64,000 nt of DNA from Cenarchaeum sp. (GTDB lineage: Archaea; Thermoproteota; Nitrososphaeria; Nitrososphaerales; Nitrosopumilaceae): assembly GCA_965242695.1 (NCBI GenBank), contig CBDESU010000002.1:1344001-1408000 (forward strand), written 5' to 3'. Positions 1 to 64,000 of the stretch are shown piece by piece. Below the pieces are notes generated by a model. It made no database searches. It was given only the letters and a program-made list of their open reading frames with translations, and was not told the origin of the DNA. A program made the position numbers and the translations under genes. Within the stretch, counting starts at the first letter, position 1; each line of letters starts with the position of its first letter.

Positions 1-134
1 TGCGAGTGCGCCCTCGGCGACTCTGCGACGGGCGGATAGCGAGGCCGCCTGCTCTCCTTGCGACCCCTGCGCATCCCCGCCCCCGCCAGGCCCCTGCCCA
101 AACCTTCTTAACGGATCCGTCGGCGCGCCCGGCA

Positions 135-2045
135 ATGGCCACCGACGTGTCCTGGCTGATCGGCGGCCCGCAGGGCAGCGGTGTAGAGTCGGCGGCCAAC
201 ATCTTCTCGCGCGTGTGCGCCAGGCTCGGCTACAACGTGTTCGGCAAGCGCGAGTTCTACTCGAACATAAAGGGCGAGCACAGCTACTTTGTCGTCCGCG
301 TCTCGGACGCCCCCGTCCGCTCCAACGTCAACGACATAGACCTGCTCGTCTCGTATGACGCAGAGACGATATTTCGGCACGCCGAGGACGTGGCCGACAA
401 GTGCGCCGTCCTGTACGACTCGGACCTGGACGCGGTGACGACAGACGACGTAAAGACGCTCGACGCGCCGTTTCGCGCCAGGCTGGAGGCCCACCTCAAG
501 GCGGCTGGCAAGCCGAATACGGTCGCCGGCATACTGGAGATCGCGCAGGCGCGCGGCGCCCACGTGTTCCCAGTCTCGTTCAGCTCGCTGCTCGAAAGGC
601 TCGCGTCCGAGGAGGGAAACCCGCGCCTCAAGGGCATGAAGCGGCTCTTCAACGTCCTCGGCGTGTCGCTCTCGCTCGGCGTCCTGAGCATGCCGACCGA
701 CCCGCTGCTAGAGGCCGTAGACTCGATATTCGCAAAAAAGCCAAAGGTCGCCGAGCTAAACAAGCATGCCGCGCGCCTTGCGTACGCGCGCGGCACCGAG
801 TTTACGGACCTGGACCATTCTCTGCCGCGCATTGAAAAGCGCCCGCATACGATGCTCGTGCAGGGGTTCCAGGGCACGGCCATCGGAAAGATGGTGTGCG
901 GCTGCCGCTTCCAGCCGTACTATCCGATAACGCCGGCATCCGACGAGAGCGTCTACCTAGAGACCAACGAGGTCCTTGCCGTCGAGGGGGACAGGCCGGG
1001 TTCGACCCTGGTCGTGCAGAGCGAGGACGAGATATGCGCCCTGGGGATGACGATCGGGGGCGCCGTCGCTGGCGCCCGCTCGTCGACGTGCACGTCGGGG
1101 CCGGGCTTTTCGCTAATGGCCGAGGCGCTCGGCTGGGCCGGCATCAACGAGGTGCCCGTCGTCGTGACGATGTACCAGCGGAGCGGCCCGTCGACGGGCC
1201 TGCCGACGCGGCACGGCCAGGACGACCTGCTGTTCGCCGTCCACGCGGGGCACGGCGAGTTTCCGCGCATAGTGTACGCGTCGGGCGACGTAGAGGAGAG
1301 CTTTTACGACACGGGGCGGTGCTTCAACTACGCCGACGTGTACCAGGTGCCCGTCGTGCACATGATGGACAAGCTCGTCGCAAGCTCGGTCGTGACGTGC
1401 CCCCGGTTCGACCCCTCGAGGGTTGCGATCGACCGCGGCAAGCTCCTTGCGCGGGTCGAGGAGGGCGCGGACTACCGCCGGTTCGCGCGCTCGGACGACT
1501 GCGTCTCGCCGCGCTCCGTACTGGGCCTCGAGAACGGCGTGTTCTGGAACACGGGCGACGAGAGCGACGAGTACGGCCACATCACCGAGGACCCCGTCGT
1601 GCGAGTCGAGATGATGGACAAGCGCGCCGGCAAGCTGCCCCGCATGCTGCGCGAGATACCCGATGTCGAGCAGGCCGTCTCGTACGGCGTGCGCGAGCAC
1701 ACCGTCGTCAGCTGGGGCTCGGCCAAGGGCGCCGTCCTGGACGCCATCGAGATGCTGCGCGCCGAGGGGATCGACGTCGGGTTCGTACAGGTAAAGCTCC
1801 TCTGCCCGTTCCCCGTGGACTACCTGAGGTTCCTGCTGCGCGACGCAAAGGTCGTCATCGACGTGGAGGCCAACCAGACTGCGCAGCTCGGCCAGCTGAT
1901 GCGGATGCATGCGGGGATCGAGCCGGACCACTGCGTGCTAAAGTACACGGGCCGGGCCATGACGTGCACCGAGGTGCGCGATGCGCTAAGGAGGATAGTC
2001 TCGGGCGGGGCCGAGAAGAGGGAGGTGCTCACCCACGGCGCCTAG
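135..2045 (+). CDS. korA: 2-oxoacid:ferredoxin oxidoreductase subunit alpha (fused gamma-alpha)
   Basis: [40 protein letters not shown] motifs. ATG at 135 chosen over the ORF-track start at 6; CTTAA AT patch ~25 nt upstream. Substrate specificity not determinable. Confidence 0.92.
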
Positions 2046-3027
2046 CGGCACCCTTGCGGGGTACAAGACCGGCGTGCACAACGACTGGTGCCCCGGGTGC
2101 GGCGACTTTGGCATCGTAAACGCCATACAGATGGCGCTCGCCGAGCTCGAGGTGCCGCGCCACCGCGCCGCGCTGTTCTCGGGGATAGGCTGCTCGGGCA
2201 AGACGTCGCACTACGTCAACGTGTACGGCGTGCACACGCTGCACGGCAGGGTGCTGACGTTCGCGCAGGGGGCAAAGCTCGCAAACCCGGGGCTTACCGT
2301 CGTCGCTGCCGGCGGCGACGGCGACGGGCTCGGCATCGGGGCCGGCCACTTTGTGGCCGCCGGCAGGCGCAACATCGACATGACGTACATCGTCTTCGAC
2401 AACGGCGTATACGGCCTGACAAAGGGGCAGGCCTCGCCTACGCTAAAGCTCGGCGAAAAGACAAAGTCCCTGCCGTCGCCGAACACAAACTACAACGTAA
2501 ACCCCATTGGGCTCGCCGTGGCAAGCGGCTACACGTTCGTCGCGCGCGGGTACTCTTACGACGTGCGCCACCTAAAGGACCTCATAAAGGCGGCCGTGCG
2601 CCACAGGGGACTGGCGTTCCTCGACGTCCTCCAGCCGTGCCCCACGTACAACGACATCAACACGCGCGACTGGTACGCCGGCAAGGACCTCAAGGAGCGG
2701 GCGGCGGAGGAGGGGCAGGAGACCGCAGCCGCGCGCCACGCCCGCATATACAAGCTCGAGGAGACGGGGTACGACCCCGTCGTCCACTACAGCGAAGAGT
2801 CCGAGGTCAACACGCGCCTCGGCCAGGCACTCACAAAGTCACTCGAGTGGGGCGACCGCATACCGATCGGCGTGTTCTACCGCAACGAGCTCGTCACGCC
2901 GTACGCCGGCCGCATCGCCGACAAGATACCCAACTACGAGGAGAACCCGCCGGCGGTGCAGCGCATAGAGCGGCAGGGGCGGCCCACGACGGACGTGTCT
3001 GCGCTCCTCGACTCGCTGGAGATCTAG
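2035..3027 (+). CDS. korB: 2-oxoacid:ferredoxin oxidoreductase subunit beta; probable ACG start (first canonical in-frame codon is GTG 2074)
   Basis: [26 protein letters not shown] motif, [18 protein letters not shown] at 2021-2027 lies 7 nt before ACG 2035. Confidence 0.9.
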
Positions 3028-3311
3028 GATGGATGGGGAATGCGACAGGTATCCTGCGGGGCGCAGGCAGCCGCGCCGGCGATCCTGCCGGAGGCCGCGC
3101 CGCTCCCGCGCCCTCGTTGCGATCAAAACTTGGCACACGACGGCTGACCCCGCACACCTGTCCTGCTTGGCGGCTGGGGGTGCGGGGGGGGAGGGCCAAA
3201 GGCGCGCGACGTGTGCGCCGCCGGCAAGGGATAATAAGCCGCCCCCGGCGCGCCGGGCCTGCCAATGCCGCACAGCACGCCGCGGGCCTCCCGCCGGGCC
3301 GGGGAACTGCC

Positions 3312-4961
3312 TTGAGCGGGGAGGATGCCGCCCCTTCCGTCGCGCCACCGCCAGCCGGCGGCGGCGGCAGAGGTGGCTTTGAGGCGCAGCTGCGCTCGCT
3401 CGGGCTGGATCCGGCAAGGGCCCATCGCAACCTGCATCCCGACGAGCTGGCCCGCATGGCCGTAGCCCGCGGCGAGGGCGCGATTGCGAGCACCGGCTCG
3501 CTGTCGGTGCGGACGGGCCGCTACACGGGCCGCTCGCCGGACGACCGCTACATCGTCGACGACGAGACGACGCACGGCACGGTCGACTGGGGCAAGATCA
3601 ACCACCCGCTCGCGCCGGACCTGTTCGCGCGGATCATGGAAAGGATGAAGGCCGCCGCGCGCGAGGCCCCCGAGCTGTTCGTGTTCGACGGCTTTGTCGG
3701 CGCCGATCCTGCCAGCCGCCTGCCGATCCGCGTCATTGGCGACCGCGCCTGGCAGTCGCTGTTCGCCAGGCAGATGTTCATACGGCCGACCGAGTCCGAG
3801 CTCGCCTCGCACGACCCAGAGTTTACCGTCCTGTGCCTCAACGGCTTCGAGGCCGACCCCTCCTCGGACGGGACCAACTCGAACGTCTTCATACTCATCG
3901 ACCTCACGCGCCGGACTGTCCTGATCGGCGGCACGCACTACGCCGGCGAGATCAAAAAGTCCATGTTTACCGTCATGAACTACGTCCTGCCCGCAAGGGG
4001 CATCTTCCCGATGCACTGCTCGGCGAACACGGGCAGGGGCGGGGGCGACACGGCGCTGTTCTTTGGGCTGTCGGGCACGGGCAAGACGTCGCTGTCGGCC
4101 GATCCCGACAGGGGCCTCGTCGGCGACGACGAGCACGGCTGGTCGGACACGGGCGTGTTCAACTTCGAGGGCGGCTGCTACGCAAAGTGCATAAACCTGA
4201 GCCGGGATGCCGAGCCGCAGATATGGGACGCGATCCGGCCGGGAACCGTCCTCGAGAACGTGGTGCTGGCGGGGCCGTCGAACGCGCCGGACTTTGCCGA
4301 CGGCAGCCTCACCGAGAACACGCGGGCCGCCTACCCGCTCGACTACATACCGGGCGCCGTGTCGCCCAGCGTCGGCGGCCACCCCCGCGTGATCGTATTC
4401 CTGACCGCCGACGCGCTCGGCGTCCTCCCGCCCCTCTCGCGCCTCTCGCGCAGCGCGGCCATGTACCACTTCATGTCGGGGTACACGAGCAAGCTTGCGG
4501 GCACGGAGCGCGGCATAAAGGAGCCAAAGGCCGCATTTTCCGAGTGCTTTGGGGCCCCGTTCATGCCGCGGCCGGCGACCGAGTACGCCCGGATGCTCGG
4601 CGAGAAGATCGACCGGCACGGCACGCGCGTGTACCTCGTCAACACGGGGTGGTCTGGCGGGCCGTACGGCGTGGGCAGGCGCATACGGATCGGGCACAGC
4701 CGCGCCATGGTCTCGGCCGTGCTCGGCGGCCGGCTCGACGAGTCCGGCTACCGCCGCGATGCGCTGTTCAACCTCGACGTGCCGGTGTCGTGCCCCGGTG
4801 TGCCGGCCGAGATACTCGACCCGCGCAACACGTGGGACGACAAGGGCGCGTACGACGAGTCGGCCCGCCGCCTCGCCCGCATGTTCGTCGACAACTTTGC
4901 AAAGTTCGGGGGCGCCTCGCCCGACATACGGAACGCGGGGCCGCGCCCCGACGCGTCCTAG
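3312..4961 (+). CDS. pckA: Phosphoenolpyruvate carboxykinase (ATP)
   Basis: TGRSPDDR, YAGEIKK, MHCSAN, FFGLSGTGKT, GDDEHGW, EGGCYAK. Start TTG 3312 inferred; the upstream part of the 2088 ORF is a shadow frame. Confidence 0.93.
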   Translation: MSGEDAAPSVAPPPAGGGGRGGFEAQLRSLGLDPARAHRNLHPDELARMAVARGEGAIASTGSLSVRTGRYTGRSPDDRYIVDDETTHGTVDWGKINHPLAPDLFARIMERMKAAAREAPELFVFDGFVGADPASRLPIRVIGDRAWQSLFARQMFIRPTESELASHDPEFTVLCLNGFEADPSSDGTNSNVFILIDLTRRTVLIGGTHYAGEIKKSMFTVMNYVLPARGIFPMHCSANTGRGGGDTALFFGLSGTGKTSLSADPDRGLVGDDEHGWSDTGVFNFEGGCYAKCINLSRDAEPQIWDAIRPGTVLENVVLAGPSNAPDFADGSLTENTRAAYPLDYIPGAVSPSVGGHPRVIVFLTADALGVLPPLSRLSRSAAMYHFMSGYTSKLAGTERGIKEPKAAFSECFGAPFMPRPATEYARMLGEKIDRHGTRVYLVNTGWSGGPYGVGRRIRIGHSRAMVSAVLGGRLDESGYRRDALFNLDVPVSCPGVPAEILDPRNTWDDKGAYDESARRLARMFVDNFAKFGGASPDIRNAGPRPDAS

Positions 4962-7285
4962 GCCTGCCGCGCCCCGCCGCCGGACGATCGCGCGGGATGG
5001 CGCGGCATCGGCGGCGCGCGCCTCGACTGCACCGCAATTGCGGCTCCCGCGGCCGCAATGGCGGCGACGGCCGCGGCGACGATGGGCGCCTGCCTCTCGG
5101 GCAGGTGCGGCCAGGGGATGCCGCCGCCGGCCGGGTCGGGCCTTTCACCGCCCGCGGCCCCGTCCCCCGCCGCCCCGGCCACGTCCACCTTGCCGAACGC
5201 ATCGGCGACCGGCCCGCCCGGCCGCCCGCCGACCAGTATGCTAGCCTCGATCCAGTGCGTGCCGCCGCGCTCGACGCCGATGCGCGCCGGCTCGCCTGGC
5301 CTTGACGAGGAGTGGTACTGCGCGCCCGTGAGCGGGTCGGTTACGGTCACCCTCGCGTACGACCAGCCGCCGGGGGCCTCGACGCTGACCTCGAGGGCGC
5401 CCCCCTCCCCGCCGCCCGCACCAAGGCCGAGCCAGCCTGCGCCTCTTGGAACCTCGGCCGCCGAGACCGTCCCGTTCGAGACCCTGACCATGACGGGCAC
5501 AGTGTACGACCCTTCCCCGTCGGAGACGGCAAGCGAGCCGGCCAGCGTGCGCGTTCTCCAGTCGGCCTCGCCTTCCCCCCCGCCCTCCGCGCCGCCGCCA
5601 AGCGACGCACGGAGCGTGACCGTGGCGCCGTTCCCCGGCCCGTACTCGACCGAGTGGTTCCCGGACACGCCGCGCGGCAGGCTCGCCGAGACGTCGAGGG
5701 GCCCCACCGGCCCGCCGTCTATCCTTGCCACGCCGATCGACGCCGAGCCGGACGGCCGCGCCGGCGACGCGTCCAGGTCGAGCAGGGGCGGCTCGAAGAC
5801 GATCCCGGCCGCAAGGGCCCTTGTGGCGTTGAGCCGCCCGGCGCCGGCCGCGTCCGGCAGGCCCCTGCCGACATTCGGCGACCCCTCTGCACCGGCGACC
5901 TCGTCCGCCGTAGTCACAAGGATCGACCTTACGGCCGCCGGCGACAGGCCGGGATGCCTCTCGAGCAGCAGGGCGGCCGCGCCGGCCACGTGCGGCGCGG
6001 CAAAGCTCGTCCCGCTCGACACGTTGTACCCGCCCCCGTTGAGCGTCGTGTTGACGAAGACGCCGGGCGCGACCAGGTCCGGCTTTGGGTAGAACGGAGA
6101 GACGGGGCCCCTCGAGCTGAACCCGACGACAAAGTCGGGGCTCTCCATCACCTCGAGGACCGCCGGCGCCGCGCCCCCTCCCAGTCCAGCCGCCTCGCGC
6201 AGCTCGAGCCCGTCCTCCCTTGAGATCGAGGCGGCCGGGATGGACGGGGCGTACCCGTCGGGGTTGTGCTCGTGGACCAGCTCGCCAAAGAACATGCCCG
6301 GCTCGCTGTTGTACACGACAATGGCGGCCGCGCCGCCGGCAGCCGCGTTGCGCTCCTTGTCCGAAAAGTATACGAGCGTGTCGGGGTCTGCGCTGCCGCG
6401 CTCGGCGAGCACTATCGCGCCTGCCACCGCGGATCCGGCCCGCTCGATGTCGGACTCTGTGGCGTGGCCCGCGAACACGATGCGCCCCTCGACCGGCCCC
6501 TGCGGCTCGGGCGCGCCGACCATCGGGACGGCGCCGTACGTCGAGCCTCCGTACTCGATCGTGGCCACCAGGCCGGCCGTCACGTTGTTGTAGGTGGCGC
6601 CGACGGTAATCACGTTGGGGTTGCGGCCGGGGCTGCCGATGCTGCCGGGATCGGGGCCGTCGTTTCCGGCGGCCGCCACGACGACGACGCCGCCGGCGAC
6701 GGCGCGGTTGACCTCGGCGTCAATGTCCTCGTTGGTCCGGTTCACGCCTAGGCTGATGTTGACCACGTCGGCGCCGTCTGCCACGGCCTCCCTGACTGCC
6801 AGCATGATGACGTCCGGCGAGACCGACAGGCCGTCGCCGGACACCTTGTACGATGCGATCTCGGAGAGCGGGGCCATGCCGCGCAGGGCGCCGCCTGCCG
6901 CAATGACTCCGGCCACGCCCGTGCCGTGCCCATCAGCATCAAAGGCGGGGCCCGCGCCGAGCAGGTTGCGCGAGGCGGCGATCCTCGAGCCGCCGTCCTT
7001 GCCGGCAAAGTCGGGGTGGAACGTGTCGACGCCCGTGTCGATGACGGCGACCTTGATTCCGGCCCCGCCGGGCCCCCCGGCCCGCTCTGCCGGCGCCCCG
7101 CCGCCCCAGACGTACGGGATGCTGTCCTCGAGGGCCTTTGAGGGGAGGCCCGCCCCGGACTGCGGATCGGGCGGACCGGCGGCGGCCCCTGCCGCGAGGC
7201 AGGCCGCCGCAACGGCAACGGCGACGGCCGCAACCGCGGCGGCGAACGCAGGCGCGGGCGCGGCCCGGCCGGATGCGCGGCTCAC
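4958..7285 (-). CDS. Secreted, membrane-anchored subtilisin-like S8 peptidase with PA domain
   Basis: Signal peptide; VAVIDTGVD, HGTGVAG, AAGN, SGTSFAAPHVAG catalytic motifs; PA insert (IVLAERG...AAAIVVYN); C-terminal hydrophobic anchor. Confidence 0.9.
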   Translation of the reverse strand: MSRASGRAAPAPAFAAAVAAVAVAVAAACLAAGAAAGPPDPQSGAGLPSKALEDSIPYVWGGGAPAERAGGPGGAGIKVAVIDTGVDTFHPDFAGKDGGSRIAASRNLLGAGPAFDADGHGTGVAGVIAAGGALRGMAPLSEIASYKVSGDGLSVSPDVIMLAVREAVADGADVVNISLGVNRTNEDIDAEVNRAVAGGVVVVAAAGNDGPDPGSIGSPGRNPNVITVGATYNNVTAGLVATIEYGGSTYGAVPMVGAPEPQGPVEGRIVFAGHATESDIERAGSAVAGAIVLAERGSADPDTLVYFSDKERNAAAGGAAAIVVYNSEPGMFFGELVHEHNPDGYAPSIPAASISREDGLELREAAGLGGGAAPAVLEVMESPDFVVGFSSRGPVSPFYPKPDLVAPGVFVNTTLNGGGYNVSSGTSFAAPHVAGAAALLLERHPGLSPAAVRSILVTTADEVAGAEGSPNVGRGLPDAAGAGRLNATRALAAGIVFEPPLLDLDASPARPSGSASIGVARIDGGPVGPLDVSASLPRGVSGNHSVEYGPGNGATVTLRASLGGGAEGGGEGEADWRTRTLAGSLAVSDGEGSYTVPVMVRVSNGTVSAAEVPRGAGWLGLGAGGGEGGALEVSVEAPGGWSYARVTVTDPLTGAQYHSSSRPGEPARIGVERGGTHWIEASILVGGRPGGPVADAFGKVDVAGAAGDGAAGGERPDPAGGGIPWPHLPERQAPIVAAAVAAIAAAGAAIAVQSRRAPPMPRHPARSSGGGARQA

Positions 7286-7621
7286 GGCACGCGCGGCTGC
7301 GCGTCTTCTATTAACCGGTTACAGCGGCTTGGGCGGGCGCATGGGCCTGCTGGCGGCAGGGCGGGGGGCGGGGGAGGGAGGAGGGGGCTAGCCTGCGCAG
7401 CGGGGAGTATCGTGCGCCTGGCATTCCCGCCGCCTAGGGCGCAGGGAGCGGGGGATTCCACAGCGAGCATGGGAGCGGCCGTCTTCGTCCGAGCCAGCCG
7501 GCGTGTGCCGCGGAGGCGCCATGCCGAGCGAGGCATGCCTGAGGCTTTCTGGCCACTTGAACGGGGCGCGGCAGGGCGTCCGTGCCCCTGCCCTGCCGCC
7601 TCCCAGAGCCCGGCGGCGGCG

Positions 7622-10600
7622 CTACCTGCCCACATCCTCGGGCCTCACAACCTCCACGCCCGTCTCGGCCCTTATGTGGTCCCCAAAGGCCGTAAAGTCC
7701 GAGTCCCACGTCACCAGGCTCGTGCTTGCCGGCCTTGCCGGGTTGACGTGCATGTCTATGGCAGTCGCAAGCACCAGGACGTCCCTGCCCGAGGGCGGCC
7801 CGCCCACGTACCTGGCCGACTTCTTCGCCGCCTTGTCGTCCGCATGCATGCACCACTCCCTTATCGTGTCCTCGCCGGAGTAGAGCCACGCCGACATGAA
7901 CGCCTCCCTAGCCCTTTGCATGCGCATGTCCATCCTGCCGCGGCCCTTGATCACGGTGCACAGCGGGCCTATCGCGTCGTGGAGCATCCTGGAGCGCTGC
8001 TCGCTGCCGGCGACCTTTCCGTACGCCTCGTTGTAGCACACCTGCGGGATAAAGCACTGCCTCTTCTCGAACATGGGCACCATGGACCCCTCAAAGACGG
8101 TCCCGCGCGCCAGGTGGTCTAGGTACGAAATGACGACGTTCGTGTCGCAGACGTACTGCAGGTCCGGCGCGCCTCCTGCCTCGCCTCCCGTTCCGGCGCC
8201 GCGAGGCCCGCCTACGGCCGCGCCGCCCCCGGCAGCCCTCCCGGAGCGGATCCGCCCCCTGTCGATCCTCGAGTAAAAGCCGGCCGAGTACAGGCGGCTG
8301 CCCTCCAGCGACCCGAGGTAGTATTCGGCCGCCTCGCCGTGCCGGCCGAGAATGTCGCAGATCTTTCCGCAATAGTGCCTCTCCTCGCTGTCCGCCGGCT
8401 CGGCCCCGTCGAGCACACTACTGAGAAACTCCCTGGCAGCCTCGTCGCCGTCCTCGCCGCCGCACAGCATGCACACGCCCCTCCAGTACTTTGCCGCTAT
8501 GACCCGGTCGGGCTGCCCCTCGATGGCCGCGTCGTAGTACCGCATAGCGTCGGCGTACCTGGAGCGGTCGCCCGTGCCCTGGGCGTGCTTTCTGGCGGCC
8601 TTTCCGGCTAGCAGGTGCGCCTCCAAGAGGCGGGGATCCAGCGCAATGGCGCCGGCAAAGTACTCCTCGGCCCTCCTAAGGTTGTCGACGTCGCTCCTCT
8701 GCTTGAGGCATGCCTTTCCGGCCCCTATGAGGGGCTCGGGGCCTTCCGGGGACCGCCTCGCGGCTTCTGCGTACGCGTCCTCCGCCTCTACATACAGCCT
8801 CCGCTTTGTCGGCATGTCGACCTCGTCGCGGGCGCGCTTGTACAGGTCGCTTGCCCTGCACATGGCCATTCCGGCGCCGGCCCTTTCCGCGTTCCCGCCG
8901 CACTTGCCGGCAACCTCGTAGTACCACTCGGCCCTGTTGTAGTTGCCGTCCCTTGCAGCCGCGTCGGCTATCGCAAAGTGCGCCGCGTGGCTCCCCGCAT
9001 CGATGCGACTGGCCGCCTCGTAGCACGCGATCGCATCCTTGCGCCTACCCGCCTTCTCGAGGGCGCCGCCGGCCCGCAGGCAGCCCTCGGCGCACTCGGC
9101 TGCAATACCTGCGTCCATTTCGGCGGCCATCTCGTAGCATTCGGCAGCCCTGTCGTGCAGCCCCTCGCCCTCCAGCCCCGCGCCGACGCCGGCGCAGAGC
9201 CTCCCCGTCCCAGCCCCCGCCCCGTCGGCCGCCGCCGCCGCCGCCGCCATGAGCAGGCTGTCGTATGCGGGCGCATGCATGGACTCGGCGTGGAGGGACC
9301 TTGCAATCCCGACATACGCGCGCGATCTCTCGGCGCCAGTTCCGCCCTTCCTGGCCCTGGCATACCACCCCTCGGCCTCGCCATGCATCCCCTCTCCGAG
9401 CAGCGCATCGGCGATGGCAAGGCATGCGGCGCTGCCGCCCGCGCTGCCGGACGCCTCCGCCGCGAAGCGGCGCGGTCCCGGGCCTCCATGCTCTTCCCCC
9501 GGCGCCTCCCCATACGCGGCGGCCGCCTCGGCATGCCTGCCGTCTCCCGAGAGCGAGGCGGCCAGGCCGAGCCACGATGCGGCGCTGCCGCCCGCCTCTG
9601 CGCCGGCCTTGAAGCACGCGGCCGCCTCGCCGTGCCGCGACTCGGCGAACATCGCGCGGCCCCACCTTGCGAGCGCATCCTCGCACTCTTCCGGGCCGAT
9701 CATGCCCGCCGCCTGGGCGCCCCTTACGCACGCGACCGCCTCGGATATCCTAGAGTCGCCGGCCAGCCCGTCGCCGCACCTGACGCAACCGCCGCCGCAC
9801 CTCGGGCGCAGGGATCTGTCCTCCCCGAACGCCCTGCCGTACTCGGCGGCAGCCTCTTCGTGCCTGCCCATATCAAGCAGTATGTCCGCGGCGGCCAAGC
9901 GCAGCCCGGGGCTCTTTTCGCCGCCCCCAGCCCCGCCGCAGCACTCGAGCGCAAGCCGGAGGATCCTCGCCCTGACACCCCTCCCCTTGCCGGCGCCAGC
10001 CCTGTCGGCCATGTCCATGCACGCGCGCGTCTGCTCGAGCGCAAGCGAGGGGTCGAGGGCGGCCGCGCCGGCGTGCGCCTCGGCCGCCGCCTCCAGCCTT
10101 CCCATTTCGCCTAGCGCCCGCCCGCACCTTGCGCAGCCGGCGGCTGCCTTTTCCGATCCGCCGCCGCCCGCCGCCGCCCGGTGCCATCTGGCAGCCTCGG
10201 CATAGTGCCTCGCGGCCTCGCCCGCGTCCCCGCCCCTGCGGGACCGCGCCTCGGCGGCGCACCTTTCGTGCGCCTCTGCACACTCTGGCGCATGCGAGGG
10301 CTCTAGCTTTGCGGCCGCGCCGAGGGCCTCGGCCGCCTCTGCAAGCCTGCCCATGTCGGCAAGCGCCCTGCCGCACCTTGCGCAGCCGGCGGCCGCCTCG
10401 GCTGCCGCGCCCGCATCCCCCGCGCTGGCCTCCTGGTGCCACGACGCGGCCTTTGCATAGTGCGCCGCCGCCTCGTCGTCGCGCCCGCCTGGCCCAGACC
10501 GAAGCGCCGCGCCGCACTCCTCGTGCGCCCTTGCGCACTCTGGCGCATGCGCGCGATCCAGCTCGGCCGCCGCCTCGATGCACGCGGCCGCCTCTTCGGG

Positions 10601-11899
10601 CATTCCCATCTGGCCGAGCGCCCGCCCGCACCTGAGGCACCCGCGCGCATCGCCAATCGTTCCGCCGCCGCCGCCGGCGGGCCCAGAGTACCACTTTCCC
10701 GCCCTCTGGTAGTGATCTGCCGCCGCGTCCGTGCCGCCCGCGCGCAGCGCCGCCGCCCCGAACTTTTCGCAGGCCTCTGCGCACTCTAGCGCATGCGAGG
10801 GGTCGATCCCCGCGGCCGCCTCGAGGGCAGTCGCGGCCTCTTCGAGCCTGCCCCTCTTCCCTAGGGCGCGCCCGCACCTTGCGCAGCCGGCGGCCGCCGC
10901 GTCCGCATCCTCCCCCGCCCCCTTCTGGTACATCTCGGCCGCCCTGGCGTAGTGCCCGTCGGTCCCGATGCCGGCGCCTCCTTGCGGCGGGGCCTCGCAC
11001 TGCGCGTCAGTCGCATCGCCGTCCTTCGCGGCGCCGGCGCACCTTTCGTGCGCCCTTGCGCACTCTAGATCGTGCGCGGGATCCAGCACGGCGGCCGACT
11101 CTAGGGCCGCGGCCGCATCCGCATGCCTGCCCATGGCCGCCAGCGACCTGCCGCACTGCGTGCAGCCCATGGCCGCCTTCCTGAACAGGCCCGGGTCGAT
11201 CCCGGCCGACTCTGCGTACCGCCTTGCAGCCCTGACATACTGCCCGATCTCTTCCAGGGCCGTTCCTGCCCTGAACCTGGCCTCGGCCGAGCCCGGGTCC
11301 GCCCCGCATGCGGCCTCGTAGCACTCGGCCGCCCTGTCGGCGTCTCCCCTGCCGGCGATCACATACCCCATGTCCAGGTGCGTCTGGGACCTTGACGGAT
11401 CAGCTAACAGCGCCGTCCGGTACGGCCCGTCCATGTCGTCGACGGGCTCCTTGACCAGCTCTTCCCAGCATTCGATGCACCTGTCCCGAAGCACCTGCAT
11501 CTTCTTGCGGGCCTTTTGGCCCTCCGAGTCGCCGGCGCGGCCCTGCAGCGACAGCGCGTGCCCGAGCCACGCGCACGCCTCGGCGTACCTGCCGGACTTT
11601 TGGCGCACCTTTGCGCGCTGCGCGCAGACGTCGGCGCAGGCGTGCCACAGGCCGTTTATCCCGGCAGCCTTTTCGAGGCACTCGAGGGCGGCCCTTTCGA
11701 CCTCATCGCCGCCTGCCCCCTCGGCCGCGCCGCCGAGCAGGTTCCTTGCGCACGTCAGGTACGCATTGGCGCATTCCCTGCGCTTCCTGTCCCTGTCGCC
11801 GCCGACCGCGTACTGCAGCTCGACCTCGAGCTGCGCGGCGCGCCGCCGCAGGTCCGGCCCGCCCGCCTCCTTGTCCTCCGACTTGCCGGCCGCGGCCAT
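7622..11899 (-). CDS. Large Cys/Ala-rich TPR-like repeat protein with C-terminal PIN domain (1425 aa)
   Basis: Repeats such as GCARCGRAL..MGRLEEAA.ALE.AA.LDPSHA.ECA. C-terminus has YVCDTNVVI...IPQVCYNE...DVLVLATA...LVTWDSDF (PIN acidic residues). Confidence 0.8.
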   Translation of the reverse strand: MAAAGKSEDKEAGGPDLRRRAAQLEVELQYAVGGDRDRKRRECANAYLTCARNLLGGAAEGAGGDEVERAALECLEKAAGINGLWHACADVCAQRAKVRQKSGRYAEACAWLGHALSLQGRAGDSEGQKARKKMQVLRDRCIECWEELVKEPVDDMDGPYRTALLADPSRSQTHLDMGYVIAGRGDADRAAECYEAACGADPGSAEARFRAGTALEEIGQYVRAARRYAESAGIDPGLFRKAAMGCTQCGRSLAAMGRHADAAAALESAAVLDPAHDLECARAHERCAGAAKDGDATDAQCEAPPQGGAGIGTDGHYARAAEMYQKGAGEDADAAAAGCARCGRALGKRGRLEEAATALEAAAGIDPSHALECAEACEKFGAAALRAGGTDAAADHYQRAGKWYSGPAGGGGGTIGDARGCLRCGRALGQMGMPEEAAACIEAAAELDRAHAPECARAHEECGAALRSGPGGRDDEAAAHYAKAASWHQEASAGDAGAAAEAAAGCARCGRALADMGRLAEAAEALGAAAKLEPSHAPECAEAHERCAAEARSRRGGDAGEAARHYAEAARWHRAAAGGGGSEKAAAGCARCGRALGEMGRLEAAAEAHAGAAALDPSLALEQTRACMDMADRAGAGKGRGVRARILRLALECCGGAGGGEKSPGLRLAAADILLDMGRHEEAAAEYGRAFGEDRSLRPRCGGGCVRCGDGLAGDSRISEAVACVRGAQAAGMIGPEECEDALARWGRAMFAESRHGEAAACFKAGAEAGGSAASWLGLAASLSGDGRHAEAAAAYGEAPGEEHGGPGPRRFAAEASGSAGGSAACLAIADALLGEGMHGEAEGWYARARKGGTGAERSRAYVGIARSLHAESMHAPAYDSLLMAAAAAAADGAGAGTGRLCAGVGAGLEGEGLHDRAAECYEMAAEMDAGIAAECAEGCLRAGGALEKAGRRKDAIACYEAASRIDAGSHAAHFAIADAAARDGNYNRAEWYYEVAGKCGGNAERAGAGMAMCRASDLYKRARDEVDMPTKRRLYVEAEDAYAEAARRSPEGPEPLIGAGKACLKQRSDVDNLRRAEEYFAGAIALDPRLLEAHLLAGKAARKHAQGTGDRSRYADAMRYYDAAIEGQPDRVIAAKYWRGVCMLCGGEDGDEAAREFLSSVLDGAEPADSEERHYCGKICDILGRHGEAAEYYLGSLEGSRLYSAGFYSRIDRGRIRSGRAAGGGAAVGGPRGAGTGGEAGGAPDLQYVCDTNVVISYLDHLARGTVFEGSMVPMFEKRQCFIPQVCYNEAYGKVAGSEQRSRMLHDAIGPLCTVIKGRGRMDMRMQRAREAFMSAWLYSGEDTIREWCMHADDKAAKKSARYVGGPPSGRDVLVLATAIDMHVNPARPASTSLVTWDSDFTAFGDHIRAETGVEVVRPEDVGR

Positions 11900-11983
11900 A
11901 CACGGCGCGGGGCGTACTTGCTTATAGGAATTGACCTCGCGTGCAGCGAGCAGATTTTAAGGCCGCGCGGAGGGCGGCGCGGC

Positions 11984-12499
11984 GTGAGGCCGTTCGTCCT
12001 GTGGATGACCGGCCTGCCGTGCTCGGGCAAGACGTCGGCGGCGCGCGGGTTGCGACGGCTCGTGCCGAACCTGGCCGTGCTAGACGGCGACGAGCTGCGC
12101 GAGTGGCTGACCTCGCACGACTATACGAGGGAGGGGCGGCGCGAGCACGTGCGCCGCACGGCCCGCCTGGCCGCGCTGCTCTGGCGGCACGGCGTGCCGA
12201 GCTGCGTCCCGACGGTCAGCCCGTACGCCGAGGACCGACAAGAGGCGCGCAGGCTGGCCGCCTGCGGCGGCGCATTCGCCGAGTGCTACGTGCGGTGCCC
12301 GCAGGCCGAGTGCGAGCGGCGCGACGCAAAGGGCATGTATGCCAGGGCGCGCGCCGGCCTGCTGCCCATGTTCACCGGCGTCGGCGACCCGTACGAGGAG
12401 CCCGCAAGCCCCGACCTGGTCGTCGACACGGATCGGGCCGGCATCGCCGAGGCGGCAGACATGATCGCCGACTTTCTGCGCTCGCGCGGCCTGTTGTAG
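11984..12499 (+). CDS. cysC: Adenylyl-sulfate kinase
   Basis: WMTGLPCSGKT, LDGDELR, VSPY..DR, RDAKGMY, FTGVGDPYEEP. GTG 11984 is 23 nt after TTTTAA. Confidence 0.92.
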   Translation: MRPFVLWMTGLPCSGKTSAARGLRRLVPNLAVLDGDELREWLTSHDYTREGRREHVRRTARLAALLWRHGVPSCVPTVSPYAEDRQEARRLAACGGAFAECYVRCPQAECERRDAKGMYARARAGLLPMFTGVGDPYEEPASPDLVVDTDRAGIAEAADMIADFLRSRGLL

Positions 12500-12517
12500 G
12501 GGCGCCTCTGCCGCCCT

Positions 12518-12614
12518 CCCCCTCCGGCCGGGCGGCGCGCCGATCCCCTGTTGGGGGTCTGCCCGAGCCCGAGCACTCGATCGAGCCCCCTCCGGCCGGG
12601 CGGCGCGCCGATCC
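12518..12614. repeat. Intergenic 29-bp direct repeat x2 separated by 39 bp
   Basis: CCCCCTCCGGCCGGGCGGCGCGCCGATCC at 12518-12546 and 12586-12614. Confidence 0.85.
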
Positions 12615-12719
12615 GGGTGCCGCGGCGGACCGCGGGAATGCGCGACGCCGCCGCTCGGCTCTTGCCGCCAGTGCCGATCGCAAACGAACACCTTTTACCG
12701 CAGCCGCCAGCCGCGCGGC

Positions 12720-14822
12720 GTGGACTTTCGGCAGGCGTTCAGGACGCTCGGCCTGGCAGTCGGCTCGACGATCCAAGAGATCAAAAAGGCGTACCACAGG
12801 CTTGCACTCGAGACCCATCCCGACAGGCACCCGGGCGTGGACTGGCCGGACGGCGAGTTCAAGAGGGTGCACGAGGCGTACGAGGCGGCCAAGGACTATG
12901 CCGCCGGCGGGGCTGCGCCGGGCGGCGGCAGGGAAGGGGAGGGCGGCGGCCAAGAGGGGCCGCCGGGCGGCGGCAGGGAAGGGGAGGGCGGCGGCCAAGA
13001 GGGGCCGCCGGGCGGCGGCAGGCCGGGGAGTGGGGGCCACAGATACGACCCGAGCGCGGGGCCGTGGCATCCGGACGACGAGCCACCGTACCGGCGCCGC
13101 ACCGTCGAGGAGATACTGGCGGACGGGCCCGCCGTCGCGAACCTGCTCCGCTGCTTTCCGGGCGGCATGGCGCCGCGCCCCATCCAGCGGCACATACTGT
13201 CCGAGGTGCACGGGCACCTCCTCGCCGGCGCCCGCAGGATCGTCGTGTCCGCCCCGACAGGCGCGGGCAAGTCGGCCGTCGGGGCGGCCCTGGCGCAGTA
13301 CCTGGAGACGTCGTTTGTAGTCACGTCCACGCGCCACCTCCAGGACCAGTACGCCGGCGACTTTGGCTGGCTGCGCGCGGTAAAGGGGCAGAGAAACTTC
13401 GAGTGCCTGGGCATCGCGCAGGGGGAGAAGGGCATCCGGCCGGCCGACCGCGGAGGGTTGCCGCGCATCGAGGAGAGCTGCTACGCCGGGCGGCACAACG
13501 GCTGCGCGCTGCCGGTCGGCATCGCCGAGTTCTGCGCGTCCGCCAGGATGGTCGGCGGCCCGGGCCCCGATGCCGCCGACGCCGCGGCGCACTGCCCGTA
13601 CGACCTGCAGCGGTACTCGGCGCTGCGAAGCGCGCACTCGCTGTGGAACTATGCGATGTACCTGCGGGCGACGCACAGCGAAAAGGACTACGAGGCGCAC
13701 AGGCCGTGGCTGGAGCGCAACGTGGCCATATTCGACGAGGCGCACAACGCCGAAGAGTCCATAATCGACTCCATCGGCCTGGATGTGCTCCGCGCGGAGC
13801 TTGACGAGTGCCGGCTCGGCGTCTCCGCGTACGACCTCGCCGACCTGGACGGCGTCGTGCGCATGCTAGGCGACATCGAGGCCGAGTACGAGCGCATGCT
13901 CAAGGAGGAAAAGCGCATCCAGGCGGGCAGGGCGAGCCCAGACCTGCGCCGCGCCACGCACCTGCAGGAAAAGGCCGACAAGTACTCGGACATATGCGAC
14001 GAGATCTGCCTCAACCCGGCCAACTTTGTGGTGAACGACCCCGTGCTCGGCGCCGACGGGTCGTTCGAGTCCCTCCTGATAAAGCCCCTGTCCGTCCGGC
14101 GGTACGCCGACTCGGTGTTCCGCACCCCCGTCCAGATCTTCATGTCGGCCACGATACACAAGGAGACGTTCTGCCGCAGCATGGGGTTTTCGCCCGACGA
14201 GGTCGCCTTTGTCGACACGCCCGAGTCGCCGTTTCCACTCGAGCGGCGCAGGGTCGAGTTCCTGGACGTGGCCGCCCTCTCGGCCAAGCGGCCGGAGAAC
14301 GAGGCGCCGGTAATCGCCGAGATCGACAGGATACTCGATCGGCACGCCGGCGAGCGCGGCCTCATCCTCACGTCGTCAAAGTCCAGGTGCTGGAGGATAC
14401 TCGAGGGCCTCTCGCCGGCCAGCCGCGGGCGCGTCCGCATCTGCCACGCAGTCAACAGGGGCGGGCGGACGCAGGATCAGGTGATCGACGAGCATTCGCG
14501 CACGCCGGGCAGCGTCCTGCTGTCGTCGTCGCTGTGGCAGGGCGCGGACCTGGCCGGCGACAGGTCGAGGTTCCAGATCATCGCAAAGACGCCGTACCTG
14601 AACTACACCGAAAAGTGGGTCAAGCGGAAGGTAGAGGCCGAGCCGGAGTGGGCCGACGCCCATGCGCTGACCCGGGTGCTCCAGGGAATGGGCCGCTCGG
14701 TGCGCAGCGAGGACGACCATGCCATAACGTACGTCCTCGACTCGAACACGCACGCGCTGATAAGGAGGCGCGCCGGCGTGATCCCCGCCGCGTACCACGA
14801 CGCCCTGGGGATCGGCGGATGA
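12720..14822 (+). CDS. J-domain (DnaJ) fused to DinG/Rad3/XPD-family SF2 helicase
   Basis: N-terminal EIKKAYHRLALETHPD...EFKRVHEAYE. Helicase motifs APTGAGKS, DEAH, MSAT, WQGADL, QGMGRSVRSEDD, with Cys residues in the Fe-S region. Confidence 0.88.
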   Translation: MDFRQAFRTLGLAVGSTIQEIKKAYHRLALETHPDRHPGVDWPDGEFKRVHEAYEAAKDYAAGGAAPGGGREGEGGGQEGPPGGGREGEGGGQEGPPGGGRPGSGGHRYDPSAGPWHPDDEPPYRRRTVEEILADGPAVANLLRCFPGGMAPRPIQRHILSEVHGHLLAGARRIVVSAPTGAGKSAVGAALAQYLETSFVVTSTRHLQDQYAGDFGWLRAVKGQRNFECLGIAQGEKGIRPADRGGLPRIEESCYAGRHNGCALPVGIAEFCASARMVGGPGPDAADAAAHCPYDLQRYSALRSAHSLWNYAMYLRATHSEKDYEAHRPWLERNVAIFDEAHNAEESIIDSIGLDVLRAELDECRLGVSAYDLADLDGVVRMLGDIEAEYERMLKEEKRIQAGRASPDLRRATHLQEKADKYSDICDEICLNPANFVVNDPVLGADGSFESLLIKPLSVRRYADSVFRTPVQIFMSATIHKETFCRSMGFSPDEVAFVDTPESPFPLERRRVEFLDVAALSAKRPENEAPVIAEIDRILDRHAGERGLILTSSKSRCWRILEGLSPASRGRVRICHAVNRGGRTQDQVIDEHSRTPGSVLLSSSLWQGADLAGDRSRFQIIAKTPYLNYTEKWVKRKVEAEPEWADAHALTRVLQGMGRSVRSEDDHAITYVLDSNTHALIRRRAGVIPAAYHDALGIGG
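12916..13022 (+). repeat. 45-bp coding tandem repeat (PGGGREGEGGGQEGP) in the J-domain/helicase linker
   Basis: Two full copies and one partial copy starting at 12916, 12961 and 13006. Confidence 0.9.
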
Positions 14823-15009
14823 CGGGCGCGCCCGCGTCCCTCCGGCACCGCAGGCCCGCCGCGGCGCGCGTCATGGGCGGCCGGAGCCGGCGGAACGCCT
14901 CCTGCCGCATGCCCACGCGCCTCCTAGGCCACGCGATCGGAGGCCTCCGGCCCCTCCCCGGCGCCGCCGCCGCAAACCCATAAATGGACTGCGCCGCGCC
15001 CCGCGCGCA

Positions 15010-15630
15010 ATGGGAAAATACACACTACCGGAGATGCCGTACTCTTACGATGCGCTAGAGCCGCATCTGGATGCGCGCACGATGGAGATCCACCACACAA
15101 AGCACCACCAAACGTACACCGACAAGCTCAACGCGGCGCTCGACGGGTGCCCGCCCGACGTCCAGGGCGCCGACATACTCGACGTGCTGTCCGACCTCTC
15201 GAAGGTTCCCGAGGACAAGCGCGGCGCGGTCAACTTCAACGGCGGCGGCTACGACAACCACCGGCTGTTCTGGAGCAGCATGAAGGCCGGCGGCGGCGGC
15301 GAGCCCGGCGGGGCCCTGGCCGATGCGATCAGCGCATCGTTCGGCGGCTTTGCGGCGTTCAAGGAAAAGTTCTCGGCCACGACGGCGGTCATACAGGGCA
15401 GCGGCTGGGGCTGGCTCGTGTACAACCCGTCGACGTCAAAGGTCGAGTACAAGTCGATGCCGAACCAGACGAGCCCGAGGACCGAGGGGCTTGTGCCCCT
15501 ACTCGGATGCGACGTGTGGGAGCACGCGTACTACCTAAAGTACCAGAACCGCAGGCCCGACTACATCTCGGCGTGGTGGAACGTCGTCGACTGGGACGAG
15601 GTCGACGGCCGGCTCTCGAGGGCAAGGTAA
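15010..15630 (+). CDS. sod: Fe/Mn superoxide dismutase
   Basis: LPEMPYSYDALEP, HHTKHH, GSGWGWL, DVWEHAYY. Confidence 0.97.
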   Translation: MGKYTLPEMPYSYDALEPHLDARTMEIHHTKHHQTYTDKLNAALDGCPPDVQGADILDVLSDLSKVPEDKRGAVNFNGGGYDNHRLFWSSMKAGGGGEPGGALADAISASFGGFAAFKEKFSATTAVIQGSGWGWLVYNPSTSKVEYKSMPNQTSPRTEGLVPLLGCDVWEHAYYLKYQNRRPDYISAWWNVVDWDEVDGRLSRAR

Positions 15631-15863
15631 AACCCGGGCATCGCGCCCATTTTTTCATCATCCGCGGGGGCGGCTCCCGCCGCGCGCCGCCTGCCAGGCG
15701 CCCGCACCCGCCTTCCCTTGAGCCCCGCGCCGGCTGGTGGCGGCGTTGCGGGAGGAGGGTGCGGGCGATGGCGCGGCGGCGCCAAGGCGCGCGCCGCGGG
15801 CCGGCATTCGCACCGGGGCCGGCCCGTGATCACTTATAACGGCCGCCGGGGCCGCGTGGCGCG

Positions 15864-16379
15864 TTGAGCCTCAGCAGTTCGGACGAGCAGCGCTGGAACG
15901 AGCTCCAGCTGGCAGCGCAGGAACTGGAGGCGCAGGATGCAGAACTGGCAAGGCGCGCCTCTGGACTGAGCGGCGCCCTGCGCGAGGGCAACGCCGCGGC
16001 GTCGGCCCTTCGCGCGCTAGAGGCGGCAGCCTCTGCGTCAGGATCCCAGGGCGGCGGATCCGGCGAGGCCGACTCGCTCGTGCCGCTCGGGCTCGGACTG
16101 TACGGGCGGGCTCGGATTTCGTACGGAACGGGCGTGATTGTGAGCATCGGGGCCGGAGCGGCGGTCGAAAAGGACACCGGCGCGGCCCTCAACCACGTCG
16201 ATGCAAGGATAAAGGAGATCGAGGTGGAGGTGCAGGGCGTAAACGCAATGCGCGCCGAGGTGGCGCAGCGTGCGGGGCGGGTGAGGCAGGAGCTGGACGC
16301 CATAATGAGGAGGGCCGCCGGCGAGGCTGGCGCAGATGTCGCAGCCGCGGCCGGCCGGCCGGCCGAGGGTCGGGCATGA
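15864..16379 (+). CDS. pfdA: Prefoldin subunit alpha
   Basis: Coiled coils flanking LVPLGLGLY...VIVSIGAGAAVEK; upstream of ftsY; TTATAA ~24 nt before the TTG. Confidence 0.85.
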   Translation: MSLSSSDEQRWNELQLAAQELEAQDAELARRASGLSGALREGNAAASALRALEAAASASGSQGGGSGEADSLVPLGLGLYGRARISYGTGVIVSIGAGAAVEKDTGAALNHVDARIKEIEVEVQGVNAMRAEVAQRAGRVRQELDAIMRRAAGEAGADVAAAAGRPAEGRA

Positions 16380-16385
16380 TGCGGC

Positions 16386-18149
16386 ATGTTTGAGAGCCTC
16401 CGCTCGGCATTCTCAAACGTCGCCAAGAGCCTGGGCGAAAAGGAGCTGGCCGAAAAGGACATCGACGGCGCCCTCGTCGAGCTCGAGATGTCGCTGCTAG
16501 AGTCCGACGTGGCCGTCGAGGTCATCGACGCGGTCAAGGCCGACCTGAAGGGGAGGCTGGTCGGGGCCAGCATAGGGCGCAAGCAGGTGTCCGAGTTCGT
16601 CTCGGCCAGCCTCTCGGGCCTAGTGTCTTCCATGTTCGACGAGGCCGGCGAGGTCGACCTGCTAGGCCTGGTCGCAGCCAAGAAGGAGTCGGGGGCCGCC
16701 GACCCGTACGTGGTCGTCTTCGTAGGGATCAACGGGACGGGCAAGACGACCAGCCTGGCAAAGATCGCGCACATGCTGCAGCGGGCAAAGTTTTCCGTGG
16801 CAATCGCGGCGGCCGACACGTTCCGCGCCGGGGCCATCGAGCAGCTGCGCGAGCATGCGAACCGCCTGAACCTGAAGCTGATCGCGCAAAAGTACGGCGC
16901 CGACCCGGCCGCCGTCGCCCGCGACGCCGTCCTCTACGCGCGCTCGCACAAGGTCGACTGCGTCCTGGTCGACACGGCGGGCCGGATGCAGACTAGCAGC
17001 AACCTGATGGCGCAGATTGGCAAGATCACGAGCGTGGTAAAGCCCGACCTGCGGATATTCGTAGGCGACTCGCTTGCGGGAAACGACACGGTCAGCCAGG
17101 CGCGCGAGTTCTACGAGCACGTAAAGTTCAACGGCTCGATCCTGACAAAGAGCGACGCCGACGCGCGCGGCGGCGCGGCCCTGTCAGTGGTAAAGATCAC
17201 GTCGACGCCGGTCATGTACCTCGGCGTCGGGCAAGAGTACGGCGATCTTGCGCCCTTTAGCAAGGAGGCGTTCCTAGAGACCGTGTTCGACGAGGGCGGG
17301 CCGATCGGCGGCGAGATGGGGGACAAGGTATCCGAGGTGCTCGCAAAGACGCCGGCCTCTGCCCCTGCCGAGCCCGCCCCGGCCGCCCCCGAGCCCGAGC
17401 CCGCCTCTGCCCAGGCCGAGCCCGCCCAGGCCGAGCCCGCCCAGGCCGAGCCCGCCCAGGCCGAGCCCGCCCAGGCCGAGCCCGCCCAGGCCGAGCCCGC
17501 CCAGGCCGAGCCCGCACCGGCCGCCCCCGAGCCCGAGCCCGCACCGGCCGAGCCCGCACCGACAGCCCCCGAGCCCGAGCCCGCCTCTGCCCCGGCCGAG
17601 CCCGCACCGGCCGCCCCCGAGCCCGAGCCCGCACCGGCCGAGCCCGCACCGACAGCCCCCGAGCCCGAGCCCGCACCGGCCGAGCCCGCACCGACAGCCC
17701 CCGAGCCCGATCCCGCCTCTGCCCCGGCCGAGCCCGCCCCGGCCGAGCCCGCCCCGGCCGAGCCCGCCCCGGCCGAGCCCGCGCCGGCCGCCCCCGAGCC
17801 CGAGCCCGCGCCGGCCGAGCCCGCGCCGGCCGAGCCCGCGCCGGCTCCGGCCGCCCCCGAGCCCGAGACCGCCCCGGCCGCCCCCGCGCGCAAAGATCCG
17901 TTTGAGGGAATAGCGACGGACGACATCAACCAGTACGCAGATATCCACAATGCCTCCCACCCAGAAAACGACGATCAAGCGATGCGAATGGCGGCACAGA
18001 TCAAGAGGTGGGTGGAACAGGGGCGCCCTGATCCGAAACATCTTCGTGAGCCGGCCGAGCCCGAGCCGGCCGAGCCCGAGCCGGCCGAGCCCGAGCCGGC
18101 CGAAGCCAAAAAGAAAAAGCGGTCATTCTTTGGGAGGTTCAGAAAATGA
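16386..18149 (+). CDS. ftsY: SRP receptor FtsY with long C-terminal Pro/Ala/Glu repeat extension
   Basis: GINGTGKTT, DTFRAGAIEQL, DTAGR, TKSD..ARGG. Confidence 0.95.
   Translation: MFESLRSAFSNVAKSLGEKELAEKDIDGALVELEMSLLESDVAVEVIDAVKADLKGRLVGASIGRKQVSEFVSASLSGLVSSMFDEAGEVDLLGLVAAKKESGAADPYVVVFVGINGTGKTTSLAKIAHMLQRAKFSVAIAAADTFRAGAIEQLREHANRLNLKLIAQKYGADPAAVARDAVLYARSHKVDCVLVDTAGRMQTSSNLMAQIGKITSVVKPDLRIFVGDSLAGNDTVSQAREFYEHVKFNGSILTKSDADARGGAALSVVKITSTPVMYLGVGQEYGDLAPFSKEAFLETVFDEGGPIGGEMGDKVSEVLAKTPASAPAEPAPAAPEPEPASAQAEPAQAEPAQAEPAQAEPAQAEPAQAEPAQAEPAPAAPEPEPAPAEPAPTAPEPEPASAPAEPAPAAPEPEPAPAEPAPTAPEPEPAPAEPAPTAPEPDPASAPAEPAPAEPAPAEPAPAEPAPAAPEPEPAPAEPAPAEPAPAPAAPEPETAPAAPARKDPFEGIATDDINQYADIHNASHPENDDQAMRMAAQIKRWVEQGRPDPKHLREPAEPEPAEPEPAEPEPAEAKKKKRSFFGRFRK
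17353..17885 (+). repeat. Coding minisatellite in ftsY (AEPAQ/AEPAP/APEPEP units, mostly 15 bp)
   Basis: GCCGAGCCCGCCCAG-type units iterated; three further PAEPE copies near 18050-18100. Confidence 0.95.
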
Positions 18150-19099
18150 ATCTGCGGACGAGGGACTTTCTCACGTTCGCCGAGATAGACGGCGGAGAGA
18201 CGGGCCGCCTGCTCGACCTTGCGGGGCGCCTCAAGCGGCGCCTGGCCGCCAGCCGCTCGCGAGGCGCGGAACTTGCCGGCGCCACAATGGCCATGATATT
18301 CCAAAAGCCGTCGACGCGCACGCGCGTCAGCTTTGAGACGGGCATGTTCCAGCTCGGCGGGCACGCCGTCAACCTCTCCGCCTCCGACACGCAGCTGTCC
18401 CGAGGCGAGACGATCGCCGACACCGCGGCGACCCTCTCGAGGTACGCCGACGTGATCATGGCTAGGGTATTCGAGCACTCCGACCTAGAGGCGCTCGCGG
18501 CCCACTCGGACGTGCCTGTCGTGAACGGCCTGTCCGACATGTTCCACCCGTGCCAGACCCTTGCCGACCTGCTGACGATCCGCGAGCAGAAGGGCCGCCT
18601 TCGGGGGCTCAAGGTGTGCTGGATCGGCGACGGCAACAACGTCTGCAACTCGCTCATATACGGTTGCGCCCGCGCTGGCATGGACGTGTCGGTGGCCACG
18701 CCGAGGCGGTTCCGCCCCCTGCCCGGCGTAGTCGACGAGGCGCTCGACTCGATCTCCGTCGAGCAGACTGCTAGCCCGCCGCGCGCGGCGGCCGGCGCCG
18801 ACGTCGTCATGACGGACACCCACTCGTCCATACACGACGACCCGAGCAAGGGCAGGCTGTTCGGGCCAAAGTACACCGTCGACGATCGCCTCATGTCCGG
18901 GGCCGCGGCCGATGCCATCTTCATGCACTGCCTGCCGGCCAAGCGCGGGCGCGAGGTCGCATCGTCCGTCATTGACGGGCCGCAGTCGGCCGTCTGGGAC
19001 CAGGCCGAGAACCGCCTGCATGCGCAAAAGGCGCTGCTCGTCGCGCTGCTCGGTAGCGGCGGCCGTCGCCGCCGCACCGGCCGCGGCCGCCGAGCCTAG
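18146..19099 (+). CDS. argF: Ornithine carbamoyltransferase
   Basis: PSTRTRVSF, HPCQ, GDGNNV, HCLP, QAENRLH. Confidence 0.95.
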   Translation: MNLRTRDFLTFAEIDGGETGRLLDLAGRLKRRLAASRSRGAELAGATMAMIFQKPSTRTRVSFETGMFQLGGHAVNLSASDTQLSRGETIADTAATLSRYADVIMARVFEHSDLEALAAHSDVPVVNGLSDMFHPCQTLADLLTIREQKGRLRGLKVCWIGDGNNVCNSLIYGCARAGMDVSVATPRRFRPLPGVVDEALDSISVEQTASPPRAAAGADVVMTDTHSSIHDDPSKGRLFGPKYTVDDRLMSGAAADAIFMHCLPAKRGREVASSVIDGPQSAVWDQAENRLHAQKALLVALLGSGGRRRRTGRGRRA

Positions 19100-19377
19100 C
19101 CCTGCTGCCTCCTGCAGGGCCGCGGCCGCGCGATCTAGGCCCCCTGGCCGCCCTGCCGGCCTATCCCCGCACTCGCCTCGCTGCAGGCCCTCCGATGCGG
19201 CCCTCAATCGCGGTGGCATGGCCGCCCGTACCGTACCCGCTACTTGCGGCATGCCTGCGGCCGCCTGCCGCGCCGATTTCGCGACCGCCTTGCCAGGCCT
19301 CGCCTGCCTGCTCCTGCCGCCGCATGCGCCTGCAAGCCGCCCGTCGGGGCATCAGATCGCGAACATGCCAAATTACG

Positions 19378-19385
19378 TTTATAAG
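19378..19385 (+). promoter_or_regulatory. TATA box of the rpl18 operon
   Basis: TTTATAAG in very GC-rich context, ~32 nt before the rpl18 ATG. Confidence 0.7.
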
Positions 19386-19416
19386 AGCACGGCCGTCCCC
19401 GCGCGCCGGACAGCCA

Positions 19417-19899
19417 ATGGCGTACTCGAGGATCCTGCGCAGGCTGCGCGAGAAAAAGACCAACTACAACAAGCGTGGCCGCATGCTCATGGGGCGCAGG
19501 GACTTTGTGACGGTGCAGATCACCAACGAGAATACCCAGGTGCAGGTCCACAAGCCCGAGATGGCCGGCGACAGGGTCGTCGCATCCGCCCACTCGCGCT
19601 ACCTGCCCACGAAGGGCTGGAAGGGCTCGCGCAAGAGCGTGCCGGCGTCGTACCTGATCGGCTACCTTGCCGGCAAGAAGGCCGTCAAGAACGGCTCGAC
19701 GAGCGCCATACTGTACACGGGGACCAGGCGCTACACGGAGCGCATGTCGGCTGCCCTCAAGGGCGTCATTGACGCGGGCCTGGACGTGCCGGCCGGCCCC
19801 GACTCGTTTCCCGACGAGGGGCGCATCAACGGCGATCACTTGAAGGTCAAGAACGATGTGCAGGCGATAAAGTCGGCAATAGACGGTGAAGTCAATTGA
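19417..19899 (+). CDS. rpl18: 50S ribosomal protein L18 (uL18)
   Basis: RRLREKKTNYNKR, ASYLIG; precedes rps5. Confidence 0.95.
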   Translation: MAYSRILRRLREKKTNYNKRGRMLMGRRDFVTVQITNENTQVQVHKPEMAGDRVVASAHSRYLPTKGWKGSRKSVPASYLIGYLAGKKAVKNGSTSAILYTGTRRYTERMSAALKGVIDAGLDVPAGPDSFPDEGRINGDHLKVKNDVQAIKSAIDGEVN

Positions 19900-20657
19900 G
19901 CTACGGCCAGGGCCCGAGGGGGGGCGGCCCCGGCAGGGGTCCCGGCGGGCCGGGCGGGCCGGGCAGGGGTCCCGGCGGGCCGGGCAGGGGTCCCGGCGGG
20001 CCGGGCAGGGGCGGCCCGGGCAGGGGGCCGGGAGGCGACAGGCCGCGCCGCAGGCGCGAGCGCGACGAAAAGCCGTGGGTTCCAAAGACGTCGCTCGGCC
20101 GCGACGTCAGCTCGGGCAAGGTAAAGTCGCTCATCGAGATACTGGAGACGGGGCGGAGAATCAGCGAGGCCGGAATCATCAAAAAGCTCATACCCGACCT
20201 GAAGACCGAGGTCATCGACGTCGGGATCATCCAAAAGATGACGGCAAACGGGCAGTCTACCAGGTTCAAGGCGATAGTGGCGGCCGGCCACGAGGACGGC
20301 TACCTGGGCGTCGGACAGGGCAAGGCGCGCCAGATGAGGCTCGCCATTGAAAAGGCGACCAACCAGGCGCAGCTCAACGTCAGCCCGATCAAGCTCGGCT
20401 GCGGCAGCTGGGAGTGCAGGTGCGAGCAAAAGCACTCGGTCCCGTTCAAGGTGCGGGGCAAGGGCGGCAGCGTGGTGATCGAGATACTGCCGGCGCCGCG
20501 CGGCCTGGGCCTGGTGGCCGGCGGCAAGATAAGGCGCCTCCTCGAGATGGCCGGCCTCAAGGACGCGTACACGACGGCCAAGGGCTCTACGCCGACGATG
20601 AGCTCTACCTCAAAGGCCGTGCTGGAGTGCCTGCGGCAGACGTTCAGCCAGGGTTGA
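19896..20657 (+). CDS. rps5: 30S ribosomal protein S5 (uS5) with N-terminal GRGPGGP repeats
   Basis: WVPKTSLG, GCGSWEC, PAPRGLGLVAG; TTGA overlap with rpl18. Confidence 0.95.
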   Translation: MSYGQGPRGGGPGRGPGGPGGPGRGPGGPGRGPGGPGRGGPGRGPGGDRPRRRRERDEKPWVPKTSLGRDVSSGKVKSLIEILETGRRISEAGIIKKLIPDLKTEVIDVGIIQKMTANGQSTRFKAIVAAGHEDGYLGVGQGKARQMRLAIEKATNQAQLNVSPIKLGCGSWECRCEQKHSVPFKVRGKGGSVVIEILPAPRGLGLVAGGKIRRLLEMAGLKDAYTTAKGSTPTMSSTSKAVLECLRQTFSQG

Positions 20658-20662
20658 TTGGA

Positions 20663-21217
20663 ATGGATGGAAAGGAAACGGTCGATGGGAATGGAAGCGG
20701 CCCCAACGCCGCGGGCGGGGGCGAGGCCGGGGCGGGCAGAAATGCCGCCGCCGGCGCCTACCTGGTCGTCCGCATAAAGGGCCAGGCCGACGTGCCGCAC
20801 TGGGCGTCCACCACGCTGCGCCTGCTCCGCCTGGACAAAAAGTACCGGGCGACGATCGTGCCGGCGCGCGAGAACACGCTCGGCATGCTCAACAAGGTAA
20901 AGCACTACGTGTCCTGGCGCGAGGCCGACGCGGGAATCGCCCGCGAGCTCTTGGACAAGAGGGGCCGCGGGCCGGGCAGGGCGCCCCTGGACGAGGAGGG
21001 CCTGCGCGGGGCCGGATTCTCCGGGTCGGGCGACCTTGCCGAGGCGCTCGCCTCGGGCCGCACGTCGATGTCCTCGCACCCGTCCCTGCTAAAGCCGTGG
21101 TTTGCCCTCTCGCCGCCGCGGCACGGCTTTAGGCGCAGCACGAAGCGCATGTACGGGCAGCGCGGCATTCTCGGCCGCAACGAGGACCTCGGCGAGCTCG
21201 TGCGGAGGATGATCTAG
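20663..21217 (+). CDS. rpl30: 50S ribosomal protein L30 (uL30)
   Basis: YLVVRIKG, GMLNKVKHYVSW, FALSPPRHGF; ATG 20663. Confidence 0.93.
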   Translation: MDGKETVDGNGSGPNAAGGGEAGAGRNAAAGAYLVVRIKGQADVPHWASTTLRLLRLDKKYRATIVPARENTLGMLNKVKHYVSWREADAGIARELLDKRGRGPGRAPLDEEGLRGAGFSGSGDLAEALASGRTSMSSHPSLLKPWFALSPPRHGFRRSTKRMYGQRGILGRNEDLGELVRRMI

Positions 21218-21652
21218 ATGGCGACCCGGCTGCGCAAGACGCGCAGGCTGCGAGGCTCGCGCACGCACGGCTGGGGGCAGGTCGCGCAGCACCGCGCTAG
21301 CGGCCACAAGGGCGGCCTGGGCGTCTCGGGCCAGCTAAAGCACCACTTTAGCGGCATGCTCAAGAACGACCCCGACCACTTTGGCCACGACTCGACGCAC
21401 ACGCCTCGGGCGGTCGTCACGCGCAAGTGGGCGAGCGTGCGCGACCTGGACGACCTGTACGCGGCGATCGGCTCGGAGGGGCCCGGCGGAGAGAGGATCG
21501 TCGACCTCGGCGCGCACGGCTACGACAAGCTGCTCGGAGGGGGCGGCGTCTCGACGGCGTACACCGTACGCATTGCAAGGTTCACGGCACCCGCGGAGGC
21601 CAAGGTCAAGGAGGCGGGCGGCAGGATAACGGCGGCGGTGGCGGATGGCTGA
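21218..21652 (+). CDS. rpl15: 50S ribosomal protein L15 (uL15)
   Basis: RGSRTHGWG, GYDKLLGGG, KVKEAGG. Confidence 0.95.
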   Translation: MATRLRKTRRLRGSRTHGWGQVAQHRASGHKGGLGVSGQLKHHFSGMLKNDPDHFGHDSTHTPRAVVTRKWASVRDLDDLYAAIGSEGPGGERIVDLGAHGYDKLLGGGGVSTAYTVRIARFTAPAEAKVKEAGGRITAAVADG

Positions 21653-23081
21653 GGGCTCGGCCACCGCGTTCATACGCAAGATGGTAGTCGTCGCCGAGCC
21701 GTACCTCCCGCAGGTCCCAAAGCCCAAGAAGAAGCTGTCGCTGCAGACTCGCCTGCTGTGGTGCGGCCTGGCCCTGCTCATCTACATGGTGATGGCGCAG
21801 ACGCCGCTGTTCGGCGCGACCCTCCCAGAGTTCGACTTTCTGGCGTTCGCCCGCGTCATATTCGCATCCCAGCAGGGAACGCTCGTCGAGCTCGGGATCG
21901 GGCCCATCGTCACGGCCGGCCTGCTCATGCAGCTCCTCCGCGGCTCGGAGATTCTAAAGTTCGACTTCAAGAAGCCCGAGGAGCGCGGCGTGTTCCAGAC
22001 CGCGACAAAGATCGTCACGTACGTCGTCATCATCGCCGAGTCGTCCGTGTACGGCGTGGCCGTGTACGGGCCCAACGTGACCGACCCCGGCGTGCTGTAC
22101 ATACTGATCGGCCAGATGATGGCCGCGTCGGTGATCATCATGTTCCTCGACGAGCTCATACAGAAGGGGTGGGGCATCGGCAGCGGGATCAGCCTGTTCA
22201 TCATGGCCGGCGTCGCGCAGCAGATACTGTGGAGCCTGTTCAGCCCGATGCCGGCAGGCGACGGGTTCACCGTCGGCATATTCCCGTTCATCGGGCAGTG
22301 GCTAGCCGGCGGGGTCGGCCCGTTCACCGACGTGTTCTTCAGGTACAACCAGCTGCCGAGCATATTCGGGCTGCTGCTCACCGGCGGCGTGCTGCTCATA
22401 CTCGTCTACGTCCAGGGCATGAAGGTCGAGATACCCATAGTCTCGACAAAGTACCGCGGCTTCTCGGCGACGTACCCGATAAAGCTCATGTACGTCTCGA
22501 ACATCCCCGTCATCCTCGCCTCGGCCCTCACCGCAAACGCCATCTTCATCGGCCAGATGATGTGGTCCAACGTCAACCCCCGCAACGACCACATGTTCTT
22601 CAACCTGCTCGGCCAGTTCGACCCGCTCAACCCCGCCAACCCGATCGGAGGCCTCGTCTACTACATGACGCCGCCCCGCGGCCTCGACATCGTCGCGCTC
22701 GACCCCTTCCGCGCCGTCGGCTACGTCATATTCATGGTCGCCATCGTGGTCGTGTTCGGGCGCCTCTGGGTCGAGCTCGGCGGCCTCTCGCCAAAGAGCG
22801 CCGCCAAGAACCTGCTCGACGCCGACGTGCAGGTGCCCGGGTTTAGGCGGTCCAACCAGCCGATCGAGGCGCTGCTCAACCGCTACATCCCGTCCGTCAC
22901 GATACTCGGCTCGGTCATACTCGGCGTGCTCGCCGGCGTCTCGGACGTGCTCGGCGTGTTCGGCAGCGGGATCGGCATACTGCTCATGGTCGACATCCTC
23001 ATAAACTACTACAACCAGCTCGTGCGCGAGCAGGTCGAGGTGGTCATGCCGAGGCTGGGTGCTCTGCTTGGCAGAAAGTAG
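21645..23081 (+). CDS. secY: Preprotein translocase SecY
   Basis: ELGIGPIVTAG, GIGSGISLFI, YVSNIPVIL, VPGFR; multiple TM segments. Confidence 0.97.
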   Translation: MAEGSATAFIRKMVVVAEPYLPQVPKPKKKLSLQTRLLWCGLALLIYMVMAQTPLFGATLPEFDFLAFARVIFASQQGTLVELGIGPIVTAGLLMQLLRGSEILKFDFKKPEERGVFQTATKIVTYVVIIAESSVYGVAVYGPNVTDPGVLYILIGQMMAASVIIMFLDELIQKGWGIGSGISLFIMAGVAQQILWSLFSPMPAGDGFTVGIFPFIGQWLAGGVGPFTDVFFRYNQLPSIFGLLLTGGVLLILVYVQGMKVEIPIVSTKYRGFSATYPIKLMYVSNIPVILASALTANAIFIGQMMWSNVNPRNDHMFFNLLGQFDPLNPANPIGGLVYYMTPPRGLDIVALDPFRAVGYVIFMVAIVVVFGRLWVELGGLSPKSAAKNLLDADVQVPGFRRSNQPIEALLNRYIPSVTILGSVILGVLAGVSDVLGVFGSGIGILLMVDILINYYNQLVREQVEVVMPRLGALLGRK

Positions 23082-23682
23082 CGGGGCCGGCGGAGGGGGC
23101 GGCGGCGCCGGCAGCCGCCGCATCGTCATCGCCGGCATACCCGGCGTCGGCAAGACGACGCTCGTCACGCGGGTAGTAGAGGTCCTGCGCGGGCGCGGCC
23201 GGACGGTCAGGGTCGTCAGCTTTGGCACCGCGATGCTAGAGGAGGCGCGCAAGAGGGGGATCGCCGACCGCGACATGCTGCGCAAGCTGCCGCTCGCCGA
23301 GCAGCGGGGGCTGCAGACGACGGCCGCGTCTGCCATCGCGTCCATGTCCGAGGAGTTTGTCATCGTCGACACGCACGCGTTCATCAAGACGCCGTCGGGG
23401 TACTATCCGGGCCTCCCCTCGCACGTCATCGAGGCGCTGAGCCCGTCGAACCTGATATCGGTCCACGCGCGGCCCGAGGACATCTACAACCGCCGCGTGA
23501 GCGACGAGACGCGCAACCGCGACCACGTCTCGATAGACGACATCAAGAACGAGCTTGCGTTCCACCAGTCGATGATCTCGGCGTGCTCGGTCATATCGGG
23601 ATCGCCCGTCCAGGCCGTCCTCAACTCGCACGGCGAGGTCGACGCGGCGGCCGAGACGGTCATACGGGCCGTGGGGCTCTAG
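23068..23682 (+). CDS. adk: Archaeal adenylate kinase
   Basis: GIPGVGKTT, DRDMLRKL, VDTH, GYYPGLP; TTG 23068 preferred (GTG 23059 possible). Confidence 0.92.
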   Translation: MAESSGAGGGGGGAGSRRIVIAGIPGVGKTTLVTRVVEVLRGRGRTVRVVSFGTAMLEEARKRGIADRDMLRKLPLAEQRGLQTTAASAIASMSEEFVIVDTHAFIKTPSGYYPGLPSHVIEALSPSNLISVHARPEDIYNRRVSDETRNRDHVSIDDIKNELAFHQSMISACSVISGSPVQAVLNSHGEVDAAAETVIRAVGL

Positions 23683-23711
23683 GGGGTGCGCGGGGGTTGG
23701 CCGTAGAGCAT

Positions 23712-24329
23712 ATGGTGCTGCTCTTCATCGAGTCGCTGTTCCTCCAGGGCGACTTCTTCGGGCTCGGCGGCGAGGCCGGGGCCCTCGGCAGCGACGACCC
23801 GATGATCAAGGGGGTGGTCGCGACGCTGTTCGCGGTCGCCGGCCTCGGCGCCGTCCTCAACCTGTTCAACGCGGCCATACGCAAGAAGATGATCGACATG
23901 GTAAAGTACAAGCGCATCATGAAGGAGACGAGGGCGTTCCAGAAGGAGAGGATGGCCGCCATTCGGGCAAAGGACACGGCGAGGCAGGCCGAGCTGAACA
24001 AAAAGTCGTCGTACATGAACAAGATGAGCATGGAGATGATGCAGATGAACATGAGGCCGATGATGATCACGTTCGTCCCGCTCATACTCATATTCTACTT
24101 TGTGCTGCCGCAGCTGTTCGCGTACACGGTCGCGCTCTCGCCGATACCGCTCAACGTCATACCGGGCGACTTTTTCCAACTGACGTGCACGGCCGAGCAG
24201 GCGGCCGACCCCGAGCACGTCTGCCAGGCCGAGAACGCGCTGTACCTGTGGGCGTGGTACTTTTTGTCGTCGATCGCGTTCAGCGGCGTCATCATGAAGG
24301 TCACGAAGACGACGATGGACTTTTCGTGA
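23712..24329 (+). CDS. DUF106/EMC3-TMCO1 (Oxa1 superfamily) membrane protein
   Basis: TM - coiled coil - MRPMMITFVP - WYFLSS pattern; located between adk and cmk. Start could be TTG 23697. Confidence 0.85.
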   Translation: MVLLFIESLFLQGDFFGLGGEAGALGSDDPMIKGVVATLFAVAGLGAVLNLFNAAIRKKMIDMVKYKRIMKETRAFQKERMAAIRAKDTARQAELNKKSSYMNKMSMEMMQMNMRPMMITFVPLILIFYFVLPQLFAYTVALSPIPLNVIPGDFFQLTCTAEQAADPEHVCQAENALYLWAWYFLSSIAFSGVIMKVTKTTMDFS

Positions 24330-24330
24330 G

Positions 24331-24930
24331 GTGTCTGGCGTGGCGGCGGCAGGGGCAGGCGGGCCGGCAAGGTCGGTAGTCGTGTCGGGCCCCCCTGCGG
24401 TCGGCAAGACGACAGTCGCGAGGGCCCTTGCCGGCGAGTTCGGCATGCGGTTCGCCGGCGGCGGCGACGCCCTCAAGGAGATCGCCCGCGAGGCGGGCCA
24501 CGAGCCGGGCGGCGACGACTGGTGGGACACGCCCGAGGGCATGGCGTTCCTCTCGCAGAGGGCCGCCGACGGCAGCTTTGACCGCCGCGTCGACGAGGAG
24601 CTGTCCAGGATGTTCGCCGGCGGCGGCATCGTCGTCACAAGCTATACGCTGCCGTGGATCGTCGAGCGCTCGGTCGGGGTGAGGGTGTGGCTCGACGCCT
24701 CTAGCGAGACGAGCGCGCGCCGCATGCAGGGGCGCGACGGGATCGGGGCCGGCGATGCGGCCGAGATATCGCGCCGCCGCTACGAGGAGAACGGCGCCCT
24801 GTACAGGAGGCTGTACGGGTTCGAGTTCGGGCGCGACGAGGGCGTATTCGACGTCATAATCGACACCGACGCGATGGACGCCGGGCAGGTCATACTAGAG
24901 GCCAAGCGGCGGGTCGGTGGGCTCCTCTGA
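24331..24930 (+). CDS. cmk: Archaeal cytidylate kinase
   Basis: SGPPAVGKTT, FDRRVD, YRRLYG, FDVIIDT. Confidence 0.88.
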   Translation: MSGVAAAGAGGPARSVVVSGPPAVGKTTVARALAGEFGMRFAGGGDALKEIAREAGHEPGGDDWWDTPEGMAFLSQRAADGSFDRRVDEELSRMFAGGGIVVTSYTLPWIVERSVGVRVWLDASSETSARRMQGRDGIGAGDAAEISRRRYEENGALYRRLYGFEFGRDEGVFDVIIDTDAMDAGQVILEAKRRVGGLL

Positions 24931-26042
24931 CCGGCGGGACGGCGGCGGCGCCGGCGGCGGCGCTGCCCCAGCTCGAGGACATGCGCGTGCTCGACGAGGA
25001 TCGGACGGATCCCGCGCACGGCGTGCGGTACGATGCCAGGACAGTCGAGCAGCTCTTGGAGTACGGCATCATACTGCTCGACAAGCCGCCGGGCCCGACT
25101 AGCCACGAGGCCGTCGCCTGGGCAAAGAGGCTGCTCGGCGTGGAAAAGGCGGGGCACAGCGGCACGCTCGACCCACCCGTGTCCGGCGTGCTGCCCCTGG
25201 GCCTGGGCGAGGCGACAAAGGCCCTCGGCGTCCTGCTGCTCGGCGCCAAGGAGTACTGCGCGCTTGCACGATTCCACTCGCTGCCGTCCGGCGAGCGCCT
25301 GGAAGAGGTGGCAGCAATGTTCCGCGGCGAGATATACCAGAGGCCGCCGCAGCGCTCGTCGGTGCTGAGGCAGACGCGCACCCGGACGATACACGCGCTC
25401 GACATACTCGAGCGCCGCGAGAGGCTCGCGCTCATGCGCGTCTCGTGCGAGGCCGGCACGTACGTGCGCAAGCTCATCTACGACATGGGCGAGATGCTCG
25501 GCCCCGGCGCGTCGATGATCGAGCTGCGGCGCACGCGGGTGGGCCACTTTGGCGAGGACGACGGGCTAGTCACGATGCACGAGCTGGCCGAGGCGTGCGC
25601 CGTGTGGCGCGACGGCGGCGACCCGTCGCGGCTCATGCGCATAGTGCGGCCCGTCGAGGTGGCGCTCTCGGGGATAAAGGCCGTGGTCGTGCGCGACTCG
25701 GCCGTGAGCGCGCTGTGCCACGGCGCGCAGCTTGCCATACCCGGCATACTGCGCGTCTCGCACGGCCTCGACAAGGGCGAGATGGTCGGCGTGTACACGC
25801 AAAAGGGCGAGGCCGTCGCGCTGGCCGAGGCCACGATGGACGAGGACGGCATAACGGACAACGCAAAGGGCCACGCGTTCGAGACGCGGCGCATCATCAT
25901 GGCTCCCGATGCGTACCCCAAGGGGTGGCGGACGAAGAAGGACGCCGAGGCGGCTGCCGCCGCAAGGGCGGGAACTGGCGGCGGCGGGAAAGGCGGCGAC
26001 AGCGGGGAGCGGCCGCAGGATCCGCCGGCGGCGGCGCCTTGA
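24927..26042 (+). CDS. cbf5: H/ACA pseudouridine synthase Cbf5; possible CTG start overlapping the cmk stop (first ATG 24981)
   Basis: LDKPPGPTSH, GHSGTLDP, QRPP, CEAGTYVR, PUA domain. Confidence 0.92.
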   Translation: MTGGTAAAPAAALPQLEDMRVLDEDRTDPAHGVRYDARTVEQLLEYGIILLDKPPGPTSHEAVAWAKRLLGVEKAGHSGTLDPPVSGVLPLGLGEATKALGVLLLGAKEYCALARFHSLPSGERLEEVAAMFRGEIYQRPPQRSSVLRQTRTRTIHALDILERRERLALMRVSCEAGTYVRKLIYDMGEMLGPGASMIELRRTRVGHFGEDDGLVTMHELAEACAVWRDGGDPSRLMRIVRPVEVALSGIKAVVVRDSAVSALCHGAQLAIPGILRVSHGLDKGEMVGVYTQKGEAVALAEATMDEDGITDNAKGHAFETRRIIMAPDAYPKGWRTKKDAEAAAAARAGTGGGGKGGDSGERPQDPPAAAP

Positions 26043-26530
26043 TCCCGCGCGGCCTGGTTGTGGCGGTCTGCATCGGGGTGGTCGCCGGCGCCGCGTCCGG
26101 CGCCGCGCTGTACGGCAAGGGGGCCGCCGTTCCGGGCGCGCCGCTGTCGTACGTCGACGGCCCGTCCCTCTCGGTCGACGTCGAGAAGGCCGACTACAGG
26201 ACGGGCGATGCCGTGCGCATCCGCGTCGTCAATACGGGCACTGTCCCGCTAGAATTTGCCGGCGACACGTACTACGGGGTGCGCATAACGCAGCTTGACG
26301 GGATCGAGGTGTACGCGCCGAGGTCGGACTCGGACAATGTAGCCGTGGGGCCTGTCGTGCTCGGTCCCGGAGAAGAGGGCGTTCTTGTGTGGCACCAGAC
26401 AAAAAACGACGGGAGTGCGGCCCTTCACGGCACGTACAGGGTGTCGTCAAGCGCGGTGGCCGCGGCCGAGGCTGGATACAACGAAGTCATGCGTCTTGAT
26501 GCATCCGTTGCAATCAACATATTCAAGTAG
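26039..26530 (+). CDS. Membrane-anchored hypothetical protein (Ig-like, possibly BsuPI-like)
   Basis: TTGA overlap with cbf5; N-terminal TM; Y..GD.V.I.V.NTG...L.PGE...W.Q...G.Y pattern. Confidence 0.65.
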   Translation: MIPRGLVVAVCIGVVAGAASGAALYGKGAAVPGAPLSYVDGPSLSVDVEKADYRTGDAVRIRVVNTGTVPLEFAGDTYYGVRITQLDGIEVYAPRSDSDNVAVGPVVLGPGEEGVLVWHQTKNDGSAALHGTYRVSSSAVAAAEAGYNEVMRLDASVAINIFK

Positions 26531-26663
26531 CCGTTTTGCATGACGCTGTTGTGTCTTGTCCTGCACTGTAGGTGTCGTGCGTGAGGCATGATCGACACTC
26601 CTATCCGTGACAACGGCCGTTGTTTTTAGATACCTTTATAATAGGCCCTGTGGCCTGCGCGCC

Positions 26664-29600
26664 GTGCAAGATAGTGAGGAACCATGGGCAGTCCTTCAAA
26701 AGCTGGAGGGCGAGCTGCGCCGTGTTATAGTCGAACGCCTGTCGACCGTGGCGGCTGACTGGGAGGAGCGGATACCGGATGCCGTAAGGTCTAAGGTGCA
26801 AAAACGCCAGAGCCGTGCCATAGAAAAAGGTGAAGAGGGGAAGCAGATTTTGGAGTATGCAGACTTTTCTGACTATCACGAGATACTTTTTTTCACAAAC
26901 AACTGGGACGACGCATTCGGTACTATATTCGGTGACAAGGAAAAAACTAGGCTAAGGCTTGTTGAACTAAACCGGATACGGAACGCCATTGCGCATCGTC
27001 GTGATATCGATGACGACGATCGCGACATATTCCTACTTTATAGCAGGTTGGTGATGAGCTCGATACGCAAGTACATGCCCGACCGCGAGATCATCGCAGG
27101 TAACTTGAAGAGGTATAGCGAATCGTGTGCCGTTGCGTATGAGGGCGCAGTGATTGCGGCGTACAAGGCACCTTATCAGGACCAAATAGCCCAGTTCGCG
27201 CATTCCCTGAGAGAGGCCATCGACCTCTTGGCCCGCTCTGCACAGGAAGAGTCCGATCGGAAAAAACCCCTCGGCCGATCCAAGAGGGAAGCCCTGCTGC
27301 AAAATGCTGTGGGGTCCTCGGACTTTCGCATGGGTATTGATCATGAAGTGTTTGCGTTCTTGGCCGATGAATACGACCGGTTGAGCAAAATAGCACATCA
27401 TAGGGAGAAAATAACCCTGAACGACGTACAGGTACTGCTCTCGCGGGTCGAGAATGCACTTTTCACATTGACAAGCCCGCAGACTTCCATTGACCACGAG
27501 ATTGACGATTTGATCCGCAGGGGGCCGTCCCGTGACGGGGCTAACCGCATAACGGGGATGCTGACACGGCGATCTACGCGTGCATACCTGATTAAATCGC
27601 TGCCTGCATCATGGCTCCCGCACCTCGTCGATGCCGGCGCCTTTGGCAAGACGACCGATGTGCGAGACCATGCGATGCCGTTCCGCACCGACATCTTTCT
27701 GTCGGGATACCTTGTCAAATGCGTTGAAGACAACCCGGATATGGTGGCAGACATAATCGAGTCGTTCGACACCGACAAACGAGAGATGGATCCCACGGCA
27801 TGCCTGCATTTCTTAGAGTGCGCGACCCGCCTACCATACAGCAGGGCTGTGACCGTCGCGACTAAGACGGCACGGGAAGGATGGGGACGCCTTGTCAGGC
27901 ACCGCCAAATCCTGCCTGTGTATTCCCGGCTAATCGCGCGTCTCTACGGGGACGCCGAGTACGACTTGGCCAACAACCTTGCATATGATGCGCTCAAGGC
28001 GACCATTGAGGGCGGAGGCTTGGAGACTTCGCTACAGATCACGCCCTTGGAGCCAGGCGAGTTCGATTACGCGGTCGAGACTATACTGGCAGAAATGGTA
28101 AGCAAGAGCCCGGAAGAGGCGGCGGCCGTACTTATCAGCCTGCTAGACTCCTATGTAAAGCACGAGAAGGGATTGCCCATTCCACTACTCAGCCGACAGG
28201 TCTCATCGATCGAGGATTCTAACCAGAATGTGATGGGCGGACCGCTGCTCCCAATTGTCCGGCAGGCGAGGGATGCACTGCAACGCTTGGGTGACGAAGA
28301 TGGTAACAGGCTGAGGAACTTCATGCCAAAGTTGTACGCGAAGAGCGGCACGTTGTACCGCCGGATCGAGCTTCACATCTATCGGCAGTTTCCAGGCCTG
28401 TTTGAGTCGGAGGCGATTGCGTCTTTGAACATATACTGCGGTGTCGACGATGCACATCACGAATACTATAAGCTTCTTGCGGCCGTATTTCCACGCTTGG
28501 GAGAATCCGACAGGAAGTCGCTGTACAGGATCATTGACGAAGGTTGCCAAGGCGCAGGGAGCGGCAGCGAGGCGTCGGCGCGGGTAAAAAAACTGCGCCT
28601 ATTGTCCGCGATAAAGGGCCACATGGACAATGCGCATGCGGCCGAATACGAACGCCTGTCTCGAGAGACCCCTGACATGGATCATCCGGACTACTTGACG
28701 TATTGCTCTGTGGACATCGACCCGTCTCGCAGAGCCCCCGTCACGCTAAGAGGCCTAGACGTCGACAGCGTAATCAAGGCAGTTTGCAACACGCAAAACA
28801 ATGACCCGCTGCGCATGTTTGAGGATTCTATGGCCGACGAGTTTGAAGACATCGTCGCAACGAATCCAGATGTCTATGGGCTACGGGCAATGGACCTGGC
28901 GGGAGCTAGGCCTGCCGTACAGTGCGCACTTTTTGCGGGTCTAGAGCAGTCTGTGAAAAAAAGTGATGCGGGAACCGCACCTGCGGCGCTAGATCTCGCA
29001 TCGCACTTGCTGAGCAAGGACGTGGGATGTCCCGATACCCGCCCCGTGTACGGACAGTGGAATGTCCCGTTGCGGATAGGCTGGTACCTCAACTCGTTGC
29101 TAGTGAACGGCGCGATTGGACTAGATCACAGGAATGCGGCATGGCGCATTGTCGACGCACTCGTCAATGCGGGCTCAATCAGGGCTCCGTACGAGTGCAC
29201 TCCAGGCGAGGCCCTTCCTGGGATGGATGCCCTGAACACCGTCGGCGGCATCTCCTTCGTTCTGCTGTTTCGCTACGCAATATGGTCCAGGCCGAACGGC
29301 ACCGATGCGCGCCGGCTTGCCCCCGAAGTCCGCTTTGCAATCGAGGCGTATATGGGGGAGGGAAATGCGCATACGACCTGCAGGCATTCAGTCTTGGGCG
29401 TATTTTTCTCCGCGTCTGACTACCTTGCACCCGGCTGGCTTGGCGATTTGATCTCAAAGGCCGCGTCAAGCGAAGATGTGAAAGTTGCCTTTTGGACGTC
29501 ATACGTGGCACACAATGGGGTCGCCCCGGAGTCGTTCAAGTCGCTGCTACGGCTTTACGGCGAATTCCTTTGCGGGCCCCTACTGACCTCTCCGCCACGC

Positions 29601-30239
29601 CGCACTGCACTAGTCGACACCTTCCGGCATGTGGCCATGGCGCACTTTTACAATGTGGCTGGTGCGGACGACATACTGGGACGATTTCTTAAATCCACTC
29701 AACCCGTACCCATGGAGTGTGCTGAAGCGGTGGCCCAGATCATGGCAGGAAAGAGCGACGATCCAGATTTCAACAAAGCAAAGCTGGCAGCTCTCTGGCG
29801 GCATCCCAAGTTTGCGCCGCTAGACCTAAGCGACTGGTTTGTAGTGAGCCCTCTTGAGAGAAAAGAGACACTGGATCTATTTTCTCGTTATTTGGACAAC
29901 CATGAGGGACGGCTTGATATGATGGTGGCACCTCTGAAGGACCTGGGGGAGTACGTGGCAGAATTTCCACAGGACGTGGCAAGGTGCCTTTTCAAGATAA
30001 CAAAGAGAAGCGCACTTCTCCACTATCCCGGGGTTAGGGATCTCTTGGACACGCTGGATGGACTCGATAATCCGCTGGTCCACGACCTGTGCAATAAGAC
30101 AAGGGAAGAGCTTGCCGTCAGGGGCTTCGATTACGACAGAGACGAGAAGCATGCGAACGAACCCACAAGGCAAATTTCAGCCCAACTGACGAGAGAGCCC
30201 GACACCCCAAAAAATATTTTGGCGAAAGCCAGTGCGTGA
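26664..30239 (+). CDS. Large lower-GC protein: Swt1-like HEPN domain, second HEPN-like domain, long helical scaffold
   Basis: LE.ELR..I...L, YADFSDY..I...NW..F, RNAIAH (Rx4H); second AHSLRE...SKIAHH motif. TTTATAA ~23 nt before GTG 26664. Confidence 0.75.
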   Translation: MQDSEEPWAVLQKLEGELRRVIVERLSTVAADWEERIPDAVRSKVQKRQSRAIEKGEEGKQILEYADFSDYHEILFFTNNWDDAFGTIFGDKEKTRLRLVELNRIRNAIAHRRDIDDDDRDIFLLYSRLVMSSIRKYMPDREIIAGNLKRYSESCAVAYEGAVIAAYKAPYQDQIAQFAHSLREAIDLLARSAQEESDRKKPLGRSKREALLQNAVGSSDFRMGIDHEVFAFLADEYDRLSKIAHHREKITLNDVQVLLSRVENALFTLTSPQTSIDHEIDDLIRRGPSRDGANRITGMLTRRSTRAYLIKSLPASWLPHLVDAGAFGKTTDVRDHAMPFRTDIFLSGYLVKCVEDNPDMVADIIESFDTDKREMDPTACLHFLECATRLPYSRAVTVATKTAREGWGRLVRHRQILPVYSRLIARLYGDAEYDLANNLAYDALKATIEGGGLETSLQITPLEPGEFDYAVETILAEMVSKSPEEAAAVLISLLDSYVKHEKGLPIPLLSRQVSSIEDSNQNVMGGPLLPIVRQARDALQRLGDEDGNRLRNFMPKLYAKSGTLYRRIELHIYRQFPGLFESEAIASLNIYCGVDDAHHEYYKLLAAVFPRLGESDRKSLYRIIDEGCQGAGSGSEASARVKKLRLLSAIKGHMDNAHAAEYERLSRETPDMDHPDYLTYCSVDIDPSRRAPVTLRGLDVDSVIKAVCNTQNNDPLRMFEDSMADEFEDIVATNPDVYGLRAMDLAGARPAVQCALFAGLEQSVKKSDAGTAPAALDLASHLLSKDVGCPDTRPVYGQWNVPLRIGWYLNSLLVNGAIGLDHRNAAWRIVDALVNAGSIRAPYECTPGEALPGMDALNTVGGISFVLLFRYAIWSRPNGTDARRLAPEVRFAIEAYMGEGNAHTTCRHSVLGVFFSASDYLAPGWLGDLISKAASSEDVKVAFWTSYVAHNGVAPESFKSLLRLYGEFLCGPLLTSPPRRTALVDTFRHVAMAHFYNVAGADDILGRFLKSTQPVPMECAEAVAQIMAGKSDDPDFNKAKLAALWRHPKFAPLDLSDWFVVSPLERKETLDLFSRYLDNHEGRLDMMVAPLKDLGEYVAEFPQDVARCLFKITKRSALLHYPGVRDLLDTLDGLDNPLVHDLCNKTREELAVRGFDYDRDEKHANEPTRQISAQLTREPDTPKNILAKASA

Positions 30240-30292
30240 TGATGTCCTCGGATGTACACCTCGGGCCTACTCCACCTGTGAACGCATCGCTT

Positions 30293-30796
30293 TCACACAT
30301 CTGTCGCCGCGTCCTTTGCAATTCTCCACTTCCGCCCGACGGCGTCGAACCTGTACGTGACCTCAGCCGTCCCCACTGGCAAGTTGGCGGGGTCTAGGTG
30401 GTAGGGGAGGAGCTCCAGCACGAAGTCGATCTTTTCTATCGCGTTGTCGAATATCTGGCGGTCCGCCGAGTCTGCGACGAAGCGTATGGACGGCTCGCCG
30501 GTGAACGACACGGTGACGCGCAGCGCCTTCTTGCTGCCCCTCCGCCGCTTCATCTCGCGGAACAGCCCCTTTAGCTTTTCCCACCGGCGGTAGTCGAACC
30601 ACTCGAAGAACTGCTCCGTGAACGCGAACGGAAAGCCCAGCGTGAGGGTGCTGACCACGTCGGGATCGGCATCCTCGTCGGGTATGGGCTTCTGACTCAC
30701 GTCGAACCTAGAGTTGAGGTAGCTGTGGACCACCTCCAGCTCCCACGGCGAGACGCCGTGCGACTCGACGATGGCCACGGGCGCTCCGCCGCTCAT
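30293..30796 (-). CDS. Conserved hypothetical protein
   Basis: Globular composition with backbone codon usage; TTAATTA ~20 nt upstream of the ATG. Confidence 0.75.
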   Translation of the reverse strand: MSGGAPVAIVESHGVSPWELEVVHSYLNSRFDVSQKPIPDEDADPDVVSTLTLGFPFAFTEQFFEWFDYRRWEKLKGLFREMKRRRGSKKALRVTVSFTGEPSIRFVADSADRQIFDNAIEKIDFVLELLPYHLDPANLPVGTAEVTYRFDAVGRKWRIAKDAATDV

Positions 30797-30859
30797 GCGC
30801 CGGCGGCCCGCTAGGTCTAATTAAGGATTTAACATGTCGCCCGCGCCGGGGCGCGGACG

Positions 30860-31414
30860 CTAGAGGGTGTGGACGTACTTCCACAGGTAGAACGCGCCGA
30901 CGGCGCCGATGAACGCGACCATCGGCTTCCACGCGAACACGGGGAGGTTCGGCGTCGACAGCCGTATGCGGTAGTTGTCGACCACGCTGCCAACGTACCT
31001 CTTGATCCTGGCGTTCCATATGCGGTAGTCCACCCCGTTCCTCTTGAGGATCTCGCCTATCTCGTACACGACGGGTGTGTTCTGCGAGAAGAGGTGCTGT
31101 AGGTAGTCGCGCGACACCTCCACCTCTCCCTGGATGGCGACGACGCCCTTCCTGAGCTCGACGAACCTCACGTGCATCTCCCACGGCTTCTTGAGCTTTA
31201 GGTTGAGGCCGTGCCCGATCTGCGAGGGCTTTTTGTGCTCGAACTTTACCCTTGTGAACCCCTCGTCCTTGAACATGCGCACCAGGTCGTCGACGCTGCG
31301 CCTGACGACGACGTGCAGGTGCTCCACGCCTGCCCTGGCGTCGACCCTTATGCTCTCGGTTCGGCCGCCGGGCAGCGAGACCGTCCTCGGGTACGCGGTA
31401 CGGTACTCGATCAC
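30860..31414 (-). CDS. Conserved hypothetical protein with C-terminal TM helix
   Basis: Good codon usage; TATAAA ~24 nt upstream of GTG 31414 (ORF-track ATG 31438 overlaps the TATA box). Confidence 0.75.
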   Translation of the reverse strand: MIEYRTAYPRTVSLPGGRTESIRVDARAGVEHLHVVVRRSVDDLVRMFKDEGFTRVKFEHKKPSQIGHGLNLKLKKPWEMHVRFVELRKGVVAIQGEVEVSRDYLQHLFSQNTPVVYEIGEILKRNGVDYRIWNARIKRYVGSVVDNYRIRLSTPNLPVFAWKPMVAFIGAVGAFYLWKYVHTL

Positions 31415-31500
31415 GCCGCGCCCGATGCGGCGCCCCATTTATACGGACAGCGGCCGTGCCTGCCCGCCATTCCGGGCCGGAGTGGATCCTACCCCCGTCC

Positions 31501-32274
31501 CTACATGCCCGCCCCCACCAGCGATCTCGTGTACGCACACCTGTCGTGCGGTATGGCCGTCTCGCCGGGGCCGACGGGTCGGCCCGACAAGAGAGCACCA
31601 GACCCCCTTGCCACCGCAATGGGAGTCGACTCGCCGCCCTCGCCCATGGCCAGGTTTGCAGCCGCCGCAAGCGAGTCTGCCACGGCCCTGACCGTAACCT
31701 TGAGGGGAGCGCCGTCCAAGTCGGGCCTGCCGCGCACGTCGTCCACGGGGTCGAACCCCGCGCACGCGACGGCGGTGCCCACCGTGCCTGCTCGGGCCGG
31801 AAGCAGGCGGCTGTCCGATATGATGACGCCGGCGCGCACGCCAGACCTGACCAAGAGCGAGCGGCGCAGCACCTCGGCCTGCCAGTGCGGGTCCTCGGGG
31901 TACAGGACGGCCGTCCCGCCGCCGTTCGACCTGTCTATGCCAGCGTTCGGGGCGATCAGGCCGCCCGCCGTCTCGGCCATGACGAATCCGGGCATGCCCC
32001 CGATTATGCGGTCCGACTCGCGCAGGACGAGCTCGGCTAGGGCGGGGCTCATCGAGTACTCGGACGCTAGGCCGTCGGCCTCCTCGGATACGGCCACGCC
32101 GCTCATGTCTACGAGCCTCCCCTGCGAGTACGATACGTACTTGCTCGAGATGACCACAATGTCCCCGTCGGCGGGATCGATCCCCGCCGTTGCAAGCGAT
32201 AATGCGATCTCGTCTGGCAGGTCAAACGCGCCGACCTGACGGCGTGCCTGTACTGCCGTCACCGTGTATGCCAT
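31501..32274 (-). CDS. cofE: Coenzyme F420-0:L-glutamate ligase
   Basis: DGDIVVISSKYVSYSQG, PNAGIDRSN, VIISDS, DLDG..L.VT..AVAD.LAAAANL.MGEG. Confidence 0.9.
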   Translation of the reverse strand: MAYTVTAVQARRQVGAFDLPDEIALSLATAGIDPADGDIVVISSKYVSYSQGRLVDMSGVAVSEEADGLASEYSMSPALAELVLRESDRIIGGMPGFVMAETAGGLIAPNAGIDRSNGGGTAVLYPEDPHWQAEVLRRSLLVRSGVRAGVIISDSRLLPARAGTVGTAVACAGFDPVDDVRGRPDLDGAPLKVTVRAVADSLAAAANLAMGEGGESTPIAVARGSGALLSGRPVGPGETAIPHDRCAYTRSLVGAGM

Positions 32275-32443
32275 TGCTGACACCGCCGCATCGCACATTT
32301 GTATGGCTCCGATAGTGCGCACGTTGGCCGCTTCGCCTTGCGCCCAAGTCGCATGCCCACTAGGCGCATCGTCCTGCCGCTAGGAGGGGCGATTTTAGAA
32401 TCTGGTCTGCGGAAGGCCCGCAAGGCGCTTGGCGGCATGATGC

Positions 32444-34933
32444 TCAGAGGTTCCCCTGGTGGCCGTTGTTTTTAAACCCCAGCAAGGACTGTTTCTGTCC
32501 CAGAAAATTTGATCGGGAGAGCATTTTTGCGTTGCGTTTAGCGTCTACCATTTGCTTTACTGTTTTGGTCAGCTGGGACGCCTCTTTGGAACTCTTTGGC
32601 ATGACAAGGGTAAGCTTTCGTATCCTCTTACCGATCGTCGATATGCTGGACTGCGTGAATACGTTTGAGTCGAACTGCTTTCTGACCACCGCTGTGTTAA
32701 GCAGGCCCAACAATAGATAGGGCGACATCTTTTCGTTGTCAATGACTCGTAGGCGGATAAAGTGACTCTGTAGGACTATCTTCGTATCCAAGTCGGTGAT
32801 AATTGCCGTTTTGCCGATCATGAACGTTCCGTCCTTGACCATTAGTATGTCGTCCTTCCTCACGTCTTGGCTGGCTTTGACTTGGTTGTACACCTCGTCG
32901 GACACGCAGTGGGTGGGACCTTCGCTGACTTCCCAATTGTCAATGTCACTGGTTCGTATAAACGGAACCGTCCCGTCGCCGTAGTAGTCTGACTCTACCG
33001 TCGCACCTCCGCTCCCTACTAGTTCAACTACCTTTTGATCGACTAGATCGCCTATGCTGATCAGCGTGTGGCCGCTTTGCTCGTACTTTTGGCGGTCATT
33101 TACGACGTTGAGGCTGTAGAATTTGGGTAGCCAGACATTGTCCTGTATGTCGCTGAGTGCGATAAACGACCCCAGGTTGCCCGGCTTGCATTTTTTTGCC
33201 TTGAGCTTATCTAGGAACTTTGGTATGTCGCCCATATCGTCGCTGTCGATAGGCCTGCGCCGCTTGTCGTGTCCACACGTCAGTGCGTAGCTCATAAACA
33301 TATTGTAGTCCGATCGCGGGTTTGACGTCTTTTTCAAAAACAAGAGGTGCGTCTTCGTGTTCGTGGATGGCCTGAACGCGTCTGCCGGAACGTCCACAAC
33401 CCCTATGATTTCTGCGCGGGTCCTTAGGCTCTGCCGTATGTACTCATATGTGGGGTTGGACAGTATCCCGTCGGGCAGAACGATCCCTAGCCGCCCGCCC
33501 TCCTTTAGGAGATCTAGGCACCTGTCGATGAACAGTATCTGCGGGGCTTGCTCTTCCAGCAGGTTGCCCTTTGTCCACCGGCCCTCCTTTTTGCCCCACT
33601 TGTGCCCGAACTCAAACTGGGACAGCCTTGCCTTTCCCTTGATCGGTATCTTTGCCCCAAAGGGTGGGTTTGTGACGACCACGTCGTACTTGCCCATTTC
33701 GATCAGCGCCTGTGATTCCGATCTCCACTGGCCCGGCGGGTCTAGTGCGTCTTCCGTCACTATGCCGCTCCTGCCGTCGCCGACTATTATCATATATGAT
33801 TTTATGATCTTGCTTAACAGCGCATCCTTTTCGATGCCTCGTATGTGCCTTTGCGCCCTTTGAATCTTTTTGGTTTTGATCTCCTCGGGACTCCATCCGT
33901 ACTTTACACCTTCGTCGTCTATTTGTCGATGCATGTGCCTCAGGCACTCCACTAGAAAGCCCCCCGATCCGCATGCCGGATCTATTATATTCTCGGTGGC
34001 TTTTGGCTTGATTATGTCGATAACGGCCTTGACTACGTTCCGTGGGGTGAAAAACTGTCCTTGCTCCCCCCTGAGCGACGGCCCTATGAACACTTCGAAC
34101 GCATCCGCCACAACGTCGCGCTCCGCCCTGATCAGGCTAAATGCCTGTAGTCGCGCCACAACATAGGACACCGATGCGGGATCTAGGCTTATTTTGTCGT
34201 CGCCACTGAACACGTCCGAGTACTCTTCCTTGGTGTCGTTGAACCTTTGTATAATCCGTGCGTAGACACTGCTATCTGGTTCGTCGACGCCGACTCGGAA
34301 CTGTACGGAATCATTCTCCGGAGTGTATTTTTCGTCGTACAGTTTACACAAGATCATGTTGATCAGTTCTTGTGATAGCTGCTGATCATTTACAATCCTG
34401 CGTGCGTTTCCGGCCAGGTGGTTGCGGATTGTCTTAAATTCGGCTGTTAGGTTGTGCGGCGCCGTCAGATCCTTGCGCTTATATTGCCCTATGTCTTCTA
34501 GCCGTTCCCCAAATTTTGGTATGTCGGGGATCTTCTTGAATGTTATGTGGCCACTTTGTTCGCGTTTTTGAAGTGCTAGAAAATCATTTCCATTGTACCA
34601 CACTCCCAACATTGCATTTGAAAACTTTAGATAGTGCTCTAACTGCCCCCTTCCGTCATTTCTTGTTGATGCTTTACACTCGACAATTATATACACTGTG
34701 TCGTCGTTGTACTGGTTTGACGAAAACACGGCGATGTCAACCGGGTAGCCCTGGCTGTCCGATGGGCTGGCTTTGACTCTGAACTGCCTTCTGGTCTGTA
34801 TGTGGGATCGAGGGTAGCCGTAGTCTTCTACCAGTTTCCTGGAAAACGACTGGACGGCGTCGACTTCCTCGGGCGTGGAGCTGACCTCCTTGCCGCTTAT
34901 GAGGTCTTTGACTTTGGCGATGTTGCCCATCAT
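32444..34933 (-). CDS. Fused restriction-modification protein (HsdR-N-like PD-(D/E)xK domain + N6-adenine MTase + TRD; type IIG-like)
   Basis: PEE.., VDIAVF...IIVECKA; GQFFTP, DPACGSGGF, NPPFG; C-terminal PFIRTSDI...DILMVKDG..IGKTAI (HsdS-like). Confidence 0.88.
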   Translation of the reverse strand: MMGNIAKVKDLISGKEVSSTPEEVDAVQSFSRKLVEDYGYPRSHIQTRRQFRVKASPSDSQGYPVDIAVFSSNQYNDDTVYIIVECKASTRNDGRGQLEHYLKFSNAMLGVWYNGNDFLALQKREQSGHITFKKIPDIPKFGERLEDIGQYKRKDLTAPHNLTAEFKTIRNHLAGNARRIVNDQQLSQELINMILCKLYDEKYTPENDSVQFRVGVDEPDSSVYARIIQRFNDTKEEYSDVFSGDDKISLDPASVSYVVARLQAFSLIRAERDVVADAFEVFIGPSLRGEQGQFFTPRNVVKAVIDIIKPKATENIIDPACGSGGFLVECLRHMHRQIDDEGVKYGWSPEEIKTKKIQRAQRHIRGIEKDALLSKIIKSYMIIVGDGRSGIVTEDALDPPGQWRSESQALIEMGKYDVVVTNPPFGAKIPIKGKARLSQFEFGHKWGKKEGRWTKGNLLEEQAPQILFIDRCLDLLKEGGRLGIVLPDGILSNPTYEYIRQSLRTRAEIIGVVDVPADAFRPSTNTKTHLLFLKKTSNPRSDYNMFMSYALTCGHDKRRRPIDSDDMGDIPKFLDKLKAKKCKPGNLGSFIALSDIQDNVWLPKFYSLNVVNDRQKYEQSGHTLISIGDLVDQKVVELVGSGGATVESDYYGDGTVPFIRTSDIDNWEVSEGPTHCVSDEVYNQVKASQDVRKDDILMVKDGTFMIGKTAIITDLDTKIVLQSHFIRLRVIDNEKMSPYLLLGLLNTAVVRKQFDSNVFTQSSISTIGKRIRKLTLVMPKSSKEASQLTKTVKQMVDAKRNAKMLSRSNFLGQKQSLLGFKNNGHQGNL

Positions 34934-35109
34934 CCTCGCCTACCCTGCTGGAAGTTGATCCTGACGGCGAATGCTTTTCCATCCGGCACCAGCTTCCATT
35001 CTATGCAATCTCCCGCCTCCAGGCCAAGGCTCCTGACAATGCTTGAGTGGACAGTTGTTCTTAGCGATCTGCTTTTGCTTGCCTGCGTAAGGCCCGTCTT
35101 CTCGTTCAC
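34930..35109 (-). CDS. AbrB/MazE/SpoVT-type DNA-binding protein (59 aa, not in the ORF track)
   Basis: Hand translation MNEKTGLTQASKSRSLRTTVHSSIVRSLGLEAGDCIEWKLVPDGKAFAVRINFQQGRRG; ATGA overlap with the R-M gene; TTATTATAA ~22 nt upstream. Confidence 0.8.
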   Translation of the reverse strand: MNEKTGLTQASKSRSLRTTVHSSIVRSLGLEAGDCIEWKLVPDGKAFAVRINFQQGRRG

Positions 35110-35696
35110 GATTTGGGCCCGGGCAGGCCGTTATAATAACCTAACAAATGGCGCCTTGGCGTTAGGGGCATGACCCCGATCGCCGTTCTGGTTGTCTTGC
35201 CCTGTGGTCGGATGTGGCGCCTGCCAGATATGGTGGCGCCAGTGTGCACACCTGCTTGGCCGTGGCGCGCGGTGTTGCGTCCCGGCCCGGACGTGCGGTC
35301 CCGGGGGTGCAGAACGGTCACCCTGTCACCGTTGGGCCTGATCGTGCGCCTTTCGAGGAAGGGGGGGATCGGTCTTCTAGATGCCTTGCAATGCAAATTC
35401 TTGCATGCCTCCGACAGTGCGATCCGACCCGCGCAAGACAAATCCCACCCAGACGGATCTCGAGTATCGGAGTCCGGGTTGTGCTCACGTCGAAGGCGGC
35501 CATACCGTTCATGTCCACGAGCCTCCTCTGTGATGTCCGCCCTTACTCTAGGCTGCCATTATGTTATCGTCTGCGGGACAGATCTGCCGCCGCCGCAAGC
35601 GACGCCGCGACCTAGCACAGTGGATCAAAAGAGCCGCCCTGCTTGTGCATAACCATCATGCTTATTGTATATACCAACGCCGTTACTCATTACCGT

Positions 35697-36176
35697 CTAT
35701 GCCAGTTCCTTGTACACGTCAACAAGATTTACCCCACATCGCAATGTTGTGATGGGATGCTTCTTGCCTTTTATCTTAAGTTTCTGCGCGCGCATCCTGG
35801 TGTAAAACGCCCTTGGTACCCGTCGTTTAACGAGTAAGAGCATATTTATATTAGATTCCTGATCTCCAATAACATTAAAGTCCGTTTGTAGTAAAAACTG
35901 TACTCCATTTTTAAACTTTTCAACAATTTGTTCAACTTTGACGCCACTGCTTTTTAATTCGACTAAAATAATCCGGGGTGGCTCTATATCATGAATTATT
36001 ATACAGTCACACATTTTTTTCTTTGTTGTGATTTTTTCGCCCTTTAAAATGGTGTAATTGGAAATTCCGCCTAGACCTAGCTTACAATTGTGCTCACAAC
36101 ACTTGTCAATGACGGCATCCTTAAACGTATTCGTTACACCCGCAATGCTAGCCGGACGCCCTGTTCGCATTGTCAA
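35697..36176 (-). CDS. Putative PD-(D/E)xK nuclease, partner of the ABC-ATPase
   Basis: CDCIII...IILVELKS motif; TTGA coupling to the ATPase; AT-rich. Confidence 0.65.
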   Translation of the reverse strand: MTMRTGRPASIAGVTNTFKDAVIDKCCEHNCKLGLGGISNYTILKGEKITTKKKMCDCIIIHDIEPPRIILVELKSSGVKVEQIVEKFKNGVQFLLQTDFNVIGDQESNINMLLLVKRRVPRAFYTRMRAQKLKIKGKKHPITTLRCGVNLVDVYKELA

Positions 36177-37642
36177 TTTAGACGCTCCTCGATCCGAATG
36201 TCGTCAATGTTTAAAAGATGATCCACTTCTATAAATTCATCCTGTGAGATCCCATCGTCGGTAGACATGGGGATCTTTTTAACTACACTAATGTCATTCT
36301 GGTCCAGTTGAAAAAGATGAGGAGCAACTTCGTCCATGCAGAGATATAGCCCCTCGTCTCCCAGTGCCTGTTCTCTATTTTCGGGTGTTAACTTCGATGC
36401 TTGTAGACACTGGCTGACCACTTCGAGCAGTATTGCGCTGTGGGTCGTGATCATGACATTGATGCCGTTTCTGACCAGACGAACGAGGTGCCTAGCAAGG
36501 AGGCGCTGGCTATATGGATGTAAGTGTGCCTCGGGCTCTTCGACAACCAACAGGTCTTTCTTCTGACCACTGTGTTTTAAGTATAATGTCAGGGGTGCTA
36601 ACTCGGAAATGGCCGAGGATGTTAGATGGACAGGCAGATTCGCACCACGGCGGTGTTTGTAGACTAGTTCGGGGATAGTGTCACCTACACTCGGCTTGAG
36701 GTTTACATGCCCCCTAAATATGTCACTTTCGATCTGCCTTCCCAGCTCGCGATAATGCCCGGCGTGCGGTCGCATTTCAATTATGGACGAAAGAAAGTCC
36801 GAAACCACCCCAGACAAACGTGGGATTTGAATGTTTTCGATACCCCCATACGGCGAACTTCTGATTATTCCGGACGCTATTACTTTCTGTGATTGCAGTA
36901 TACCGTTACGTCCTGCAGGAAAATAGTGACTAACGGCGGGCAGGGATGAAATAGCACTACGTAGCACTTCACGCTCTAGTTTTTCATAAATCGATCTCAT
37001 CATGTGCAAATTTTCTTCACTAGCTAGGTCGTGATGTATTACACAGCGTATCACATTATCACCTGATCTAGTCACATGGCCTGGACCATAACGAGTAGAC
37101 TTGGTTAACTCAAATCCAATGTTAGGATTTTGTATGGAGTTGAGGTTAAAACCATTCGAGCCATGTGTCAAGATGCGATTGCCATTACTTTCTAATGACA
37201 TAAAAAATCGCTGTGACGAAAATCTGGTTAATACGCTGATCGGCGAACTGAAGTTTCGCATAATTTCATTCTCCAGTTTTTTACCAAACCTACGTTTGCA
37301 AAATTGTCCAATTTGAGCTGCTAGCGCTGGTGTGGCATCGACTGGTTCGTTAAGCTTTAATCCGGTCAATTCAGCTCTAATATTCCTGAGCAACTTTCCC
37401 AGATTGTTTGCTTCATTATTAGACCGAATCAGCGGATACGAATCCATGTGTATCTCTCTACTAGATGAAATGACAGAATGCGCAAGCATGGCCGCATATG
37501 ATTTTCCTGTGTTGCTGGGCCCTATAAAAACCGTGAATGGCCTTATCGATATGGCGGCTTTTTTAATGGGCCCAAAGTTATGCACCTTCATGTCTAGGCA
37601 GAGTGGCGTCGTACCCGTTCTCGTAGCCTTTCTCCTGTTCAC
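36173..37642 (-). CDS. AAA_15/AAA_21-type ABC ATPase
   Basis: NFGPI, GPSNTGKS (Walker A), SSAISEL, EEPEAHLHP (Walker B/D-loop), TTHS. Confidence 0.88.
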   Translation of the reverse strand: MNRRKATRTGTTPLCLDMKVHNFGPIKKAAISIRPFTVFIGPSNTGKSYAAMLAHSVISSSREIHMDSYPLIRSNNEANNLGKLLRNIRAELTGLKLNEPVDATPALAAQIGQFCKRRFGKKLENEIMRNFSSPISVLTRFSSQRFFMSLESNGNRILTHGSNGFNLNSIQNPNIGFELTKSTRYGPGHVTRSGDNVIRCVIHHDLASEENLHMMRSIYEKLEREVLRSAISSLPAVSHYFPAGRNGILQSQKVIASGIIRSSPYGGIENIQIPRLSGVVSDFLSSIIEMRPHAGHYRELGRQIESDIFRGHVNLKPSVGDTIPELVYKHRRGANLPVHLTSSAISELAPLTLYLKHSGQKKDLLVVEEPEAHLHPYSQRLLARHLVRLVRNGINVMITTHSAILLEVVSQCLQASKLTPENREQALGDEGLYLCMDEVAPHLFQLDQNDISVVKKIPMSTDDGISQDEFIEVDHLLNIDDIRIEERLN

Positions 37643-38046
37643 GCGGCCCCGCGCCGAGCCGTGCCATATATGTCATAGGGCGCCCACCGTAACATGCCTC
37701 CGCTCCCCCCCCCCCACAGAATGCCACGCTGCCGATCGCTCAACTGATGTCACTTCTCCGCCCTAGGCCGCACCTGTGGGCTGCCTAGTGACTGGCTTCG
37801 GGCGGTGGCTTGGGGCGGCCTTGTGGGACCTAGAGATGAATGGCTGTCGTGCCCTGCATGTTGACTAACGATCGCACGGCACCGCTACCGACACACTCCG
37901 CCAACTCCACCATTATGTTTGTGACGGTATGCGGACGCTTGCCTCCCCGTCCGTCTAGGCAGACGCCTACCCTCTGTCTTAACTTGGGACCTACGTCCTG
38001 GCACCGCCGATGATACGTTTTAATCGCCGCCGTCCCTGCGCCTGCC

Positions 38047-39336
38047 GTGAACGTCACGGAGAAGATACTCGCGCGCGCGTCCGGCCGACGGTCCGTCTCG
38101 CCCGGCGACGTCGTGGTCGCCGGCATAGACCGCGCCATGGTCCACGACGTCTCCGGCCCCGGCGTCATAAAGGTCTTTGAGCGCCTAGAGGCCGAGGGCA
38201 TCGACACGTCGCGGCTGTGGGACCCGTCGCGCGTGTGGGTCGCCGAGGACCACTTCGTGCCGTCGGCCGAGAAGATATCGGCCGAGAACGTGGCACGGCT
38301 GGAGCGCTTTGCCGAGTCGCGTGGGGTGGCGCGCCACTTCAAGTACGGCATGGGCCAGTACGGCATATGCCACACCCTGTCCCACGAGGAGGCCATGGTG
38401 GCGCCCGGCGAGGTGTACGTCGGCGGCGACTCGCACACGAACACGACGGGGGCGCTCGGCGCGTTCGCATGCGGCCTTGGTCACACCGACATGGCGTACG
38501 CCCTGCTGCACGGCCGCATGTGGTTCCGCGTGCCAGAGGCGCTGTTGCTCAGGGTCCGCGGCCCACTCCCGCCCCATACTATGGCAAAGGACCTCATACT
38601 GCGCATCATTGGCGACATCGGCACCGACGGCGCAGCGTACCGGACCATGGAGTTTGCAGGCGACGGCGTCTCTGCAATGTCCGTCGAGGAGCGGCTCACG
38701 CTCACGAACATGACGACCGAGGCCGGCGCCAAGAACGGGATCGTCGAGCCGGACGCAAAGGTGGCAGAGTACCTGTCTTCGAAGGGCGCCGGCCAGGCCG
38801 CGTGCGATGCCTCGTCGTACACGCACGGCGACGGCGACGAGGGCGACTATGCGAGGGTGCTAGAGTACGACGGCCCCGAAATCGAGCCGCTCGTGGCCGA
38901 GCCGTTCTCGCCGGCCAACGTGGCGCCGGCGCGCGACGAGTCGTCTGTCGAGCTCGACAAGGCGTACATCGGGTCGTGCACGGGGGCAAAGATGGACGAC
39001 CTAGAGGCGGCCGCGCGCATCCTAAAGGGGCGCACCGTCAGGATACGCACCGAGGTAGTCCCGGCGGCCATCTCGATATACCGGAGGGCCGTCGAGCGGG
39101 GCCTCGTCTCGATCTTTTTGGCCGCCGGAGCCACGGTCGGGCCGCCTACGTGCGGGGCGTGCTGCGGCGCGCACATGGGCGTGCTCGGCGCCGGCGAGGT
39201 GTGCGTGAGCACGACCAACCGCAACTTTCCCGGGCGCATGGGGCACGTCGAGTCGCGCACGTACCTTGCGTCGCCGCAGGTGGCCGCCGCCTCGGCCGTT
39301 ACTGGGCGCATAACCGACCCGAGGGATCTGAATTGA
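38047..39336 (+). CDS. Archaeal-type isopropylmalate isomerase/homoaconitase large subunit
   Basis: DH, GICH, DSHT, IGSCTG, CGACCG, STTNRNFPGRMG. Confidence 0.9.
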   Translation: MNVTEKILARASGRRSVSPGDVVVAGIDRAMVHDVSGPGVIKVFERLEAEGIDTSRLWDPSRVWVAEDHFVPSAEKISAENVARLERFAESRGVARHFKYGMGQYGICHTLSHEEAMVAPGEVYVGGDSHTNTTGALGAFACGLGHTDMAYALLHGRMWFRVPEALLLRVRGPLPPHTMAKDLILRIIGDIGTDGAAYRTMEFAGDGVSAMSVEERLTLTNMTTEAGAKNGIVEPDAKVAEYLSSKGAGQAACDASSYTHGDGDEGDYARVLEYDGPEIEPLVAEPFSPANVAPARDESSVELDKAYIGSCTGAKMDDLEAAARILKGRTVRIRTEVVPAAISIYRRAVERGLVSIFLAAGATVGPPTCGACCGAHMGVLGAGEVCVSTTNRNFPGRMGHVESRTYLASPQVAAASAVTGRITDPRDLN

Positions 39337-39869
39337 GGGGCAAGGCCATAAAGTACGAGCGCGACAACATCGACACCGACGTGATCATACCCGGCGCGTA
39401 CCTAAAGATCCACGACCACGACGAGCTCGCAAGGCACGCCATGGAGGGGCTGGACGCGTCGTTCGCCGAAAAGGCCGCCGGCGGATCGTTCGTCGTGGCC
39501 GGGCGCAACTTCGGGTGCGGCTCGTCGCGCGAGCACGCCCCGATCGCCCTGTCCCGCTCGGGGGTGCGCGGCGTGATCGCCGTCTCGTTCGCGCGCATAT
39601 TCTACCGCAACTCGGTCGACGGCGCGTTCCTGCTGCCCATCGAGGTCGGCGAGGACGTGTACCGGTCGATCTCGGACGGCGACGAGCTCGACGTCGACGT
39701 CGACGCGGGGACTGTATCGAACGCGGCGACGGGGGCCGTTCACCGGATCAGGCCCTTTCCGGACGTAGTCCTCAAGATCATCCGCGCCGGCGGGCTGTTC
39801 AAGGTCGACCTGGACGCGCTGGCCGACGCCGGTGACGGGGCCGGCAAGGGGGGCGGGGGCGGGCAATGA
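39333..39869 (+). CDS. Archaeal-type isopropylmalate isomerase/homoaconitase small subunit
   Basis: [31 protein letters not shown]; TTG 39333. Confidence 0.9.
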
Positions 39870-41332
39870 CGGCCGGGGATGCGGGCTCCGGCTCTGGCGG
39901 CGGAGGCGGCCCCCGCACCATGCTCGACAAGATCTGGGATGCGCACGAGGTCGCGCGCCGGCCCGGCGGAGGCGGCCCCTCCCTCCTGTACGTCGACAGG
40001 CACCTTGTCCACGAGGTGACGTCGCCGCAGGCGTTCGCCGGCCTGCGCGCCGCCGGCAGGCGCGTCCGCCGCCCCGACCTGACGCTCGCCACGGCCGACC
40101 ACAACGTGCCGACGACGGCCCGCGGCCGGTCTCTGCCCATGGCCGACGGCACGTCGGCAGCCCAGCTCGAGGCGCTCTCGCGCAACTGCGGCGAGTTTGG
40201 CATCGAGCTGTTCGGGATGGGGCACCCCGACCAGGGCATAGTGCACGTCATCGGGCCAGAGCTCGGCTTTACGCTGCCCGGCGCGACGATCGTCTGCGGC
40301 GACAGCCACACCTCGACGCACGGCGCGTTCGGCGCCCTCGCGTTCGGCATCGGCACGAGCGAGGTCGAGCACGTCCTGGCCTCGCAGTCCGTCTGGATGC
40401 ACAGGCCCGAGTCGATGCTCGTGAGGATGGAGGGGTTGCTGCCGGGCACGGGGGCCGTGACGGCAAAGGACGCCATCCTGTCTGTCATACGCGAGACGGG
40501 CACGGCCGGCGCGACCGGCGCCGTAATCGAGTACGCCGGGCCGGCCGTCTCGGCCATGACGATGGAGGAGAGGATGACCGTGTGCAACATGTCCATCGAG
40601 GCCGGCGCGAGGGCCGGAATGGTCGCCCCCGACGATCGCACGTTCGAGTTTCTGCGAGGCAGGCGGTACGCGCCGGCCGGCGATGCGTTCGACGAGGCCG
40701 CAGAGGCGTGGCGGTCCCTCCCGTCCGACCCGTCCGCGCGGCACGACCGCGAGCTCGAGCTTGACGCATCGGCGATCGCCCCGCAGGTCAGCTGGGGGAC
40801 GAGCCCCGGCATGACGTGCGACGTGACCGGCTCCGTTCCCGACCCCGCCGAGTACGCCGCCGGCGATGCGGGCCAGGAGGACGGCGCGCGCGCGGCCCTC
40901 GAGTACATGGGGCTAGAGGCGGGCACGCCCATGACCGACGTGAGGATCGACCGCGTGTTCATCGGGTCGTGCACGAACGCGCGGCTAGGCGACCTTGCCG
41001 AGGCCGCCCGGGTCGCGCGCGGCCGCCGGGTCGCCGGCGGCGTGCGCGCAATGGTCGTACCCGGCTCGCAGTCCGTCAAGCGCGCAGCCGAGGAGGCCGG
41101 CCTCGACGCCGTGTTCCGCGACGCGGGGTTCGAGTGGCGCGAGCCCGGCTGCAGCATGTGCCTGGGGATGAACCCAGATGTCCTGGCATCCGGCGAGCGG
41201 TGCGCGAGCACGTCCAACCGGAACTTCGAGGGCAGGCAGGGCGCCGGCGGCCGCACGCACCTTGTCAGCCCCGTAATGGCGGCAGCGGCGGCCGTCGCCG
41301 GCAGGTTCGTCGACGTGCGGGAGTGGATCTGA
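39866..41332 (+). CDS. leuC: 3-isopropylmalate dehydratase large subunit (bacterial type)
   Basis: [52 protein letters not shown]. Confidence 0.95.
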
Positions 41333-41333
41333 G

Positions 41334-41972
41334 ACGCGCCCGTTCAGGGCCGTGACGAGCCCCGCCGTCCCCCTCGGCAGGGTCAACGTCGACACCGACC
41401 AGATAGTCCCAAAGCAGTTCCTCAAGCTCGTCGAGCGCACGGGGTTCGGCGAGCACCTGTTCCACAACTGGCGCAGGCTGCCCGACGGCGCCGCGCCGGA
41501 CCCGTCGTTCGTCCTCAACGATCCCGCCTACGAGTCCGCCCGCATCCTGGTCGCCGGCGACAACTTTGGGTGCGGCTCGTCGCGCGAGCACGCCGTATGG
41601 GCCCTGCTCGACTACGGGTTCGACGTGGTGATCGCCCCGTCGTTTGCCGACATATTCTACGGCAACTGCTTCAAGAACGGCCTGCTGCCCGTCGCGCTCG
41701 GCCGCGCCGACGTCGACGCGCTGCTCGCCGCATCGGCCGTACGGCCCGGCGCCGGGCCGCCCCCGCCCATCTCTGTCGACCTCGAGGCGCAGACCGTCTC
41801 GGCCGCCTGCATCGGCACGGTCGGGTTCGAGATCGGCGCCGACCGCCGGGCCGCCCTCCTCGGCGGCATGGACGAGATCGACCTCACGCTCGGGCAGTAC
41901 GGCGGGGCGATCTCTTCGTTCGAGTCCGGGCCGGGCGCGCCGCCATCCGCGCTACGATCTCGGCGGCCGTAG
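41334..41972 (+). CDS. leuD: 3-isopropylmalate dehydratase small subunit; probable ACG start (GTG 41352 alternative)
   Basis: [39 protein letters not shown] matches the usual LeuD M-x-[PK]-F start. Confidence 0.92.
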
Positions 41973-42699
41973 CCGCGTTGCGGTCGACGGCGGCCGGCGA
42001 CTCGGCGTCGATCCACGGCTCGCCGCCGACGTCGTACGCGCAGACCCTCCCCTCGGCGGCTAGCGCCTCTAGCACGTCGTACGAGAGGTTGACCTCGGCG
42101 GGCGGCCCGGCGCCGCGGCCCCGCCCGGCGGCTCGGCGCTTTTCGGCGGCCTTGCGGGCCACCCTCGGAAGCACGGCGGTCGACAGGACGTATATCCCGA
42201 GGCACTCGGCCATGGGCAGCGGCACGGTCGGCTTTTCGACGAACCTAGAGACGATCCCAGACTCGCCTACCTCGGCAAAGCCGGTCTCCTCCCTCCTCGA
42301 CGACCTCGTGGCCACGCAGGCGAGGCTGCCCGTGCGCCGCAGGAGCGCGTCCATGCCGAGCACGTCGGCGCGGCACAGGTTGTCGACAAACCACAGCACG
42401 AACGTCTCCTCGCCGCGCAGGTGCGGCCGGGCGCGCAGCAGGTCGCCGCCCGTGCCGGCCTGCGCGTCCTGGACCATCGTGACGCCGCGCCTGCCGCCCA
42501 TGTACCCGGCGATCTGGCCGCCGAGCCCGCCGAGGTCCGTCAGGACGACGGCCTCGTCGACGGGGCCGAGCGAGAGCAGGTACTCTACCACATGCGAGAC
42601 GAGCGGCCTGCCCTGCACGGGCATCATGGCCTTTGGAAAGTAGTCCGTGTACGGGCGGGCCCTCGTCCCCCTGCCGCCGGCCATTACGACGGCCTTCAT
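41884..42699 (-). CDS. Sugar-phosphate nucleotidyltransferase family protein
   Basis: [14 protein letters not shown]...PKAM, GTGG, FVEKP. Confidence 0.88.
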
Positions 42700-42708
42700 G
42701 CCCGCGCC

Positions 42709-43161
42709 CTACCGGTACGACTTTTGCCTGCGCCGGCGGGCGCCCGGGCCGCCGAACTTCTTGGGCTCCTTGCGCCGGGCATCGCCGCTGATCAGGTACT
42801 TGTCGAACATGTCGATCTTTGCGCGCAGCTCCTCGCGGACGGTCCTCTGCAGCGGGTGCGCCCTCGGCTCCCTCCTAGACTTTGTGCGGCCGACAAGCGC
42901 GCGCGATATGCCCGTCGCCGCCGCGCCGGCCTGGCCCATGTAGCCGCCGCCGCTGACCCTCACCGATATGTCGACCCTGTCGCGGACGTCGACGCCGGCG
43001 ATCTCGAGCGGAGCGAGTATGGTCTCGCGGGCCGAGGCCTGCCCGATCATCTCGACGGGCACGTTGTTGATCCTCACGCGGCCGGCCCCTTTCGTAATGT
43101 ACACGTGCGCCTTTGACGCCTTGCGCGTGGCGTAGTATATCTCGGCCTTTTGCGACGTCAT
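42709..43161 (-). CDS. rps9: 30S ribosomal protein S9 (uS9)
   Basis: GGGYMGQA, RRKEPKKFGGPGARRRRQKSYR; ATG 43161 overlaps the rpl13 stop. Confidence 0.96.
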   Translation of the reverse strand: MTSQKAEIYYATRKASKAHVYITKGAGRVRINNVPVEMIGQASARETILAPLEIAGVDVRDRVDISVRVSGGGYMGQAGAAATGISRALVGRTKSRREPRAHPLQRTVREELRAKIDMFDKYLISGDARRKEPKKFGGPGARRRRQKSYR

Positions 43162-43943
43162 CGCGTCCACCCCACGGCGTCGCCGAGGCTCTCCATAGTG
43201 GTGTACCCAGACGGGGCCCTCTTTATCATGGCCCTCTCGAACCTGACCCTCCTGTACGCGCCGAGCTCCCTCGGGGCGCCAATGTACGCGCGCAGGCGCC
43301 GGAGCGCGGCCCTGCCGGACGGCTTTTCCCTCGGCAGCATGCCCCTGATCATCCGCGAGATTATCGTGTCCGGGCGCCTCGGGTGGAACGGGCCGTGCTT
43401 GGGATGCAGTATGCTTGCAATCTCGAGAAACTCCCTGTACTCGCCGACGATGCTGCTGCGGGTGCCGCTGATCATGATCCGCTCGCAATTGACTATCGAG
43501 ACGCGGTTGCCGCCGAGGAGCAGCTTTGCCACGTTGGAAGCGAGGCGCCCTGCCACGTGGTTTGTCGCATCGACGACGATGGGGCAGTCCCTGCCGGCCA
43601 CCGCCTCGCGCGCCGCGCGCCGCTCGGCCCTGCTCTTCCTAGTGCGCGCCGCTCCGCCCTTTTGCGGCCCAGACTTTGATGCGACTGCGGGCAGCTCGAT
43701 CTCGGGCCTCGGCCCGCCCTGCTCGCCGGCCGCCCGATCCTCCCCGGCTCCCTGTTGCTCCTTGCGCGGCTCGGCCTCCGAGTCCTTGCGCGGCTCGGCC
43801 TCCGGCTCCTTGACCTCCGAGTCCTTGCGCGGCTCGGCCTCCGGCTCCTTGACCTCCGAGTCCTTGCGCGGCTCGGCCCCAGACTCCTCGGCCGACCGCC
43901 GCTCTTCGCCGGCAGCCCGCTCCTCGGCCTTGTCGTCAGCCAA
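43158..43943 (-). CDS. rpl13: 50S ribosomal protein L13 (uL13) with charged repeat N-terminal extension
   Basis: VDATNHVAGRLAS, GPFHPRRPD, RGMLP. Confidence 0.93.
   Translation of the reverse strand: MADDKAEERAAGEERRSAEESGAEPRKDSEVKEPEAEPRKDSEVKEPEAEPRKDSEAEPRKEQQGAGEDRAAGEQGGPRPEIELPAVASKSGPQKGGAARTRKSRAERRAAREAVAGRDCPIVVDATNHVAGRLASNVAKLLLGGNRVSIVNCERIMISGTRSSIVGEYREFLEIASILHPKHGPFHPRRPDTIISRMIRGMLPREKPSGRAALRRLRAYIGAPRELGAYRRVRFERAMIKRAPSGYTTMESLGDAVGWTR
43758..43879 (-). repeat. 39-bp/21-bp coding repeats (AEPRKDSEVKEPE) in the rpl13 extension
   Basis: TCCTTGCGCGGCTCGGCC occurs four times on the + strand. Confidence 0.9.
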
Positions 43944-44283
43944 GCAGGGCCACCTCCTTTCCCGTGGGATGCCTAGAGGTCATCTCGGCAAAGCTGATCA
44001 CGCTGCCGCCGGCCGCGGCGATCTTGCCGGCAACCGCCTCGGACATGCCGAACGCCGATATCGTAATGCCGTGCCCGATGCTGCCCGTGCCGAGAACCTT
44101 GCCGGGCACGACGACCACGTCCCCGTCCTTTGTCAGGCCCGCGATCTTGTTGAGGTTGACCGTCCTGCGGGCCCTTGTCGGCTTCAGCGCCAGCCTTGAC
44201 AGGCGCCTCCAGATCGGCGCCCTGCCGCCGCCATAGGCCTTGTACAGGTCGCGCGACAGGCGCACTGTGAGCGGGTTGGTCAT
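43936..44283 (-). CDS. rpl18e: 50S ribosomal protein L18e
   Basis: MTNP, VNLNKI, VVPGKVLGTG. Confidence 0.94.
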   Translation of the reverse strand: MTNPLTVRLSRDLYKAYGGGRAPIWRRLSRLALKPTRARRTVNLNKIAGLTKDGDVVVVPGKVLGTGSIGHGITISAFGMSEAVAGKIAAAGGSVISFAEMTSRHPTGKEVALLG

Positions 44284-44342
44284 TTACGGCCGCGCACTTG
44301 CGCCCAAATATAATATCTTGCCGGCTCGCGCCGGCGCGAGGC

Positions 44343-45440
44343 TTGGCTGAGGGGGCTCTACAGGGGGCTGCAGCGGCGCCGGCCGGCGCGCCTGCCGGCA
44401 TGCCGCGCGGACGCGGCGCCGGTTCGGAGGGGCCGGCCGGCGCGCCTGCCGCGGCAGCAGCAGCGCCAACAGCGCCGGCCGGCGCGCCTGCCGGCAGGTT
44501 TACCTTTCCAATGTCGGTGGCGGCCCTCCCGGGCGGGCGCATCTGCGTGGCAGACCGCCGCGCGTGCCGTTTGCGGGTGTACGGGCCGGCCGGCCGGCTC
44601 GAGCTCGCGCTCGGGTCCCGCGGCGGGCGGCCCGGGCAGTTCGCCCATCCGGCCGGCGTCGCATCCCTCCCCGGCGGGCGCATCTGCGTGGCCGACTGCG
44701 AAAACCACCGCGTGCAGGTGCTCGGGCCCCGCGGCGCCGGGTTCGTACCAGAGGCCGCGTTCGGCTCGCGCACGCCGGCCGCCGCCGCGGCCGCACAGGG
44801 CAGGGCCGCGCCGCCCGGGACGTTCCTCTTCCCACTCGGAGTCGCATCCCTCCCCGGCGGGCGCATCTGCGTGGCGGACACAAAGAACCACCGCGTGCAG
44901 GTGCTCGGGCCCCGCGGCGCGTTCGAGCTCGGGCTGGGATCCCGCGGCGCCGCGCGCCGCTCCTCCCTGCGCAGCCCGCTGGCGGTGGCGGCCGGCCCCC
45001 GCGGCCGCGTATATGCCGCCGGCGGCCTCTGCAGGACGGGGCCGGGCGGGGCGGGGGCCTGCGCGGATGCCGTGCACGTGTTCGGCCCCGCTGGCGATCT
45101 CGAGTTTGCGTTCGGGCCGCACGGGGCCGGCCGCGGCATGGTCGACTCGCCGTCGGGCCTCGCCGTCGACGCGCGCGGCTGCATCATACTCGCCGACACC
45201 GGCAACGACCGCGTGGTAGCATTCGACGATTCGGGCCGGTTCTCGCACGAGCTGGCGGGGCCCGCCCGCGGCGTCCGCGTCCGGAGGCCCACAGGGGTGG
45301 CGGTGCGCGCCGACGAAAGCGTGTGCGTTGCCGAGTCGTACGACAGCGGCGTGCTGGTGATCGATCCGTGCGGGATGGAGCTGCTCAGGTTCGGCGCCGG
45401 CGGGACGGGACGGGGGCCGGCGCCAGCCTCCGCTACCTGA
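44343..45440 (+). CDS. NHL-repeat (beta-propeller) protein
   Basis: Repeats GQFAHPAGVA...ICVAD..NHRVQV, PSGLAVD..G.IILADTGNDRV. Start uncertain (TTG 44343 or ATG 44400). Confidence 0.8.
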   Translation: MAEGALQGAAAAPAGAPAGMPRGRGAGSEGPAGAPAAAAAAPTAPAGAPAGRFTFPMSVAALPGGRICVADRRACRLRVYGPAGRLELALGSRGGRPGQFAHPAGVASLPGGRICVADCENHRVQVLGPRGAGFVPEAAFGSRTPAAAAAAQGRAAPPGTFLFPLGVASLPGGRICVADTKNHRVQVLGPRGAFELGLGSRGAARRSSLRSPLAVAAGPRGRVYAAGGLCRTGPGGAGACADAVHVFGPAGDLEFAFGPHGAGRGMVDSPSGLAVDARGCIILADTGNDRVVAFDDSGRFSHELAGPARGVRVRRPTGVAVRADESVCVAESYDSGVLVIDPCGMELLRFGAGGTGRGPAPASAT

Positions 45441-46029
45441 GATCGTCTATCGACGACTTGAAGTCGCCCAGCCTGCTGGACAGCTCGGCCACGCCGGCCA
45501 TGACGATCCGCTCGGGGAGTATCGCGCCGGTCGACTCTACCGTGAGCAGCCTCTCGTCGGGCGATGCACCGGACTCGGTCAGCACGGACACGTTGGCCGA
45601 GTTCCACTTTGCGTGGTCGGAGCCCTTGCCGAGCCTTGCGTACGCCTCGAGGCGCACGGACTGGCCCGGCGCGAGCTCGACGATCGGAATGTCGCCAGAC
45701 ACGGGCTTGACGTAGCTGTCCTCGGACGAGAGCTCCCTGGACAGGACGGTCCTGGTCTTGTGATCGGCCCTCGCATCTAGGGTGAGCATGACCTTGTCGT
45801 CGACCTCGTCCGTGGGGTCCGTCCTGAGCGGCACCAGGCCGAGCCTGTGGGCCACGGCCTCGTCGGCCATGACGGACGTGTTCTCCAAGACGTCCACGGT
45901 GTCGATGGCGTACACCGGTATGCCGTTGAGGCAGATGCGCCTCAGGGCGTTCGTGTACTGCACGGGCACGCCCTTTATCTTGAGGGTTATCCTTTTCTTG
46001 TCAAGGCTGACGACCTCTAGGGATGCCAA
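45433..46029 (-). CDS. rpoD: DNA-directed RNA polymerase subunit D (Rpo3)
   Basis: NALRR, ENTSVMADE..AHRLGLVP, GKGSDHAKW; TTG 46029 follows TTTTATAAA. Confidence 0.93.
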   Translation of the reverse strand: MASLEVVSLDKKRITLKIKGVPVQYTNALRRICLNGIPVYAIDTVDVLENTSVMADEAVAHRLGLVPLRTDPTDEVDDKVMLTLDARADHKTRTVLSRELSSEDSYVKPVSGDIPIVELAPGQSVRLEAYARLGKGSDHAKWNSANVSVLTESGASPDERLLTVESTGAILPERIVMAGVAELSSRLGDFKSSIDDLR

Positions 46030-46454
46030 CGAGCGGTGCGGCCCTTGAACTTTATAAAAGTCTAGGCTCGCATGCGCCCCCTGCGCGGCGCCCGTCCGCC
46101 CTGCGGCGCCGGCTTGCCGCGACCGGCGCCGCCCCTGCCGCACGGCCGCTCCCGCGCGCAGGCGCCCGTTGCGGCCTGCTCGGAGGGGAGGGGGCGGCGG
46201 CGGCTTGGCCCGACCGGGATCGGCGAGCAGGTGGCCGGCCCGCGGCGCGCCGGGACCGGACGCCGGATATGCCTGCCGGTCCTGAGCCTAGACGCGCCGC
46301 GCGCGGCGCAGAGCGCCGCTGCCGGCGCGCTGCTTTTATGGGCCGCGCGCATGCGCACGGCGTGAAGCGAAGGGCGCGGCGAAGAAGCGTCGCGCGGCGG
46401 GCCGCGCAGGCGGCCGGCCCGCCGGACATCGGCATGCCTGGCCCGCTGCACGGC

Positions 46455-47249
46455 ATGGCGAATGGCGAGTCGGATCCGTTCGCGGCGGATCCTGAGCCGA
46501 GTGTCAGGCGGGCAATCGAGGCCGAGGAAGATGCGGCAGAGATCGAGAGGGCCGCGGCGTCGGGCGAGTCGCCAGGGGCCCGGCGGGAGATGGAGGCCAG
46601 GCGGGCGGCCGAGGCCGAGGAGGCCAGGCGGGCGGCCGAGGAGGCCAGGCGGGCGGCCGAGGCGGTCGAGTGGCCGTCGCTGGTCGAGGCGGAGCGGACG
46701 GGCGAGGCCGGCGACTACCTGGCCGCGGCGGCGGACCTGCTGAACGAAGGCGAATACGAGATGTCGGACGAGGCGGCCATGAAGGCCGCAGAGGCGGCGG
46801 CGGGGCTGACGGCAGGGGCCAAGCGGGACGCGGCTGCCAGGATGGCGGCGGCGCGCGAGCAGGGCATCGCGGCCAAGCGAACGGGCGAGGCCGGAGACTA
46901 CCTGGCCGCGGCGGCGGCGTGGCTGAGTGCCGGCGAATACGAGCTGTCGGACAGGGCGGCCGAGAAGGCCGCGAAGGCGGCAGCCGGGCGCGCGGACGGG
47001 GCGGCCGAGAAGGCCGCGAAGGCGGCATCCATGCATGCGATTGCGGCCGGGCGGATGGCTGTGCGCGATCGTGCGGCCGCCGCGCGGGCTGCGCGCTACA
47101 AGGCGGACGTCGCCGAGCGAACGGGCGAGGCCGGAGACTACCTAGCCGCGGCGGCGGCGTGGCTGGACGCGGGCGAGCATGCACTGTCGGAGGAGGCCGC
47201 AGGCAGGGCGGCAGGGGTGGCGGCCCAGAGGGCGGAAGAGGGCAGGTAG
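46455..47249 (+). CDS. Ala/Glu-rich helical repeat protein of unknown function
   Basis: Three copies of RTGEAGDYLAAAA..L..GE...S..AA; GAG/GCC-rich coding-like codon usage. Confidence 0.6.
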   Translation: MANGESDPFAADPEPSVRRAIEAEEDAAEIERAAASGESPGARREMEARRAAEAEEARRAAEEARRAAEAVEWPSLVEAERTGEAGDYLAAAADLLNEGEYEMSDEAAMKAAEAAAGLTAGAKRDAAARMAAAREQGIAAKRTGEAGDYLAAAAAWLSAGEYELSDRAAEKAAKAAAGRADGAAEKAAKAASMHAIAAGRMAVRDRAAAARAARYKADVAERTGEAGDYLAAAAAWLDAGEHALSEEAAGRAAGVAAQRAEEGR

Positions 47250-47328
47250 GAACCAATACCCACACCATGCCAGAATCCTGCAGCGCATGCCGCGCGCCGC
47301 GCCGTCCGCTCCCCCTGCGGCCCGCGCA

Positions 47329-47435
47329 GCCACCGTCGCCGCGCCCCCACGGCCCCTGTCCATCTTGGTCTTGACCAGGTGGTAGGCGTAGGGGACGGCG
47401 CCACCGTCGCCGCGCCCCCACGGCCCCTGTCCATC
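47329..47435. repeat. Intergenic 36-bp direct repeat x2 separated by 35 bp
   Basis: GCCACCGTCGCCGCGCCCCCACGGCCCCTGTCCATC at 47329-47364 and 47400-47435. Confidence 0.88.
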
Positions 47436-47645
47436 CCTGCCTGCGTCGACCCGCGCCCCGACGCGGGGCCGACCGAGCGCGAGCAGCAGGCGCGCCCCGG
47501 CCATGGCCGGCGGGCAGCCCCAACTCCTGGGCGAGCGCCGGCCGCGCCCCGCTGCCCGGCGATCTCCCTCCCCCCCCTGCCCTGACCCTGCGCCCCCGCA
47601 GGCCGCCCATCAGATAAATAGCGAGTACCCGGCGGCTCCGCCGCA

Positions 47646-48332
47646 ATGGCCGAGGTTACGGTGGTGCGCTACGCGCACGCCGGCGACAAGTTCGAGATAC
47701 TCGTAAGGCCCGACCCCGCCCTGGACTACCGGCTTGGCCGCAAAAGGGACATTGCGTCGGTCCTCGTCTCGGACGACGTCTACTCGGACTCGGGCAAGGG
47801 GACAAAGCCGCCGTCCGAGCGCCTGCTCAAGGCGTTCGGCACCGACGATGCGTCCGCCGTCGCAAAGGTCATACTGGAGGGCGGCGAGCTGAGCCTGACG
47901 ACCGACCAGCGCCGCCGCATGATCGAGGAAAAGCGCCGGCAGGTCGTCGAGCACATCGCAAAGACGTACGTCGACCCGCGCACGCACCTGCCGCACCCGC
48001 CCCTGCGCATCGAGCAGGCCATGAAGGAGGCGCGCGTGTCGATCGACCCCCAAAAGGGCGCCGGCGACCAGGTCAAGGACGTCGTGGAGCGGCTGCGGGG
48101 CGTGGTCCCCCTCAAGTCCGAGAACGTGGCACTTGACATTACCGTCCCCGCGCAGTTCGTGCCAAAGTCCTACTCGGTCCTAAAGTCGTCGGGCACGCTA
48201 AAGGGCGAGACCTGGGGGCAGGACGGATCCCTAAAAGCAATACTAGAAATACCGGCCGCGGCGCGCCCCCGCGTGATCGACAGGCTCGGCTCGGCCACAA
48301 AGGGCACCGCAACGGTAGAGGTAAGGCAGTGA
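47646..48332 (+). CDS. Ribosome maturation factor SBDS/SDO1
   Basis: KFEILV.PD, LTTDQRR, DPRTHLPHPPLRIE; first gene of the exosome cluster. Confidence 0.93.
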   Translation: MAEVTVVRYAHAGDKFEILVRPDPALDYRLGRKRDIASVLVSDDVYSDSGKGTKPPSERLLKAFGTDDASAVAKVILEGGELSLTTDQRRRMIEEKRRQVVEHIAKTYVDPRTHLPHPPLRIEQAMKEARVSIDPQKGAGDQVKDVVERLRGVVPLKSENVALDITVPAQFVPKSYSVLKSSGTLKGETWGQDGSLKAILEIPAAARPRVIDRLGSATKGTATVEVRQ

Positions 48333-49006
48333 TGGCTGGCATGAGGCGGCAGCAGGTCATGCCGGGAGACGTCATCACCTCGGGCTCCTACCGCCCCGAT
48401 GCGAACACCGTCACGATGGACGGCAGCATCGTCTCGACGGCCGTCGGCATGTCCGAGATATACGAGGATACCGTACGCGTCATACCCATGGCCGGCATGT
48501 ACTATCCGCTCGTCAACGACTTTGTCATCGCCATGATCACCTCGCACACGTCGCTCGCCTGGGAGGCCGAGATGAACTCGTGCTATGTTGGGTTCCTGCC
48601 CGCAAGCGACGTGTTTGGGCGCGACTTTGCCTCCCACGCCGACGCCCTCACGTCGCGCCTCAAGAAGGGCGACCTGATCGCGGCCCGCGTGGCCAACTTT
48701 GACCGCACGCGCGACCCGCTGCTCACGGTCGCCGACCGCGACCTCGGCAAGATCGACGCCGGCGAGCTGGTTCGGGTCACGCCTGGCAACGTCTCGCGGC
48801 TGATCGGCAAGCGCGGGTCGATGATCCAGGCCATCGAGACGGCCACCGACTCGGTCGTCACGATCGGCCAGAACGGGTGGGTCGTAATCTCGTGCGAGAG
48901 CCCCGATGGCTTATTAAAGGCAAAAAGGGCCGTGCAGGTGATTGAGGCGCAGTCTAACACGCCAAACCTCACGGAGCGCGTCAAGTCGCTCTTGGCGTCA
49001 GGGTGA
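48329..49006 (+). CDS. rrp4: Exosome RNA-binding protein Rrp4
   Basis: VMPGD, S1 and KH domains (RLIGKRGSMI, IGQNGWV). Confidence 0.93.
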   Translation: MMAGMRRQQVMPGDVITSGSYRPDANTVTMDGSIVSTAVGMSEIYEDTVRVIPMAGMYYPLVNDFVIAMITSHTSLAWEAEMNSCYVGFLPASDVFGRDFASHADALTSRLKKGDLIAARVANFDRTRDPLLTVADRDLGKIDAGELVRVTPGNVSRLIGKRGSMIQAIETATDSVVTIGQNGWVVISCESPDGLLKAKRAVQVIEAQSNTPNLTERVKSLLASG

Positions 49007-49009
49007 TGC

Positions 49010-49795
49010 ATGATGGGCGGGCGAGACACGGACGTCGTACTGCTCGACAAGGACGGGCTGAGGTGCGACGGGCGCAGGATCGACCAGACGCGGCGCGTGG
49101 AGATAAAGGCCGGCGTCCTCAAGAACGCCCACGGCTCGGCGTACATCGAGTTCGGCGACAACAAGATACTCGCCGGCGTGTTCGGGCCGCGCGACGTACA
49201 CCCAAAGCACCTCTCGGACACGGACACGGGCATCCTGCGCTGCCGCTACCACATGTCGCCGTTCTCCGTGTCCGACCGCAAGAACCCCGCCCCGTCGCGC
49301 CGCGAGATCGAGATATCAAAGGTCATCAAGGAGGCCCTAGAGCCGGCCCTCATGCTAGAGCAGTTTCCGCGCACCGTCGTCGACGTGTTCATGGAGATAC
49401 TCCAGGCCGACGGCGGGTCGCGCTGCGCTGCCCTCGCCGCCGCCTCGGTGGCGCTCGCCGACGCGGGCATCCCGATGAGGGACATGGTGAGCGCGTGCGC
49501 CGCCGGCAAGGTGGCCGACACGATAGTCCTCGACGTCAACAACGAAGAGGACCAGGCCGGCCAGGCGGACATGCCCGTGGGATACATGCCGAACCTGGAC
49601 AGGGTCACGCTCATACAGCTAGACGGCGTGCTCACGCCCGACGAGTACGGGCTGTGCATGAGGACTGCGATTGACGGGTGCAGGCAGGTGTACGAGGTGC
49701 AAAAGCGGGCGCTGGCCGACAAGTACTTTACGGGCGGCGAGGGCGGCGGCCGCGAGAGGACGGCATCGATGGGGGGGCGCGTAGTTGGTGCATAG
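49010..49795 (+). CDS. rrp41: Exosome exonuclease Rrp41
   Basis: RCDGR, GSAYIEFG, YHMSPFS, SRREIEISK, QADGGSR. Confidence 0.95.
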   Translation: MMGGRDTDVVLLDKDGLRCDGRRIDQTRRVEIKAGVLKNAHGSAYIEFGDNKILAGVFGPRDVHPKHLSDTDTGILRCRYHMSPFSVSDRKNPAPSRREIEISKVIKEALEPALMLEQFPRTVVDVFMEILQADGGSRCAALAAASVALADAGIPMRDMVSACAAGKVADTIVLDVNNEEDQAGQADMPVGYMPNLDRVTLIQLDGVLTPDEYGLCMRTAIDGCRQVYEVQKRALADKYFTGGEGGGRERTASMGGRVVGA

Positions 49796-50729
49796 GACCA
49801 TTATCGACGACCTGAAGCGGTCGCGAATATTCAAGCTCGCCGACGACGGGCGGCGCCAGGACGGGCGCGGCATGGACGAGCCGCGCCGGCTGCGCATCGA
49901 GACCGGGGTCGTCCCAAAGGCCGAGGGATCGGCGCGCGTCTTTTTGGGCGACACAGAGGTGGTCGCCGGCGTAAAGGTAAAGCCCGACCGCCCGTTCCCC
50001 GACGTCGGCGACAGGGGGATATTCATCTGCACGGCCGAGGTGCTGCCGCTTGCGCACCAGGACGTCGAGACGGGGCCCCCGCAGCCGCCGGTGATTGAGC
50101 TTGCAAGGGTCGTCGACCGCGGCATCCGCGAGAGCGGCATGGTCGACCTCAAGCAGCTCGTGCTCGCGCCGAACAAGTCTGTCATCGGCGTGTTCGTCGA
50201 CAACAGCGTGATCGACGTCGACGGCAACCTGTTCGACGCGTGCTCGTACGCGTCGACCGCGGCCCTGCTGACGGCGCGCATACCAAAGTGGGAGTACCGC
50301 GACGATGCGCCGGCGCGCGTGGAGGGGCAGACCATGCCGGCTCCGATAACGACGGTGCCCGTCTCGGTGACGATGGCAAAGGTCCACGGCCAGATCATGG
50401 TCGACCCCACGCAGGACGAGTGGACCGCGATGGAGGCGCGCGTGACGATCACGACAAACTCGGACGGCAACATCTGCGCGCTGCAAAAGGGCGGGCCGTC
50501 TGGCTTTACGTACGACGAGCTGGAGCGGTGCGGCCGCCTGTCGGTGTCGATCGGCGCGCGCGTGCGCGAGACGATCAAGAAGGCGGCCCCTCCGCCGGCG
50601 GACGGCGGCGAAGGCGGCGGGTGCTGCGGCGGCCACGGCGGGGAGGACAGCTGCGGCGGCAGCGGCGGCCAGGGGCAGCCGCAGCCGCAGCCGTACATCC
50701 AGCCCGGGCCCTACGGCAGCGGCCCCTAG
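49785..50729 (+). CDS. rrp42: Exosome subunit Rrp42 with Gly/Cys/His tail
   Basis: RQDGR, AEGSARV, ELARVVDRGIRES, DGNLFDA, LQKGG. Confidence 0.95.
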   Translation: MVHRTIIDDLKRSRIFKLADDGRRQDGRGMDEPRRLRIETGVVPKAEGSARVFLGDTEVVAGVKVKPDRPFPDVGDRGIFICTAEVLPLAHQDVETGPPQPPVIELARVVDRGIRESGMVDLKQLVLAPNKSVIGVFVDNSVIDVDGNLFDACSYASTAALLTARIPKWEYRDDAPARVEGQTMPAPITTVPVSVTMAKVHGQIMVDPTQDEWTAMEARVTITTNSDGNICALQKGGPSGFTYDELERCGRLSVSIGARVRETIKKAAPPPADGGEGGGCCGGHGGEDSCGGSGGQGQPQPQPYIQPGPYGSGP

Positions 50730-50750
50730 CACGGCGGGGGTGGGGGCGGC

Positions 50751-50960
50751 ACGGCGCGCAAAAAGTCGCTAAAGGGGCTCGGCGCCAGGTACGGCATCAA
50801 GATACGCAAGGAGTACACAAAGGTGCACCTGGGCCTAAAGGCCAAGAGGCAGTGCCCCGAGTGCGGCTCTGGGCGGTTTGGGCGCCTGGCCGTCGGCATC
50901 TGGCACTGCACAAAGTGCGGCTACAAGGTCGCCGGCACGGCGTATGACGTCAAGGTATAG
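50751..50960 (+). CDS. rpl37ae: 50S ribosomal protein L37ae (eL43); ACG start, missed by the ORF track
   Basis: Hand translation (T)ARKKSLKGLGARYGIKIRKEYTKVHLGLKAKRQCPECGSGRFGRLAVGIWHCTKCGYKVAGTAYDVKV; C4 zinc ribbon; expected position after rrp42. Confidence 0.93.
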   Translation, partial: TARKKSLKGLGARYGIKIRKEYTKVHLGLKAKRQCPECGSGRFGRLAVGIWHCTKCGYKVAGTAYDVKV

Positions 50961-51354
50961 CGCCCGCATCGGCGTTGCCGCGGGCGACAGGGCCGCGGCC
51001 GTCCTTGCCGCCGTCGAGGCCGACGCGCAGTTCCACCCGGACTCGGGCCAGGAGGCGGCCGTCCGCGTGCTGGCAGGCAGGGCCGCCGGCGCCGCCGCCG
51101 CCGGAGCCGATGCGCGGCCGGCCGGCGCCGGGGACATCCGCATAGGCATAGACGCCGACCAGCTGCCGCACCTGCGGGCCGGGGTCAGCTCTACCCTGCG
51201 CCTTGTCCAGGCAGCGTACGAGTCGATCGGGGCGGTCGCGGCCGCACCGGCGGCTGCGGCGCCCGGGAAAGGGGGGCCGCCGGCCGCCCGACACGGCCGC
51301 CCGCGGGCGGCGGGTCGGGGCCAGGGCGCGGCGGCCGCGGGCGGCCGGCGGTAG
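50944..51354 (+). CDS. pcc1: KEOPS subunit Pcc1-like protein
   Basis: IRIGIDA.QLPHLRAGVSSTLRLVQAA; located between rpl37ae and pfdB. Confidence 0.75.
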   Translation: MTSRYSARIGVAAGDRAAAVLAAVEADAQFHPDSGQEAAVRVLAGRAAGAAAAGADARPAGAGDIRIGIDADQLPHLRAGVSSTLRLVQAAYESIGAVAAAPAAAAPGKGGPPAARHGRPRAAGRGQGAAAAGGRR

Positions 51355-51384
51355 AGATATATGAAAACGGCCGCGAGCCGCGGC

Positions 51385-51804
51385 GTGTCGAGCCCACAGC
51401 AGGTGCCCCCGTGGCTGCAGGAGCACATCCAGCAGTACCAGCAGGCGCAGCAGAACCTCCAGGTGATCCTGATGCAAAAGCAGCAGCTCGACATCGAGCG
51501 CGTCGAGTCTGACAAGGCGCTCGACGAGCTGAAGGCGGCCGACGACGAGCGGCCCGTCTACAAGCACGCCGGGACGATACTGATACGCTCGACCAAGTCT
51601 GCGCTGCTCGACGAGATCGAGGAGCGCAAGACGCTCGCCGCCACGCGCGCGCAGGTCCTCGCAAAGCAGGAGGCGCGCCTAAAGGCGATCATGAAGGAAA
51701 AGGAGGCGCAGATCCAGTCGATGATCCAGGGGGGCGGCGCGGGGGCCGCCCAGCCGGCGCCGGGCGGCGCAGGGGGCGTGGCGCCTCCGCCTCCGCCCGG
51801 CTAG
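51385..51804 (+). CDS. pfdB: Prefoldin subunit beta
   Basis: Coiled coils around VYKHAGTILI; GTG 51385 is ~23 nt after ATATAT. Confidence 0.9.
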   Translation: MSSPQQVPPWLQEHIQQYQQAQQNLQVILMQKQQLDIERVESDKALDELKAADDERPVYKHAGTILIRSTKSALLDEIEERKTLAATRAQVLAKQEARLKAIMKEKEAQIQSMIQGGGAGAAQPAPGGAGGVAPPPPPG

Positions 51805-51927
51805 CCTGCCGCCTCGGGCCCGTGGTAGCCGGGAGGGGCAGGAGGCCTCAAGGGCCTCGGCCCGCCCGCCTACTCCGCCTCCCTCCTCCCGCGCACAGAT
51901 ATTATGCGAGCCGCCTGCCGGGCGGCC

Positions 51928-52683
51928 GTGAAGCTGCCCGACCTGAGGATCGTCGCAGACGAGCGGGAGCGCAAGTGCGGCATACCTGCGCTCCTGCGGG
52001 AGGCCGGCCTGGGCCTAGAGGTCCGCACGCTCCCGGTCGGCGACTACATCGTCGGCCCCGAGACGATCGTCGAGCGCAAGAGCGTCCACGACCTGGTCTC
52101 GTCTGTGTTCGACGGCAGGCTGTTCGACCAGTGCGCCCGCCTGCGCGACAACTTTGCGCTGCCGCTCATCGCAGTCGAGGGCAACCCCGACGAGGTCGAG
52201 GCCGTCGCCGAGAACCCGCTCGTCTTTTACGGCGCCGTCTCGCGCGTGGCCATCGACTACAGGATACCGATCGTGCCCACGCCGAGCGCCTCGCACACGG
52301 CGCGCCTGCTCGTGGCGCTTGCCGCAAGGTGCGCCGAGGCGCTCGCGGCCGCAGGGGCCGCTGCCGGCGGCGGCGGCGCCGGGGACGGCGCCCCTCCGCC
52401 GATCCCGCCGGGCCCGTACGTCAAGAAGATCAAAAAGCACGACGACACGGAGCGGCAGCAGCTGTCGGCGCTTGCTAGCCTGCCTGGAATCGGCGAAAAG
52501 CTTGCGGTCCGGCTCCTCGGCCGGTTCGGCACGCCCATTGCCGTGTTCAACGCCCCGCTCGCCGACCTTGCAAAGATCGACGGGCTCGGGGCCGCAAGGG
52601 CGGGGAGAATACGCGGCATGCTAGAGTCGACCAGCCGCCACCACAGCGCGGACGGGAGCCAGAGGACGCTGCACGACGGATAG
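51928..52683 (+). CDS. xpf: ERCC4/XPF structure-specific nuclease with HhH2 domain
   Basis: VADERE, LPVGDY, ERKS..DL, LPGIG, IDGLG. Confidence 0.9.
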   Translation: MKLPDLRIVADERERKCGIPALLREAGLGLEVRTLPVGDYIVGPETIVERKSVHDLVSSVFDGRLFDQCARLRDNFALPLIAVEGNPDEVEAVAENPLVFYGAVSRVAIDYRIPIVPTPSASHTARLLVALAARCAEALAAAGAAAGGGGAGDGAPPPIPPGPYVKKIKKHDDTERQQLSALASLPGIGEKLAVRLLGRFGTPIAVFNAPLADLAKIDGLGAARAGRIRGMLESTSRHHSADGSQRTLHDG

Positions 52684-52690
52684 CCGGACG

Positions 52691-53200
52691 CTAGGCGCGC
52701 TTCCGCCCCCTACTGCCCCCCGCCGGCACGAGCCTCCTTCCGAGGCGGCCCCCGCACAGCGGGCATGCCTCCGCGCCGGCCGCGGCCGGCCTGCCGCACC
52801 GCGCGCACCACGGCACCCACCTCCCAGACCTCCTTATGCCTGCCGTCATGACGGGCCTTGCGCGCACGCCCATGAGGGCCGCCGCGTTGGACACCGCATA
52901 GTCGTCGGTGATGATGTCGGCGCCGAGCTCGGCGGCAAGGGCGAGCACCGACACGTCCTGGGCCGAGAGCGACCCGAGGTCGCCGCTCTCGGCGGCCGAC
53001 CTCCTTGCCCGCGCGACGCCCTCGGCCGACGCCTCGGCGACGACGAGGCGGCCGGCCTCGATCAGGCCCTCGATGGTGCCGAACCTTCCCTTTATGTGCG
53101 AGACCTCGGCGAGCACGGCCGGCGTCGTCCTGTACGCCTCGGGCGATGCGAACGGCACGCCGGCGTAGAACGCGCTCGCGTCGAGCACGCTAGAAGCCAA
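52691..53200 (-). CDS. nob1: Nob1-family PIN endonuclease with Zn ribbon
   Basis: VLDASAF, DLGSLS.QD, TDDYAVSN, CARC...CPLCG. Confidence 0.9.
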   Translation of the reverse strand: MASSVLDASAFYAGVPFASPEAYRTTPAVLAEVSHIKGRFGTIEGLIEAGRLVVAEASAEGVARARRSAAESGDLGSLSAQDVSVLALAAELGADIITDDYAVSNAAALMGVRARPVMTAGIRRSGRWVPWCARCGRPAAAGAEACPLCGGRLGRRLVPAGGSRGRKRA

Positions 53201-54005
53201 GCTTGCTCATCTGCCTCAGGCCCCTCTTCTTGAGCCTGACGAACACGGCCTGCCTGGGGTACTTTTTGATCGTTATCGCCTCGCCGTACCCCGCCGACTT
53301 TATCACCTGCGCGTCCATTACGACGCTGCAGTCGTGCGAGCATACGACCTGGATCTTTTCGTCCGGCACCACGATCGACTCGAGCCTGTACACCGGCGCG
53401 ACCGGCGTTATTATCAGCACGTCGAGGCTCTCGTGGAGTATGGGCCCCCCCAGCGAGAACGAGTGGCCCGTCGAGCCGCTCGGAGTGGCCACGATGACGC
53501 CGTCCATCTTTTGGCGGACCGTGTCGTCCTGGAACCTGATGTCGATCTCGGCCGTCTTCGTCAGGTTGGACCTCTGTATGAGTATCTCGTTGAGGGCCGG
53601 CGGGAACCTCTCGCGCCCGCGCGAGGCCGACACCCTGGTGCGCCGCTCGAGTATGATCTTGCCGGCCCGTATCTGCGAGATCGCCTCGTCGATCCCCCCG
53701 ATCGTAATCTCGGAGAGTATGCCGCGGTTGCCGCCGACGTTTATCGTGAGGACCGGCGTCTCGTCGTCGAGCTCGCGGAACGTGCGGAGCGTCGTCCCGT
53801 CGCCGCCCAGGGTGACCACGAGGTCGGGCCTTGCCGCCTTGAGGTCGGATATGGTCTCGGCCGCCTCGGCGCCCGGCACGGACGCCGGCGAGACCGCATG
53901 CACGGCGCACTTTGCGGCGAGCAGCTTCTTTGCGACCTTGCGCGCCGCATCCTCGGCCGCCCTCGATCCGATCTTCGAGACGATGGCGACCCTGCGAAGC
54001 CTCAA
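53190..54005 (-). CDS. nadK: NAD(+) kinase
   Basis: LGGDGT, ALNE, DGVIVATPSGSTGHSFSLGGP; TTG 54005 follows TTTTTAAG. Confidence 0.92.
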   Translation of the reverse strand: MRLRRVAIVSKIGSRAAEDAARKVAKKLLAAKCAVHAVSPASVPGAEAAETISDLKAARPDLVVTLGGDGTTLRTFRELDDETPVLTINVGGNRGILSEITIGGIDEAISQIRAGKIILERRTRVSASRGRERFPPALNEILIQRSNLTKTAEIDIRFQDDTVRQKMDGVIVATPSGSTGHSFSLGGPILHESLDVLIITPVAPVYRLESIVVPDEKIQVVCSHDCSVVMDAQVIKSAGYGEAITIKKYPRQAVFVRLKKRGLRQMSKLGF

Positions 54006-54432
54006 CGGCCGACAGCCCTGCCCCGATCTTAAAAAGCGTGGCGGGCGGGGCGCCCGGCACGGCGGCGATCGCCGCCCCGCACTGCATCCGCGCCTTGCGG
54101 GCGGGGCCGGCCCGCGGCGTGCCGGGCCGACTCGTGAGCCGCGGCGGGGCATCGGCGTGGCGCGCGCGATATCCGAGCCGGGGATGCGGGGATGAGGGCG
54201 GCGCCGCGGCGCGGCCGCACGTGGCGCCCGCCTCTGCGGAGGCGGCCCGCCGAGCCGCCGCGCAGCGCCGCGCCGCCGGCCGCCGCCCCGCGCGACGGGG
54301 CCGCGGGGTGCGCCCGCGCCGCCTGTCATGTGGCAGTCCCGCCGCGCCCGCTGCTGCCTGCGGCCGACGGGCGGCCAGGCCTCGATTGGCCCGGCTAGGC
54401 AGTCTTTTATTGGTGCGGTTTCGACTCCGCGC

Positions 54433-54960
54433 GTGGGAGGGCAGGACGACGGCGCGGCCAAGGCGGGCGGGCTGGGCCGGCGCGACTTCCTAAAGCTCGT
54501 GGGCGCGGCCGGCGCGGGACTGGCGATCGGCTCGCTCGTGCCGTGGAACGGCCTTGCGCGGGGCGGCGGCGGGGCGCAGGGAGGCGCTGCCGGGAGCGGG
54601 TTTGCCACGTCGATATGCTGCATCGACGGGCGGGTGCAGGCGCCGCTTGCCGAGTGGACAAGGGCGAGGTCGGGAGCCGGCCATGTCGATACGGTGACAG
54701 AGCCTGGAGTGGACAAGTTTCTCTCGGAGGATCCTGCAATAGCCGAGGTCGTTAGACAAAAGGCCAGCATCTCGGTGGATGCGCACGGTTCGCGGCTGAT
54801 CGTCATCTCTGGCCACTATGACTGCGCGGCCAACCCGGTGCCGGACGACGTCCACATGCGGCAGACGGCCGAGTGCGTCAGGATCGCCAAGTCGTGGAAT
54901 ACCGGCGCAGAGGTCGTCGGCGTCTGGGTCGACGCCGACTGGAAGGTATCGCCCATCTAG
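54433..54960 (+). CDS. Beta-class-like carbonic anhydrase with twin-arginine signal peptide
   Basis: GRRDFLK plus hydrophobic stretch; CIDGR and H..C (GHYDC) zinc ligands. Confidence 0.78.
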   Translation: MGGQDDGAAKAGGLGRRDFLKLVGAAGAGLAIGSLVPWNGLARGGGGAQGGAAGSGFATSICCIDGRVQAPLAEWTRARSGAGHVDTVTEPGVDKFLSEDPAIAEVVRQKASISVDAHGSRLIVISGHYDCAANPVPDDVHMRQTAECVRIAKSWNTGAEVVGVWVDADWKVSPI

Positions 54961-55211
54961 GGGGGCCGGCGCCGCCGGCGAGGCCCGTACGCCGCTGCCG
55001 GGCCACCCGGCGCGCGGCGGCCGGGCCTGGAGGCGCGCCGCCCGGAGCCTCCATACGGAATGGCAGCATGCCGGATGACTGGACGGCCTGCGCATGGCAT
55101 GCCCGCGCCAGGCGGCCGCGCACCGCCCGCCCGCGCCGCGATCGGGGCGATCCGGCGCCGCGCTGCGCGCAGCGCAAAACCGTTAAGTAGCGCCCCGCGC
55201 CGCCCCCCGGC

Positions 55212-56075
55212 ATGGGCGGGTACGCGCACCCCGAGGTCCTCGTAGAGACGGACTGGGTGGCGGCCAACCCGCCGTCGTCGTCGCCCGGCAGCGAGCGCCG
55301 CCTCGTAGAGGTCGACTACGACCCAGAGAACGCCTACCGCAGGGGCCACATCGAGGGGGCGACGCTCGTGTGGTGGAGGCGCGACATCAACGACCCCGTC
55401 ACGCGCGACATCGTGGACAGGGCGCAGTTTGAGAGGCTCATGTCGAGGAACGGCATAGGGCCCGACACCGAGGTCGTCCTGTACGGCGACTTCAACAACT
55501 GGTTTGCCGCGTTTGCGTTCTGGGTCTTCAAGTACTATGGACACCGCAACGTGCGCATCATGAACGGAGGCCGCAAAAAGTGGGAGATCGAGGGGCGCCC
55601 CTACACGACAGACGAGCCGCAGGTGCGGCCCTCCGAGTACGCCGCGCCCCCTCCGGACGAGGGCCTCAGGGCGTACCTGCCGGACGTGCGCAGGGCCCTC
55701 GGCAGGGACGGCAGCGCGCTAGTCGACGTGCGCTCGCCCAAGGAGTTTTCCGGCGAGATTACCGCGCCCCCCGAGTACCCGACCGAGAACGCGCAGCGCG
55801 GGGGGCACATACCCGGCGCGAGCAGCATTCCGTGGGCGACTGCCGTCAACGACGCCGACGGCACGTTCAAGAGCGCCGACGAGCTGCGCGCCAACTACGA
55901 GCCAAAGGGCGTGACGGCAGACAAGGACGTCGTGTGCTACTGCCGCATCGGCGAGCGCTCGTCGCACTCTTGGTTCGTCCTAAAGTACCTCCTCGGCTAC
56001 CCGCAGGTGCGCAACTACGACGGGTCGTGGACCGAGTGGGGCAACATGATCGGCAACCCGGTAGAGCGGGCGTGA
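55212..56075 (+). CDS. Tandem-domain rhodanese/sulfurtransferase
   Basis: GHIEGA, DVRSPKEFSG, GHIPGA, YCRIGERS, NYDGSWTEWG. Confidence 0.94.
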   Translation: MGGYAHPEVLVETDWVAANPPSSSPGSERRLVEVDYDPENAYRRGHIEGATLVWWRRDINDPVTRDIVDRAQFERLMSRNGIGPDTEVVLYGDFNNWFAAFAFWVFKYYGHRNVRIMNGGRKKWEIEGRPYTTDEPQVRPSEYAAPPPDEGLRAYLPDVRRALGRDGSALVDVRSPKEFSGEITAPPEYPTENAQRGGHIPGASSIPWATAVNDADGTFKSADELRANYEPKGVTADKDVVCYCRIGERSSHSWFVLKYLLGYPQVRNYDGSWTEWGNMIGNPVERA

Positions 56076-56422
56076 GCGGCAAAGACGGAGGGGGCGCGGC
56101 GGCCGCAGAGCCGCCCGTCCTTGAAAAGGGGGCGTTCTTTCGCATCCTTGACGGCGGCGGCTCGTACGTGCTAGCCGACATGACAAAGCGCGGCCTGGAG
56201 GCGCGCTCGCGGTCGGTCGACGAGGATGCCGGCGTAGAGGCCGACAAGGGCGTCATACACGACATGGACGGCATCGGGCACGAGGTCCCGATACGGTGGT
56301 TCTTCCCGAAGGATCGGCACGGCCTCGGGGACGTGCTCGAGCGGGCGCGGAGGCTGGAGGCAAAGTACGCAAGGCTTCGCGAGCTTACGTGCCCCGACGG
56401 CGGCGGCAGCGACGGCGGGTAG
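56072..56422 (+). CDS. Hypothetical protein coupled to the rhodanese gene
   Basis: GTGA overlap; globular composition ending in LRELTCP. Confidence 0.7.
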   Translation: MSGKDGGGAAAAEPPVLEKGAFFRILDGGGSYVLADMTKRGLEARSRSVDEDAGVEADKGVIHDMDGIGHEVPIRWFFPKDRHGLGDVLERARRLEAKYARLRELTCPDGGGSDGG

Positions 56423-56515
56423 GGGGCGGCGCTCCCTCACCCTGCCCGTCGCCGTGCGCGCGCTGCCGCGCCTCGTCCTCAAAAGCTTAATTATCGAACG
56501 GCGCGGCGCGCGCCC

Positions 56516-56590
56516 GGACCCGTGGCACAGTTTGGATAGTGCGGGCGGTTCCGGACCGCCAGGTCGGGGGATCGAAGCCCCCCGGGCCCT
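56516..56590 (+). tRNA. tRNA-Arg(CCG)
   Basis: D-arm GCAC/GTGC; anticodon stem GGCGG/CCGCC with loop TTCCGGA; T-arm GGGGG-ATCGAAG-CCCCC; AAAAGCTTAATTAT promoter at 56481-56494. Confidence 0.93.
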
Positions 56591-56629
56591 TGACAATGCG
56601 CCGGCCGGCCCTTGTTGCCGCCCCCTCCC

Positions 56630-57124
56630 CTACCATATGTTGCGGATCGACGCGTATCCCTCGTCCGCCGCGGGCGGCATCATCTCAGCGGCCTGCCTGC
56701 CAAGGACGGGGTCGGGAACCCTCTCGCCCCCCGCCCGCCGCGCGTTCTGCCTGTACGCGCGCGCAGCGTCCCTGAAAAAGACGGCGTGCGCCGCCGCGCC
56801 GTACGCGCGTGCGTGCTCTACGTGGCCCCTGCGTATCGCCGCGGTGAGGTTCGTGTCGTCGACGACGACGCTCCTGCCCGACGCGAGGGCGTCGTCGATC
56901 AGGACGTACTCGGCGCGCCTGTTGTTGCTCAGCCCCGCGCCCGCGTACCCCCTCGACTGGTAGAGCCTGGCCAGCTCGCACCTCCTGCCAAAGTCCGTCT
57001 TTATGACGTCCAGCGAGACGTGGACGTGGTCCGCATAGTCTGAGCGGGCCAGGGTCGTCTTGCCGCTGCCCGCGATGCCGACCATCAGCACCATCTGCTG
57101 CCGACGCGGCGCGTGCCCCCGCAC
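56630..57124 (-). CDS. AAA_33/polynucleotide-kinase-like P-loop protein
   Basis: MVGIAGSGKTT, VSLD, VVVDDTN....R, QNARR...RVP, EGY. Start GTG 57124 or ATG 57094. Confidence 0.82.
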   Translation of the reverse strand: MRGHAPRRQQMVLMVGIAGSGKTTLARSDYADHVHVSLDVIKTDFGRRCELARLYQSRGYAGAGLSNNRRAEYVLIDDALASGRSVVVDDTNLTAAIRRGHVEHARAYGAAAHAVFFRDAARAYRQNARRAGGERVPDPVLGRQAAEMMPPAADEGYASIRNIW

Positions 57125-57254
57125 GCCGGCGCCCCTGCACGGGGGCATAAGGCGTTTGCCGCGAGCCGGCGCACGGGCGGGCGGCTGTGGCCAGCGCCCG
57201 TCGCCCGATGCACGCTGCCGGATGTCCCGATCCTGGGCGGGCGGCGGGCGGGAT

Positions 57255-57461
57255 CTAGTCCCGCATCATGGAGCGCATCAGGGCGAACAGAAGCATGCAG
57301 GCAAGGATGGCCGCGCCCACGCCCCCCGCATGCATGGCGAACCCCTCTCCCCCCGCCGCGCCGATCGCCGCGCCTACCCCGAGGGCGACGACGACGAACA
57401 CGACCAGCACCACTATCGTCGCCGCGAGCGCTCTTGCGAGCCCGCCAAAGGCCGAAACCAC
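57255..57461 (-). CDS. Small two-TM membrane protein
   Basis: Two hydrophobic helices at the 3' end of the 57255..57926 ORF; start inferred. Confidence 0.5.
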   Translation of the reverse strand: MVSAFGGLARALAATIVVLVVFVVVALGVGAAIGAAGGEGFAMHAGGVGAAILACMLLFALMRSMMRD

Positions 57462-57547
57462 CGGACGATCCAGCAAAGTCCGCACTATAGGTGTCCCGTG
57501 CGGCGCGGCGCGGGCGGCCACCCCCCCCCGCAGCGCCTGGTCGGCAG

Positions 57548-57856
57548 CTAGGAGGCGCCTGCGCCAGGCTCTGCCCCCTCCCCGCCGCCCCCGCCCCTGC
57601 GCGGCGCCCCGGGCCTGCCCCTCGTCCGACGCCGCTCCCTGTCGGTCTCCTCTTCGAGCGCGGCCAGCGGGTCCTCGGCGCGCCTGCGCCGTACGGCGAA
57701 CATCTTTGGCCTGCCCGCCCTCCTTGTGCAGTCGGGGCAGGCGTACACGAGGACGCGGTACTCGTTGGGCACGTCCGGGCTGGACAGGCGCGGATAGTAC
57801 GTCATGCGGCCGCCGCAGTCGATGCAGTACCTGTTGGCCCTCCTCGTCCTGCCCAC
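57548..57856 (-). CDS. Small zinc-ribbon protein
   Basis: CIDC...CPDC; GTG ~25 nt from TTAAAA. Confidence 0.6.
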   Translation of the reverse strand: MGRTRRANRYCIDCGGRMTYYPRLSSPDVPNEYRVLVYACPDCTRRAGRPKMFAVRRRRAEDPLAALEEETDRERRRTRGRPGAPRRGGGGGEGAEPGAGAS

Positions 57857-57909
57857 GCGCCATGCGGCCGGCCGGAAGGCTTTTAACCCATGCGCGGTCA
57901 CGCCGGCCG

Positions 57910-58878
57910 TTGTCCCTGCTCCTCAAGGACCGGGTCTACTCGATGGAGGCCCCGACGGCCAAGAGGGGCGTGTACCCCCTTCACGGCTACAAGCTCGGCC
58001 TGTACCGCCTGCCGATCACACTCGACGATCCCGACGAGATACAGTCCATACGCGACGGGCTGAAGGGCACGTTCGAGATGGACCAGTACGCCGACAGGGT
58101 GTACGCGACGTACCGCTGGAGGGAGAGGAACATGGACGACCCCGATGCGAGCGGGTACGAAGAGGCCGAGATGAGCGTCACGGTAGAGGTCGTCACGGGC
58201 GAGGTCGTCGACATCATCTACCAGGTCTTTCCGATCGAAAAGTTCGGCGACACGCAGTGGGTGCGCGACTACCGCAAGAAAGCCGACCACTTCGCCAAGA
58301 TGGTCATGGACACGATCCTGCGCAACACCATCCTCGCCGACAAGCTCGCAAAGTACTACACCGACAAGGAAAAGATATCCGACGACGAGGCAGTCGGGCG
58401 CGTAGAGTCGCTCACGCCGCTCGCAAAGATCGTCCCCGACGCAAAGCCCAAGCCGAAGATGCCCGAGCCCGTCGCCGACGCGGCGTCGGCCGGCGGCGCC
58501 GCGGCCGACGTGCCGGTCACCTGGGACGTCGACGGGGCAAAGCCGGGCCCGATCGACGTCGAGTACAAGTCGAAGATCCCCCCGTCCGCAGCGTACAACG
58601 CCGGCGAGCACACGATCAAGACGTGGGGCCGCAAGGGGTCGGACAACAAGGTGCTCGGCGTGTGGGGCGAGTTCGTCTCGGTCGACTACGACATCTGCGT
58701 CGCCGACGGCGCGTGCATCGACGCGTGCCCCGTCGGCGTGTACGAGTTCTTTGACACGCCGGGAAACTCCGCGTCCGGCAAGAAGCCGCTCATGTCAAAG
58801 GAGCCGGACTGCATATTCTGCCTCGCCTGCGAGGGAGTGTGCCCGCCAAAGGCCATCAAGATATTCGAGCAAAAGTAG
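57910..58878 (+). CDS. Protein with C-terminal 4Fe-4S dicluster ferredoxin domain
   Basis: CVADGACIDACP and CIFCLACEGVCP; TTG 57910 follows TTTTAA. Confidence 0.88.
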   Translation: MSLLLKDRVYSMEAPTAKRGVYPLHGYKLGLYRLPITLDDPDEIQSIRDGLKGTFEMDQYADRVYATYRWRERNMDDPDASGYEEAEMSVTVEVVTGEVVDIIYQVFPIEKFGDTQWVRDYRKKADHFAKMVMDTILRNTILADKLAKYYTDKEKISDDEAVGRVESLTPLAKIVPDAKPKPKMPEPVADAASAGGAAADVPVTWDVDGAKPGPIDVEYKSKIPPSAAYNAGEHTIKTWGRKGSDNKVLGVWGEFVSVDYDICVADGACIDACPVGVYEFFDTPGNSASGKKPLMSKEPDCIFCLACEGVCPPKAIKIFEQK

Positions 58879-58904
58879 GCCCGCCCGGTCCAAGGTGGGG
58901 CCTT

Positions 58905-59888
58905 TCACGCGTACTGGTCGATTCCGCGCATGCGGCCCGCCTGCCCGTCCGGGGGGCCGCCGGCCGCATGCCGGGCGCCCCCGCCGGGATCGGCCCGCGG
59001 GGCCTCGTATATCGGCGTGTTCATGGGGCGCGTCCTCAGCGTGCCGGCGCGCAGCGACTCTAGGCGCCGCGCCGCAATCTCCACGTACCGCCCCTCCTTC
59101 TCGGCCCCCCTGCTGCTGCGCCCGTGCATGAGGGCGGCGACGGCCGTGCTGCCCGACCCCATGTACGGGTCGACGACCGTGTCACCCCTGTCCGTAAGCG
59201 ACAGCACGAGTCGCTCGACGAGCTCGACGGGGAACTGCGCCGGGTGCCCCGTCTTTTCGACGTGGTTGTGCTTTACGTTCGGGATGTCCCACACGTCCGA
59301 CGGGTTCTTTCCGAGCGGGTTGCAGCTGAGCTCGCCCTTTCGCGGCCCCCTGAAGTAGCGCTTGCCTGGGTACTTTGACGGGACGCGTATGGGATCGAGG
59401 TTGAACGTGTACCGGCCGGACTTTGTGAACCACATGATCGTCTCGTACCTTCCGGACAGGCGCCTCGAGCAGTGGAGGCCGTGCCCGAAGCGCCACACGA
59501 TCCTGTTGCGCATCTGCAGGCCGAGCTCGTCGAAGATGCGGTAGAGTGCGATGTCGAGGGGCACGATCCGGCCGCCGTCGACGTAGTTTCCGACCTGCCA
59601 GCATATGGACCCGTCGTCGGACAGCAGGCCGGCGCACCTCTCGATGACGCGCCGCTGCCCCTCGACGTACTCGTCGAGGCGCCGCCTCTTCTCGTACTCC
59701 TTTCCGAGGTTGTACGGGGGCGAGGTCACGACGAGCTTGGCGGTGCCGGCGCGCAGGCGCCCGAGGTACTCGACGGCGTCGCCGTGCCACAGCTCGCTCG
59801 CCGCGCCGTTGTGCCGCAGGCGGTGCATGCCCCCGCCCCAGCCGCGCCCCGCGTGCGGGGGCCGTCCCGTTCCCTGCGCTGCCGCCAT
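58905..59888 (-). CDS. Orphan beta-class DNA methyltransferase (SPPY, probably N4-cytosine)
   Basis: VTSPPYN before HPAQFP...DPYMGSGST (motif IV before motif I). Confidence 0.88.
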   Translation of the reverse strand: MAAAQGTGRPPHAGRGWGGGMHRLRHNGAASELWHGDAVEYLGRLRAGTAKLVVTSPPYNLGKEYEKRRRLDEYVEGQRRVIERCAGLLSDDGSICWQVGNYVDGGRIVPLDIALYRIFDELGLQMRNRIVWRFGHGLHCSRRLSGRYETIMWFTKSGRYTFNLDPIRVPSKYPGKRYFRGPRKGELSCNPLGKNPSDVWDIPNVKHNHVEKTGHPAQFPVELVERLVLSLTDRGDTVVDPYMGSGSTAVAALMHGRSSRGAEKEGRYVEIAARRLESLRAGTLRTRPMNTPIYEAPRADPGGGARHAAGGPPDGQAGRMRGIDQYA

Positions 59889-59977
59889 GACGTGGTCGCC
59901 GTCCGCAGGGCGCCAAAGTCGTGTAATATAGGGTGCCGGCGCCGGCCGCGGGCGCGGCTGCGCCGCCGGGCCGGGAG

Positions 59978-60083
59978 GGGAGGGGGATGGCCGGAACGGG
60001 GCGTGCGGGCGCAACGCCGGCGATGACAGCGAAATCTGCGGCCGGGATGGGAGGGGGATGGCCGGAACGGGGCGTGCGGGCGC
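59978..60083. repeat. Intergenic 35-bp G-rich direct repeat x2 separated by 36 bp
   Basis: GGGAGGGGGATGGCCGGAACGGGGCGTGCGGGCGC at 59978-60012 and 60049-60083. Confidence 0.88.
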
Positions 60084-60213
60084 CTCGGGCCCCGCCGCTC
60101 CCATGCTTAAATACGCCGCCCCGATCACGACGGCGTTGAGACGGCCGGCCTGGCATGCGGACCTGCGCCCCGCCTGCGGGCCCCGGGGCGCAGACGGCGG
60201 GCGGTGAGCCTGC

Positions 60214-60819
60214 GTGGACCTGTTCCTGATGCGGCACGGCAAGGCGGGGGCGCGCACCCCGTCGACTGCCGACTCGTCGCGAGCCCTGACGTCGGCCGGA
60301 ACGCGCGAGGTGAAAAAGGCGGCCTCGGGCCTGCGCCGCGCCGGCATTTCGTTCGACTATGTGGCGTCAAGCCCGCTGGCGCGAGCAATGCAGACTGCCA
60401 GGATCGTCGCCGCCGCGGCGGCCGGAGGGCGCGGGGCGGACGCCGCGGCCGGCCGAAAAAAGGGCAGGTCTGCCAGGCCGTCTGCCGTGCACCGCTGGGA
60501 CGAGCTAAAGCCAGAGGCCGCCGCCGCGCCGGCCCTGGAAAGGATCGCCGGCCTTGCATACGACTCGTCCGTCCTGCTAGTCGGCCACGAGCCGTCCATG
60601 ACGATGCTCCTCGGACTGCTCGTGTCGGGCGGCGCCGGGGCCGGCGGCGGCGCCCGCCGCCGCGGCCCGCCCCCTGCCCCCGCGCCCTCCGCCCCAGCCC
60701 TTTCGATAAACCTCAAGAAGGGCGGCATGGCCCGCCTGCGCATACTCTCGACCGTGCCCGAGGCGCGCGGCGAGCTGCGCTGGCTTGCGACGCCGCGCCA
60801 CCTGGAGTGCCTTCAATGA
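60214..60819 (+). CDS. sixA: Phosphohistidine phosphatase SixA
   Basis: LFLMRHGKA, RALT..G, SSPLARA.QTA, LLVGHEP, LKKGG. Confidence 0.9.
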   Translation: MDLFLMRHGKAGARTPSTADSSRALTSAGTREVKKAASGLRRAGISFDYVASSPLARAMQTARIVAAAAAGGRGADAAAGRKKGRSARPSAVHRWDELKPEAAAAPALERIAGLAYDSSVLLVGHEPSMTMLLGLLVSGGAGAGGGARRRGPPPAPAPSAPALSINLKKGGMARLRILSTVPEARGELRWLATPRHLECLQ

Positions 60820-62459
60820 CGGGCGGGGGAGCGGGGGGCGGAACCGGCGCGCCGCCGGCCGCCGCCATGGCCTCGCCCGCGGCCCGCATCGAGTCGACCG
60901 CGGCCGTAGTCGACCTCGGGTCCAACTCGGTAAAGGTCTCGTGCTACCACATACACGCCGACGGCACGTACAAGCCGTACCACTCGGTCGGCGCCAAGAC
61001 GATGCTCGCCGACGGCCTCAACGAGACGGGGTTCCTCGGCGAGGAGCCGATGAGGCGCGCCGTCGAGGCCCTGCGGCTCTGCCGCGACGTGGTAAGCCAC
61101 CACTCGATCCCGCGCGTGCTGCCGATTGCGACGGCGGCCGTGCGCGAGGCCGGCAACGGCGCCGAGTTCCTCGACGCGGTGCTCGGCGAGACGGGGCTGC
61201 GCTTTAGAGTCCTCACGGGCGAGGAAGAGGCGCTCTACTCGTACGCCGGGGCGATCCGCTCGCTGCGCCTCCCGTCGGTCGTATTCTTCGACATCGGCGG
61301 GGGCAGCCTAGAGCTGGTGTCCACCTCGGGCCACTCCATCCGCCGCGTCATGTCGCTGCCGCTCGGCGCGCTGCGGCTCACGCAGATGCACGCCAGCCGG
61401 CGCTCCGAGTTCACGGGGAGGTCGTTTGAGCTGCTAGAGTCGCACGTGCGCTCGTCGCTGCCCTCGCCGGGCGAGCTCGGCATCGACCGAGGCCGGGCCG
61501 TCCTGGTCGGCGCCGGCGGGGCCGTCCGCAGCCTTGCAAAGCACGACCAGGCGCTGCGCCGGTACCCGTTCGCAAAGGCGCACAACTACCGCCTGGCGGC
61601 CGGGTCGGTCTCGGAGATGACCGAGCGCCTTGCCCTGCTGCGCCCCCACGAGATAGCCGAGATCGAGTCGCTCGCGCGCGGCCGCGCCGAGATCATAACG
61701 GCCGGCGCATGCGTCGTCAACGTCGTCATGGACAGGTACGGGTTCGGCGAGCTCGTCGTGAGCGCGCAGGGCCTCCGCGAGGGCACGCTCGCCGCCTCGC
61801 TGGACTTTCCGCGGGCGTTCGGAGGCGGCGGGGGCGGCGCCGGCGGGGGCGGGCCCGGGGCGTCCATGCCCCACGCAGCCGAGATCGAGGCGTCCGTGCG
61901 GGCCGCCTGCGGCGCCGACGGCCTGCCCGCGGCGGCCGCCGCCGTGGCCGACCCGCTGATCGCCGCCGGCGCCCTGGACGCGCGACTGCGCCCCGTCCTG
62001 GCCCACTCGCTGCGGTACATGTCCATGTTTACGTCGCTGCGCAACATCGAGAATGTAATCCACCTGGTGCTCGACGAGGACAGCGCCCTGTCGCACCAGG
62101 AGCAGCTCGTCTCGGCACTGGCAATCATACACACGCGCAAGAAGCGGCGCGCGCGCATCCTGGCGGCGCGCTACTCGGGGATGCTCGGCGGAGCGGACGT
62201 CTCGGCACCTGTCCGACGCGTCGGTGCGCTCGCCGAGCTGTGCGACGTGCTGCTCGCGACCGGCGCGCACCCTGCGGTGTCGGTGCGCGGCGGGGGCGGA
62301 AGCGGCAAGGGGCGGCGCCGGCGGGCCTCTGTGCGCATCGAGCTGCCGCCGGCGGGCCGCGACTTTCCCCGCGTGATGCTCGCCGAGGCATGCTCGGCGG
62401 TGTCCGCGGCGTTCGGCATGGACGTGGTCCAGTCCTGCCCTGCAACCGAGGCCCTGTAG
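60816..62459 (+). CDS. ppx: Ppx/GppA exopolyphosphatase
   Basis: VDLGSNS, ATAAVREA.NG, GEEEA, DIGGGSLE, GLREG. Confidence 0.9.
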   Translation: MTGGGAGGGTGAPPAAAMASPAARIESTAAVVDLGSNSVKVSCYHIHADGTYKPYHSVGAKTMLADGLNETGFLGEEPMRRAVEALRLCRDVVSHHSIPRVLPIATAAVREAGNGAEFLDAVLGETGLRFRVLTGEEEALYSYAGAIRSLRLPSVVFFDIGGGSLELVSTSGHSIRRVMSLPLGALRLTQMHASRRSEFTGRSFELLESHVRSSLPSPGELGIDRGRAVLVGAGGAVRSLAKHDQALRRYPFAKAHNYRLAAGSVSEMTERLALLRPHEIAEIESLARGRAEIITAGACVVNVVMDRYGFGELVVSAQGLREGTLAASLDFPRAFGGGGGGAGGGGPGASMPHAAEIEASVRAACGADGLPAAAAAVADPLIAAGALDARLRPVLAHSLRYMSMFTSLRNIENVIHLVLDEDSALSHQEQLVSALAIIHTRKKRRARILAARYSGMLGGADVSAPVRRVGALAELCDVLLATGAHPAVSVRGGGGSGKGRRRRASVRIELPPAGRDFPRVMLAEACSAVSAAFGMDVVQSCPATEAL

Positions 62460-62683
62460 ACTGCCTGACGGGGCCCTGCCTAGCGCGGCAGCGGTGCTGT
62501 GCACCTGTCGGACCTAGGGCTTGGGGGACAGCGGAGCGGCTGCCGCCCTGCCCGCCCAAGTCGACAGGACCAGCCTGTAATGCCGTGTACGGCGGGAAGG
62601 CGCCGCCTCGCGCATAGCGGCCGCAGATTGTGCACGACCCAAATCCGGCCCGCTTATAAGTAACGCCGGCGCAGGCCTGCTGA

Positions 62684-62905
62684 ATGAAGCAGGTCGGCAG
62701 GAGGCAGGGGGGCGGGATCGGCGACATGAGCGTAGCAGAGGTGCTTCGCTTCTACCGCGACTTCAAGAAGCTCAAGGAGGAGGCGGGCATACCCCCGTAC
62801 GACCCAAAGGACAAGGATGCGATCCGCAGGGGGTTTTATGGGGACGGCTATGGCATGTCTCTGAAGGACATTGAAAGGTCAAGGGAAGCCCGCCGGCCAG
62901 ACTAG
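62684..62905 (+). CDS. Small hypothetical protein
   Basis: CTTATAAG 23 nt upstream; charged 73-aa ORF. Confidence 0.55.
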   Translation: MKQVGRRQGGGIGDMSVAEVLRFYRDFKKLKEEAGIPPYDPKDKDAIRRGFYGDGYGMSLKDIERSREARRPD

Positions 62906-62944
62906 CCAAAGCGCCGGCGACGCGCCCATGTCCAGGGCTCGGAC

Positions 62945-63542
62945 ATGCTAGGGCGCGTTCAGGACAAGCGCAAGCGGAGGTTGCTCGTCGTTGCCAATCA
63001 CAGATTCATGAATAGGGCCGTCGCTCACGAGGCGGTCAAACTGCTACGGCGAATGGGCGGCATTGAGAGCTTGGACGTGATTCTGGAGTCGAGCGGCGGA
63101 GGTGCCGATGCGGCCTGCAAGACGCTCACAGTCATAAGGTCGTGCGCGAAGGACACCGCCATCATCGTGCCGTTTTACACAAAAAGCGCCGCCACGCTGA
63201 TTGCGCTGGGGGGGCGACAGTCTGATCCTTTGCAAGGGCGGAGAGCTTGGTCCCATGGATCCGCAAGTGCTGGACACCATTACGAATTACTATGTCCCGG
63301 CCAGCTCGATAAAAGAGACCGCGGATTTTTTGGAAGACCTAGAAGATCCACTTATCAAGGCTTCCCTGACGGACAAGATTCCGACATTGATGGTGGCAGC
63401 ATACAAGGCGGCGGCCATGCCGCGCGCAGGCCTCGGGCAGCGGGAGCGCATGCGCACGACATATGAAACAACACGGGCCAGTTTGGGGGAAGCGGCAACG
63501 CGCTCACGCTGGCGCAAGAGCAGGCGATATTTGGGTCCTTGA
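62945..63542 (+). pseudogene. SDH_sah/ClpP-class serine protease, frameshifted at a G7 run and apparently truncated
   Basis: LDVILESSGG...KSAATLIALG in one frame continues as GDSLIL...ELGPMDPQ in another; G7 at 63208-63214. Confidence 0.8.
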
Positions 63543-63974
63543 CCTGCGTCTTGGCGGGCCCCGACGTCAGGCTGCTTCCCGTGGTCGTCGACAAGCGCGG
63601 CCGCGGAGGGCGCGAGCCGAGGCGCATGCCGCTTGCAGCGGCCTGGTCGGCCATGTTCAGGCACTTTGAGGGGCTGCTTGGCCTGCCCGGTGGCGAGTGC
63701 GGCCTGATTCTCGCTGATGCAGGCCGAAGGGCCGACGAGGCCGTGGCCCGCTCCGTCGTAGGGGGCATGGGGCGGGCAAGGATGGAGCAGGCGGGGCCAC
63801 GCGGGGGTCTTCGGCGTGATCCACATGGATTCGAGGCTTGGCGTGATGATCCATCTGGCCGACATTGCCGCCTACATCATACGCGAGCACTACCTGGTGG
63901 ACCCCATCTTTCAGGCATGGTGCGAGGCCGTCAGGGTGAGGCTTGACGCCGATCCCGCTGCACTGAGGCCCTGA
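63510..63974 (+). pseudogene. DUF3800-like fragment, N-terminally truncated and frameshifted near 63800
   Basis: VVVDK...GLILAD, then in a shifted frame DSRLGVMIHLADIAAY (DUF3800-like C-terminal motif). Confidence 0.55.
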
Positions 63975-64000
63975 AAAGCCGGGAGACGGGTACGCCAATA

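Follow-up and report, generated by a model that had tools for sequence, protein, structure and literature searches.

Can translation in an archaeon begin at ACG? We address this question in a stretch of 64,000 nucleotides from Cenarchaeum sp., a sponge-associated archaeon (the window; all of its features given below lie on the forward strand). A preliminary description of the window noted that three conserved genes, korB, leuD and rpl37ae, carry ACG where the initiator methionine is expected, each 7–8 nt after an SD-like motif, and both direct reading and alignment with relatives bear this out. To our knowledge, ACG is not among the starts listed in NCBI table 11. A 2020 review of archaeal initiation gives AUG, GUG and UUG only, with no occurrence of 'ACG' in its text (PMC7531240), and our literature search found no experimental demonstration of ACG initiation in any archaeon. 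From the sequence comparisons described here, ACG appears to serve as a start signal in this organism and its closest relatives.

We compared the source genome (G000), a two-contig assembly that may derive from long reads, with a sister species (G004) and the relatives G002, G001, G003 and G017, of which the first three belong to the same genus as G000. The GC content is 67–68 % in G000 compared to 57.5 % in G001. The shared starts are ATG, GTG and TTG in 95, 63 and 31 cases in G000 versus 124, 25 and 40 in G001.

ACG codons at the ancestral starts of korB, rpl37ae and leuD

The motif ahead of korB is GGAGGTG (2021–2027), which corresponds to GAGGGAGGTG or GAGGGAGGTA in G001–G004 and is complementary to the 16S 3' end GGAUCACCUCC. 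Seven nucleotides after it, alignment with relatives places the ancestral start at ACG (2035–2037). The codon is ACG in G000, G004 and G002 and ATG in G001, G003 and G017, with in-frame stops 13, 25 and 19 codons 5' of the ACG and no canonical start between. Read from ACG, korB (2035–3027) encodes a 2-oxoacid:ferredoxin oxidoreductase beta subunit with the Pfam domains TPP_enzyme_C and PFO_beta_C, and the first canonical codon after the ACG is a GTG (Val) at 2074. Its 5' end is overlapped by the korA ORF (3–2045), whose TAG stop (2043–2045) lies at +8 relative to the ACG. GGAGGTG by itself is uninformative as start evidence; most of its 656 copies in the genome are GAG-GTG codons within coding sequence, and no start signal follows them.

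Upstream of rpl37ae, an rrp42-like ORF ends at a TAG (50727–50729) that shares the rpl37ae frame only in G000. It is followed by GGGGGTG (50736–50742, by direct reading; GGAGGT in G004) and, 8 nt further, by ACG at the ancestral start (50751–50753), also ACG in G004. The gene read from this codon (50751–50960) encodes ribosomal protein L37ae (Pfam Ribosomal_L37ae), and from the in-frame TAG onward there is no in-frame ATG, GTG or TTG before GTG 50823. In the alignment, the remaining 23 loci show ATG, TTG or GTG at the ACG codon or up to three codons upstream. Within the 23 codons preceding GTG 50823, G000 and G004 show four differences, all synonymous. TAG and ACG are 21 nt apart in G000 and 17 nt apart in G004, which rules out a conserved read-through fusion of the rrp42-like gene and rpl37ae. 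The ACG at this gene is confirmed by a contig from a run of another study, which has no difference from G000 over 48915–51025. No 100 %-identical L37ae was found among the 120 proteins listed of 335 matched.

The third gene, leuD (41334–41972), encodes the 3-isopropylmalate dehydratase small subunit (Pfam Aconitase_C). Direct reading gives GGGAGTGG at 41319–41326, with GGGAG conserved in relatives, and 7 nt later ACG at the ancestral start (41334–41336). This ACG stands 1 nt after the TGA of leuC, a stop at −4 relative to it. The N-terminus reads T-R-P-F in G000 and G004, M-R-P-F in G001 and G002, M-E-P-F in G003 and M-K-K-F in G017. An in-frame GTG at codon +6 (41352–41354), kept in G000 and G004, is a possible replacement start, the relatives of the same genus having GTA, GTC or GCC at this codon. 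We consider that leuD is probably among the working ACG starts.

The preliminary description had grouped two further anomalies with these genes. At the ancestral start of cbf5, a CTG (24927–24929) overlaps the TGA of the upstream gene (24928–24930). The resulting CTGA, found in G000 and G004, is indeed homologous to the TTGA of four relatives. It does not belong with the ACG genes: an indel-rich stretch with 10–13 extra codons comes after the CTGA in these two genomes, and an in-frame, usable ATG at 24981 lies 54 nt 3' of the CTG, at a codon that is Leu in relatives. The gene read from this canonical ATG (24981–26042) has the Pfam domains DKCLD, TruB_N, TruB_C_2 and PUA from residue 2. Most likely the cbf5 start has shifted to the downstream ATG and the CTG is probably no longer a start. 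The earlier proposal of near-cognate initiation at both ACG and CUG is supported for ACG as a functional site, while its CUG case has probably been abandoned.

The other anomaly, an A3:C70 mismatch in tRNA-Arg(CCG) (56516–56590; ARAGORN and sequence), is real, and the independent contig shows no difference over 55268–57000. The mismatch recurs in the Arg tRNAs of five relatives across two genera, namely in the tRNA-Arg(CCG) of G004 and G002, which is identical or nearly so, and in the tRNA-Arg(UCG) of G001, G003 and G017. As it is present in lower-GC relatives that use ATG at the genes in question, we rejected it as part of the ACG phenomenon and as a GC-driven anomaly. CDAT8-type C-to-U editing of this tRNA was set aside as well: A3:C70 is not lineage-specific, and the PF00383 protein of G000 has no extra domain by eye. 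As a separate observation, carB contains a candidate BHB intron.

Genome-wide survey and evidence for translation

We screened the starts of about 1100 orthologue pairs using the genome of one relative for comparison, with manual curation of 63 noisy candidates as the last step. This alignment of N-termini, which the preliminary description had recommended, added five genes: guaA, uppS, a methyltransferase gene, a GTPase-like gene and a membrane protein gene. ACG thus stands at the ancestral start of eight genes among about 1100 orthologues. The earlier wording that the lineage initiates "routinely" in this way is overstated given this count and the 189 canonical codons at 189 well-defined shared starts. 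In all eight genes the N-terminal alignment pairs the ACG with the start codon of relatives. The ACG is common to G004 in six of the eight and to G002 in two, and the homologous codon is canonical in all eight for G001 and G003 and in seven for G017, where the methyltransferase N-terminus is unaligned; the lower-GC relatives have ATG, TTG or GTG at these sites. Every one of the genes has, in one or more genomes, an upstream stop in frame and no ATG, GTG or TTG between this stop and the ACG. The next canonical codon downstream varies by genome (+9 versus +29 in uppS, +8 versus +39 in the methyltransferase gene, +13 versus +3 in the GTPase-like gene).

The ACG pattern is not due to chance, since every convincing start-less gene has ACG at or adjoining the ancestral start, whereas at internal conserved Met columns ACG accounts for just 44 of 1017 non-canonical replacements (CTG, CTC, ATC and ATA together make up 508). 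No non-canonical codon other than ACG was seen at start positions that lack another start. Reassignment of ACG to Met is excluded because inside genes ACG behaves as a normal Thr codon (Thr in 3330 of 4173 internal ACG columns, Met in 44) and its elongator, tRNA-Thr(CGU), is present, of ordinary length and without an initiator-type anticodon arm.

To evaluate coding behind the ACG we counted the substitutions between G000 and G004 from the ACG to the next canonical codon in six genes (64 codons). The differences fall 2, 5 and 17 on codon positions 1, 2 and 3 and affect 13 codons synonymously and 5 non-synonymously, with zero indels (binomial P = 1.9e-4). For comparison, the 60 nt upstream of the ACG in five of these genes have 11, 18 and 10 differences by position, with no periodicity and with 62 of 300 positions unaligned. 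The excess of third-position differences (17 of 24) and the lack of indels indicate that the stretch behind the ACG is translated and under purifying selection. The pattern holds for the pooled genes, the counts per gene being too small to decide for leuD, guaA and the membrane protein gene.

Proposed initiation at ACG and its alternatives

The ACG starts tend to be associated with an SD and with an operon-internal position. An exact SD match of at least 4 nt precedes six of the eight ACG genes, and 51 of the 189 genes with canonical starts have one (Fisher P = 0.008); uppS has just GGGGGCGG, and no match precedes the GTPase-like gene. The 16S 3' end does carry the anti-SD. Five genes (korB, leuD, rpl37ae, guaA and uppS) start at most 38 nt from where an upstream ORF on the same strand stops, or overlap that stop. 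A TAG also precedes the methyltransferase gene by about 20 nt, but the ORF that it ends is shorter than 80 aa, and the GTPase-like and membrane protein genes have promoter-like boxes of their own. This association fits near-cognate initiation. We give a probability of roughly 55 % to near-cognate initiation at ACG that was fixed by GC pressure and is mostly aided by an SD and operon coupling. That at least eight G000 genes, including korB, rpl37ae, guaA, uppS and probably leuD, form a working ACG set seems to us slightly favored by the odds.

Under near-cognate initiation, GC-biased mutation would have changed ATG to ACG by a T-to-C transition, as the same pressure would have changed ATG to GTG elsewhere, and the ACG would have been tolerated and then long retained, the korB ACG being common to three species. 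We infer that the decoding tRNA would be the ordinary initiator Met-tRNA (anticodon CAU), which would read ACG despite a C-A mismatch at the middle base, much as non-AUG starts are read in eukaryotes; the N-terminal residue and the efficiency of the start are likewise inferred. At most sites the ribosome may be held by a G-rich SD 5–9 nt upstream that pairs with the 16S 3' end, and it may also be delivered from an upstream operon gene whose stop is at most 40 nt away. As a point against this reading, no change in the initiation machinery accompanying ACG is visible in aIF1 (identical in G000 and G004, with 11 mostly conservative differences from G001 by eye) or in the initiator tRNA (100 % identical between G000 and G004, with the same anticodon arm in all five genomes).

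One gene, the GTPase-like one at G000:C1:848658 on the minus strand, fits the mechanism poorly. It has ACG in both G000 and G004, no SD, and a conserved, TATA-like TTAAAT box about 22–28 nt upstream, so that by the usual archaeal promoter geometry its mRNA would have little or no leader. Initiation on leaderless transcripts is considered to depend on codon-anticodon pairing, and this ACG is therefore hard to explain by initiation with a mismatch. It would be easier to understand if the RNA read AUG, which is the prediction of C-to-U mRNA editing that converts ACG to AUG before translation. A single C-to-U change would make every ACG case canonical, and a start that serves an essential ribosomal protein can be expected to be efficient. 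We nevertheless regard editing as improbable. It does not predict the enrichment in SD and operon-internal positions, and no motif common to the ACG sites was seen beyond the G-rich SD. Editing-like replacements do not stand out elsewhere, with TGG>CGG accounting for 3 of about 1,250 top-listed Trp replacements at conserved columns and, among about 1,450 top-listed Cys replacements there, TGY>CGC for 8. We know of no C-to-U editing of mRNA in archaea or bacteria. The PF00383 search gave one match each in G000, G004 and also ATG-using G001, thus no deaminase of this family specific to the ACG lineage, and by eye the G000 protein resembles a dCMP deaminase and shows no RNA-binding domain. An archaeal C-to-U RNA change is known from Methanopyrus kandleri, in which CDAT8 edits C8 to U8 in tRNAs (PMC3695527). 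That enzyme acts at tRNA position 8, whereas the mismatch in tRNA-Arg here is at 3:70.

A somewhat stronger contender than editing, though still unlikely, is that the ACG codons are dead starts, with translation beginning at the next in-frame canonical codon, the proteins shortened and the upstream conservation residual. Start migration is real in this lineage, as cbf5 illustrates with its change from TTG to CTG, its indels and a new ATG where relatives have Leu. Canonical codons lie 5–8 codons 3' of the ACG in leuD (GTG at +6 in G000 and G004), guaA (+5) and the membrane protein gene (ATG at +8, absent in G004), where the test for lack of an alternative start is weak. In addition, a 94 %-identical L37ae from another assembly begins MVGGTARKK..., which puts a canonical start four codons ahead of the Thr. 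The pooled substitution pattern speaks against dead starts, and so do the exclusively synonymous differences of rpl37ae alone. L37ae would moreover lose 24 N-terminal residues conserved in 25 of 25 loci, and KorB its conserved DYKT segment; in uppS, the methyltransferase gene and the GTPase-like gene the downstream candidates are not conserved while the ACG is. Least probable by far are sequencing or assembly errors or decaying pseudogenes. G000 is a two-contig, perhaps long-read assembly, and near rpl37ae an out-of-frame GTG (50740) within a G-run would come into frame by a 1-nt indel. The same ACG is nevertheless found in separate assemblies (six genes in G004, two in G002), and the contig of the other study matches both of its regions without a difference. 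Nor would one frame error account for both G000 and G004, the nearest upstream candidate being a TTG 7 nt from the ACG in G004 versus the GTG 8 nt away in G000. Purifying selection on the genes, among which korB, guaA and rpl37ae are core genes, argues against decay.

Relation to known systems and significance

ACG is a known near-cognate start in eukaryotes and viruses, as in AAV VP2 and Sendai C'. The likeness lies in an ACG at the start site that initiator Met-tRNA presumably decodes despite a mismatch at the middle base, and the archaeal factors aIF1, aIF1A and aIF2 are described as homologous to the eukaryotic ones (PMC6237735). The eukaryotic case differs in relying on scanning and Kozak context instead of SD pairing and operon position, and its ACG is an alternative isoform start while here it would be the sole start of essential genes. 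ACG-to-AUG editing in plant organelles, as in ndhD and psbL, likewise involves a genomic ACG at the conserved start of intact genes whose relatives have ATG. We know of no PPR/DYW-type machinery in archaea and, unlike in plant organelles, there is no other editing-like T-to-C signal in the coding positions of G000.

Among rare bacterial starts, the AUU of infC is comparable, being a prokaryotic start of non-canonical type that follows an SD-like motif, although in our genes ACG is the only such codon and is stable across species. In a measurement of all 64 codons in E. coli, ACG reached 0.1–1 % of AUG, below AUA, AUC, AUU and CUG (10.1101/063800), and a ribosomal protein made from a codon of this weakest class would be surprising. 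Termination-reinitiation coupling has been described in archaea and subunit pairs are reported as coupled (PMC6728339, PMC10666635). Similarly, five of the eight ACG genes lie near or overlap an upstream stop, including korA/korB and leuC/leuD, whereas the cases described are ATGA or TGATG overlaps with canonical starts.

Gene callers assume AUG, GUG and UUG, and genes starting at ACG would be missed, truncated or wrongly extended in GC-rich sponge symbionts. If editing were true, it would be the first C-to-U system for archaeal mRNA, creating the starts of at least 7–8 core genes, one on a probably leaderless transcript, and an edited RNA would mean a form of RNA editing new to prokaryotes. 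If instead ACG itself initiates, a natural lineage would have kept an ACG start of essential genes (L37ae, KorB, GMP synthase and UppS) across speciation. Such a lineage would provide a natural test of the stringency of the eukaryote-like archaeal initiation (aIF1, aIF2 and initiator tRNA) and would show how far GC pressure can push the start codon.

ACG codons at conserved gene starts

The studied genome (G000; two contigs, 3.89 Mb, 67–68 % GC), of which the window is C2:1344001-1408000, belongs with its relatives to a single family of archaea with small genomes; its genus includes four other genomes (G001 to G004). The preliminary description had pointed to ACG at the expected initiator position of three conserved genes, and direct reading of the sequence bore out their coordinates and spacings: korB (ACG at 2035, GGAGGTG 7 nt before), leuD (41334, GGGAGTGG 7 nt before and the leuC stop 1 nt before) and rpl37ae (50751, GGGGGTG 8 nt before). 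The 16S rRNA ends in GGAUCACCUCC and these Shine-Dalgarno-like (SD) motifs are therefore able to pair with it. The codon at the korB start position, preceded by a conserved GAGGGAGGT motif in the four relatives of the same genus, is ATG in G001, G003 and the further relative G017 and ACG in G000, its sister species G004 and G002. At this position leuD has ATG in G001 and G002 (M-R-P-F), G003 (M-E-P-F) and G017 (M-K-K-F) and with ACG in G000 and G004 (T-R-P-F). For rpl37ae, 23 of the 25 loci read have ATG, TTG or GTG at the aligned codon or at most 3 codons upstream, followed by AKKKSLKGLGARYG; G000 and G004, its closest relative, have ACG at the aligned codon. In G000 this ACG follows an in-frame TAG by eight codons, and the first canonical codon is a GTG 24 codons further on. 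A read-through fusion of rrp42 and rpl37ae was rejected, since the shared frame of the two in G000 is not kept in G004, where they are 17 nt apart. An L37ae from other assemblies (P0003, 94 % identical) reads MVGGTARKKSL..., retaining Thr at the old start position with a canonical start four codons upstream, and may represent a third lineage, in which the lost start was restored at a new position.

Sequencing or assembly errors are excluded as the source of the ACG codons, which recur in other assemblies. Sponge metagenome runs of several studies contain the stretch covered by the window, and the names of L37ae homologues point to sponge-associated Cenarchaeum-type archaea. Contigs of four runs were compared with the window, using those with no differences; a contig from a run of another study is identical over 48915–51025, which includes rpl37ae, and over 55268–57000. 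Elsewhere in the window, GC falls from about 0.70 to 0.53–0.63 and synteny with G004 is broken at 24001–40000, which holds ORFs of 1210 aa (26607–30239, plus strand) and 829 aa (32444–34933, minus strand) and is possibly an acquired island.

To extend the search to the genome, we called stop-to-stop ORFs in G000 and G001 (2.0 of 2.045 Mb of the latter), leaving 1300 reciprocal best pairs once shadow frames were removed, 1106 of them with at least 100 bits. Screens based on the starts of BLAST HSPs were dropped as too noisy, G001 giving as many matches as G000; conserved promoters, overlapping upstream genes in another frame and rRNA all contributed to the noise. We used instead a screen anchored on the N-terminal similarity boundary, which is clean in 585 pairs, and a hand-curated relaxed screen. 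Canonical starts fall at the same place in both genomes in 189 pairs, and a G000 ACG stands opposite the G001 start in four: rpl37ae, guaA, uppS and a methyltransferase gene. In all four, the 30 codons before the ACG are free of canonical starts. The eight other near-cognate cases (AAG, ATC, CTG, ATT) mostly have one 1–10 codons upstream or 2–4 downstream. The relaxed screen yielded 63 candidates of which 6 were kept; it recovered korB and leuD and brought in two more, a GTPase-like gene and one for a membrane protein, giving eight ACG genes in total. The five sites beyond korB, leuD and rpl37ae are at G000:C2:112552 and, on the minus strand, with the first base of the codon at C1:2018265, C2:1089063, C1:848658 (the GTPase-like gene) and C2:1519012. 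Targeted searches in G001 to G004 and G017 found ACG in six of these in G004 (korB, leuD, rpl37ae, guaA, uppS and the GTPase-like gene) and in two in G002 (korB and the methyltransferase gene), with canonical codons at all remaining positions.

By simple count, ACG is not in excess: of the G000 codons that stand opposite G001 starts, about 125 are non-canonical and 4 of these are ACG, a fraction not above its 3.2 % share of codons. The argument consequently rests on the genes without an alternative start. Genome-wide, the triplets 0–15 nt behind GGAGGTG, GGAGG, GAGGTG, GGGGTG and GGAGTG gave no start signal, just the 3-nt periodicity of coding sequence, so that starts here are not findable from SD motifs alone.

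Two further observations came from these comparisons. G001, the lower-GC genome, has CTG at the start of a kae1-like ORF (G1|-|348874, in coordinates of the 2.0-Mb join with the minus strand counted from the end; no canonical start in 58 codons upstream) and of a ribH-like ORF (G1|+|1743830, same join; stop directly upstream), where G000 has GTG or ATG; non-canonical starts may thus not be confined to the GC-rich species. The G000 ORF C1|-|97990|99799 (reverse complement of C1, counted from the end) and its G001 orthologue share some 13 codons (PP.G.STRTEWWD) ahead of their first canonical start, a TTG. This stretch is nearly identical in nucleotides, almost without synonymous differences, and could be a conserved leader, a regulatory RNA or another unusual start.

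Proposed initiation at ACG and its alternatives

Each of the eight genes has, in one genome or more, an in-frame upstream stop with no canonical codon between it and the ACG. For uppS, the methyltransferase gene and the GTPase-like gene, the next canonical codon downstream differs between genomes. In the six genes common to G000 and G004, the intervals from ACG to the next canonical codon (64 codons) hold 24 differences, distributed 2/5/17 over codon positions 1/2/3, and correspond to 13 synonymous versus 5 non-synonymous codon changes with no indels (P = 1.9e-4). Over the 60 nt upstream of ACG in five of these genes the distribution is 11/18/10, with one fifth of positions unalignable. The third-position bias behind ACG, unlike the upstream pattern, argues that translation probably begins at the ACG or just before it. 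Among internal conserved Met codons, ACG accounts for 44 of 1017 non-canonical replacements, far fewer than CTG, CTC, ATC or ATA; at starts without an alternative, ACG is the only replacement seen.

How such codons would be read can be considered in several ways. A reassignment of ACG was rejected, the codon being otherwise a normal Thr codon. Also rejected was an additional initiator-like tRNA whose anticodon would be CGU: the sole CGT match of the anticodon-arm pattern had flanks that showed no tRNA-like features by eye, and ARAGORN run with introns gave many false matches in this search. Editing of ACG to AUG in the mRNA, proposed in the preliminary description beside near-cognate initiation, finds no positive support. 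The cytidine/dCMP deaminase domain PF00383 gives one match each in G000, G001 and G004 and three in G003; this search brought up no deaminase confined to the genomes that carry ACG, and conserved Trp or Cys codons show no editing-like excess of T to C. Editing would, however, explain the GTPase-like gene, which has ACG in both G000 and G004, no SD motif and, some 25 nt before the codon, a conserved TTAAAT box; this geometry suggests a leaderless mRNA. This gene does not fit well with initiation on a ribosome placed by SD pairing or coupling. As a separate observation, G002 has 13 PF00383 matches, of which 12 fall within open frames of about 430–1000 aa, in what looks like an expanded family of proteins with this domain in one symbiont.

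The surroundings of the ACG genes agree with the ordinary initiator tRNA starting translation on a pre-positioned ribosome. An SD motif precedes 6 of the 8 ACG genes, compared to 51 of 189 genes with canonical starts (P = 0.008), and five lie directly behind, or overlap, the stop of the upstream gene in the same operon. SD pairing or coupling to the upstream gene would place the ribosome at the ACG, where the ordinary initiator tRNA could then initiate, while GC pressure would drive the change from ATG to ACG. That pressure is visible in the shared starts, whose ATG/GTG/TTG counts shift from 124/25/40 in G001 to 95/63/31 in G000. Besides the GTPase-like gene, other points speak against this reading: ACG is described as a very poor start in E. 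coli (10.1101/063800), and the searched text of a review of archaeal initiation makes no mention of it as a start (PMC7531240). Nor did aIF1 or the initiator tRNA show a telling change when the genomes that carry ACG were compared with the others. The G000 initiator tRNA gene itself (G000:C2:98993-99081, 89 nt) is labelled Thr(ggt) or Arg(gcg) by ARAGORN. Its D-arm region contains an additional segment of about 15 bases, in which G001 and G003 differ from G000; this segment may be a non-canonical tRNA intron.

Anomalies of a different nature

The preliminary description had grouped two further anomalies with the ACG starts. One is the CTGA overlap of cbf5, where CTG has indeed replaced the TTG of an ancestral TTGA in G000 and G004. 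In both, 10–13 codons of GC-rich, indel-rich and poorly conserved sequence follow, and then an ATG stands where relatives have Leu, directly before the conserved RV(I/L)D(Q/E)D. The simplest reading is that the start moved to this ATG; continued initiation at the CTG would be less simple. The other, the A3:C70 mismatch of tRNA-Arg, drops out: it is identical in tRNA-Arg(CCG) of G004 and G002 and present in tRNA-Arg(UCG) of G001, G003 and G017, and by this comparison is a trait that the Arg tRNAs of these relatives have in common, with no link to GC pressure or to the ACG starts. Rfam gave no match in the whole window at gathering score and no tRNA at E ≤ 1 around 56516–56590, though ARAGORN finds there the tRNA-Arg conserved in relatives.

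Outside the window, a 'start-less' match of the ACG screen brought up an element of 22 nt in carB (G000:C1:1606833-1606854, minus strand; L199 354..333) that shifts the frame and splits the gene precisely at the boundary of the ...IGEAGE and FDYSGSQ... codons. Of 29 carB loci from the order, 21 have an element at this position, with lengths of 17, 20, 21, 22, 23 or 30 nt and often an internal stop codon; the other 8 read straight through. The fold of the element consists of a 4-bp helix with a 3-nt bulge beside it, plus an inner hairpin, with both junctions at the cleavage positions expected of the archaeal splicing endonuclease in a bulge-helix-bulge motif, and the inner helix covaries, both sides having changed in 7–9 of the 21 sequences at three pairs. 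It looks like a candidate endonuclease-spliced intron in an mRNA; according to a 2009 paper, such splicing had by then been confirmed for cbf5 only (PMC2738675). At the 5' end of carB in G001 (L066 ~3800-3830, minus strand), hand reading of the frame upstream of ILVLGSG gives GAG ACG CTA AAG AGG ATA CTT GTG, directly after the carA TGA, with ACG as a candidate start and GTG as the alternative.

Probable ACG starts in an archaeal clade

Non-canonical starts are already known, as are initiation at ACG in eukaryotes and ACG to AUG editing in plant organelles, the latter lacking positive support in the G000 lineage. The literature searched does not report ACG starts for archaea or for these symbionts. 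As far as that literature goes, the set of probable ACG starts on core genes of this archaeal clade, kept stable in evolution, is new, and sponge holobiont data of kinds already in use would allow it to be tested.
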